In this document: one piece after another, positions 1 to 26,721 of the stretch
How the letters are laid out: every line of letters starts with the position of its first letter
Numbering within the stretch: the first letter of the stretch is position 1
Source: Chloroflexota bacterium
GTDB taxonomy: Bacteria > Chloroflexota > Dehalococcoidia > DSTF01 > JACRBR01
Assembly (NCBI GenBank): GCA_037440665.1
Contig: JBBITS010000003.1
Coordinates: 1 to 26,721, forward strand
Length of the DNA: 26,721 bases
Direction: 5' to 3'
Position numbers and translations under genes: made by a program
Notes under the pieces: model-generated
Database searches by the model: none
Seen by the model: only the letters and a program-made list of their open reading frames with translations
What the model was told of the DNA's origin: nothing

Positions 1-52
1 TCACCGCGGAGACTACACCGTCTTGTTTTTACAGCAATCCTGGGACGCGACC
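1..52. repeat. Left copy of a perfect 52-bp terminal inverted repeat
   Basis: TCACCGCGGAGACTACACCGTCTTGTTTTTACAGCAATCCTGGGACGCGACC is the exact reverse complement of 26670..26721; identity ends at base 53. Confidence 0.97.
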
Positions 53-76
53 CCTTCGAACCATCAGGAGCGCGCA

Positions 77-1339
77 ATGACGACCACCGCCAAGGAGATC
101 TACGAGATCGGCGAAATCCCACCCATCGGGCAGGTGCCCGAGTACATGTACGCCCAGCTCATCCGCCAGAGCCGCCACGGCGACCCCGTCAATGCCTTCC
201 AGATCGAGAAGGTGCGCGTACCCGAACTGAAGCCAGACGAGGTGCTGGTGTTCGTCATGGCCGCCGGCATCAACTTCAACAACGTCTGGGCGGCACGCGG
301 ACTCCCCGTCGACATCGTCAAGCTCCACAAGCAGCAGGGCGACCCCGGCGACGAGGAGGGGTTCCACATCGGCGGCAGCGACGCCTCCGGCATCGTCTAC
401 GCCGTCGGCAGTGAGGTCACCAACGTCAAGGTCGGCGACCGCGTCGTCATCCACTGCGGCATGTGGGACCGCGATGACCCATGGGTGAAGGCCGGCAAAG
501 ACCCCATCATGGCGCCGTCGTGCAAGATCTGGGGCTACGAGTCCAACTGGGGAAGCTTCGCGCAGTTCACCAAGGCCCAGGCCCACCAGTGCCTGCCCAA
601 GGCGGAGCATCTGACGTGGGAGGAGGCCGCCGCCTTCATGCTCGTCGGCGCTACGGCCTACCGCATGCTCACGGGCTGGCCGCCCCACGTAGTCGAGCCC
701 GGCGACGTGGTGCTGGTCTGGGGCGGCTCAGGCGGTCTCGGCTCGATGGCCATCCAGATCACTAAGGCCCTCGGCGGCACACCCGTCGCCGTCGTCTCCA
801 GCGACGAGCGCGGCCAGCACTGCATCAAGCTCGGCGCGAAAGGGTACGTCAACCGCAAGAACTTCAACCACTGGGGCATGATGCCCCACTGGACCGACAC
901 CGAGAAGTACAACGAGTGGGTGATGGGCTGCCGCGCCTTCGGCAAAGCCGTGTGGGACATCCTCGGCGAGCGCAAGAACCCGCGCATCGTGTTCGAGCAC
1001 CCCGGCGAGGACACCGTACCGACGTCGATCTTCGTCTGCGACAATGGCGGCATGGTCGTCATCTGCGCCGGCACGACGGGCTACAACGCCGTGGTCGACC
1101 TGCGCTACCTCTGGATGCGACAGAAGCGGTTCCAGGGCTCGCACTTCGCCAACGACGATCAGGCGGCGGGCATCAACCAGCTCGTCATCGACGGCAAGGT
1201 GAACCCGGCGCTGGCGAAGGTCTACAAGTTCGAGGAGACGGGCCTCTGCCACCAGCTCATGATGGAGAACCGCGCTTCCGAGGGGAACATGGCGGTCCTC
1301 GTCGGCGCGCCGAAACCTGGCCTGAAGGACCTGCCGTAG
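77..1339 (+). CDS. ccr: Crotonyl-CoA carboxylase/reductase (MDR family enoyl-CoA carboxylase/reductase)
   Basis: Motifs [72 protein letters not shown] and GNMAVLV all match the Ccr family. Start placed at ATG 77 behind AGGAG; the TTG at 23 lies inside the repeat. Confidence 0.93.
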
Positions 1340-1387
1340 GAGAACCCAGAACCGGCGGGGCGCAGAGACATCTTCGGAGGCGGCGTC

Positions 1388-1813
1388 ATGACCGACGACA
1401 ACGTCCTCGGCATCAAGGTTGGCGACAGGGCCGATTTCACGAAGACCGTCACCGGTGACGACATCGTGGCGTTCGCGAACGTCACCGGCGATACGAATCC
1501 CTTGCACCTCGACGACGCCTACGCCGCGAAGACGCGCTTCAAGCAACGCATCGCCCACGGGATGCTGTCGGCGGGGTTCATCTCGGCGGCGCTGGGCACG
1601 AAGCTCGCGCCCCACGCCTGCGTCGTCTACCTCAGCCAGAGCATGCGCTTCCAGCGTCCGGTGTTCATCGGCGACACCATGACGGCCACCGTCGAGGTCA
1701 CGAAGGTCGATCCCCAGCGCCGGTTCGTCACGGTCGCCACCACCTGCGCCAACCAGAAGGGCGAGGAGCTTCTGACCGGCGAGGCGATGGTCCTGCTCGA
1801 CCCGGTGGAGTGA
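1388..1813 (+). CDS. MaoC-family (R)-specific enoyl-CoA hydratase (PhaJ/CroR-like)
   Basis: Hydratase-2 motif FANVTGDTNPLHLD...RIAHGML with the Asp/His dyad; GGAGG RBS; hot-dog-fold size of 141 aa. Confidence 0.9.
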   Translation: MTDDNVLGIKVGDRADFTKTVTGDDIVAFANVTGDTNPLHLDDAYAAKTRFKQRIAHGMLSAGFISAALGTKLAPHACVVYLSQSMRFQRPVFIGDTMTATVEVTKVDPQRRFVTVATTCANQKGEELLTGEAMVLLDPVE

Positions 1814-1937
1814 GAGCGGCCACGGCGCTCGACTCCGGCCGGCCACCCAACGACCAATAGACGCGCCTGCCGCTGACTTACGGCTCTGTGCGGCACTCCC
1901 CCACCAGGAGCATCCTGATATCGCAAGGAGGAGCCGC

Positions 1938-2141
1938 ATGCGCACTCCAATCGGACGCAAGCTGCTGGAGATGACGCGGACGCTGCTGACCCTCGGTTTC
2001 GCGCGCCCGCCGGGGCCGCCGGTCGAGCCCATCGCGCGCGAAGAAGAGCCCCTGCAACCACCGCCCGAGCGCCACCTCTCCGAGCAGCGCCACGACGGGG
2101 CCGAGGACCGCGAACGCGCTGAGGGCCGCGAGCCTCGATAG
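1938..2141 (+). CDS. Small hypothetical protein, 67 aa
   Basis: Strong AAGGAGG RBS just upstream of the ATG, GC3-rich codons, fills the gap before the convergent etfB. Confidence 0.6.
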   Translation: MRTPIGRKLLEMTRTLLTLGFARPPGPPVEPIAREEEPLQPPPERHLSEQRHDGAEDRERAEGREPR

Positions 2142-2148
2142 ACCGCAA

Positions 2149-2174
2149 GCCGCTGGTTCCCACGCTACAGCGGC
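2149..2174. terminator. Hairpin between convergent genes, possible terminator
   Basis: GCCGCTG-N12-CAGCGGC stem; no U-tract. Confidence 0.3.
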
Positions 2175-2180
2175 GCCGAT

Positions 2181-2990
2181 TCAGCGTTCCGACAGGTACT
2201 GGCCGATGCGCTCGAGAATCTGGCGCGCCTCGTCCTCCGGCGCGCCGGTGATGAACTCGCGACGCCGCTCCCGCGAGGCCGACTGCCCGACGCCGCCGAC
2301 GATCGTCGCCGAACCCTTGACTCCAACCTCTTCGAGATCGACCCCCAGGTCCTCGGCCGACCACACGGTCACCAGGTCCTGACCCTCGGCCCACGGCCGC
2401 AGCGTCCAGTCGAGAAAGCGCGGCTCATTGACGCCCGTCTTGACCGAGACGACGGCCGGCAGGGGCGCCAGCAGCAGTTCGTGCCCACCCTTGATCTCCC
2501 GCCGCGCCCGCAGGCGGCGGTTCCAGTAGTCGACTTCGAGTTCGATCGCGTACGTCACCTGCGGCGTTCCCAGCCACTCGGCGATGCCGGGCGGCACTTG
2601 CGCCGTCGCTCCGTCCGACGACTCCTCGCCGCAGAGAACCAGCTCGTAGCGGCCGATCTTTTCGATGGCCGCGGCCAGCGTCCGCGACGTGCCGAGGGTG
2701 TCAGCGCCGCCGAAGGCGCGGTCGCTGAGCAGGAAGGCGCGATCGGCGCCCATGCAGAGCGCCAGCCGCAGGTAGCGTTCGAAGAACGGCGGCCCCATGG
2801 AAAGCACGCTGATGCTGCCACCGTGGGCCTGCTTTAACTGAAGCGCCATCTCCAGCGCGTTCATGTCGGGCGGATTGAAGATGGAGCGGGCATTGGCCCG
2901 GTCGAGCGTCATGGTCTCCTGGTTCACCCGCACTTCCTCAGGCATCGGGACGACCTTCATGCAGACGATGGTGTGCATCTCGCTCATCAC
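2181..2990 (-). CDS. etfB: Electron transfer flavoprotein beta subunit (EtfB/FixA)
   Basis: Motifs IVCMKVVP, NPPDMNALE, MGP, MGADRA, FGGADTLGTS, DGATAQVP, NEPR. The start may be GTG 2990, ATG 2987 or ATG 2978. Confidence 0.93.
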   Translation of the reverse strand: MMSEMHTIVCMKVVPMPEEVRVNQETMTLDRANARSIFNPPDMNALEMALQLKQAHGGSISVLSMGPPFFERYLRLALCMGADRAFLLSDRAFGGADTLGTSRTLAAAIEKIGRYELVLCGEESSDGATAQVPPGIAEWLGTPQVTYAIELEVDYWNRRLRARREIKGGHELLLAPLPAVVSVKTGVNEPRFLDWTLRPWAEGQDLVTVWSAEDLGVDLEEVGVKGSATIVGGVGQSASRERRREFITGAPEDEARQILERIGQYLSER

Positions 2991-4007
2991 TTAACCCGTC
3001 ACGGCTCGTGCCCCGGCGATCTGCTCCGCGAGGCAGGCGAGCACGGCGAACATGTCGTCTGTCACGCAGTAATCGGCGTGCTCGAAGATCGGCGCCTCCG
3101 GATCGGTGTTGATCGCCACGACGCATTCGGCCTTGTCGATGCCGACCGTGAAATGAATGGCGCCGCTGATCCCGCAGCAGATCACCAGCTTCGGCTGGGT
3201 GACCACACCCGTCTGCCCGATCTGCCGCGCGCGCGGAATCCATCCGAGGTCGGCCGCCACGCGCGTCCCGCCGATCTCGGCGTCCAGCAGGCCCGCCAGA
3301 CGCTGCGCCAGTTCGAGGTCGCCACGCGCGCCGCGCCCTACCGCGACGACTATCCCGGCGCGCGTCAGGTCTGGCTCCTCGGAAACGGAGCGCTCCAGCA
3401 CGTGGACGCGAAAGTCGGCCGCGTCAAGGCTCGCAGGCAGCGCCCGGATCTCGCCCTTTCGTTTCAGGTCCGGCTCGGGTTGCGCGAAGATGCCGGGCCG
3501 GACGGTCGCCATCTGCGGGCGATGTTCGGGGCAGAGGATCGTAGCTACGATGCCGCCGCCGAAGCCCACGACCTCGCCCGAAAGCAGACGCCGCTCCGGG
3601 TCGATGGTCAGGCCCGTGCAGTCGGCGGTCAGGCCGGTGCGCAGACGCACGGCCAGCCTGCCGGCCAGGTCGCGGCCGTTGGGCGTCGCGCCGAGAAGCA
3701 GCACGTCTGGCTTTCGCTCCAGCGCCAGGTGGTGAACGACAGAGGTGAAAGGCTCGGTCGTGTACACCTGAAGATCGGGATGCTCGACGACCAGCACCTC
3801 GTCTGCGCCGCACGCGACGGCCCGCGCAGGCGAGTCGCCGAGGGCGTAGCCCACCAGCAGCCCCGTCAGCGGGCAGTCCAGCGCGTCAGCCAGTTCCCGC
3901 CCTTTACCAAGCAGCTCCAGCGAGACGCTCTCGAGCTTCCCCTCTTCCTGCTCCAGGAACACCCAGACGCCGCGGGCGTCGGCCGGTCCGTACAGGCTGC
4001 TGGTCAT
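2991..4007 (-). CDS. etfA: Electron transfer flavoprotein alpha subunit (EtfA/FixB) with atypical flavin-contact residues
   Basis: Motifs GRDLAGRLA, GLTADCT, RPQMATVRPG, VAVGRG, QIGQTG, GISGA, AINTDPEAPIF. ATGA overlap with the upstream CCG-protein gene. Confidence 0.93.
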   Translation of the reverse strand: MTSSLYGPADARGVWVFLEQEEGKLESVSLELLGKGRELADALDCPLTGLLVGYALGDSPARAVACGADEVLVVEHPDLQVYTTEPFTSVVHHLALERKPDVLLLGATPNGRDLAGRLAVRLRTGLTADCTGLTIDPERRLLSGEVVGFGGGIVATILCPEHRPQMATVRPGIFAQPEPDLKRKGEIRALPASLDAADFRVHVLERSVSEEPDLTRAGIVVAVGRGARGDLELAQRLAGLLDAEIGGTRVAADLGWIPRARQIGQTGVVTQPKLVICCGISGAIHFTVGIDKAECVVAINTDPEAPIFEHADYCVTDDMFAVLACLAEQIAGARAVTG

Positions 4008-5338
4008 GACGCAACCCCCGCTTCAACCCGCGCCGGCTTGGCGAGCGCCCAGGCCAGTATCTCAGCGACGTCGGCGACCCGGATGCTGGCGTCGCCGGGG
4101 ATGCTGTCCTCGAGGCAGGAGACGCAGTGCGGGCACGCCGAACCGATGATTTCGGCGCCCGTCTCTCGCGCCTCGGCGACGCGCACGCTGGCGAAGCGTT
4201 CGTTGGCGGCGGTCTCCAGCCACATGCGGCCGCCGCCGCCGCCGCAGCACAGCGCCTCCTCGCGGTTGTGGCGCATCTCGAGCAGTTCCACGCCGGGGAT
4301 GCTCGCGAGCACTTCGCGCGGCGAGTCGTAGTCGCCGTTCTGCCGCCCCAAGTAGCACGGGTCGTGGAAGGTCACCTTCAGGGGCAGCTCGCCCTCGACG
4401 CGAAGGCGCCCGCTGGCGATCAGCTCACGCAGGTATTGCGTGTAGTGCAACGCCCTGAACTCCGGCGGCATGTCGAAGTGATGCAGGAACTGATCGAGGC
4501 AGTGTGGCGAGACGGTCACGACCGTTCTCACGCCCAGCTCCCGGAACAGCTTCGAGCCTTCGGCGGCGATGTCGTCGGCGTAGTCCGCGTGCCCGGCGTT
4601 GCGAACGGCGTCGCCGCAACAGGGTTCGCGATCCTTCAGCACGCCGAACTCGACGCCGGCGGCGCGAAGGACCTGTACGACGGCGCGCGCGATCTTCTGG
4701 ATGCGCGGGTCGTAGCTCGCCGTGCACCCGGCGTACAGCAGGACTTCCTGGTCACCCGAGAAATCCGGGAGGTCGAGCCCCTTCATCCAGTCCGAACGCT
4801 GCGATGGCGGCCGGCCGTAGGGATTGCCGTCCCAGTAGACATTCCAGAGCAGCGTAGGGAATCCCTGCGGCTCCTCGCGGTCGCGCCAGGCGAGGCCCCG
4901 GAGGGCCAGAATCACCTCGGGGATGTCCACCCCGCGCGGGCACAGCGCCTCGCAGCGCCCGCACGTCGTACACAACCACACAGCTTCCGGCCAGCCCGGA
5001 GCGCCCATCTGCGCCTCGCGCACCAGGCGGCGGATCAAAACGGGCTCCGACTTCACCTGCCCCCACGGGCAGATCGCCGTGCACACGCCGCACTGGAAGC
5101 ACTGCGCGGCCAGGCCTCGCGTCGCCACGACCACCCTCTCCCAAAGCGCGTCATCGAGCACCAGCACGTCGCCGTCGGGTTGAGAGATGCCCGGGATGGT
5201 CGCGAGGTCCATATCAAGCTTCCTCCTGCCGGCCCGCGTGTACGCGTCGCTGTCTTCCGGCATGGCCGCTTCCTCTCTTGCATCGAGCCACAGCTTCCTG
5301 CGGCCAGCGCGCGTGATGTCGCCATAGGCCGACGTCAT
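4004..5338 (-). CDS. HdrD/GlpC-like Fe-S oxidoreductase (two [4Fe-4S] motifs plus two CCG domains)
   Basis: CFQCGVCTAICP, CTTCGRCEALCP, YAGC...CCG...SPHC, FHDPCYLGR...CCGGGGG...ACPHC. Alternative start at ATG 5212 with an AGGAGG RBS. Confidence 0.9.
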   Translation of the reverse strand: MTSAYGDITRAGRRKLWLDAREEAAMPEDSDAYTRAGRRKLDMDLATIPGISQPDGDVLVLDDALWERVVVATRGLAAQCFQCGVCTAICPWGQVKSEPVLIRRLVREAQMGAPGWPEAVWLCTTCGRCEALCPRGVDIPEVILALRGLAWRDREEPQGFPTLLWNVYWDGNPYGRPPSQRSDWMKGLDLPDFSGDQEVLLYAGCTASYDPRIQKIARAVVQVLRAAGVEFGVLKDREPCCGDAVRNAGHADYADDIAAEGSKLFRELGVRTVVTVSPHCLDQFLHHFDMPPEFRALHYTQYLRELIASGRLRVEGELPLKVTFHDPCYLGRQNGDYDSPREVLASIPGVELLEMRHNREEALCCGGGGGRMWLETAANERFASVRVAEARETGAEIIGSACPHCVSCLEDSIPGDASIRVADVAEILAWALAKPARVEAGVAS

Positions 5339-5340
5339 GG

Positions 5341-8300
5341 CTACACCTTCTCCTCCACGAGATGGCCTTGCCGCCGCAGCACTTCGTCCATTTCGGCGAT
5401 CTTGCGGGCGAACTCTTTACCTTCGGACGCGGAGATCCACGCCAGTTGAAGCCGGTCAGGGTCCAGGCCTTCACGCGTCAGCTTGCGGTGCCACAGCTTG
5501 AACCGCTTGTCGGTCTGAGCGTTCGCGAAGTTGTAGTGGCAGTCCGAGCCGGTGGGCGTCAGCCGGCAGCCCGTGACCAGCACCGCGCCCGCGCCCTTCT
5601 TGAAGGCGTGCATGATGAAGTCCTCTTCCACGCGCGCTGAGCACATGGTGCGGATGATGAGGGCCGACGGCGGGTACTGGATCTTCTCCACGCCCGCCTG
5701 GTCGGCGCCCGCATACGAGCACCAGTTGCAGGCGAAGACGATGGTCTTCTTCTCGGGCTCGCGGGCGAGAGCGGCGTCGATCTGCGCCAGTATCTGCTCC
5801 TTGGTGAAGTACGGCATCTCGATGGCGTCGTAGTTGCACGCAGCCGCGCAGGCGCCGCAGCCCTGGCACGCGGCCTCGATGAACTTCATTTCGCCTTCCT
5901 TCACCTTACCGATGAGTTCGATGGCGCCGAACGGACACGCCTGCACGCAGATGCCGCAGACGATGCACTTGTCCTCGATGAGCCGGGAAGTGATGGGTTC
6001 CTTCTCGATGGTGTCCTGAGCCAGCAGATGCCCGGCCTTGGCGGCGGCGGCCAGCGCCTGCGCCACCGTCTCGCGCACGTCCTTGGGCGCCTGGACGGTT
6101 CCGGCCAGAAAGATGCCCGGCGAGCCCGCCTCGGCAGGGCCCAGTTTCGGGTGACGCTCCAGCAGGAAGCCGTCCTCGCTGTGGGCCACCTTGAGCTGGG
6201 CTGAGATGTCTTCGTCCTGAGGCGTCAGGCCGACGGTGAGAACCAGCGTGTCCGTCGGCGCCTGCAGCGTGCGGTCGCTGAGGTGATCGAGGAACTGGAC
6301 GGCGTGGCCGTCCCACGAGACCGAGGCTTCGGGCGCGCTGTCGGGATCGATGCGGAAGAACTGGACGCCCTTGCGGCCCGCCTCATCGTACAGCTCCTCG
6401 GCGTTGCGGCTGAAGGTGCGTATGTCTCGGTAGAGTACACGCACCTGCTTGCCCTGCTCGCGCAGGCGCAGCGCCTGCCCGATCATCGATTCGCAGCAGT
6501 AGCGCGAGCACCCGGAGCCGTTGCGCCGCGAGCCCACGCAGCCGATGAACGTCACGCGCTCTCCGCGCACCGGATGGCCGCGCTCGATGTCCAGGTTTGT
6601 GACGACGCGCGGATCGTCGCCGTAGCCGAACTCGACGGGCTCGTACGGGCGAGCGCCCATGGCCAGCACGACGGCCCCGGCCCGTATCTCGGCGCCGTCG
6701 GTGAGCCGCGCCGTGAAATTGCCGATGTGACCGCCGATGGTTTCGATCTCCGCGCCAAGGTGCACGGCCACGCCCGCCTCCTGCAACTCGCGCGCCTTCA
6801 CTTCAACGAACTCGCGCGCGGGAATGCCCGCCGGGGCGATCTCGTCGAGGTCGTTGAGCGTGCCGCCGAGGCGGTGCGTTCGCTCCACGAGGTGCGTCTC
6901 GTAACCCTGCGCCGCCAGGTTTGCGGCCGCCGACATGCCGGCGATGCCGCCGCCGATGACCAGCGCCTGCTGCACCATAGGCTGGTGGCTGATCTCCAGC
7001 GGCGCCAGCCGCCGCGCCTTCTCGACGCTCATCCGCACCATGTCGATGGCCTTTTGCGTGGCCTCCTCCTTCGTCTGCTTGTGCACCCAGGAGTCCTGAT
7101 TGCGCAGGTTCGCCATCTCGAGGAGGTACGGGTTCAGGCCCGCTTTGAGCATCACCCGTCTGAAGGTGGCCTCGTGCGTCTTGGGCGAGCACGCGGCGAT
7201 GACGATGCGGTTCGCCCGCGCCTCGCGTAGACGGCGCGCGATCTCGGCCTGCGTCGTGCCCGCGCACGAGAACATCGAGGAGTCGGCGTAGACCACGCCC
7301 TCCATCTGTCGCGCGGCCTCGACCACCGACTCGATGTCGACTACGCCCGCTATGTTGCTCCCGCAGTGACAGATGTTGACCCCGATTCGCACGGTCTCGA
7401 TGTCGTCCTGGGGCTCTCCGGCTTCGGGCTCCGGCCACGTGCGTTCGTCCAGATGGGTCAGCGCCCAGGCCGCTGCCGCGCCCGCTTCGGCGACGCTGTC
7501 GGGGATATCCTTCAGGCCTATCGCGCATCCTGCCGCGTAGACGCCGGAGCGCGTCGTCGCCGAAAGACCGCCCATGCGTTCGCGGCTCTTCACGAACCCG
7601 TCCGTATCGATATCGAAGCCCATCACCCCAGCGAGCCCTTCGAGGCCCGCTGGCGGCCTGGCAGCCGTGGCCAGCACCACCATGTCCACCTCTGCGGTCT
7701 GGACGCGGCCGGCGTCGGTGTCCTCATACCGGACGCTGATCCGATCGCCTGCGGGTTCGACGGAGGCGGGCCGCCCTCTGATGAACCGAGCCCCTTCGTC
7801 ACGCGTGCGCTGGTAGAAGGCATCGAAGCCCTTGCCGTAGGCGCGCATGTCCATGTAGAGCACAGTGACGTCGCCGACACCGTGATCCCGCGCCTGGAAC
7901 GCTTGCTTCACCGAGTACATGCAGCAGAAGCGCGAGCAGTGGCGGTAGAAGCGCACGTCGCGCGAGCCAACGCAGAGGACGAACAGGATGCTCTCTGGGT
8001 GCTGGCCGTTGGACGGCTTCACGATCTCGCCGCCGGTGGGGCCCGCCGAAGTCAGCAGGCGCTCGAACTCCATCGATGTCAGCACGTCGGGGTGGGCGCC
8101 GTACCCGAACCCGCGCAGGAGCGCCGGGTCGATGAGGTCGAAGCCCGTCGCGACGATGGCCGAACCGACCGTGCGCTCGACGACGCGCTCGCGCGGCTGC
8201 ATGAAGTCGATGACCTTCGGCAGGCAGGCCTCCATGCAGCGGCCGCAGGGCAGGTAGTTGGGCGGATCGTTCAGGCAGTGCTCCAGGTCGATGATATACG

Positions 8301-8727
8301 CGCCGGGCACTGCCTGCGGGAACGGCGTGTAGATGGCCTTGCGGGAGGCCATCGCCACGTCGAACTCGTTGGGCAGGACGACGGGGCAGGCCTCGACGCA
8401 GAGGTTGCAGCGCGTGCAGTCGTCCTCGACAAACCGCGACTTGTGGCGGATGCGCACGCGGAAGTCGCCGGGCTCGCCTTCGAAGCCGACGACCTCGGCC
8501 GGCGACAGAATCTCGATGTTGGGGTGCTCGCTGACCTCGGACAGCTTCGGAGCCTCGATGCAGATGGAGCAGTCGAGGGTGGGGAAGTTCTTGTCCAGGC
8601 CCGCCATCTTGCCGCCGATGGCCGGGCTGGCCTCGACCAGAACCACGCGGGCGCCCGATTCGGCGAGGTCCAGCGCCGCCTGCACCCCGGCGATGCCACC
8701 GCCCACGACCAGCACGGAATCGCTCAC
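5341..8727 (-). CDS. hdrA: Tandem HdrA-HdrA-MvhD fusion flavoprotein (heterodisulfide reductase subunit A family), 1128 aa
   Basis: Two GGGIAG FAD domains; DKNFPTLDCSIC; inserted ferredoxin; CVGSR...CSRxCC twice; internal CHCGSNIAG domain; C-terminal ferredoxin with two [4Fe-4S] motifs; MvhD motifs ACNWCSY, MCSARV, GC...DCHY. Confidence 0.92.
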   Translation of the reverse strand: MSDSVLVVGGGIAGVQAALDLAESGARVVLVEASPAIGGKMAGLDKNFPTLDCSICIEAPKLSEVSEHPNIEILSPAEVVGFEGEPGDFRVRIRHKSRFVEDDCTRCNLCVEACPVVLPNEFDVAMASRKAIYTPFPQAVPGAYIIDLEHCLNDPPNYLPCGRCMEACLPKVIDFMQPRERVVERTVGSAIVATGFDLIDPALLRGFGYGAHPDVLTSMEFERLLTSAGPTGGEIVKPSNGQHPESILFVLCVGSRDVRFYRHCSRFCCMYSVKQAFQARDHGVGDVTVLYMDMRAYGKGFDAFYQRTRDEGARFIRGRPASVEPAGDRISVRYEDTDAGRVQTAEVDMVVLATAARPPAGLEGLAGVMGFDIDTDGFVKSRERMGGLSATTRSGVYAAGCAIGLKDIPDSVAEAGAAAAWALTHLDERTWPEPEAGEPQDDIETVRIGVNICHCGSNIAGVVDIESVVEAARQMEGVVYADSSMFSCAGTTQAEIARRLREARANRIVIAACSPKTHEATFRRVMLKAGLNPYLLEMANLRNQDSWVHKQTKEEATQKAIDMVRMSVEKARRLAPLEISHQPMVQQALVIGGGIAGMSAAANLAAQGYETHLVERTHRLGGTLNDLDEIAPAGIPAREFVEVKARELQEAGVAVHLGAEIETIGGHIGNFTARLTDGAEIRAGAVVLAMGARPYEPVEFGYGDDPRVVTNLDIERGHPVRGERVTFIGCVGSRRNGSGCSRYCCESMIGQALRLREQGKQVRVLYRDIRTFSRNAEELYDEAGRKGVQFFRIDPDSAPEASVSWDGHAVQFLDHLSDRTLQAPTDTLVLTVGLTPQDEDISAQLKVAHSEDGFLLERHPKLGPAEAGSPGIFLAGTVQAPKDVRETVAQALAAAAKAGHLLAQDTIEKEPITSRLIEDKCIVCGICVQACPFGAIELIGKVKEGEMKFIEAACQGCGACAAACNYDAIEMPYFTKEQILAQIDAALAREPEKKTIVFACNWCSYAGADQAGVEKIQYPPSALIIRTMCSARVEEDFIMHAFKKGAGAVLVTGCRLTPTGSDCHYNFANAQTDKRFKLWHRKLTREGLDPDRLQLAWISASEGKEFARKIAEMDEVLRRQGHLVEEKV

Positions 8728-8730
8728 GGC

Positions 8731-9270
8731 CTACGCCTCCTGACCCGCGTGCGTGTACCCCGCATCGAAGGCCTCCATGTTCAGCGCCACGAAGCGCTCC
8801 CGCACCGACGACCGGATGGCTTCCTCCATCGCCGGGCGGCTGACAGCCTGCGTGACCGCCGTGAAGAACCCCAGCATCACCACGTTGGCCGCCATGCGGT
8901 TCCCCAGGCGTTCGGCGATCGCCGTCGCCGGGATTTTGTGAATGGGCCAGCCCAGACCAGCGGGCAGCTCCACCAAGGTTTCGTCGACGAGCACTTGGCA
9001 GTTCTCGGCGAGGTCGGAGACGTACTTGTGAGCGGCCTCCTGCGACATCACCACGAGGACGTCCGGTTGGCTGACCATCGGGTAGTCGATGGGCATGTCG
9101 TCCACCACGAGCTGCGCCGCGCAGGCGCCACCGCGCGCCTCCGGCCCGTACGACTGCGTCACCACCGCCTCCTTGCCGTCGTGCAACGCCGCCGCCCGGC
9201 CCGTGATCAGCCCCGCCAGGATGATTCCCTGGCCACCGAAGCCGGCGAAGCGGATCTCCCGGCGGCTCAT
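8731..9270 (-). CDS. korC: 2-oxoacid:ferredoxin oxidoreductase gamma subunit (KorC/OorC-like)
   Basis: MSRREIRFAGFGGQG, QSYGPEARGG, ANVVMLG. True start is ATG 9270 (ATGA overlap with the beta gene), inside the longer track ORF 8731..10017. Confidence 0.92.
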   Translation of the reverse strand: MSRREIRFAGFGGQGIILAGLITGRAAALHDGKEAVVTQSYGPEARGGACAAQLVVDDMPIDYPMVSQPDVLVVMSQEAAHKYVSDLAENCQVLVDETLVELPAGLGWPIHKIPATAIAERLGNRMAANVVMLGFFTAVTQAVSRPAMEEAIRSSVRERFVALNMEAFDAGYTHAGQEA

Positions 9271-10094
9271 CCGTCTTCCTCCCACTCGCCGTACGGCGTC
9301 CGTTCGATGTCGATGAAGTTGCCCAGAATCAGCGGCTTGTGCGACCGCAGGTCGATGCCGCAGTCCTTCAGGTCGGCGGTGTCGTCGACGACGCACTCGA
9401 GCTTGTAGAGCTGCATCTCGTCGAGGCCCTCGCCGAGGTCGTTGGGGCGGCCAAAGCCGATGGGGCACGGCGCCAGAACCTCGACGAACGTGAGGCCACG
9501 CTTCTGGAACACGCGCTGGATGGCCTCCTCGAGCTGACGGACGTGCAGCGCCGACCAGCGGGCGACGAACACCGCCCCCAGCGACGCCATCAGGTGCACC
9601 AGGTTCAGGGCGTCTTCGGGGTTGCCGTAGGGCGTCGTCGACGTGATGGCGCCCCTGGGCGTCGTCGGACCGAGCTGCCCACCCGTCATGCCATAGTTGA
9701 AGTTGTTCACGCAGATGATGTTCAGGTCGATGTTGCGGCGGGCGGCGTGCAGGATGTGGTTCCCGCCGATGGCGAAGAGATCGCCGTCGCCGCTGATGAC
9801 GGTGACCTCCAGCTCCGGGTTCCCGAGCTTCAGGCCCGTGGCGAACGGTATCGCGCGCCCGTGCGTCGTGTGGAAGGAATCGATGTTCACGTAGCCGGGG
9901 ACGCGGCCCGTGCAGCCGATGCCCGACACGATGACGTGCTTGTCGGCCGGTATCGCCGACTGGACCATCGCCTGCACGTAGCAATTCGTTATCGGGCCAA
10001 GACCGCAGCCAGGACACCAGATGTGAGGCAGCCTCTCAGACCGGAGATACTGGTCGACCGGATGCACTTCGACGATCTGCTCAGCTCGCGCCAT
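9267..10094 (-). CDS. korB: 2-oxoacid:ferredoxin oxidoreductase beta subunit (TPP-binding)
   Basis: WCPGCG, SGIGC, HTTHGRA, GDGD...NN TPP motif, YGMTGGQ..PTT, final PCP. Confidence 0.93.
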   Translation of the reverse strand: MARAEQIVEVHPVDQYLRSERLPHIWCPGCGLGPITNCYVQAMVQSAIPADKHVIVSGIGCTGRVPGYVNIDSFHTTHGRAIPFATGLKLGNPELEVTVISGDGDLFAIGGNHILHAARRNIDLNIICVNNFNYGMTGGQLGPTTPRGAITSTTPYGNPEDALNLVHLMASLGAVFVARWSALHVRQLEEAIQRVFQKRGLTFVEVLAPCPIGFGRPNDLGEGLDEMQLYKLECVVDDTADLKDCGIDLRSHKPLILGNFIDIERTPYGEWEEDG

Positions 10095-11250
10095 CGCGCG
10101 CCTCCTTGATCGCCCTGACGATGCGCTCCGGGCGAAGCATCTCGCCGCCGCCGTGGTGCACGCCGAGCACGCGCTTCGACGAAAACCGTTGCACCTGCGT
10201 CGCCACCTGGCCGAGGTTCAGCTCGGCCACGACGAAGGCCTTCACGCGCTCCGACGTGTGCGACATCTGGGCCCCGGCGAAGGGCCACAGCGTGATCAGA
10301 CGCAGCAGGCCCGCCTTCAGCCCCTGCGCCCTCGCGACGTTGACGGCGTGCCGCGCCGAACGCGCGCTCGATCCGAACGAGACGACGCACACCTCGGCGT
10401 CGTCCAGCAGGTACTCCTCCCACTCCACGATGCGCTCCGCGTTGCGGATGATCTTGTCCGACAGCCGGCGCACGAGGCGGTCGTGCACGTCGGCGCTGGT
10501 CACCGGGTAGCCGCGCTCGTCGTGCGTCAGGCCCGTCATGTGGATGCGATAGCCCTCGCCGGCCAGAGGCATCGGCGGGACCAGGCTGCCGTCTACCGCC
10601 TGATAGATCAGCCCCTTGCCCGGCGGGAACGACGGCTTCGGACGCCCGGCGCGCTCGATCGCCTCCGCGGCCGGGATGATGACGCGCTCCGTCATGTGGC
10701 CCACGACCTCGTCGGAGAGGACGAACACGGGCTGCCGGTAGGCGTCGGCGGCGTTGAACGCCTTGATGGTGAGGTCGAACATCTCCTGGGGCGAGGCGGG
10801 AGCGTAGGCGATGGGCTCGTAGTCGCCGTGCGAGCCCCACTTCGCCTGCATCACGTCGGCCTGGCCGGCCAACGTCGGCAGGCCCGTCGAGGGTCCGCCC
10901 CGCTGCACGTTCACGACGACGCACGGCGTCTCGGTGATGAACGCCAGGCCCAGGTTCTCTTGCATCAGCGTGAAGCCGGGGCCGGACGTCGCCGTCATCG
11001 CCCGGCGTCCCGCCCACGACGCGCCCAGGATGCAGTTCATGCTCGCCAGCTCGTCCTCCATCTGGATGTAGTGGCCGCCCGTCCGGGGCAGGCGTTGGGC
11101 CATGCGCTCGGCGATTTCGGTAGACGGAGTGATCGGGTAGCCGGCGAAGAAGTCGCAGCCGGCGGCCAGCGCGCCCTCGGCGCAGGCGATGTCGCCGTTC
11201 ATGAAGTGCTGGCCCGTGAGCACCGTGGGCGCCGTTGCGACAGACGTCAC
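10081..11250 (-). CDS. korA: 2-oxoacid:ferredoxin oxidoreductase alpha subunit
   Basis: GYPITPSTE, QMEDELA, ATSGPG, QRGGPSTGLPT..QAD; single-domain 389-aa alpha typical of four-subunit OorDABC/KorDABC enzymes. Confidence 0.93.
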   Translation of the reverse strand: MTSVATAPTVLTGQHFMNGDIACAEGALAAGCDFFAGYPITPSTEIAERMAQRLPRTGGHYIQMEDELASMNCILGASWAGRRAMTATSGPGFTLMQENLGLAFITETPCVVVNVQRGGPSTGLPTLAGQADVMQAKWGSHGDYEPIAYAPASPQEMFDLTIKAFNAADAYRQPVFVLSDEVVGHMTERVIIPAAEAIERAGRPKPSFPPGKGLIYQAVDGSLVPPMPLAGEGYRIHMTGLTHDERGYPVTSADVHDRLVRRLSDKIIRNAERIVEWEEYLLDDAEVCVVSFGSSARSARHAVNVARAQGLKAGLLRLITLWPFAGAQMSHTSERVKAFVVAELNLGQVATQVQRFSSKRVLGVHHGGGEMLRPERIVRAIKEARDGAS

Positions 11251-11525
11251 GGGCCGCCTCCCACGTTCTCGGTGAAGATGGCGAACTCGGGGCAGATGAC
11301 CTGACAGAAGCCGCAGTTGACGCAGGCTTCCTCTTTGCCCGCGCTGACGACGGGGTAGTGGTAGCCCTTGACGTTCATGCCCTGTGACTCCTCGAGGACG
11401 TCCTCGGGGCAGAACTCGATGCAGAACTTGCAGCCCTTGCAGCGGTCAGGGATTGTGTAGACCTGTCCGCGCGGCAGAACCTGCCGTCCGAGGTCGAGAG
11501 GGCGGCGGACGAACGCGGCCACCAT
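11247..11525 (-). CDS. korD: Ferredoxin-like delta subunit (two [4Fe-4S]) of the 2-oxoacid oxidoreductase
   Basis: CKGCKFCIEFCP and CVNCGFCQVICP; GTGA overlap with the alpha gene. Start at ATG 11525 preferred over 11561 but uncertain. Confidence 0.88.
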   Translation of the reverse strand: MVAAFVRRPLDLGRQVLPRGQVYTIPDRCKGCKFCIEFCPEDVLEESQGMNVKGYHYPVVSAGKEEACVNCGFCQVICPEFAIFTENVGGGP

Positions 11526-11742
11526 GGCTGCAACCGCCTTACCGGCCCGCCGCGGGAACACGAGCCACCGCTATAGCCCTGCCGGATGGCAGGTACCAGC
11601 GACTCCCGGCAGACGCACCAGGGCGTCTTAAGGTTCTGAGACCATGCTGTATCGGCGGGGTAGCTTCAGAAAAGGGCCGAACGTACCAGAGCGAACCATA
11701 TCCATTAGCTGGCAGCCCTGTGGGGGAGTTACCCGGGGGCGC

Positions 11743-13923
11743 TCAATTGGCCTCTGCCACCTGGCCCACGGCCTCCGCCGGAGCGGAGGGGGCAGCTTCG
11801 ATGTGGACGGATGGGATTACGCGGTCGAGCCACCCGGGCAACCACCAGTTCAGGTTTCCCAGGAGTTCCATGGCGGATGGCACCAACACCATTCGCACAA
11901 GGCTTGCGTCAACGAACACGGCGACGGCCAGGCCAAGGCCGAACAGCTTCAGATCCCGCATGCCACCAAGAACGAAGCTCAGGAACACGCAGACCATGAC
12001 CGCAGCGGCGGCCGTGATTACTCTGGCCGTGGCGGCAAGGCCGTCGGCCACGGCAACGCCGTTGTCGCCAGTGCGGTCGTATTCCTCCCGTATTCGGGAC
12101 AAGAGGAACACCTCGTAGTCCATCGACAGCCCGAAGACGATGGCGAAGAGCATCAACGGCATCCAGGCCTCTATTGGACCAGCCTTGCTGACTCCAACCA
12201 GTTCCTTCGCCCAACCCCACTGGAAGACCGCCACCACTACACCGTAGGCGGCGCCTATCGATAGCAGATTCATCGCAATCGCCTTCAGCGGCACGATTAG
12301 GCTCCGGAACACGATCAACAGGAGCACGAACGACACCAGGAGGACAACGCCCATCACAAGAGGCAGCCTGTTGAATGTATAGGTGGCGAAGTCCTCGCTC
12401 GCGGGCGTCTGGCCGCTAACTTTGACAGACACGCCCGAATGGCCGACCGCCCGCGGAATGACATCATCCCTCAAGCGACGCACCAGGTCGCTGGTAGCCG
12501 TGTCCTGTGGCGCAGTGGCAGGAAAGACCTGCAGGATCGCCACGTCTCCATCCGGTGCGAGCTGCGGCGGCGTGACGAACTGAACGCCTTGCGTCCGCCT
12601 CAATTCCTCGGAGAGTTCGTCAAGGGCGCCCGGTTCAGCGCTATCTCCGCGGACTTGCGCAACCAGCAGGAACGGTCCGTTGAACCCGGGGCCGAAACCC
12701 TCAGACAAGAGATCGTAGGCCCTCCTGGTCGTATCCGATTGCGGACGGCTGCCCGCGTCTGCGAAACCGAAGCGCATGAAGAACACCGGCAGAGCCAGAA
12801 CAAGCAGGAGGCTGAGACTCAGCGCAAGCGCAGGCCACGGTCTTCGCTGTATGACCCGGCTCCAGCGGCGCCATACGGACGTCAGGCTCGTGGTTGCTTC
12901 AGCATGGTGGCGGTGGGGCAGGCCAAGTCTGTCGATGTTGCGGCCCACAAAACCCAGGACCGCCGGCAGCAACGTCAGCGCCGAAAGCATCGTCATAAGG
13001 ACGCCCAGCGACGCACCCACGGCCAGGCTGCGCATGCCGTCGAGATTCATGACGAACAGCCCGAACAGCGAGATGATGACCGTGCTCCCGGCGAAGAGAA
13101 CCGCACGCCCCGAAGTATCACCGGCGTGGGCGACGGCCCCTTCCGGACTCATGCCTTCGAGCAGCCCCTGACGATAGCGCGTGACGATGAAGAGCGCATA
13201 GTCGATCCCTACGCCGATGCCAATCATCGCCGTCATCTGACTGGTAAAGACCGGCATGTCGAGGAAGTTACTGGCGAGACGGACCAGGGCGATGCCGCAG
13301 CCGATTCCGAAAAGGCCCGTGACTATCGGCAACCCCATCGCCAACAGCGACCCGAAGGCGACGAGGAGGACTACCACCGCGGCGGCCACGCCAAGGATTT
13401 CGGTGGGTGACATCGCTCCTTCGGCGAAGATGTCGCCGCCCAATTCGATTCGCAGACCGGGAACGTCTATCTCGTCGCGATACTCCTTGATCTGGTGGCC
13501 GACGGCGAGATAGTCCTCCTGCCGCCTGTCCGCGAAATCCAGCGTCGCGTACGCGATGTCACCGCTAGCGGCAGTCTGATGGCTGGCCTCTTCGTCGTAC
13601 GGACTCGTCACACTTGCGCCCGGAACGTTCTCTTCAATCTTCCGGAAAAGGCCCTCCATGGTCTGTCTCACCCGCTGGTCATTGACACCGGCCTGCGCCT
13701 CGAACACGATCTGGCCCTCGACTCCGCTCCGCATGGAGAAGCCCTTCTCGGCCAGGATGTCGAATGCCTGCTGGCTCTCCGAGCCCGGAAGCTGGAACTC
13801 CGTCTTGGATTCCCCGCCGGCGATTCTCGCCAAGGCTACGAGGCAGACGAGAAGAACGAACCAGCCGAACACCACCAGACGGCGGCGGCGATAGCAGTAC
13901 GCGGCGAGTAGTCCGGTCATCAT
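11743..13923 (-). CDS. MMPL-family (RND superfamily) transporter
   Basis: Two TM bundles with extracytoplasmic loops; GIGVGIDYALFIVTRYR, GFGPGFNGP, FGLSMDYEVFLLSRIREE, ITAAAAVM, VRMVLVPSAM. Confidence 0.92.
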   Translation of the reverse strand: MMTGLLAAYCYRRRRLVVFGWFVLLVCLVALARIAGGESKTEFQLPGSESQQAFDILAEKGFSMRSGVEGQIVFEAQAGVNDQRVRQTMEGLFRKIEENVPGASVTSPYDEEASHQTAASGDIAYATLDFADRRQEDYLAVGHQIKEYRDEIDVPGLRIELGGDIFAEGAMSPTEILGVAAAVVVLLVAFGSLLAMGLPIVTGLFGIGCGIALVRLASNFLDMPVFTSQMTAMIGIGVGIDYALFIVTRYRQGLLEGMSPEGAVAHAGDTSGRAVLFAGSTVIISLFGLFVMNLDGMRSLAVGASLGVLMTMLSALTLLPAVLGFVGRNIDRLGLPHRHHAEATTSLTSVWRRWSRVIQRRPWPALALSLSLLLVLALPVFFMRFGFADAGSRPQSDTTRRAYDLLSEGFGPGFNGPFLLVAQVRGDSAEPGALDELSEELRRTQGVQFVTPPQLAPDGDVAILQVFPATAPQDTATSDLVRRLRDDVIPRAVGHSGVSVKVSGQTPASEDFATYTFNRLPLVMGVVLLVSFVLLLIVFRSLIVPLKAIAMNLLSIGAAYGVVVAVFQWGWAKELVGVSKAGPIEAWMPLMLFAIVFGLSMDYEVFLLSRIREEYDRTGDNGVAVADGLAATARVITAAAAVMVCVFLSFVLGGMRDLKLFGLGLAVAVFVDASLVRMVLVPSAMELLGNLNWWLPGWLDRVIPSVHIEAAPSAPAEAVGQVAEAN

Positions 13924-13973
13924 TCCTCCCTACCAGGGTGCGGTGCTGGCTGTCTGCTACGCGTGGAGCGTCG

Positions 13974-14246
13974 TCAGCCGACTTCCTTGAGCACTCGCTC
14001 GACCTCGGCAGTGCGCGTACGTAGCTCGGCCAGTTCGGTCGCTGTCCGCTCCAAGGCCTCGCTCACCTGCCGCTGAGCGGCAATAGCGTCTTCGGCCAGT
14101 CTGCGGTAGGCGTCCTCGCGAGCGACAGACATGCGCGCCCGCCACGACGCCCCGAGTTGCCAGAACGCCACGATCACCGCGCTGAAGAACATCACCACAG
14201 CTACAGCGCCAATGGCCACCTCGGTCCAGCTTGTGTCGGACTCCAT
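13974..14246 (-). CDS. Small membrane protein with one N-terminal TM helix and a C-terminal coiled coil, 90 aa
   Basis: GGAGG RBS; TGATG overlap with the ArsR gene stop; hydrophobic VAIGAVAVVMFFSAVIVAFW followed by heptad-like LAELRTRTAEVERVLKEV. Confidence 0.8.
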   Translation of the reverse strand: MESDTSWTEVAIGAVAVVMFFSAVIVAFWQLGASWRARMSVAREDAYRRLAEDAIAAQRQVSEALERTATELAELRTRTAEVERVLKEVG

Positions 14247-14632
14247 CAACGAACCTCCCACGATTCGTCTTGCGGCCGCTCCCGAGCGGTAGCCTGCGTT
14301 TCGGCCAGCGTCGCAACGGCCCTCGCTAAGACGGCAGGCGTCACCTCCAGATGGAACGGCGCCACCTCGAAGTACTTCATGGCTTTGCCCTCGGTAGAGA
14401 GTTCAAGCCTGCCAACCACTAGTCCGGCAGCTTCCAGACGTTGCAGGTGCAGATACAGCAGTGGGCGGCTCATTCCCAGGTCACGGGCGAGTTGGCTCAC
14501 GTAGTTCTGCCCTCTGGTGAGGGCCGCTACAACGCGCAGCCGCTGCGGATTCGCCAGCGCGGCCAGCACCCGCAGCAACTCCTCGCCCGACGGTTCCGAA
14601 CCCGCTATGCCCAACCTCGGCCCACCTGTCAT
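14246..14632 (-). CDS. ArsR/SmtB-family winged-HTH transcriptional regulator
   Basis: LAALANPQRLRVV, YVSQLARDLGMSRPLLYLHLQRLEAAGLV, GKAMKYF. Start at ATG 14632, not 14902. Confidence 0.88.
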   Translation of the reverse strand: MTGGPRLGIAGSEPSGEELLRVLAALANPQRLRVVAALTRGQNYVSQLARDLGMSRPLLYLHLQRLEAAGLVVGRLELSTEGKAMKYFEVAPFHLEVTPAVLARAVATLAETQATARERPQDESWEVR

Positions 14633-14665
14633 GCTATTCTTACAGGTGTAATATGCCACTGTCAA
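14623..14665 (-). promoter_or_regulatory. Sigma70-type promoter with an overlapping palindromic operator for the ArsR operon
   Basis: TTGACA (14665-14660), 17-nt spacer, TAAGAA(T); imperfect palindrome CACCTGTAAG-N6-ATGACAGGTG covers the -10 and the start codon; no SD sequence. Confidence 0.7.
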
Positions 14666-14669
14666 AGAC

Positions 14670-14704
14670 CTTCCCGCTTCCCGCTTCCAACCTCCTACTT
14701 CCAG
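14670..14704. repeat. Five degenerate heptamer tandem repeats (CTTCCNN)
   Basis: CTTCCCG CTTCCCG CTTCCAA CCTCCTA CTTCCAG. Confidence 0.8.
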
Positions 14705-14798
14705 CCTGCGCCCGTGGACCGAGGCGGGTGTTTCGGGTTCAATGCAGGACGCCGGGAGGGCCGGACCAAAGTCGGCATCACGCGAAAGGACCTGCGAG

Positions 14799-15572
14799 GT
14801 GGGTGACCTGTTTTCCATCGAAGGTAAGACCGCGCTCGTCACGGGCGGCTCGCGGGGCATCGGCCTCATGATCGCCCGCGGGTTCGTCGAGGCCGGGGCC
14901 AAGGTCTACATCTCGTCCCGCAAGGCCGACGTCTGCGACCAGGTGGCGCAGGAGCTATCGCAGGACGGGACGTGCGTCTCCGTCCCCGCCGACCTCGGCA
15001 CGGAGGCCGGCTGCCGCTTGCTGGCCGGCGAACTCGCGCGCCGCGAGGAGCGTCTGCACATCCTCGTCAACAACGCCGGGGCCAACTGGGGCGCGCCGTT
15101 GGAGGAGTACCCGGACGAGGCCTTCGACAAGGTCATCAGCCTCAACCTCAAGGGCGTGTTCCACCTCACGCGCTTCCTCGTCCCGCTGCTGGCGAAGGCC
15201 GCGAGCGACGACGACCCGGCGCGCGTCATCAACATCGGGAGCATCGACGGGCTGCAAGCGCCCGCGCTGGATACCTACGCCTACTCGTCGAGCAAGGCGG
15301 CGGTGCATCATCTGACGCGCGTTCTGGCGCACAAGCTGGCGCCGCAGCGCATCACCGTCAACGCCATCGCGCCGGGGCCGTTCGAGAGCAAGATGATGGC
15401 CGAGACGCTGCGCCGCTTCGGCGACGCCATCCGCGCGTCGTGCCCGCTGGGGCGCATCGGCCGGCCCGACGACATGGCGGGAACGGCGATCTACCTCTCG
15501 TCGCGCGCGGGCGCGTACCTCACGGGCGCGGTGATACCGGTCGACGGCGGCATCTCGACGCGGCATCAGTAG
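14799..15572 (+). CDS. Short-chain dehydrogenase/reductase (FabG/RhlG-like)
   Basis: TGGSRGIG, NNAG, NIGSIDG, YSSSK, IAPGPF. GTG start at 14799 behind AAAGGA. Confidence 0.92.
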   Translation: MGDLFSIEGKTALVTGGSRGIGLMIARGFVEAGAKVYISSRKADVCDQVAQELSQDGTCVSVPADLGTEAGCRLLAGELARREERLHILVNNAGANWGAPLEEYPDEAFDKVISLNLKGVFHLTRFLVPLLAKAASDDDPARVINIGSIDGLQAPALDTYAYSSSKAAVHHLTRVLAHKLAPQRITVNAIAPGPFESKMMAETLRRFGDAIRASCPLGRIGRPDDMAGTAIYLSSRAGAYLTGAVIPVDGGISTRHQ

Positions 15573-15573
15573 G

Positions 15574-15615
15574 AGCGGTCAGCTTTCAGCTTTCAGCGGT
15601 CATTCGTCAGCGGAT
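15574..15615. repeat. Six degenerate heptamer tandem repeats (AGCNNTC)
   Basis: AGCGGTC AGCTTTC AGCTTTC AGCGGTC ATTCGTC AGCGGAT, between the convergent SDR and treT stops. Confidence 0.8.
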
Positions 15616-16842
15616 GCCGGCGATCAGGCGCAGCTCATCTTCGATGAGCCTCGTGATCAGGAAGTCGCGCCGCACGCGCTCGCGTCCGCGCTCGCCGATG
15701 CGCCGCGCCTCCTCGGGGTGCGACAGCAGATAGTCGATTCGCGCCGCCCAGTCCTCTTCCCTCGACACCAGGAACCCGCCCTCGCCGTCGGCGATCTGAA
15801 GCGGAATGCCGCCGGTGTGACCGGCGACGATGGGCGTGCCCTTCCACGCCGTCTCCGACACCACGAGCCCGAAGCCCTCGCGGATCGACTTCTGGATGAC
15901 GACGTCCGAGCGCGACTGGAAGGCGTTGACCTCGATGTTGCCGACGCCATTGAAGTTCGTGCCGACGTGGATGTCCTGGTCGCCCTCGACGTCTCTGACG
16001 ATTGTCTCGTAGATGTTCCAGCCCTCGGGGTCGTCCAGCGCCATCGATCCGAGAAGCGCGAGCTGCAGGCCGGGATGCTTCTGCCGAAGCTCGCGGTACA
16101 CGCGGATGACGCCGATGGGGTCTTTCCACCGGTCGAAGCGCGAGACCTGCGTCAGCAGAGGCCGGTCGATGTGCACGCCCATCCAGCGTATGAGCCGCTC
16201 GGCGATCTCGCCGGGCAGCACGAGGTTCTTGGGGCTAAGGGGATCGATGGCGGGCGCGAAGCAGCGCGTGCGGCCGTCGCGCATCGGCTCCGGCACGAAC
16301 TGCGGCATCGTGAAGACGTGGGCGTCGTAGTTCTCGACGTGCTGGCTCAGGAAGTCCCACGCCGCCCGGTTGTAAGCCGACAGGTCGATGTGGACGCGCC
16401 ACACCCACTTCGCATGGTCCGGCGCGACGAACTGGCGGGCGGGCGCCGGCTGCGGGTCGTGGACGATGACGACGTCGAACTGGCCGGCCACGGACTCAGC
16501 CACGGCCCTGTTGTGTTGCAGGTAGGCCGCCTGTTCCTCGGGCGCGACCTCGAACGTCGGATCGCCCTGGAGCGCATTGTGAAGGCGTTTGGTGAGGGCG
16601 TAGAAGGGCGGCTCGGCGACGATGACGCCCCACGCGACGTCGAGGCCCAGGCCGCGCTCCAGCGGCACGATGGAGTTCAGAAGCTCGGCCACGCCGCCGC
16701 CGTAGGGCGTCGCGTTCAGGTGAAGGACGCGCAGGCCTCGCAGTTCCCCGGCAATCTCGCGGAGCCTCTCGATCTGAGCCTCGCCGGCGAACTCGGCGTA
16801 GGGCTCCGCGTCCTGCACGGCGGTGTCCACGAACCTGAGCAT
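15607..16842 (-). CDS. treT: Trehalose synthase TreT (GT4 glycosyltransferase)
   Basis: HLNATPYGGGVAELL, LHNALQG, HDPQP, WRVHID, AIDPLS.KN, SRFDRWKDP, QKSIREGFGLVVSE. Confidence 0.88.
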   Translation of the reverse strand: MLRFVDTAVQDAEPYAEFAGEAQIERLREIAGELRGLRVLHLNATPYGGGVAELLNSIVPLERGLGLDVAWGVIVAEPPFYALTKRLHNALQGDPTFEVAPEEQAAYLQHNRAVAESVAGQFDVVIVHDPQPAPARQFVAPDHAKWVWRVHIDLSAYNRAAWDFLSQHVENYDAHVFTMPQFVPEPMRDGRTRCFAPAIDPLSPKNLVLPGEIAERLIRWMGVHIDRPLLTQVSRFDRWKDPIGVIRVYRELRQKHPGLQLALLGSMALDDPEGWNIYETIVRDVEGDQDIHVGTNFNGVGNIEVNAFQSRSDVVIQKSIREGFGLVVSETAWKGTPIVAGHTGGIPLQIADGEGGFLVSREEDWAARIDYLLSHPEEARRIGERGRERVRRDFLITRLIEDELRLIAGIR

Positions 16843-16956
16843 GGGTCACCCCCGAAAACCGGCCGTCTGCCCATGATGGGCCGCCTCCCTCAGGCCGTCA
16901 ACGAGGTTCCCGGTGCTGGAGAGCGGCGTGCGGAGCACGTCCATCCACTCCCGTTC

Positions 16957-16970
16957 AGAACATATGTCCG
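16957..16970. promoter_or_regulatory. Possible LexA (SOS) box
   Basis: AGAAC-ATAT-GTCCG; one core mismatch to GAAC-N4-GTTC, spacer fits RNRY. Confidence 0.3.
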
Positions 16971-17124
16971 CCAACCGCTGCAAGCCTGGGGATTGAGCAG
17001 TCTGAGGCGCGAAGGGAAGCTAAATCGCGGTCGAGCGCTCAGAACGTTCCAGAATCATTTCATTCGCCCATAAAGCGCTGCTGGGCTGTCACCAAAGGGC
17101 CGAGAATCCAGACAGGCGAGCAAT

Positions 17125-20100
17125 ATGGCGAGACCTACCACGTCTGCGGCAGACGCCGGACCAGACGGCTGGCGTGGGGATGGGGGCCTGCTTCGCATTG
17201 TGGTGGCGGGTGCCCTGCTCTTCTTCGCCCTGTACGCCGCCGGCATCATCATCCGTCCGGGAGAGCTGTTCCTACGAGTCCAGAGCAGCGTCATCTACAA
17301 CGTCCCGGCGCTGGCGGGGCTCGCGCTGGCCGTGCGCGCCATCCGCCACAGCAGCGGACGCGAGCGGGTGGGTTGGGCCTGCCTCGCCATCGTGCTCGCC
17401 GTGTGGGGCGTGGCCGAGTGGAGCTACGCCTACTACGACTTCGTCCTTGGCGCCGAAGTGCCCTTCCCTGGGTGGCCAGACGCGTTCTACTACGCCGGCT
17501 ACCTCGCCTACATACCGGCCATCCCCCTGCTCACGTTCCCGGAAAAGCGGCTGAAGGACCGCCGCTGGGTCATCGACGTCGCGACGGTGATGGTCGTGTG
17601 CGGAACCGTGATCTGGCACTACGTCGTGCATCCGGTAGCCGCAGCCGAAGGCTATAGCTCCTTTAGCGCCATGGTGGCGCTTGGTTATCTGCTTCTCGAT
17701 TTCGGCCTTCTGACGGCGCTGGTGGTGACGTTGTACGCGTCGGGCGGCCACTTCTCGCTGCGCTCGCGCGTCCTCTTGATGGCCACCCTGGCTCTGGTAC
17801 TCGCCGATTCGGCGTACACGTACGCCGTGAACACCACCGGATATGACATGTCGGGCAGCCCCATGGACCTGGGGTGGGTCGCCAACTATCTCCTCATAGC
17901 GGTGGCGTTCGTCCTTCCGCCCGAAGAGGAGAAAGAGGTCACGCCCTCGAAACAATCCCTTGCCGGGCTTGCTATCCCCTACTTCGGCGTGGCGCCCCTG
18001 GCGGCCGTAGTCCTCATGGAAGAGGCCCGGACCGGCAACTTCACAGCCGTGTTGCTGGGCGCCGCTCTCGCGGTAGGCCTGGTCATCATCCGCCAGCTTC
18101 TGACCCTTGCTGACAACCTGGCCCTCTACAGGCGCCTTGAAGAGCAGAGCCAATCGCGTCTCGCTCTGCTGGAGGCCCAGAGCGAACTCGGCGAGATCTT
18201 CATTGCGCTCGAGGGGCGTCGTATTACCTACGCTAATGGCGCGGCTTGCCAGGTCAGCGGCTACACGGCCGAGGAGTTGCACGCCCTCGACTCAGTCGTG
18301 AGCCTCGTCGCCCCTGATGTGCGCGACACCTTCAGGGAGAGCGCACGGGCGATCCTCAACGACTCGCTCCTCGTCAGGTCGTTCGAGACCGTGATCGCGC
18401 GGAAGGACGGTGAGCGCGTTCACGTGGAAGTAACCGTGAAGGCCATCCCGTCCGTAGGCGTGCGCAGGCTGGTGGTCATCGGACGGGACGTAACGGAAAG
18501 GAAGCGGACGGAGCAGGCGCTGGCGCGGCAGACGGCGTTGGTGCGCTTGGTGCAGGAAGCATCCTTGGCCGCCAACGAAGCCGCTTCGGTCGAAGAGGCG
18601 TTCCAGATGACGATCGATCTGGTCTGCGCGCACACCGGCTGGCCGGTCGGCCACGTGTACGTTCCTGCCGAGGACGGGACGGGCGAGCTTGCGCCCACAG
18701 ACATCTGGCGTCTGGACGACCCGGATCGCTTCGCCGCGTTCAGACAGGCAACGGAGGCGACGCGCCTCGCCTCCGGGATCGTCCTGCCCGGGCGCGTGCA
18801 CGCCACACGGAAGCCGGCGTGGATCGTAGACATCGCAAAGGACGGCAACTTCCCCCGTGCCCGTCACGCCAGCGACATCGGCGTGCGTGGAGCCTTCGCC
18901 TTCCCCGTTCTGGTGGGAACGGAGGTCGCCGCCGTTCTCGAGTTCTTCATGCCGGAGCCCGCCGAGCCCGACATCGATCTCCTAGAGTCAGTGGCCCACA
19001 TCGGCAGGCAGATTGGCCGCGTCGTCGAACGGGAGCGGGCACGAGAGACCATCCGGCGCAGCGAGGAGCGCTACCGCGACTTATTCGAGAACGCCAACGA
19101 CATCGTGTACACGCACGATCTGAGTGGCCGCTTTACGTCAGTGAACAAAGCCGGTCTACAGGCCACGGGGTACACGCTGGAAGAAGCGCTGCAAGAGAAC
19201 ATGGCTCACATTCTCTCACCGGAGCACTTCGAACAGGCCCGCGAGATGGTCCTGCGCAAGCTTCGCGGCGAGCCGACTACCGCGCACGAACTGGAGATTC
19301 TCACGAAGGACGGCCGCCGCATACCGGTCGAGGTTCGAACTCGCCTCCTCTACGAGAACGGGCGCCCGATTGGCGTGCAAGGCATCGCTCGCGACATCAC
19401 CGAGCGCAAGGAAGCCGAGGAGGCGCTGCGCCACGCCAACGAACGGCTCCGCGCCCTGGTGGAATCCTCCCCTCTCGCCGTGATCTCGCTCGATCTCGAC
19501 CTCATCGTGCAGTCTTGGAACTCCGCGGCTGAGACCATGTTCGGCTGGACGGCCGGGGAGATCGTCGGGCACCCCTACCCGCTCGTGCCGCCGGACCGCC
19601 AGGAGGAGTTCCAGTCGCTCTTCTCGAAAGTCGTCCACGGGGAGGCGATCTCGGCGTTCGAGACGAAGCGCGCCCGCAAGGATGGTTCTGTGACCGACGT
19701 GAGCATCGCCGTCGCCCCCCTGCGAGACCGCAATGAAGAGGTCACCGGCATCATCACCGTCATAGCCGACGTCACCGCGCGCAAGCAGGCCGAGAACGCG
19801 CTCCGCGAGAGCGAGGAGCGCCTGCGGTCCGTGGTCGCGAACGCCCCGGTGATGCTGTTCGCCATCGACAGCCAGGGCGTCTTCACCCTGGCCGAAGGGA
19901 AAGGCATGGCAGGCGTCGGCCTCGCGCCGCGCGACTTGGTCGGGCGCTCCGCCTTCCACCTCTTCAGGGCCTTCCCTGACGTCACAGCAAACATTCCCCG
20001 CGCTCTGGCCGGCGAGACGTTCGACGCCATCGTGGACGCCGGAAACGTCGTGTTCGATGTCCATTACGGACCGGTCCGCGACGCTTCCGGCGCCGTCGCC

Positions 20101-21834
20101 GGCGTCATCGGCGTGGCGGTGGACATCACAGAGCGCAGGCGCGCCGAGGAGACGCGCGCGCGGCTGGCAACTATCCTCGAGGCGACGCCGGACTTCGTGG
20201 GCACCATCGACGCCGAGGGACGCGTGCTGTACCTGAACAGCGCCGGCCGGGCCATGCTGGGCATCGGCCCTGACCAGGACATATCACAACAGGACGGGCT
20301 TTCTATCCACCCCGATTGGGCCCGCGTGCTGCTCGAAAAGGAAGGCATACCCGCCGCCAGCCGGGACGGCGTGTGGCACGGCGAAACCGCCATCGTCAGT
20401 CCCGAGGGGGGCGAGATACCAGTATCACAGGTGATCGTCGCGCACAAGCAGACCGATGGCTCGGTCAGCTTCCTGTCGACCATCGCCCGGGACATCAGTG
20501 AGCGAAAGCTCTTCGAGGATCAGTTGATACACGCCGCCAGCCACGATCCCTTGACCGGTGTGTTCAACCGCCGTCGCCTCGAGGAAGACCTGGAGCGCGA
20601 GATGGCGCACCTCCGGCGCTACGGCGGCTCTGGCGCGCTGATGTTCCTCGACCTAGACGACTTCAAGGCCGTGAACGACAGCCTCGGCCACCGCGTCGGG
20701 GACGAGATGCTCACGAGCGTCGCTCAGGTCCTGCGCGAGCGCCTGCGGGAAACCGACGTACTGGCGCGTCTGGGCGGCGACGAGTTCGCCATCCTCATGA
20801 CACGGGCCACCGCCCGCGAGGCGAAGACGGCCGCGCGCGGCATCCTACAGACGCTCCGCCAGCACACAGTCCTCGTCGAGGGACGGCCCTTGAGCACCAC
20901 GGCCAGCATCGGCATCGCCCTCATGCCGGAGCACGGGCAGACTGTCGACGAACTCCTGGCTCACGCCGACCTCGCCATGTACGAGGCCAAGGAACACGGT
21001 CGCAACAGCGTGGTCGTCTACGATCCGAAGCGAAACCGCCAGTCGATGACCGAGTCGCGTCTCGACTGGAAGCGCCGCATAGCCGAGGCGCTGGAACGCG
21101 ACCTGTTCCACCTCTACTGCCAGCCCATCTTCGACCTGAAGTCCGGAACCGTCGCTAAGTACGAACTGCTGCTGCGCATGCCGGGAGAGAATGGCGAGGT
21201 CATTCTGCCCGGCGCGTTCCTCGACACGGCCGAGCGATTCGGACTGATCCAGGACATCGACCGCTGGGTCGTGCGCCAGGCCATCAGCCTCATCGCGGAG
21301 CAGCGACGCATCGGCCGCGACCTGCGCGTGGCCGTGAACGTCTCCGGCAAGGCCATCGCTGACGCTGAGCTGTTGCGGATGATCCGCCGCGACCTGGCGG
21401 CCAGCGGCGTCAACCCGGCCAGCCTCACGCTGGAGATCACGGAAAGCGTCGCCATCGCCGACATGACGCAGGCGCAGAAGTTCGTCAACAGCCTCAAGTC
21501 CACGGGTTGCCAGTTCGCGCTCGACGACTTCGGTGTAGGCTTCTCATCCTTCTACCACCTGAAGAGCCTGCCGGTGGACGAGCTGAAGATCGACGGCAGC
21601 TTCATCCGCTATCTGACGCGCGACCCCGTTGACCAGCATCTGGTCAAGGCCATCGTCGAGGTCGCCGAAGGCCTGGGCCGCGCCACCATAGCCGAGTTCG
21701 TGGGCGACGATGACACGGTGCGCCTCCTCAAGGACCTCGGCGTCGGCTTCGGCCAGGGATTCCACCTCGGCCGGCCAGTCCCCGTCGCGACCGTCCTGGA
21801 CGACGCAGGCCAGGCTACCGGGCGCGCCGCCTGA
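17125..21834 (+). CDS. Membrane-anchored diguanylate cyclase/phosphodiesterase (multi-TM sensor, PAS, GAF, four PAS, GGDEF, EAL)
   Basis: About 300-aa multi-TM N-terminus; repeated D(I/V)(T/S)xR(K/R) PAS ends; SHDPLTG; DLDDFK.VND; RETD I-site; GGDEF; YELLLR; VNVS; DDFGVGFSS; KID. Confidence 0.93.
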   Translation: MARPTTSAADAGPDGWRGDGGLLRIVVAGALLFFALYAAGIIIRPGELFLRVQSSVIYNVPALAGLALAVRAIRHSSGRERVGWACLAIVLAVWGVAEWSYAYYDFVLGAEVPFPGWPDAFYYAGYLAYIPAIPLLTFPEKRLKDRRWVIDVATVMVVCGTVIWHYVVHPVAAAEGYSSFSAMVALGYLLLDFGLLTALVVTLYASGGHFSLRSRVLLMATLALVLADSAYTYAVNTTGYDMSGSPMDLGWVANYLLIAVAFVLPPEEEKEVTPSKQSLAGLAIPYFGVAPLAAVVLMEEARTGNFTAVLLGAALAVGLVIIRQLLTLADNLALYRRLEEQSQSRLALLEAQSELGEIFIALEGRRITYANGAACQVSGYTAEELHALDSVVSLVAPDVRDTFRESARAILNDSLLVRSFETVIARKDGERVHVEVTVKAIPSVGVRRLVVIGRDVTERKRTEQALARQTALVRLVQEASLAANEAASVEEAFQMTIDLVCAHTGWPVGHVYVPAEDGTGELAPTDIWRLDDPDRFAAFRQATEATRLASGIVLPGRVHATRKPAWIVDIAKDGNFPRARHASDIGVRGAFAFPVLVGTEVAAVLEFFMPEPAEPDIDLLESVAHIGRQIGRVVERERARETIRRSEERYRDLFENANDIVYTHDLSGRFTSVNKAGLQATGYTLEEALQENMAHILSPEHFEQAREMVLRKLRGEPTTAHELEILTKDGRRIPVEVRTRLLYENGRPIGVQGIARDITERKEAEEALRHANERLRALVESSPLAVISLDLDLIVQSWNSAAETMFGWTAGEIVGHPYPLVPPDRQEEFQSLFSKVVHGEAISAFETKRARKDGSVTDVSIAVAPLRDRNEEVTGIITVIADVTARKQAENALRESEERLRSVVANAPVMLFAIDSQGVFTLAEGKGMAGVGLAPRDLVGRSAFHLFRAFPDVTANIPRALAGETFDAIVDAGNVVFDVHYGPVRDASGAVAGVIGVAVDITERRRAEETRARLATILEATPDFVGTIDAEGRVLYLNSAGRAMLGIGPDQDISQQDGLSIHPDWARVLLEKEGIPAASRDGVWHGETAIVSPEGGEIPVSQVIVAHKQTDGSVSFLSTIARDISERKLFEDQLIHAASHDPLTGVFNRRRLEEDLEREMAHLRRYGGSGALMFLDLDDFKAVNDSLGHRVGDEMLTSVAQVLRERLRETDVLARLGGDEFAILMTRATAREAKTAARGILQTLRQHTVLVEGRPLSTTASIGIALMPEHGQTVDELLAHADLAMYEAKEHGRNSVVVYDPKRNRQSMTESRLDWKRRIAEALERDLFHLYCQPIFDLKSGTVAKYELLLRMPGENGEVILPGAFLDTAERFGLIQDIDRWVVRQAISLIAEQRRIGRDLRVAVNVSGKAIADAELLRMIRRDLAASGVNPASLTLEITESVAIADMTQAQKFVNSLKSTGCQFALDDFGVGFSSFYHLKSLPVDELKIDGSFIRYLTRDPVDQHLVKAIVEVAEGLGRATIAEFVGDDDTVRLLKDLGVGFGQGFHLGRPVPVATVLDDAGQATGRAA

Positions 21835-21890
21835 CGCCATCGGCGTGAGCCTGCAGGCGCGCGTCGGGTAAGATGGCGCAGGAGATGGCC

Positions 21891-22577
21891 ATGCTTGACC
21901 GGATCAAAATCGCGCCGTCCATCCTCACCGCCGACTTCCTGCGCCTGGGCGAGCAGATGCGCGAGGCCGAGCAGGCAAGCGCCGATTACCTGCACCTCGA
22001 CGTGATGGACGGCCGCTTCGTCCCGCCCATAACGTTCGGCGAGCTGGTAGTTGAAGCCATCCGCGGCATGACGTCGCTGCCGCTGGACATACACCTGATG
22101 ATCGAGCGCCCGGAGGACCACGTCGAATCGTTCGTCCGCGCCGGGGGCGACATCATCAACGTGCACGTCGAGGCGACAGCGCACCCACACAGGACGCTTC
22201 AGGGCATCCGGGCACTAGGCCGCCGCGCGGGCATCTGCCTCAACCCCGGCACGCCCGCCGAGGCTGTCGCCGAGCTGCTGGGCGACGTGGACCAGGTGAT
22301 GGTGATGGCCGTCAACCCCGGTTGGGGCGGCCAGAAGTTCATCCCCTCCGCTCTGCCCAAGATCCGCCGCCTTCGCCAGATGATGGCCGAGCGCGGCCTC
22401 GACGCCGACATCGAGGTAGACGGCGGCGTGAAGGCAGGCAACGCCGCGTCGTGCGTCGAAGCGGGAGCGCGGGTGCTGGTGGCCGGCTCGGCCGTGTTCA
22501 ACGCCGAGGCGACGGTCGCCGAGAACATGCGTGCGCTCCGGCGGGCCATAGAAGCGGCGGCGCTCGCCCGGGACTGA
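21891..22577 (+). CDS. rpe: Ribulose-phosphate 3-epimerase
   Basis: IAPSILTADF, HLDVMDG.FVP, DIHLM, VNPGWGGQKF, EVDGG, VAGSA. Start at ATG 21891 behind AGGAG. Confidence 0.95.
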   Translation: MLDRIKIAPSILTADFLRLGEQMREAEQASADYLHLDVMDGRFVPPITFGELVVEAIRGMTSLPLDIHLMIERPEDHVESFVRAGGDIINVHVEATAHPHRTLQGIRALGRRAGICLNPGTPAEAVAELLGDVDQVMVMAVNPGWGGQKFIPSALPKIRRLRQMMAERGLDADIEVDGGVKAGNAASCVEAGARVLVAGSAVFNAEATVAENMRALRRAIEAAALARD

Positions 22578-22606
22578 TTGTCACCATCACCGCCAGGATG
22601 TACGAT
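22578..22606 (+). promoter_or_regulatory. Sigma70-type promoter for the coxMSL-like operon, probably leaderless
   Basis: TTGTCA-N17-TACGAT, ending 8 nt before GTG 22615; no SD sequence. Confidence 0.6.
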
Positions 22607-22614
22607 CGAACCCC

Positions 22615-23505
22615 GTGAAACGATTCGACTACGCCGCGCCCGCTTCCCTGCGGGAAGCCATCGACACGCTGCGCCAACGCGCGGACGGCGTGCGGCTGCT
22701 CGCGGGCGGCACCGACCTCCTTCCACAGATCAAGGAGGGCGGTCTCTGGCCCTCCCACGTAGTGAGCCTGCGCCGAGTACCCGAGCTGCGCGGCATCTCA
22801 TTCGATCCCTCGACGGGCCTGCGCGTCGGCGCGGCCGAGCTGCTCTCCGACGTCGCCGCTCACGAGGTAGTGAGCCGCCACTACCAGGCGCTGGCTGAAG
22901 GCGCGGGCATCGTCGGCTCCGTGCAGACCCGGAACATGGGAACCATAGGCGGCAACGTCTGCAACGCCGCGCCCTCGGCCGACACGGCCCCGCCCCTGCT
23001 CGTCTTCGACGCCGCGGTGGTCATCGCCAGCCGAGACGGCGAGCGGCAGCTCCCTCTGAGCGAGTTCTTCCTCGGTCCCGGCCGCACAGCTCTGGCGCCG
23101 GGCGAGATCGCCGTCGCGCTGGAGCTGCCGCCGCCAGCCGAACGCTCGGGCAGCGTCTACCAGCGCCACACGCCGAGGAAGATCATGGACATCGCCGTCG
23201 TGGGCGTCGCCTGCCGCCTCGTACTCGCCCCGGACGAGAGCATGGCCGAGGCGCGCATCGCCCTCGGCGCCGTCGCGCCCACATCCATACGCTGCCCGGA
23301 TGCCGAGGCGCTGCTGCAGGGCCGCGCGCCTTCAGTCGCACTATTCGAGCAGGCCGCAGATGCAGCGCGCGAGGCCAGCAGCCCCATCACCGACGTACGC
23401 GGCTCGGCGGAATTCCGGCGCGAACTCGTGCGCGTCATGACGGCGCGATGCCTCGCAATCGCTGCTGAGCGCGCGCGTCTCTTGAGCGAGAGGACTTGCA
23501 GGTGA
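22615..23505 (+). CDS. Xanthine/CO dehydrogenase family FAD-binding medium subunit (CoxM-like)
   Basis: LLAGGTDL, QTRNMGTIGGN, SADTAP, DVRGSAEFR. Confidence 0.92.
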   Translation: MKRFDYAAPASLREAIDTLRQRADGVRLLAGGTDLLPQIKEGGLWPSHVVSLRRVPELRGISFDPSTGLRVGAAELLSDVAAHEVVSRHYQALAEGAGIVGSVQTRNMGTIGGNVCNAAPSADTAPPLLVFDAAVVIASRDGERQLPLSEFFLGPGRTALAPGEIAVALELPPPAERSGSVYQRHTPRKIMDIAVVGVACRLVLAPDESMAEARIALGAVAPTSIRCPDAEALLQGRAPSVALFEQAADAAREASSPITDVRGSAEFRRELVRVMTARCLAIAAERARLLSERTCR

Positions 23506-23981
23506 AGCGACCCATCACCCTCAAGATCAACGGCCAGCGCCACGATGTGCTCGTCGAGCCCAGCGCCACGCTGCTCGAAGCCGTGCGCGATCAGGCGGGA
23601 CTTATGGGCGCGAAGGAAGGCTGCGGCACCGGCGACTGCGGCGCCTGCTCGATGATCGTCGACGGGCGGCTGGTGACCTCGTGCCTTATGCTGGCCGTCG
23701 AAGCCGAGGGCAGCGACATCACCACCATCGAGGGCCTGGCCCGCGACGGCCAGCTTCATCCGCTGCAGCAGGCGTTCATCGACCTGGGCGCCGTGCAGTG
23801 CGGCTACTGCATCCCCGGCATGATCCTGGCTGGCAAAGCGCTGCTGGACGCCAACCCGAACCCTGCGCCCGACGAGATCCGCCGCGCCATCGCCGGCAAC
23901 CTCTGCCGCTGCACGGGCTACACGAAGATCGTCGAGGCCATCGCCGCCGCCGCAACGCAACTCCAGGGAGCCACGCCATGA
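23502..23981 (+). CDS. Small subunit with two [2Fe-2S] sites (CoxS-like)
   Basis: CGTGDCGAC...C, QCGYC, NLCRCTGY; GTGA overlap with the medium subunit gene. Confidence 0.93.
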   Translation: MKRPITLKINGQRHDVLVEPSATLLEAVRDQAGLMGAKEGCGTGDCGACSMIVDGRLVTSCLMLAVEAEGSDITTIEGLARDGQLHPLQQAFIDLGAVQCGYCIPGMILAGKALLDANPNPAPDEIRRAIAGNLCRCTGYTKIVEAIAAAATQLQGATP

Positions 23982-26293
23982 CCACCACCGCCGAACCCAC
24001 GCGGACGGAACACGCCGTCGTCGGCCAGCGCATCCCACGCATTGAGGGCCGCAAGAAAGTCACCGGGCAGTCAGTGTACGCCGCCGACGTTTCCCTGCCC
24101 GGTATGCTCTACGCGAAGCTCCTGCACGCGCCCCACGCCCACGCGCGCATCAAGGGCATCGACACGTCCCGCGCTCGCATGCTCGAAGGCGTCGAGAGCG
24201 TCGTGACCGCCAGCGACCTACCGCAGTTCGAGGCGCGCCGCCGGTCCAACCGCGCTTACGTGCTCCTCGCGAGCGACGAGGTCGTCTTCGCAGGACAGCC
24301 CGTGGCGGCAGTCGTCGCAACGTCCTCGGCCATCGCCGATGAGGCGTTGGACCTCATCGCCGTCGAGTACGAAGAGCTGCCGGTCGTACTGGACCCCGTC
24401 GCAGCCATGGACCCGGGCGCGCCCCTGGCTCGCCAGCCCATCGAGGAGATCGATCGGTCGGAGGCGCGGGGCCACGCGACCGTAGACGTTCGCGAGGAAG
24501 AGGGCGCGGGCAAACCCACTAACGTCGCGTCGCAGGTGCGCTTCACCCGCGGCGACGTCGCACAGGGGTTCGCCGAGGCGGATGCCGTTGTCGAAGACAC
24601 ATGGCGCACGCCGTTCATGCACCAGGGCTACATCGAGCCACACGCGACCGTCGCCGGCTTCGACCCCGTGTCGGGCGAACTCACCCTGTACACGGGCACG
24701 CAGGGCCAGTTCTTCGTGCGGGACCAGATCAGCAATATGCTCCGCATACCGGAGACCAAGCTGCGGGTCGTCGGCATGGAGCTGGGCGGCGGCTTCGGCG
24801 GCAAGGTGTTCCTGACGCAGGCCCTGGCGTCGGTGCTATCGTTCATCGCGAAGCGGCCCGTCAAGCTCGTGTACACGCGGACCGAGGAAATGACCTCGGC
24901 CACGCCTTCAGGTGGCTGCGTCGCCGAAGTGAAGCTGGGCATGAAGCGCGACGGGACGATCACGGCGCTTGACGCCCGGCTCATATACGACACCGGAGCG
25001 TTCCCAGGCGCCTCGGCCGTCGTCGGAGCGATCCTGCTGGGTGGCTACTACCGCTTCCCTAACCTCGACATCAGGTCCTACGAGGTGCTGACCAACAAGG
25101 TCAGTGTCGGCGCCATCCGCGCGCCCGCCGCCCACAACGCCACGTTCGCCATCGAGTCGGCGCTGGACGAAGCATGCCGCCGGCTTGGCCTCGACCCGGT
25201 GGAGACGCGACTGAAGAACGCCGTCGCCGAGGGCGACGAGATGCCCACCCAACAGAAGTACCCGCGCATCGGCCTCGTCGAAACGCTGCAGGCCGCCCGC
25301 GAGAGCGCCGCCTGGCGAGAACGAGAGGCGTGGAAGACCGCTGCCCCGCCAGGGACGAAGCGCGGCGTGGGCCTTGCCATCGGCGGCTGGCTGGGCGGAC
25401 TACAGCCCGCCAGCGCCGTCGTTGAACTCAACGGCGACGGCACCATCAACGTCGTCGTCGGCGCCAACGACATCACCGGGACCAACACGGCGTTCGCGCA
25501 GATCGCCGCTGAGGAGCTGGCGGTCGACGTGAGCGAGGTCAGCGTCGTCACGGGTGATACGCGGACCGCGCCCTTCGCCGGCATGAGCGCGGGATCGAAG
25601 ACGCTGTTCACCGTCGGCCGCGCCGTGAAGGAAGCGGCCGAGGACGCCCGCCGCCAGATCATTGCTGTAGCCCGCGAGCGCCTGGGCGCGACCGAGGAGG
25701 ACGAGCTGGAGCTTTCAGGCGGAGAGGTCCGCATCAAGGGTCAGCCCGATAAGGCGCTCTCGTACCGCCGCCTGGGCGGCATCACGACGGGGTTTGGCGC
25801 GGCATATGCGCCCATCATCGGGCGAGGCTCCATCACGGCCCGCCGCCAGGCGCCAGGCTTCGCCGCCCACGTCGCCGCCGTCGAGATCGACGACGCCACC
25901 GGCGAAGTGACGCTCCGGCGCTGGACAACGGCGCAGGACGTCGGGTTCGCCGTCAACCCGCTGAACGTCGAGGGGCAGCTTCAGGGCGGTTCAGCGCAGG
26001 GCATCGGCTCCGGGCTCTGGGAGGAGATGGTGTTCGACGTACAGGGCCACCTGCGCAACCCGAGCCTGCTCGACTACCGCATGCCTACCGCCGCCGACCT
26101 GCCCGACATCGAGACGATCCTCGTTGAGACGCCATCGGAGGACGGCCCCTACGGGGCGCGCGGAGTCGGCGAGCCGTCCATCGTGCCGGGCGCGGCGGCC
26201 GTCGCCAACGCCGTCCGCGACGCCCTGGGCGTCCGCGTAAACGACGCGCCCATCACGCCCGAACGCGTCCTGCGCGCTTTGGGGCGGATCTAG
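23978..26293 (+). CDS. Molybdopterin-binding large subunit of the xanthine oxidase family (CoxL-like, not form I CODH)
   Basis: KVTGQSVY, HQGYIEPH, GGGFGGK, AIRAPA loop, GQLQGG..QG.G, GARGVGEP. ATG 23978 has an ATGA overlap with the small subunit gene. Confidence 0.92.
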   Translation: MTTTAEPTRTEHAVVGQRIPRIEGRKKVTGQSVYAADVSLPGMLYAKLLHAPHAHARIKGIDTSRARMLEGVESVVTASDLPQFEARRRSNRAYVLLASDEVVFAGQPVAAVVATSSAIADEALDLIAVEYEELPVVLDPVAAMDPGAPLARQPIEEIDRSEARGHATVDVREEEGAGKPTNVASQVRFTRGDVAQGFAEADAVVEDTWRTPFMHQGYIEPHATVAGFDPVSGELTLYTGTQGQFFVRDQISNMLRIPETKLRVVGMELGGGFGGKVFLTQALASVLSFIAKRPVKLVYTRTEEMTSATPSGGCVAEVKLGMKRDGTITALDARLIYDTGAFPGASAVVGAILLGGYYRFPNLDIRSYEVLTNKVSVGAIRAPAAHNATFAIESALDEACRRLGLDPVETRLKNAVAEGDEMPTQQKYPRIGLVETLQAARESAAWREREAWKTAAPPGTKRGVGLAIGGWLGGLQPASAVVELNGDGTINVVVGANDITGTNTAFAQIAAEELAVDVSEVSVVTGDTRTAPFAGMSAGSKTLFTVGRAVKEAAEDARRQIIAVARERLGATEEDELELSGGEVRIKGQPDKALSYRRLGGITTGFGAAYAPIIGRGSITARRQAPGFAAHVAAVEIDDATGEVTLRRWTTAQDVGFAVNPLNVEGQLQGGSAQGIGSGLWEEMVFDVQGHLRNPSLLDYRMPTAADLPDIETILVETPSEDGPYGARGVGEPSIVPGAAAVANAVRDALGVRVNDAPITPERVLRALGRI

Positions 26294-26393
26294 TGGACGG
26301 CTCTGGCTGCTCAGTCGCGCGTCATGCATAGCGGCCACCTATCCGGATAGACATCACTTAGCCACCTCAGCCTCCAAGTTTGCGCCTGCCACT

Positions 26394-26414
26394 GCCCTGA
26401 TGCGACTTCAGGGC
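26394..26414 (+). terminator. Hairpin downstream of the large subunit gene, possible terminator
   Basis: GCCCTGA-N7-TCAGGGC followed by TTCTC. Confidence 0.3.
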
Positions 26415-26550
26415 TTCTCACGACGACCTTCAGCCTAGCCAATTAGGCTCGTATGATCTGCTAAGTAGACAATCCCCGCGCTGTCCTTCAGTCCGACGTG
26501 TCTGCGACCGATACTCTCGCGGCCCACACACTGGATTAGGGAGGTATCGC

Positions 26551-26709
26551 GTGAACATCACGAGCCCCAAGCACCCGATCTGGTGCGCGCCGACTCTAAC
26601 GGTTCTCGTGGCAGGCACAATGGCCGTTCACGCCGTCATCGCTGCAAGCGTGTGGTCAATCATCTGCGCGGTCGCGTCCCAGGATTGCTGTAAAAACAAG
26701 ACGGTGTAG
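26551..26709 (+). CDS. Putative 52-aa hydrophobic peptide or truncated gene whose stop codon lies inside the right repeat
   Basis: GGGAGGT RBS, GTG start, [52 protein letters not shown]; below the ORF-track length cut-off. Confidence 0.4.
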   Translation: MNITSPKHPIWCAPTLTVLVAGTMAVHAVIAASVWSIICAVASQDCCKNKTV

Positions 26710-26721
26710 TCTCCGCGGTGA
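26670..26721. repeat. Right copy of the perfect 52-bp terminal inverted repeat
   Basis: Exact reverse complement of bases 1..52. Confidence 0.97.

Follow-up and report, generated by a model that had tools for sequence, protein, structure and literature searches.

A 26.7-kb Chloroflexota contig with a perfect terminal inverted repeat is probably chromosomal DNA between two copies of a multicopy IS256-family insertion sequence

The perfect inverted repeat that encloses this 26,721-nucleotide stretch of DNA (hereafter, the window) is very probably a by-product of assembly. The contig appears to have broken on either side at a copy of an IS256-family insertion sequence (IS), the two copies lying in opposite orientation. 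This IS is present about 30 times in the genome, and the segment between the two copies would be ordinary chromosome. The window represents the entire contig C3 of G000, a draft genome of Chloroflexota/Dehalococcoidia type with 343 contigs, 2.52 Mb and an estimated completeness of 84%, in which every contig has at least 2 kb. A first-pass annotation had offered three readings of this contig: two inverted IS ends at which the assembly broke, with the DNA in between as the cargo of a composite transposon, a large invertible segment, or a mobilisable metabolic island.

Positions 1 to 52 and 26670 to 26721 are perfect reverse complements, with 100% identity over 52 nt, a match far beyond chance. 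As described in the first-pass annotation, the repeat touches both window ends and identity is lost sharply at its inner edge, where the flanks, read inward, continue with CCTTCGAA... on the left and GCGCAGAT... on the right side. The repeat is not private to this contig. A search of the rest of the genome, which had been recommended as a check, retrieved the 52-mer (end A) from 32 contig termini of G000, and it is confined to contig termini. It reads inward each time, and its last bases (...GCGACC) are followed by 32 different flanks. Such a multicopy repeat had been named beforehand as a finding that would speak against a mobile or invertible unit. Furthermore, when all 686 contig ends were clustered, another 27 termini formed a second class, end B. 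The two classes resemble each other, with 21 of 25 and 22 of 28 identical outer nucleotides, and both carry the motif TGTAAA at nucleotides 20 to 25 from the tip.

If an end A and an end B belong to the same IS, the flank outside A should be the reverse complement of the flank of its partner B, over the length of the target-site duplication. Seven clean flank pairs of this type were found in G000, five of 9 bp and two of 8 bp, and all of them join an A to a B, none an A to an A or a B to a B. Three weaker flank pairs are likewise A-B. By chance, only about 0.003 A-B pairs are expected at 9 bp (864 A-B end pairs/4^9) and about 0.013 at 8 bp, and a control with shifted flanks (flank bases 9 to 16) gave 0 pairs. 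This pairing indicates that A and B are the two ends of one insertion sequence. As a practical benefit, the pairing of contig ends by their target-site duplications yields scaffolding links at no cost, here seven clean joins.

Contigs usually stop k-1 or fewer bases into a repeat that is longer than the read or the k-mer, and the repeat interior collapses into a short, high-coverage contig, which is filtered out or remains unbinned. The stubs left at the contig ends of G000 measure 45-54 nt for A and, except for one indel variant, 50-54 nt for B. These lengths fit a de Bruijn assembly, probably with a k of 55, and the contigs of sister MAGs from the same genus have SPAdes-style NODE names. The suspicion that 52 might be an assembler overlap, and the true repeat longer, is thus borne out by the stub lengths, and also by a JGI metagenome contig, L029, in which the sequence continues inward of end A. 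The length of 52 is the depth to which the assembler could read into the repeat (maximum 54 nt), and the real repeat extends over the entire IS, which measures about 1.4 kb in relatives. Because all contigs have at least 2 kb, a collapsed IS contig of about 1.4 kb would have dropped out of the bin, and the outcome of a profile search, in which PF00872 had no match in the G000 bin, is consistent with this. Contig breaks induced by IS copies are a textbook pattern of short-read and metagenome assemblies, from which our case does not differ in any material way. Given that 59 of the 686 contig ends are IS ends, chance alone would place this IS at both ends of about 2.5 contigs, and it was observed at both ends of two, C3 (A/A) and C337 (B/B). 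Any contig of the A/A or B/B type will automatically seem to have a perfect terminal inverted repeat.

The restriction to contig termini in G000 would also suit a technical artefact, in which an adapter, a linker or an assembler-made sequence was added to the contig ends. We consider the chance of this to be negligible, because the ends are paired by target-site duplications, and because near-identical ends bound complete, transposase-bearing elements within long contigs of other MAGs. In addition, the independent metagenome contig L029 contains an exact end A at an internal position, with an unrelated flank adjoining, and its copy includes the two extra bases which are kept by some of the G000 contigs.

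Members of the IS256 family have imperfect terminal inverted repeats (TIRs) of about 24-40 bp, generate duplications of 8-9 bp, are about 1.3-1.5 kb long and encode a single Mutator-type DDE transposase (PF00872). The G000 ends share with them the imperfect TIRs, the TGTAAA motif in both ends and the 8-9-bp duplications. The same combination, with imperfect TIRs of about 25-30 bp, is found in IS256 of Staphylococcus/Enterococcus and in ISCth4 of Clostridium thermocellum. A subterminal 5'-TGTAAA-3' is conserved in the TIRs of the family (PMC7780238, citing Dodd et al. 1994). ISCth4 has 1,503 bp, imperfect TIRs and 8-bp duplications, and transposes by a copy-out/paste-in mechanism (PMC7780238). 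It is also multicopy, with 15 genomic copies (PMC7780238), compared with at least 32 in G000. There are differences as well. The target duplications in G000 are GC-rich, whereas A/T-rich sites were reported for IS256 and ISCth4, and, unlike the hosts of these two elements, G000 is a high-GC Chloroflexota-type MAG, whose own element is known from its ends alone. Altogether, G000 carries at least 32 IS256-family insertions, about one per 79 kb.

Complete relatives of the element were located with a degenerate pattern covering both ends, within long contigs of other soil MAGs. The full-length relatives L017, L018, L025 and L026 measure 1422-1461 bp. Their left ends (IRL) are identical to end A in 24-25 of 25 positions (24/25 in L017), their right ends resemble end B, and 8-bp duplications are present in L017, L018 and L025, the three whose flanks were compared. 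Their single transposase ORF begins about 80 nt from the IRL. The ORF of L017 was assigned to Transposase_mut (PF00872, E = 3.9e-68) by a Pfam scan that covered L017 only, and the proteins of L018, L025 and L026 are N-terminally near-identical to it. By comparison with these relatives, end A corresponds to the IRL. Together, the ends, the duplications and the close relatives suggest that the element of G000, with its interior unassembled, has a transposase of the same family.

Sequences closer to the G000 element give a partial view of its interior. Inward of end A, L029 has a ribosome binding site (RBS), followed by a GTG start codon at a distance of 83 nt from the tip. The resulting 30-aa peptide shares a PPSA motif with the N-termini of the relatives' transposases in a Smith-Waterman alignment, with a score reached by 6-21 of 2000 shuffles, which is modest support for a relationship. 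No similarity between the peptide and the L017 transposase was found by standard BLASTP. Of the 120 matches listed by a protein search with the L017 transposase, all were at least 80% identical to the L017 type and none had the L029 peptide. An exact-pattern scan of genome contigs for the interior sequence of L029 gave no match. The 42-nt core of end A, with up to 3 mismatches, was absent from 40 relatives, which is a weak negative, as MAGs often leave repeats unassembled. Another Chloroflexota MAG has an exact end B at a contig terminus (L021), and PF00872 had no match in that genome. A related metagenome contig (L027/L028) combines an A-like inverted repeat with a different interior, which contains a disrupted gene for a tyrosine recombinase. 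It was considered as the interior of our element and rejected, as its sequence departs from both G000 and L029 right after the inverted repeat, which itself contains a SNP. Its different interior implies that an A-type end is not always located on the same element.

In the window, the outer 52 nt of the left IS copy, representing its IRL (end A), are found at 1-52 on the minus strand, and the same outer 52 nt of a second copy, in the opposite orientation, at 26670-26721 on the plus strand. The subterminal TGTAAA of the left copy reads TTTACA on the plus strand at 28-33, and that of the right copy lies at 26689-26694. The body of the left IS is located beyond the left end of the contig, and that of the right IS beyond its right end. 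Both copies thus turn their IRL toward the window, and their transposase genes would be transcribed outward. Two IRLs that face the window in opposite orientation are sufficient to give a perfect terminal inverted repeat. On both sides, the short-read assembly would have followed the unique DNA for about 52-54 nt into the repeat and then stopped.

The left IS can be traced across the contig break. Its 9-bp target-site duplication, CCTTCGAAC, occupies 53-61 (plus strand) in the window, and the second copy is found at 3625-3633 of contig C233, directly before the end-B stub of that contig. The duplication and the synteny suggest that C233, the IS and the window are linked in this order. The first gene of the window, at 77-1339 on the plus strand, encodes a Zn-dehydrogenase (Pfam ADH_N and ADH_zinc_N) similar to crotonyl-CoA carboxylase/reductase (CCR-like), with 90-91% identical orthologues in MAGs of the same genus. 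In both relatives from this genus, the C233 homologue is immediately followed by sequence homologous to window positions 65-1810 (G002:C11 and G001:C230), with no IS in between. We rebuilt the G000 junction by joining C233 and the window, with one copy of the duplication removed, and aligned it to the relatives. These align across the rebuilt junction, and in them no break separates the conserved upstream box of the C233 side from the RBS and the ATG of the CCR-like gene. The arrangement in G001 and G002 is an empty-site allele. Hence, both features that the first-pass annotation had proposed to look for, the duplication and an empty site, are present at the left end. The empty site, together with the IS having its own 9-bp duplication, shows that the left IS inserted alone, and that the adjoining DNA within the bracket is native to this position. 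The left copy is then the product of an independent copy-out/paste-in event with its own 8-9-bp duplication, and the right copy likely has a similar origin.

The insertion may have consequences for the first gene. The left IS occupies an intergenic region that is conserved, with its tip 24 nt before the ATG of the CCR-like gene, and it separates this gene from a conserved upstream box, which is now on C233. This suggests that IS insertions in this genome can cut genes from their promoters. We also looked for a hybrid promoter. The outward TTTACA at 28-33 is similar to a -35 box, and an inspection by eye revealed no plausible -10 box at 17-nt spacing in either flank.

The DNA between the insertions (62-26660) has the character of ordinary chromosomal DNA, as indicated by its Pfam content, its composition and the lack of internal repeats. 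Reading frames were chosen by third-position GC (GC3), and then scanned against Pfam. Besides the CCR-like dehydrogenase, the window encodes a MaoC dehydratase, EtfB/EtfA, an HdrD-like protein, a 1128-aa HdrA-MvhD fusion and a four-subunit 2-oxoacid:ferredoxin oxidoreductase (OFOR). Further genes encode MMPL, ArsR and SDR proteins, a TreT-like glycosyltransferase, a 1569-aa PAS-GAF-GGDEF-EAL protein, a ribulose-phosphate 3-epimerase (rpe) and molybdenum hydroxylase subunits of the CoxM/S/L type. No transposase, integrase or other recombinase was found in the window by the Pfam scans of all GC3-supported ORFs, in agreement with the first-pass annotation, which had recognized no mobility gene inside. 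Similarly, when the window was compared with the whole genome by BLAST, neither a solo inverted repeat nor an IS remnant or other repeat was detected inside it.

The comparison with relatives reveals segments with different distributions. Positions 65-1810 are syntenic with C233, after which the relatives continue into the homologue of another contig, C65. The next segment, from about 1,810 to 11,700, carries the Etf-Hdr-OFOR operon and is unmatched at the DNA level in the five closest genomes. Toward the right, positions 20173-26277 are conserved in G002:C89. There is no IS and no repeat at the breakpoint at about 1,810. The window is thus a mosaic in comparison with its relatives, with an accessory block from about 1.8 to 11.7 kb, possibly up to about 14.7 kb, whose limits lie well inside the 26.7-kb bracket and not at the IS copies.

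An accessory block could indicate a metabolic island that is mobilisable and ends in inverted repeats of its own. The distribution of the HdrA-MvhD-like protein points in this direction, as it was detected in none of the 24 genomes of the same family, yet occurs in other families of the order, with up to 80% identity. The terminal repeats belong to the IS though, and not to the segment. The composition is typical for the genome, as every 5-kb window falls between the 13th and 85th percentile of the genome-wide tetranucleotide distance, with a GC of 0.65-0.68, within the bulk of the genome. Moreover, the housekeeping gene rpe and segments conserved in relatives are located inside the bracket, and the island-like part reaches neither repeat. 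We consequently give almost no credence to the island proposed by the first-pass annotation, as the limits of the accessory part differ from those of the bracketed segment.

The layout also invites a comparison with Tn4001, a composite transposon formed by IS256, in which two IS copies surround aacA-aphD. By analogy, the 26.6-kb segment would have moved, or still move, as one unit with the inverted IS copies on its two sides, its redox and metabolic genes being the cargo. In both cases, two copies of an IS256-family element flank genes not involved in transposition, here in inverted orientation, and the part of the block that is missing from same-family relatives could be taken as cargo. The target duplication of Tn4001 encloses the transposon as a whole (PMC6496109). 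In G000, by contrast, a single IS, the left one, is enclosed by its own 9-bp duplication and therefore inserted alone, and in G001 and G002 the counterpart of the outer flank on C233 adjoins that of the initial 1.8 kb of the "cargo". Neither limit of the accessory block falls at an IS, since the block starts about 1.8 kb in from the left and stops well short of the right IS, and the 6 kb on the right side are conserved in relatives. With about 30 copies in the genome, a contig between two of them is expected by chance. Past movement as a composite transposon is therefore largely refuted, and we regard this reading as very unlikely. The 26.6-kb segment shows no sign of ever having moved. From the corresponding proposal of the first-pass annotation, the two inverted IS ends at which the assembly broke are retained, and the composite-transposon cargo is not. 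The segment is best seen as resident chromosome, which would have come to lie between two of the roughly 30 insertions.

The same junctions inform on a possible inversion, in which the 52-bp repeats, or the inverted IS copies, would act as crossover sites, either for a recombinase encoded elsewhere or for homologous recombination. Inverted repeats of about 1.4 kb can in principle be RecA substrates, and the gene order around window position 1,810 differs from that of the relatives. This breakpoint, however, has neither an IS nor a repeat, and none of the window ORFs has a recombinase domain. The repeat belongs to an element with about 30 copies, end A being found 32 times, and is not a locus-specific site. 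Furthermore, an IS involved in an inversion would carry mismatched flanks. The flanks of the left IS match and the left junction is collinear with the relatives, so that the assembled state is the un-inverted, ancestral one. Altogether, an invertible segment, as suggested in the first-pass annotation, is highly improbable, and nothing points toward a recombination of the inverted IS pair.

At the right junction, the IS is located about 376 nt downstream of coxL. It truncates a small ORF (26551-26669, plus strand), which has an RBS and a GTG start at 26551, and whose translation is a hydrophobic peptide. The frame is interrupted after 40 codons, continues into the IS and stops there. This small ORF may be a real gene, and it is an example of an ORF truncated by an IS insertion in this genome. 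It has no homologue beside coxL in the relatives and none elsewhere in G000. The last 392 nt of the right side also have no counterpart beside coxL in the relatives, nor elsewhere in G000. Synteny of the flanks with relatives, which the first-pass annotation had regarded as evidence against a mobile or invertible unit, is found at the left end only. The expected 8-9-bp duplication of the right IS would be ...ATCTGCGC, at 26661-26669 (plus strand). Its partner contig is not in the bin, as the sequence is absent from all 27 end-B flanks and from every contig terminus of G000. By analogy with the other copies, the right IS may also have inserted independently.

A related question is what the two IS copies could do together. 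There is a small chance that, being inverted, they could still jointly form a very large composite transposon and mobilise the 26.6-kb block, or flip this block by homologous recombination. If so, the joint activity of IS copies could help explain the patchy distribution of the OFOR-HdrA/MvhD-HdrD-EtfAB operon across the families of the order.

Our results call for caution when a perfect inverted repeat is found at both ends of a draft contig. It should first be compared with the other contig ends of the same genome, a comparison that explains the whole finding here. At least two other repeat families are also found at contig ends of G000. Together with the many IS insertions, they explain the fragmentation of this assembly.

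The IS256-family copy at the left end of the window lies between the RBS/ATG of the CCR-like gene (77..1339, forward strand) and a conserved upstream box (…GTGTATCATCCGCTCGCA…), which is kept in the same-genus relative G002. The upstream region of this gene is split between window positions 53-76 and positions 3560-3633 of C233, the contig of the source genome on the far side of the IS. This arrangement implies that the CCR-like gene is probably cut off from the promoter or operator it originally had.

Synteny with both same-genus relatives, G001 and G002, breaks at approximately 1810-2180, after the MaoC gene. In the window, MaoC is followed by EtfB, whereas in the two relatives it is followed by a homologue of another contig of the source genome (C65, from position 4221 downward). 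The 367-nt spacer at the breakpoint is without any repeat, and holds a short ORF that starts with an ATG near 1938 and is preceded by a good RBS.

Beyond the breakpoint lies an operon for OFOR (δαβγ), an HdrA/MvhD fusion, an HdrD-like protein and EtfAB (2181-11561). No DNA match to this operon was found in the five closest genomes, and its HdrA-MvhD protein was found in none of the 24 genomes of the same family. Matches to this protein, with 68-80% identity, came from four genomes belonging to other families of the same order. This pattern of matches suggests a patchy spread of the operon, via transfer or repeated loss.

The IS itself is not confined to the source genome. Ends identical to those of its copies, with flanks unrelated to this genome, were found in another Chloroflexota MAG (L021) and in a soil metagenome contig (L029), which indicates that the same element is present at other sites in other genomes or strains. 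Two further metagenome contigs, L028 (375-1601) and L027, carry an inverted repeat of the end-A type (the IRL tip) with one SNP, followed by an interior of another kind: instead of a Mutator transposase, the opposite strand encodes a tyrosine recombinase (PF00589) whose reading frame is broken by a frameshift. This element could be chimeric, decayed, or an inverted repeat captured beside an integrase.

At the right end of contig C252, a second, partial end-A tip (19 nt, GCAATCC…GCGACC) adjoins the end-A tip on its outside. The double tip could mean that the IS inserted beside what is left of another copy, or that transposition went awry and produced it.

Besides the IS256-type ends, two more repeat families occur at contig termini of the source genome. 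The first, with repeated GTAACC/GTTACC…GTACAC motifs, is found at 17 contig ends (e.g., C10, C43, C120, C154, and C224), and the second, a palindromic GGGGGACACCCCCAGA-type sequence, at 12 (e.g., C50, C54, C74, C78, and C302). Both probably represent REP-like repeats or mobile elements of other kinds, adding to the fragmentation of the assembly. On C60, a copy of the first family holds an IS256-type insertion.

Follow-up and report, generated by a model that had tools for sequence, protein, structure and literature searches.

The window, the whole 26,721-nt stretch of Chloroflexota DNA that was analysed, contains a block of eight minus-strand genes (2181–11561) encoding the OFOR subunits KorD, KorA, KorB and KorC, an HdrA-HdrA-MvhD fusion, a soluble CCG protein, and EtfA and EtfB. 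The features of the block are as follows.

11562..11742, minus strand: intergenic region upstream of korD, presumed promoter region
11247..11561, minus strand: korD, OFOR delta subunit, 2x[4Fe-4S] ferredoxin-like; start codon GTG at 11561 or ATG at 11525
10081..11250, minus strand: korA, OFOR alpha subunit (POR_N, E = 1.5e-68, and PFOR_II)
9267..10094, minus strand: korB, OFOR beta subunit, TPP-binding (TPP_enzyme_C, E = 1.1e-32)
8731..9270, minus strand: korC, OFOR gamma subunit (POR, E = 3.5e-35)
5341..8727, minus strand: HdrA-HdrA-MvhD fusion, 1128 aa (FlpD, E = 6.5e-40)
7438..8727, minus strand: TrxR1 (aa 1–430 of the fusion), first thioredoxin-reductase-like half with an inserted 2x[4Fe-4S] ferredoxin domain
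7003..7398, minus strand: equivalent of the HdrA N-terminal domain (aa 444–575), one 4-Cys cluster (Cys453, 455, 488 and 513)
5983..7002, minus strand: TrxR2 (aa 576–915), second thioredoxin-reductase-like half, without the inserted ferredoxin domain
5773..5982, minus strand: C-terminal 2x[4Fe-4S] ferredoxin domain (aa 916–985; Fer4_21 and Fer4_7 matches at 918–971)
5341..5760, minus strand: fused MvhD, [2Fe-2S] (aa 990–1128 and stop codon; FlpD, E = 6.5e-40)
4004..5338, minus strand: CCG protein, 444 aa, two CCG domains and two CxxCxxCxxxCP motifs (CCG, E = 5.8e-34)
2991..4007, minus strand: etfA, ETF large subunit (ETF and ETF_alpha)
2181..2990, minus strand: etfB, ETF small subunit (ETF, E = 6.6e-41)

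The minus strand carries all eight genes named in a preliminary description of this DNA, with the domain content it gave. It had put the overlaps and gaps at 0–3 nt; the packing is indeed tight, but the range was too narrow, the junctions from korD to etfB being, in order, −4, −14, −4, +3, +2, −4 and 0 nt, with overlaps of up to 14 nt. Translation of korC begins at an ATG (9270) that shares bases with the stop codon of korB (ATGA), and GGAGG-like sites precede most starts in the block. As also claimed, no MvhAG, Fdh, HdrB, Flx, FixCX, acyl-CoA dehydrogenase or membrane subunit is encoded within it, and no transmembrane segments are predicted in the eight proteins, apart from weak hydrophobic stretches in Rossmann or cluster regions. 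Neither a sigma-70-like site nor a terminator or Rex-like box was detected in 11562..11742, and the MMPL transporter gene preceding this region is not present at related loci. The only sequencing run holding the block sequence is a DNA run from a subsurface metagenome.

The gene order, on whose conservation the preliminary description had made its proposal depend, is kept from bacteria to archaea. It is identical across at least five phyla and one archaeon, occurring in Chloroflexota, Methylomirabilota/Rokubacteria, Elusimicrobia, Coatesbacteria and a Thermoplasmata archaeon, at every related locus with enough flanking sequence, and also at loci L060, L066 and L069. Such an arrangement exceeds chance by far. 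No further neighbouring gene is shared at the related loci beyond the eight, which therefore form a self-contained unit, and the conservation across phyla and domains, combined with the tight linkage, points to one functional unit. We consider it improbable that the proteins do not form a single complex, with the OFOR supplying or consuming free reduced ferredoxin and HdrA/MvhD-CCG-ETF being a separate ferredoxin-linked complex that serves an unlinked enzyme, for example of the AOR family. In favour of such a separation, the benzoyl-CoA reductase system has its ferredoxin regenerated by an enzyme of its own, KGOR, the HdrAII-MvhD-CCG triad is found without OFOR in many contexts, and three AOR-family genes lie elsewhere in the genome. 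Against this arrangement speak the order and translational coupling of all eight genes across phyla and domains, the reappearance of the OFOR association in two other, more distant HdrA cluster types, and the lack of a linked AOR or BamC gene at any orthologous locus.

The OFOR has the same delta-alpha-beta-gamma set as the four-subunit 2-oxoglutarate:ferredoxin oxidoreductases/synthases (8YS5, 1YD7, 6N2N; OorDABC/KorABGD), and its nearest solved chains are of the Kor/OGOR type rather than the PFOR type: 1YD7, 8YS5 (2-oxoglutarate synthase) and 6N2N for KorA, which also scores 554 bits against NCBIfam NF006412 (cut-off 411), and 8YS5_C for KorB (E = 3e-63). KorD matches Pfam Fer4 families, carries two 4Fe-4S motifs and reaches E = 1.5e-16, below the cut-off, with NCBIfam OGOR_delta; its conserved part begins near the ATG at 11525, orthologues spanning residues ~17–100. 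The OFOR nevertheless falls below the cut-offs of the specific NCBIfam 2-oxoglutarate models, and unlike OFORs of the 8YS5/1YD7/6N2N type its genes are joined into an Hdr/ETF operon. Three other OFOR alpha genes are present in the same genome.

Judged by its domain architecture, the flavoprotein is a fused pseudo-dimer of type II HdrA (PMC12054007), BamE-like and with MvhD fused to it. TrxR1 residues 4–370 align with residues 145–509 of HdrA (5ODC_A), and its predicted bifurcating FAD site comprises Cys53/Cys56 (CxxC), Glu222 and Lys274, all invariant in alignments of 16–17 sequences. Lys274 aligns with HdrA Lys409, which together with Glu356 is a key residue of HdrA bifurcation (PMC12054007). 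Residues 444–611 of the fusion align with HdrA residues 2–169, Cys453, 455, 488 and 513 being invariant, and the C-terminal ferredoxin domain aligns with HdrA residues 568–648. TrxR2 is an internal repeat of TrxR1 (E = 2e-20) in which the bifurcation lysine is replaced by Gly750-Gln751 and cluster cysteines are found at 730, 740, 744 and 745; Gln751 is invariant in the 17-orthologue alignment, though not among the invariants listed for the 16-sequence alignment. The MvhD part, the sole MvhD domain in the genome, matches MvhD chains 9SW2_D and 5ODC_D at E = 1e-31 to 1e-32, and orthologues of the fusion preserve all seven 4-Cys clusters and the fused MvhD without change. The earlier label HdrA2 does not hold, since two TrxR halves, with the bifurcation residues in the first and the lysine lost from the second, indicate type II HdrA. 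A score of 1124 bits against NCBIfam NF040770 (HdrA2, cut-off 1100) was discounted, being summed from three stretches of a duplicated protein. HdrA2 of Methanosarcina acetivorans shares the C-terminal MvhD fusion but has one thioredoxin-reductase-like domain and works in HdrA2B2C2 with HdrB2C2 partners and F420H2, no such partners being encoded in the window.

The MvhAGD-HdrABC and Fdh-Hdr-Fmd complexes of methanogens (5ODC, 7BKB, 8RVU) have in common with the window the HdrA domains, the flavin surroundings (Lys409, Glu356, CxxC) and MvhD, and offer a precedent for passing a low-potential electron straight into a CO2-fixing enzyme. However, they are built on a homodimer of single HdrA chains rather than one fused chain, reduce CoM-S-S-CoB with HdrB and HdrC through two full non-cubane clusters, draw on hydrogenase or formate dehydrogenase as donor, and contain neither ETF nor OFOR.

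A closer parallel is class II benzoyl-CoA reductase, whose electron-splitting core was solved recently (bioRxiv 10.64898/2026.04.10.717634): BamE is a fused HdrA dimer, BamD has a Cys-to-Ser distal cluster, and ETF, the high-potential acceptor, docks on BamD. Compared with BamE-like and BamD-like proteins from clusters of the AOR-BamC-BamD-BamE-BamF type, the window proteins show 38–42% identity and share the motifs FPTxDCSxC, CCxYxxK and S-P-H-C. The Bam[(BC)2DEFGHI]2 complex of Geobacter metallireducens, compared here by description, the sequence alignments being with the metagenomic proteins, likewise has a fused HdrA pseudo-dimer with bifurcation features in the first TrxR-like half only, the same count of seven [4Fe-4S] clusters, an MvhD-type adaptor, and a CCG protein whose distal non-cubane site has Ser for Cys and whose partner is ETF. 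In contrast, the window lacks BamB (a tungsten AOR), BamC and BamGHI and has a linked OFOR (KorDABC) instead; its MvhD is short and fused to HdrA, selenocysteine is absent, and the ETF genes lie within the operon. The HdrA/MvhD/CCG/ETF sub-core therefore has a characterised counterpart, and only its union with the OFOR is undescribed. The guarded view of the preliminary description that no characterised complex of this composition is known consequently needs dividing: no complex or enzyme of the whole make-up was found described in the literature, but the novelty does not extend to the sub-core.

The CCG protein, for which no transmembrane helix is predicted, contains one full non-cubane site (Cys328, 364, 365, 402 and 405, and His279) and one altered distal site (Cys205, 240, 241 and 280, and Ser277). 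In the first CCG domain, S-P-H-C stands where C-x-x-C would be expected, and this motif does not vary among 13 orthologues and an archaeal copy. The protein is 39–41% identical to BamD-like proteins bearing the same motif. The best solved relative is the mycobacterial ETF:menaquinone oxidoreductase EtfD (9OJN_A, E = 3.8e-52; PMC13083937), whose redox partner is ETF; the two share a pair of cubane motifs, a pair of CCG domains and the x-P-H-C histidine that ligates the non-cubane cluster. They differ in that EtfD spans the membrane with five helices, binds haem b and contains a linear [3Fe-4S] site (C-T-G and C-P-H-C); the CCG protein of the window carries C-C-G and S-P-H-C instead and is soluble. 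A membrane EtfD-like paralogue (36% identical) is encoded on contig C23 of the same genome. Because of the BamD-like Cys-to-Ser change and the match to EtfD, the CCG protein looks like an ETF adaptor, not a disulfide reductase. The preliminary description had instead made it the high-potential terminal site, with ETF as the NAD(H) or second-electron port; in the version of this scheme considered here, the CCG protein would catalyse reduction of a thiol/disulfide or similar small substrate, and ETF would be only an NAD(H) port feeding HdrA. The two CCG domains with one intact non-cubane site would suit that scheme, electron flow from NADH to OFOR and disulfide is thermodynamically well formed, and the window ETF resembles solved two-FAD ETFs more than those of the AMP type. 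We nevertheless regard it as very improbable: the distal site has lost one Cys (Ser277, invariant), a change shared with BamD, whose heterodisulfide pocket is reportedly blocked and which binds ETF instead; among solved structures, the nearest relative oxidises ETF; and soluble CCG protein genes adjoin ETF genes in several other cluster types.

The best solved matches of the ETF are 5OL2_A, 6FAH_A and 7KOE_B for EtfA and 6FAH_B, 5OL2_B, 7KOE_A, 4KPU_B and 7QH2_B for EtfB. Top scores thus fall to bifurcating ETF complexes (Bcd-EtfAB 5OL2, CarCDE 6FAH, LctBCD 7QH2, FixABCX 7KOE). As the same holds for an ETF encoded beside a membrane EtfD-like gene and for the genome's second ETF, these scores do not single out the two-FAD (NADH-oxidising) type. 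The window has no Bcd, CarC, LctD or FixCX, the partner of its ETF being the iron-sulfur CCG protein. The ETF may serve as an NAD(H) port, one of the two roles offered for it in the preliminary description.

We tentatively favour the explanation that the eight genes encode one soluble three-couple flavin-based bi/confurcating complex around the BamE-like pseudo-dimeric HdrA, with the OFOR as low-potential and ETF as high-potential branch and NAD(H) probably as the middle couple, an energetic logic shared with the bifurcating ETF complexes. If the wiring resembles that of class II benzoyl-CoA reductase and EtfD, the high-potential electron would pass from the TrxR1 cluster through the CCG protein to the alpha-FAD of the dedicated ETF, which would then be re-oxidised by host ETF partners; the genome encodes an EtfD-like protein of the membrane that could take part in this, as well as a haem-copper oxidase. 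The OFOR, in the position held by BamBC or formylmethanofuran dehydrogenase in known HdrA machines, may be hard-wired via its delta ferredoxin subunit to a low-potential branch formed, again by analogy, by the inserted ferredoxin domain. The couples would be 2-oxoacid/acyl-CoA+CO2 at ~−500 mV, ETF at ~0 mV and a middle couple at ~−250 to −300 mV (potentials from PMC5861303), most likely NAD(H), because the mean of the outer two is NAD(H)-like; the sole candidate NAD(H) site encoded in the block is the ETF beta-flavin site. Run forward, the complex would use NADH to power reductive carboxylation and would discharge the second electron onto ETF and quinone. Run backward, it would form NADH, with 2-oxoacid oxidation pulling reduced ETF through its uphill re-oxidation. 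Both the direction and the NAD(H) site of the complex are only inferred.

The port through which the OFOR connects is not fixed by gene order alone, and an equally good docking site for KorD would be the fused MvhD/C-terminal ferredoxin domain, where iron-sulfur donors classically feed in electrons. The OFOR would then be the electron donor in place of Mvh, Fdh, Flx or BamGHI, a reading we hold to be rather unlikely. Electrons would run from the 2-oxoacid through KorD and the C-terminal ferredoxin domain with MvhD to the TrxR1 FAD, to be split between ETF (via the CCG protein, and onward to EtfD and quinone) and, via the inserted ferredoxin domain, free ferredoxin or flavodoxin. The variable iron-sulfur module attached to MvhD is the donor in every characterised HdrA machine (5ODC and 7BKB families; BamGHI/BamF), and the sole extra partner needed would be ubiquitous ferredoxin, as suits a self-contained mobile block. 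Furthermore, SucA was not found in the 84%-complete MAG, and the OFORs are therefore probably oxidative in this aerobe. However, a donor at ~−500 mV reduces ferredoxin or ETF without any bifurcation; the split would be ~250 mV exergonic, or would yield electrons far below the ferredoxin potential for an acceptor not encoded in the block. The strictly conserved bifurcation residues favour a true low/middle/high triad, as in the three-couple complex proposed above.

One of the two more distant cluster types (L030, L031 and L047) combines a KorDABC-like OFOR with an HdrA that has a built-in GltD-like NAD(P)H module, as in HdrL/type III HdrA with its GltD insertion (Desulfobacterium autotrophicum, PMC2702500; PMC12054007), and thus offers a parallel case of OFOR associated with HdrA. 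The window HdrA differs from type III in lacking the GltD insert, and these three loci differ from the window in lacking ETF; their association fits a triad of OFOR, NAD(P)H and a third partner.

The eight genes between positions 11561 and 2181 of the window (G+C content ~67%) are co-oriented on the minus strand. According to their Pfam and NCBIfam domain content, they encode, in order, KorD, KorA, KorB and KorC (the subunits of a 2-oxoacid:ferredoxin oxidoreductase, OFOR), an HdrA-like protein with an MvhD domain, a protein with CCG domains (hereinafter, CCG protein), EtfA and EtfB, which is the gene composition proposed in the preliminary description. The junctions, 5′ to 3′ along the operon, measure -4, -14, -4, +3, +2, -4 and 0 nt, and most of the starts are preceded by a Shine-Dalgarno-like GGAGG. 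The true start of KorC is the ATG at 9270, and KorD probably starts at the internal ATG at 11525, the end coordinate adopted in the preliminary description, because its orthologues cover the residues only from ~17 onward. No convincing transmembrane segment was predicted in any of the eight operon proteins, and scans for promoters, terminators and Rex boxes yielded nothing above chance.

Using the HdrA fusion as a query against one genome per GTDB species, we obtained 52 loci, which were then analyzed by tblastn with all eight proteins. All loci with sufficient flank in which the HdrA is 53-82% identical keep the same gene set in the same order. These loci belong to Chloroflexota (including Dehalococcoidia and Tepidiformaceae), Methylomirabilota/Rokubacteria, Elusimicrobia, Coatesbacteria, and one Thermoplasmata archaeon (locus L021), whereas the block is absent where the HdrA relatives are only 35-44% identical. 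No further conserved neighbour (donor module, acyl-CoA dehydrogenase, or tungsten/molybdenum aldehyde:ferredoxin oxidoreductase, AOR) was found, and in the clustering of flanking ORFs no family recurred in more than 3-4 loci; therefore, the eight genes behave as a self-contained, laterally mobile block. Likewise, Bcd, CarC, LctD and FixCX partners are absent from the operon and its conserved flanks. In the Methylomirabilota/Rokubacteria copies, there is a ~1-kb gap between korB and korC (loci L007, L017 and L034), which in L007 contains an extra ORF for a class-I SAM-dependent methyltransferase (6447-6872, plus strand; Methyltransf_31/11, E 1e-26).

Among 300 sampled genomes of the same phylum, only one (G068, locus L060) carries the block, and additional copies are present on the metagenome contigs L066 and L069. 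The families themselves are far larger: the CCG protein family comprises more than 120 clusters at 53-74% identity, and of the 8000 candidates scored against the archaeal orthologue of the fusion, 7918 fall at E <= 1e-100. The operon is thus widespread, with thousands of close metagenomic relatives of the archaeal orthologue, none of which bears a functional name; family members are labelled only generically, as "(Fe-S)-binding protein," "hydrogenase iron-sulfur subunit," or "heterodisulfide reductase subunit A." They occur in uncultured Dehalococcoidia, Rokubacteria, NC10, Thermoplasmata, Nitrososphaerota, Aigarchaeota and Armatimonadota, and there is no cultured host among the best 120 named homologues of the archaeal orthologue, all of which come from metagenome-assembled genomes (MAGs). 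A full-text literature search found no account of this eight-gene set, in agreement with the earlier suggestion that the combination is novel. The eight-gene feature is real, conserved and, as a whole, undescribed.

The HdrA fusion consists of 1128 aa and carries a C-terminal MvhD (FlpD) domain. Alignment to the Methanothermococcus HdrA (5ODC_A) yielded the following domain map, in which TrxR1 and TrxR2 denote the first and second thioredoxin-reductase-like halves.

Domain map of the HdrA fusion (protein residues; gene on the minus strand)
Residues 4-370, corresponding to HdrA 145-509: TrxR1 with an inserted ferredoxin domain
Residues 444-611, corresponding to HdrA 2-169: N-terminal cluster domain and start of TrxR2
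Residues 822-985, corresponding to HdrA 483-648: end of TrxR2 and C-terminal ferredoxin domain
Residues 990-1121: MvhD

TrxR1 and TrxR2 are internal repeats (E 2e-20), the latter without the inserted ferredoxin domain. In the alignment to 5ODC_A, TrxR1 retains the flavin-adjacent CxxC (Cys53/Cys56), Glu222 and Lys274, all invariant; the last two are equivalent to HdrA Glu356 and Lys409, the key bifurcation residues (PMC12054007). In TrxR2, the Lys is replaced by Gly750-Gln751 and the CxxC is missing. Across the 16-17 sequences in which invariance was assessed, 38-41% identical paralogues included, seven four-cysteine sets are invariant, as are four of the five MvhD cysteines, with the fifth, Cys1003, being nearly so; Gln751 is invariant in one alignment of 17 orthologues only. 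With two TrxR domains, an N-terminal-type cluster domain, inserted and C-terminal ferredoxin domains, and bifurcation features in the first half, the protein is, as judged from sequence alignment, a type II HdrA (nomenclature of PMC12054007), that is, a BamE-like fused dimer or putative HdrA pseudo-dimer, plus MvhD. The AlphaFold model, built from 16 sequences, is of good overall confidence, with a mean pLDDT of 79.9 and a pTM of 0.82. Colinear fused HdrAs of ~1000 aa form a very large family (2446 matches at E <= 1e-30 in an exhaustive representative search). Two other assignments were considered. The protein had initially been labelled HdrA2 (M. acetivorans type Ia), but it has two TrxR-like domains, HdrB2C2 is missing, and the NCBIfam HdrA2 model NF040770 clears its cut-off only because three stretches are summed. 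Neither is it a single-chain homodimeric HdrA acting with HdrB and HdrC, given that the halves are fused and there are no separate HdrB/HdrC genes.

The CCG protein (444 aa) contains two CxxCxxCxxxCP motifs and two CCG domains. Its two cubane motifs span Cys80-133, the proximal non-cubane site comprises Cys328, 364, 365, 402 and 405 together with His279, and the distal site comprises Cys205, 240, 241 and 280 together with Ser277. The first CCG domain closes with S-P-H-C rather than CxxC in all 13 orthologues as well as in the archaeal copy, the first Cys being replaced by an invariant Ser; the His of this motif is retained, and the second CCG domain is complete. The best solved relative (9OJN_A, E 3.8e-52) is EtfD of Mycobacterium smegmatis, a membrane ETF:menaquinone oxidoreductase whose CCG domains hold two clusters, a linear [3Fe-4S] and a non-cubane [4Fe-4S] (PMC13083937). 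EtfD has an N-terminal transmembrane haem-b domain and the motif C-T-G/C-P-H-C, whereas the operon CCG protein has no hydrophobic segment and reads C-C-G/S-P-H-C. An EtfD-like protein of the membrane kind is encoded elsewhere in the same genome, on contig C23 (locus L054:2321-4417): it consists of 698 aa, with at least four predicted transmembrane helices and the EtfD-type linear-[3Fe-4S] motif C-T-G/C-P-H-C, and is 36% identical to the operon CCG protein. The host therefore has a respiratory ETF outlet beside the soluble operon paralogue, which by its sequence would belong, as a membrane-free protein, to the branch of CCG proteins that partner ETF. Prediction of a complex of EtfA, EtfB and residues 60-444 of the CCG protein scored 0.83, compared with 0.72 for a control, and is counted neither for nor against ETF docking. 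A catalytic heterodisulfide reductase (HdrB/HdrD) would have two complete CCG domains, whereas the first domain here ends in S-P-H-C. In view of this motif and of the kinship with BamD and EtfD, the role originally envisaged for the CCG protein, that of a terminal thiol/disulfide site, is very improbable. Thus, the preliminary description stands with respect to the gene composition and the novelty of the combination, but not with respect to the type of HdrA and the role of the CCG protein.

The closest characterised system is the class II benzoyl-CoA reductase (BCR) of Geobacter metallireducens, the Bam complex, for which a cryo-EM analysis appeared as a preprint in 2026 (bioRxiv 10.64898/2026.04.10.717634). 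In this complex, BamE is a fused HdrA dimer whose first half holds the bifurcating FAD (Lys280, Cys59-Cys62), the FAD of the second half (Gln768) being non-bifurcating; the MvhD adaptor on the input side is BamF; and the low-potential electron reaches BamBC via the inserted ferredoxin domain of BamE (bioRxiv 10.64898/2026.04.10.717634). BamD is HdrD-like, but its heterodisulfide pocket is blocked and a Cys-to-Ser change converts the distal non-cubane cluster; ETF, the high-potential acceptor, docks on BamD (bioRxiv 10.64898/2026.04.10.717634). Compared by residue number only, Lys274, Gln751 and Cys53/56 of the window fusion lie close to Lys280, Gln768 and Cys59/Cys62 of BamE. The CCG protein shares the defining features of BamD, namely, two cubane motifs, a proximal site of five Cys and one His, and the Cys-to-Ser change at the distal site. 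A metagenome scan that used an alignment of CCG proteins as the query identified many clusters with the order of bamBCDEF, encoding an AOR, a small protein, a CCG protein, a type II HdrA and a long MvhD (L073:6342-14014; also L068, L070, L083, L088, L089, L092, L093, L104 and L108). These class II BCR-like clusters hold the nearest non-orthologous relatives of the window HdrA and CCG proteins. The BamD-like proteins encoded there share 39-41% identity with the window CCG protein, with S-P-H-C in both and S-S-P-H-C common to the window protein and seven BamD-like proteins, and the BamE-like proteins of these clusters are colinear with and 38-42% identical to the window fusion, sharing FPTxDCSxC and CCxYxxK. 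In the BamE-like protein of L073, the CxxC and the Lys are located at the published Geobacter numbers +16. The residue at the TrxR2 Lys position varies among the BamE-like proteins (Lys or Thr) and, therefore, we do not claim Gln751 as a general BamE feature. The principal difference lies in the partners: the class II BCR has BamB (an AOR-type tungsten enzyme), BamC and BamGHI alongside BamDEF, whereas neither the window nor any orthologous locus encodes BamB, BamC or BamGHI. Hence, the operon core is a recognisable variant of the system characterised in 2026.

Bifurcating (two-FAD, group 2) ETFs bind FAD rather than AMP in EtfB and oxidise NADH. Against five solved bifurcating ETFs, the window EtfB scored 133-165 bits, compared with 47-75 bits for the listed non-bifurcating entries, and for both EtfA and EtfB the bifurcating-ETF scores are about twice the AMP-type scores. 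The gap is larger than for two other EtfBs, one encoded beside a membrane EtfD-like gene and used as a control (L127; 119-161 vs 79-100 bits) and the other being the second EtfB of the genome, on contig C148 (103-160 vs 73-120 bits). Typing by the best PDB match was abandoned: the ranking is not diagnostic, because the L127 and C148 EtfBs rank the same bifurcating structures first. The OFOR has the four-subunit composition, with alpha (POR_N and PFOR_II), beta (TPP), gamma (POR) and delta (2x[4Fe-4S]) subunits. Its nearest solved chains are 1YD7, 8YS5 and 6N2N, and not PFOR, which places it, on sequence grounds, on the Kor/OGOR side of the family; only the generic NCBIfam OFOR alpha model exceeds its cut-off, the 2-oxoglutarate-specific models remaining below.

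The MAG that contains the window, as contig C3, is 2.5 Mb in size, 84% complete and derived from a subsurface metagenome; by kinship, it falls in the small-genome class of Chloroflexota. The only sequencing run found to contain the sequence is a DNA run. The genome encodes a haem-copper oxidase, four OFOR alpha subunits, a second ETF pair and three AOR-family proteins (contigs C5, C175 and C119), and its sole MvhD domain is the one in the window. Neither a [NiFe]-hydrogenase nor SucA was found in this 84%-complete MAG.

We infer the function, direction and physical assembly of the eight-gene system as follows. The HdrA/BamE hub would have three ports: an input through the C-terminal ferredoxin domain and MvhD, a high-potential exit from the TrxR1 cluster to the CCG protein, and a low-potential exit through the inserted ferredoxin domain. 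By homology, ETF would belong on the CCG protein, whereas the OFOR could dock via KorD on either of the ferredoxin-like ports. The strict conservation of the bifurcation residues in the hub suggests a genuine triad of low, middle and high potentials. We tentatively favour, at somewhat less than even chances, an arrangement in which the OFOR is the low-potential branch, ETF the high-potential branch and NAD(H) the middle couple. Midway between the OFOR couple (about -500 mV) and ETF (about 0 mV; potentials from PMC5861303) would lie an NAD(H)-like potential, and the energetic logic is that of Bcd-EtfAB and FixABCX. The opposite role for the OFOR, that of electron donor to the hub, would be compatible with its docking on the input port but is a somewhat unlikely proposition: from a donor at about -500 mV, electrons could reach both ferredoxin and ETF downhill, which would leave bifurcation without an energetic purpose. 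Loose coupling, in which the OFOR is linked through free ferredoxin, is improbable. A combination of HdrA bifurcation with ETF confurcation of the same electrons, such that all 2-oxoacid electrons end on NADH, was rejected as energetically purposeless, because the two steps cancel.

With NAD(H) as the middle couple, the system would be reversible. In the forward direction, it could carry out NADH-driven reductive carboxylation with ETF and quinone as the sink; in the alternative direction, 2-oxoacid-assisted re-oxidation of ETF would yield NADH. The scheme is weakest at the NAD(H) site, with the ETF beta-site as the sole candidate within the block. In a more far-reaching version, which we consider rather unlikely, the operon would encode a reductive carboxylase that fixes CO2 as a self-sufficient, NADH-driven 2-oxoacid synthase. 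Very-low-potential electrons would then be obtained from HdrA-type bifurcation inside the complex, which might be stacked hierarchically on a second bifurcating ETF flavin, as in the class II BCR, with the other electron passing to ETF and quinone.

So far, HdrA-type bifurcation is known from methanogenesis, sulfur metabolism and acetogenesis, with aromatic ring reduction as a very recent addition. The operon would add an enzyme of central metabolism, OFOR, as a hard-wired module of an HdrA-type machine. If the favoured arrangement is right, organisms lacking hydrogenases or Rnf would have a means to power reductive carboxylation or, alternatively, to dispose of ETF- and ferredoxin-level electrons as NADH. 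Were the operon an NADH-driven synthase, ferredoxin-type carboxylations would be open to uncultured bacteria and archaea with an aerobic or microaerobic life, with no need for a free pool of low-potential ferredoxin. The favoured arrangement would also support the view of the BamDEF-ETF core as a general, swappable bifurcation cassette. Either way, the block is a compact eight-gene target for biochemistry, expression and cryo-EM.

The type II HdrA, MvhD and CCG triad is also found with other partners, and KorDABC-like OFOR genes are linked to a large HdrA in two more distant cluster types. Locus L056 (6069-17085) encodes KorDABC, a type II HdrA, a separate MvhD, a 333-aa CCG protein, a second HdrA/MvhD and an HdrD-like protein, in which the first CCG domain ends in S-P-H-T, and has no ETF. 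A second, independent type of OFOR-HdrA cluster is present in Chloroflexia MAGs (L030:9800-19355; also L031 and L047), where the HdrA is of the HdrL/type III form with an inserted GltD-like NAD(P)H module and is accompanied by an iron-sulfur protein and KorDABC-like proteins. L057 (9001-15857) has FrhB-like, GXGXG and Glu_synthase genes immediately downstream of a type II HdrA/MvhD fusion, an arrangement that suggests an HdrA-linked archaeal-type glutamate synthase. Another ETF-CCG-HdrA-like combination occurs in L125 (5585-16674), which encodes an AOR, a saccharopine-dehydrogenase-like protein, a 331-aa CCG protein, EtfB, EtfA and a short, 353-aa HdrA-like flavoprotein, followed by FdhD, ferredoxin and an ADP-forming acyl-CoA synthetase.

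In the window itself, the neighbours of the operon are unrelated to it: convergent alcohol dehydrogenase and MaoC dehydratase genes downstream and an MMPL transporter gene on the same strand upstream. Beyond the latter are genes for ArsR, SDR, TreT, a PAS-GGDEF-EAL protein, Rpe and CoxM/CoxL-like proteins. The PAS-GGDEF-EAL gene (17125-21834, plus strand) encodes a 1569-aa signalling protein with GAF, multiple PAS, GGDEF and EAL domains, and L001, the closest Chloroflexota locus, has a weaker relative in the vicinity of the operon. The CoxM-like (FAD_binding_5) and CoxL-like (molybdopterin) genes (22615-26293, plus strand) encode an enzyme of the xanthine/CO-dehydrogenase family, and in the large CoxL-like ORF about 127 residues precede the hammerhead domain.

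Follow-up and report, generated by a model that had tools for sequence, protein, structure and literature searches.

P0001, encoded on the minus strand of a 26,721-nucleotide stretch of Chloroflexota DNA (the window; Table 1), is probably a BamE-type fused HdrA heterodimer with MvhD, placed at the electron-splitting heart of a soluble complex of eight subunits. The fused HdrA architecture and the roles of its modules can be assigned with considerable confidence, and comparison of the sequences supports a chain in which two HdrA halves, complementary and not identical, are joined. The fusion type is known already, and its conserved eight-gene context is apparently the undescribed part.

Table 1. 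Coordinates of P0001, its domains and motifs, and its partner genes in the window
Feature	Position	Strand	Basis
P0001, double HdrA and MvhD fusion, whole gene, 1128 aa	5341..8727	(-)	ORF, profile matches, start context
Module 1, aa 1-425, TrxR-like FAD core corresponding to HdrA 144-~560, GxGxxG at aa 9	7453..8727	(-)	Alignment, motifs
DCSIC cysteine pair C53/C56, equivalent to HdrA Cys194/Cys197, module 1 only	8560..8571	(-)	Alignment, conservation
Inserted ferredoxin domain, aa 100-172, 2x[4Fe-4S], C104/107/110/114 and C151/161/164/168	8212..8430	(-)	Alignment, motifs
Module 1 core cluster C252/C264/C268/C269 and invariant K274	7906..7974	(-)	Alignment, conservation
Acidic inter-module linker, aa 426-443, coil in model	7399..7452	(-)	Sequence, AlphaFold2 model
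Module 2 N-terminal HdrA domain, aa 444-575, C453/C455 (CHCG), C488, C513	7003..7398	(-)	Alignment, motifs
Module 2 TrxR-like FAD core, aa 576-912, GxGxxG at aa 592	5992..7002	(-)	Alignment, motifs
C-terminal ferredoxin domain, aa 913-990, 2x[4Fe-4S], C921/924/927/931 and C954/957/960/964	5758..5991	(-)	Alignment, motifs
MvhD/FlpD domain, aa 991-1128, five invariant Cys (1000, 1003, 1029, 1054, 1063)	5344..5757	(-)	PF02662, conservation
GC-x8-CHY stretch of MvhD, aa 1054-1065, 4-residue insertion	5533..5568	(-)	Alignment with solved MvhD chains
OFOR delta-type 2x[4Fe-4S] ferredoxin, first gene of unit	11247..11561	(-)	In 59/61 related loci
OFOR alpha, Kor-type	10081..11250	(-)	NF006412, 554 bits vs cut-off 411; 60/61 loci
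OFOR beta, TPP-binding	9267..10094	(-)	Profile match; 61/61 loci
OFOR gamma	8731..9273	(-)	Profile match; 61/61 loci
HdrD-like P0003	4004..5338	(-)	Profile match; 56/56 loci
EtfA, nearest to bifurcating-type Etfs	2991..4007	(-)	56/56 loci
EtfB, nearest to bifurcating-type Etfs, motif D-G-x-T-x-Q-V	2181..2990	(-)	56/56 loci

Architecture of the double HdrA chain

The GTG start of P0001 lies 3 nt past the korC stop codon and is preceded by AGGAGG about 8-13 nt upstream, so that no HdrA N-terminal domain can be encoded ahead of it. The solved HdrA chain 5ODC_A matched P0001 (phmmer, 1.7e-180), and the alignment placed HdrA residues 144-509 (FAD core and inserted ferredoxin) on P0001 residues 3-370, HdrA 2-169 (N-terminal CHCG domain) on 444-611, and HdrA 483-648 (end of the core and C-terminal ferredoxin) on 822-985, while MvhD aligned with residues 990-1121. 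This bore out the division proposed in an earlier note made from the DNA alone, namely a first module with the FAD core and inserted ferredoxin, lacking both the N-domain and the C-terminal ferredoxin, and a second with the N-domain, an FAD core free of the insert, and the C-terminal ferredoxin, followed by MvhD. The two FAD cores could also be aligned to each other (BLOSUM62 local score 241), an insert of ~80 residues being absent from module 2. The note's estimate of cofactors agreed with the motif count, which gave seven [4Fe-4S] clusters, one [2Fe-2S] cluster, and two FAD and placed 35 of the 36 cysteines within motifs for these clusters, with two [4Fe-4S] clusters in the inserted ferredoxin, one in the first core, one in the N-domain, one in the second core, and two in the C-terminal ferredoxin, plus MvhD. 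The HdrA-family core motif C-x(9-12)-C-x3-CC (C252/264/268/269 and C730/740/744/745) and the GxGxxG FAD motif (aa 9 and aa 592) each occur twice. Among 46 family members, nearly all cluster cysteines and K274 were invariant, and C53, C56, and Q751 were kept in at least 90%; double HdrAs from other contexts, at 42% identity, showed no variation in any of these features (cluster cysteines, K274, C53, C56, and Q751).

The curated model NF040770 scored 1124.6 bits (cut-off 1100), implying the name of the CoM-S-S-CoB heterodisulfide reductase HdrA2. That score, however, is a sum over three stretches (469, 485, and 160 bits singly) in which model positions 140-231 were matched twice. The unit also contains no HdrB or HdrC, the first CCG cluster of its HdrD-like partner is degenerate, the carriers are mostly bacteria or non-methanogenic archaea, and one HdrA homologue was found in the host genome; a heterodisulfide reductase is scarcely credible here.

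Judged by its residues, module 1 retains everything that HdrA needs at its bifurcating flavin, i.e., the FAD motifs, the core cluster, Lys274, and the C53/C56 pair. K274 aligns with HdrA Lys409, the flavin-N5 lysine, which occurs in module 1 only, and the module 1 FAD is likely the bifurcating one. The second motif of the inserted ferredoxin (C151/161/164/168) carries a 7-residue insertion. The core of module 2 has neither insert nor DCSIC, bears the cluster motif C730/C740/C744/C745, and has G750/Q751 at the position of the lysine; its FAD is likely non-bifurcating. In a tree of the available references, a set without named QmoA or QmoB, module 1 clustered with free-standing HdrAs and short HdrAs of 430 aa, and the module 2 cores formed a separate long-branch clade.

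In solved HdrA dimers, the N-domain cluster takes a cysteine from the partner subunit. As DCSIC is confined to module 1 and the N-domain to module 2, the N-domain cluster could form only with packing like that of an HdrA dimer. By analogy, the two modules would pack as a pseudo-dimer in which Cys56 of module 1 is expected to complete the N-domain cluster of module 2. A compact chain fits the AlphaFold2 model of P0001 (mean pLDDT 83.6, pTM 0.84), for which Foldseek returned HdrA as the top matches, with TM-scores on the target of 0.71-0.74 for full HdrA and of 0.87-0.92 for truncated HdrA chains of ~430-450 residues (41-45% identity).

QmoA and QmoB likewise are two HdrA-like flavoproteins paired asymmetrically, with an MvhD-like domain at the end of the longer. 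The earlier note therefore read P0001 as a fused QmoAB-like dimer without QmoC or Apr; the complementary, asymmetric halves and the absence of QmoC and Apr stand, but the kinship with QmoAB reduces to an analogy of topology, both modules matching HdrA2 and HdrA models best. A menaquinol-linked sulfur-metabolism module that has lost QmoC and Apr would account for the shared order (a short HdrA-like part, then a longer one with MvhD at its end), and a split version of this arrangement does exist (439 aa + 653 aa + FlpD). Neither the window nor 80 related loci showed QmoC, AprAB, or Sat, the partners are instead an OFOR, an HdrD-like protein, and an Etf, and most carriers do not reduce sulfate, all of which render this origin very improbable.

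The MvhD domain was recognized by PF02662 (FlpD; 6.5e-40) and by solved MvhD chains (1e-27 to 6e-34). The canonical GC-x4-CHY was not found in P0001, which has x8 where three solved MvhD chains have x4. The four-residue insertion (C-x8-CHY) described in the earlier note is thus real and a family trait, since the stretch was invariant at C1054, R1055, L1056, D1062, C1063, H1064, and Y1065 in the 46 members.

The eight-gene unit and its partner proteins

The gene order fdx-korABC-hdrAA::mvhD-hdrD-etfAB was almost invariant in related loci of bacteria and archaea, with all eight genes on the same strand, and no ninth conserved gene was detected in these loci (at most seven loci shared one). The divergences of the eight proteins were correlated (Spearman 0.64-0.87, KorC 0.28).

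The profiles assign the partner OFOR as a putative four-subunit Kor-type 2-oxoacid:ferredoxin oxidoreductase; the best matches of the beta, gamma, and delta subunits were of Kor/OGOR type yet fell under the curated cut-offs. The true start of the gamma subunit is 9273 and not 10017, where a 428-aa ORF begins. P0003 (444 aa) has two invariant cubane motifs and two CCG domains, the second complete with five invariant cysteines and the first degenerate, with Ser277 in place of cysteine in 69 of 72 sequences. Its closest solved relative was the mycobacterial EtfD (9OJN, 3.8e-52), in an alignment limited to the soluble iron-sulfur/CCG region of EtfD, and P0003 is predicted to be a BamD/EtfD-like HdrD. 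The adjacent EtfAB is predicted to be of the bifurcating type (group 2): EtfB matched bifurcating Etfs at 1.5e-47 to 1.4e-37 vs. 5.6e-20 to 1e-16 for non-bifurcating ones, EtfA at 1.8e-76 to 1.7e-58 vs. about 1e-29 or weaker, and the D-G-x-T-x-Q-V motif of EtfB was kept across 65 sequences.

These proteins would make up a single physical assembly in which ETF occupies the high-potential arm and the OFOR the low-potential one, an arrangement considered reasonably probable. The OFOR might instead stand apart from an Hdr-HdrD-Etf complex and, being co-transcribed, supply free reduced ferredoxin for ferredoxin/ETF/NAD con- or bifurcation. The small ferredoxin of the first gene, scoring under the OGOR-delta cut-off (60 vs. 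125 bits), could be such a free carrier, in Geobacter, KGOR is a separate enzyme from which BCRII receives reduced ferredoxin, and HdrA2 takes reduced ferredoxin directly. This looser association is nonetheless unlikely, given an invariant order of tightly packed or overlapping genes across two domains of life, the divergence of Kor in step with HdrAA, and three further OFOR alpha genes in the host genome that could provide ferredoxin.

Proposed routes of electrons

Homology with methanogen HdrA and BamE would place bifurcation at the module 1 FAD only and leave the module 2 FAD a structural role. On the same basis, the high-potential electron would pass from the module 1 core cluster through the HdrD-like protein to the alpha-FAD of EtfAB, and the low-potential electron would move by way of the N-domain cluster and the inserted ferredoxin. 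The invariant operon and thermodynamics suggest that the Kor-type OFOR would be joined to this low-potential arm via its delta ferredoxin. The coupling would be reversible, between a donor near -320 mV, ETF at about 0 mV, and acyl-CoA+CO2/2-oxoacid at about -500 mV; in one direction it would drive reductive carboxylation and in the opposite one the confurcation of OFOR and ETF electrons. The donor would most likely be NAD(P)H, entering via the bifurcating-type Etf or straight at HdrAA/MvhD, a role as third substrate that is itself rather uncertain; no NAD(P)H site was recognizable in P0001. F420 is unlikely to be a general substrate because cofD was found in just 22 of 43 carrier genomes. A bifurcating-type Etf alone can couple NADH, ferredoxin, and a high-potential acceptor, which leaves the need for HdrAA unexplained, and the eight-gene unit encodes no terminal high-potential acceptor.

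In methanogens, a hydrogenase or formate dehydrogenase docks at the MvhD/C-terminal ferredoxin side. The OFOR could sit there as the donor, with ETF (and NAD+) as the high acceptor and free ferredoxin as the low acceptor, as a donor module (MvhG, MvhA) partners MvhD in a related Dehalococcoidia cluster, MvhD is fused in P0001, and the OFOR is the sole other catalytic enzyme of the unit. With a donor near -500 mV and ETF near 0 mV, however, the energy would be mostly wasted or an acceptor far below ferredoxin would be needed, and none is encoded. The Hdr-Fwd and BCRII precedents moreover place the enzyme of the difficult reduction on the inserted-ferredoxin arm, and a donor OFOR appears quite unlikely.

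With the OFOR on the low-potential arm, the unit may tentatively be regarded as a hitherto uncharacterised, self-contained electron-bifurcating machine present in many phyla of bacteria and archaea, the OFOR being hard-wired to the low arm and the Etf reached through the EtfD/BamD-like protein on the high arm. If so, NAD(P)H could drive the reductive carboxylation of acyl-CoA or, in reverse, 2-oxoacid electrons could raise electrons from the level of ETF to NAD(P)H, and neither would require free low-potential ferredoxin, a membrane, or a hydrogenase.

Distribution and comparison with known systems

Genomes of at least 80 species of bacteria and archaea encode full-length relatives of P0001, and clusters for Mvh-hydrogenase/HdrBC and for MetFV contain co-linear double HdrAs of 42-43% identity. 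As an HdrA subtype, this architecture is common and not rare. The earlier note named a common, already classified subtype with a known function as the contrary case; the subtype is indeed common, and a known function does not extend to the P0001 operon. The idea of a self-heterodimer for fused HdrA has been published (Chadwick et al., 2022, PMC9012536) and for BamE the structure of a fused HdrA dimer has been reported (bioRxiv 10.64898/2026.04.10.717634), while no published description of the eight-gene OFOR/double-HdrA/HdrD/EtfAB unit was found.

The per-module fold and cofactor wiring of P0001 are those of the methanogen HdrABC-MvhAGD and Hdr-Fwd/Fmd complexes (5ODC, 7BKB, 8RVU), in which Cys197 is shared across the dimer and, in the supercomplexes, the low-potential arm is hard-wired to an enzyme that fixes CO2. 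In the methanogen complexes, however, complete HdrA forms homodimers, MvhD, HdrB, and HdrC are separate proteins, and the donor is a hydrogenase or formate dehydrogenase, whereas P0001 is one asymmetric chain. QmoAB resembles it as an asymmetric pair and differs in its QmoC, Apr, and Sat associations, other partners, and host range. HdrA2 of Methanosarcina acetivorans was the top-scoring curated model for all three parts of P0001 and shares the C-terminal MvhD fusion, but is a single HdrA module acting with HdrB2C2 on CoM-S-S-CoB (PMC5296606), P0001 having an extra N-terminal module. For its electrons, HdrA2 relies on F420H2 or ferredoxin as a diffusible carrier, no hydrogenase being involved (Yan et al., 2017, PMC5296606).

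The tandem or fused HdrAs of ANME and the HdrA of Moorella MetFV-HdrABC-MvhD carry, as P0001 does, the N-domain in one half and Cys197 in the other (PMC9012536). They are described as having the N-domain half first (PMC9012536), whereas in P0001 and its 42-43%-identical relatives the N-domain-less half bearing Cys197 comes first; they also differ in their partners, MetFV, FrhB, and others instead of OFOR and Etf. A MetFV-linked double HdrA from Chloroflexota is co-linear with P0001 at 42% identity. For P0003, the mycobacterial EtfD offers the same two cubane motifs and two CCG domains, a first CCG domain with four ligands instead of five, and an ETF partner (PMC13083937). EtfD, whose second CCG cluster is proposed to take electrons from ETF, is a haem-containing protein of the membrane and passes electrons to menaquinone (PMC13083937), unlike the 444-aa P0003, whose gene adjoins that of HdrAA.

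The nearest described relative of P0001, by the residue numbers quoted in the preprint, is BamE of class II benzoyl-CoA reductase and not QmoAB. BamE of Geobacter metallireducens has a bifurcating FAD in TrxR1 (Lys280), a non-bifurcating FAD in TrxR2 (Gln768), a Cys59-Cys62 pair, and clusters E1-E7, and BamD hands electrons to ETF (bioRxiv 10.64898/2026.04.10.717634). Both systems have two HdrA-like TrxR cores in one chain, with the lysine and the cysteine pair in the N-terminal core only, glutamine replacing the lysine in the second, an MvhD-type adaptor, and seven [4Fe-4S] clusters and two FAD, in P0001 by motif count alone. Lys280, Gln768, and Cys59/62 parallel K274, Q751, and C53/C56 through those quoted numbers, the cysteine pairs being counterparts by position. 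BamD, like P0003, is an HdrD-like partner with a disrupted CCG cluster, the D4 cluster of BamD and its homologues showing a Cys to Ser exchange, and BamD passes the high-potential electron to ETF, as is proposed for P0003. The low-potential arm of the BamE system leads via the inserted ferredoxin to the bound reductase, the wiring also proposed for P0001. The systems differ in that the MvhD of P0001 is fused and of normal length with the 4-residue insertion, whereas BamF stands alone as a selenocysteine-containing protein more than 100 aa longer; in that BamGHI (NADH/ferredoxin input) and BamBC (tungsten reductase) are replaced by the four-subunit OFOR; and in that the Etf of the P0001 unit is encoded in the operon and of the bifurcating type, while the Bam ETF is BamOP.

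Domain architecture of the double HdrA

Long spurious ORFs are abundant in the window due to its G+C content of ~67%. The ORF encoding HdrAA (P0001), a fusion of two HdrA modules and MvhD, is a genuine gene of 1128 residues that starts with GTG 3 nt past the stop codon of the upstream gene, is preceded by AGGAGG, and has its own stop codon 2 nt ahead of the ATG of the next gene. An identical protein is already on record in the public protein collection, along with more than 100 full-length relatives (1122-1180 residues, 63-83% identity).

The HdrAA chain was divided by phmmer against solved structures (see table). The N-terminal half (module 1) contains a TrxR-like FAD core with an inserted ferredoxin, and its N-terminal domain is truly missing because the module opens with the GxGxxG motif at aa 9 and the adjoining upstream gene encodes the gamma subunit of a Kor-type 2-oxoacid:ferredoxin oxidoreductase (OFOR). 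The second half (module 2) includes the N-terminal CHCG domain, an FAD core that local alignment with the module-1 core (score 241) shows to lack the ~80-residue ferredoxin insert, and the C-terminal ferredoxin. The MvhD domain reads GC-x8-CHY versus GC-x4-CHY in three solved MvhD chains, a 4-residue insertion flanked by residues invariant in 46 family members. Of the 36 cysteines, 35 belong to the motifs of seven [4Fe-4S] clusters and the [2Fe-2S] cluster of MvhD, and nearly all of these are invariant in the same 46 sequences. The composition of both modules, the MvhD insertion, and the cluster tally had been described in the earlier note from the sequence, and this observation was confirmed in all details.

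An AlphaFold2 model built from the 46-sequence alignment had a mean pLDDT of 83.6 and a pTM of 0.84. Foldseek searches with this model retrieved full HdrA chains (TM 0.71-0.74, ~33% identity), presumably reflecting module 2, and truncated HdrA chains of ~430-450 residues (TM 0.87-0.92, 41-45% identity), presumably reflecting module 1. The NCBIfam HdrA2 model scored 1124.6 bits (cut-off 1100), a value summed over three stretches with part of the model matched twice.

In the numbering of the aligned 5ODC sequence, C53/C56 of the module-1 DCSIC motif match HdrA Cys194/Cys197 and K274 matches Lys409, which adjoins the core-cluster CC pair, while module 2 is devoid of DCSIC and carries G750/Q751 at the lysine position. 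K274 was invariant and C53, C56, and Q751 were at least 90% conserved among the 46 family members. Each N-domain cluster in the solved HdrA homodimer is completed by Cys197 from the partner subunit (PMC9012536). As this cysteine is present only in module 1 and the N-domain only in module 2, the cluster could form only if the modules pack as in the HdrA dimer. The complementary split gives strong indirect support to the pseudo-dimer postulated in the earlier note, which is considered probable.

Coordinates of features in the window, of HdrAA domains, and of related loci in other genomes
Feature	Location	Strand	Remarks
Crotonyl-CoA carboxylase/reductase	2-1339	+	TIGR01751, 562 bits (cut-off 379); may extend past the window's 5' end
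MaoC-type enoyl-CoA hydratase	1388-1813	+
EtfB	2181-2990	-
EtfA	2991-4007	-
HdrD-like protein (P0003)	4004-5338	-
24-nt direct repeat	5217-5240 and 5292-5315	-	5' end of the HdrD-like gene; 75 nt apart
HdrAA (P0001)	5341-8727	-	1128 residues
HdrAA module 1, TrxR-like FAD core and inserted ferredoxin	aa 3-370		Methanothermococcus HdrA 144-509 (phmmer)
HdrAA module 2, N-terminal domain with CHCG and start of second core	aa 444-611		HdrA 2-169 (phmmer)
HdrAA module 2, core end and C-terminal ferredoxin	aa 822-985		HdrA 483-648 (phmmer)
HdrAA MvhD domain	aa 990-1121		MvhD (phmmer)
428-aa ORF	8731-10017	-	High-G+C artefact; only the last 180 residues (from 9273) are OFOR gamma; part upstream of 9273 overlaps korB in a different frame
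Signalling protein, 1569 aa	17125-21834	+	GAF, five PAS domains, GGDEF, EAL
Molybdenum hydroxylase, FAD-binding (CoxM-like) subunit	22615-23505	+
Molybdopterin (CoxL/xanthine dehydrogenase-like) subunit, 870 aa	23681-26293	+	~125-residue N-terminal extension ahead of the hammerhead domain
L094, double HdrA with Mvh genes	5425-13515 (G276:C1:1137000-1155500)		Double HdrA of 1009 aa
L095, double HdrA with metFV	229-9537 (G025:C34:10000-21730)		Double HdrA of 1037 aa
L092, split relative	1889-10082		439-aa short HdrA, overlapping 653-aa HdrA, 262-aa FlpD protein

The OFOR-Hdr-Etf gene unit

Eight genes overlapping or abutting on one strand encode a 2x[4Fe-4S] ferredoxin, OFOR alpha, beta, and gamma, HdrAA, an HdrD-like protein, EtfA, and EtfB. 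The OFOR alpha subunit scored 554 bits with NF006412 (cut-off 411), and resembled Kor models far more than Por or Vor models. Gene order and strand were unchanged in those related loci whose flanks were long enough, with KorB and KorC found in 61/61, KorA in 60/61, ferredoxin in 59/61, and HdrD, EtfA, and EtfB in 56/56. Clustering of the ORFs within 5 kb of 80 loci revealed no family in more than seven loci that could represent a ninth conserved gene such as an MvhD donor or terminal acceptor. The eight proteins diverge in step with one another across related genomes, which are not independent. The eight genes form a self-contained unit, and no description of the OFOR-Hdr-Etf combination was found in the open-access papers searched; the operon would thus far be a novel variant, and HdrAA itself is a new representative of an already known protein type. 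The crotonyl-CoA carboxylase/reductase and MaoC-type hydratase genes converge on the etfB end, a neighbourhood not conserved in the related loci.

EtfA and EtfB were far nearer to structurally characterised bifurcating Etfs (CarDE, Bcd-Etf, FixAB, and LctBC) than to canonical Etfs, and EtfB retains the D-G-x-T-x-Q-V motif. The HdrD-like protein contains two cubane motifs and two CCG domains, and its closest solved relative is mycobacterial EtfD (9OJN, 3.8e-52) that oxidises ETF and for which the second CCG cluster was proposed as the ETF electron acceptor (PMC13083937). Across 72 HdrD-like sequences of the family, no variation affected the two cubane motifs or the second CCG motif; the first CCG motif was degenerate, with Ser replacing the first Cys of C-P-x-C in 69. 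A like Cys-to-Ser change has been reported at the distal cluster in BamD and the majority of BamD homologues (bioRxiv 10.64898/2026.04.10.717634). The BamD-like degeneracy and the proximity to EtfD argue for the HdrD-like protein as a putative electron relay to ETF rather than a heterodisulfide-reducing site. The direct repeat in its gene encodes a duplicated TRAGRRKL peptide motif inside a ~40-60-residue N-terminal extension absent from homologues (384-402 aa), and looks like a local 75-bp duplication.

Distribution and origin of the fused HdrA

The architecture proved commoner than the earlier note had implied, as scanning a single genome for each species identified at least 562 pattern-matched relatives and 42 of 301 genomes in an even sample of Chloroflexota had a strong match. 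The best 80 of these relatives were essentially full-length wherever the contig permits and came from Chloroflexota (Dehalococcoidia, Anaerolineae, Thermoflexia, and Chloroflexia), Acidobacteriota, Rokubacteria, Planctomycetota, Elusimicrobiota, Zixibacteria, and Coatesbacteria as well as the archaeal Thermoplasmata, Nitrososphaeria-related archaea, and one Halanaeroarchaeum. Most of the 42 Chloroflexota matches were more distant (35-44% identity) yet co-linear double HdrAs, and two were examined for gene context. The first (L094), in a complete genome of 1.75 Mb from the window's own class, displays the order hdrC-hdrB-[double HdrA]-mvhD-mvhG-mvhA-hycI with a co-linear double HdrA 43% identical to HdrAA and, judged by gene content, is a pairing of the fused platform with a predicted Mvh-type [NiFe] hydrogenase. 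The second (L095) combines a co-linear double HdrA (42% identity) with metV, metF, an HdrD-like gene, and folD, a gene set matching the Moorella-type MetFV-Hdr arrangement; here the half bearing Cys197 leads, opposite to the module order stated for fused HdrAs (PMC9012536). C53, C56, K274, and all cluster cysteines were invariant across the OFOR/Etf, Mvh, and MetFV contexts. The many carriers and the three contexts mark the double HdrA as a widespread HdrA subtype, an asymmetric platform with exchangeable partners reused with Mvh hydrogenase, MetFV, and OFOR plus ETF inside one bacterial class.

Phylogenetic analysis placed module 1 with short HdrAs (support 100/98) near the canonical HdrAs, and module 2 in a separate long-branch clade. 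A recent internal duplication was rejected on this topology, since free-standing HdrAs are nearer to module 1 than module 2 is, and HdrAA is better explained as the fusion of an old heterodimer pair. Natural QmoA/QmoB-like split forms were likewise rejected for the close family, where short members were contig-end fragments or loci with several broken operon genes. In L090, korA, korC, and hdrAA are broken, the latter into three pieces, and in L091 hdrAA is broken mid-module; these are probably frameshifts via assembly errors or decay and not natural fission. A genuine split relative was identified only in a more distant clade (L092), where the long FlpD protein is similar in this respect to BamF and the genes adjoin an 815-aa HdrA-MvhD fusion and an FrhB-like gene.

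Proposed electron flow and comparison with known systems

Flavin-based electron bifurcation of the HdrA type is known best from methanogens and, since very recently, from benzoyl-CoA reductase. By homology, the module-1 FAD would be the bifurcating flavin, the high-potential arm would run from the module-1 core cluster through the HdrD-like protein to the ETF alpha-FAD, and the low-potential arm from the N-domain cluster to the inserted ferredoxin. Due to its invariant gene linkage, OFOR would be the likeliest protein to be bound at the low-potential arm, matching the place of formylmethanofuran dehydrogenase in methanogen supercomplexes and of BamBC in benzoyl-CoA reductase. Acceptors at ~0 mV (ETF) and ~-500 to -560 mV (acyl-CoA+CO2/2-oxoacid) would average close to NAD(P)H, such that a reversible coupling of NAD(P)H to ETF and 2-oxoacid synthase would fit.

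Candidate entry points for NAD(P)H are the bifurcating-type Etf or HdrAA directly, as for F420H2, which binds HdrA2 directly (PMC5296606). F420H2 as a general third substrate by analogy with HdrA2 is unlikely, as cofD for F420 biosynthesis was detected in only 22 of 43 carrier genomes and was not found in the Elusimicrobiota, Planctomycetota, Thermoplasmata, and Coatesbacteria carriers, these absences being soft for MAGs. The window's own genome carries cofD, and no [NiFe] hydrogenase, ETF-QO, or second HdrA was found in this 84% complete assembly. A second EtfAB pair and three further OFOR alpha-type genes lie outside the unit (with cofD on contigs C148, C37, C262, C165, and C97). Compact, self-contained, and present in at least 80 species from both prokaryotic domains, the OFOR-Hdr-ETF unit lends itself to study as a candidate new bifurcating enzyme. 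If so, hydrogenase-free organisms could gain or shed electrons at the 2-oxoacid/acyl-CoA step, near -500 mV; alternatively, the unit could account for anaerobic ETF re-oxidation.

A self-pairing fused HdrA is not a new idea, being preceded by tandem and fused HdrAs with complementary loss of the N-domain and Cys197 (Chadwick et al., 2022; PMC9012536) and by BamE of class II benzoyl-CoA reductase, a fused HdrA dimer. BamE has a bifurcating FAD with Lys280 in its N-terminal core, a non-bifurcating, structural second FAD with Gln768, a Cys59-Cys62 pair, and seven clusters (E1-E7), and works with the MvhD-like adaptor BamF and the HdrD-like BamD that passes the high-potential electron to ETF (bioRxiv 10.64898/2026.04.10.717634). 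Compared via the text of this preprint, C53/C56, K274, and Q751 of HdrAA are co-linear with the BamE residue numbers and the cofactor count is equal. BamE and the fused HdrAs are a better anchor for HdrAA than the QmoAB pair on which the earlier note had anchored its reading. The current database names "HdrA2", "hydrogenase iron-sulfur subunit", and "FAD-dependent oxidoreductase" all misfit double HdrA-MvhD genes, and HdrAA is best described, as far as its sequence suggests, as BamE plus a fused MvhD of ordinary length.
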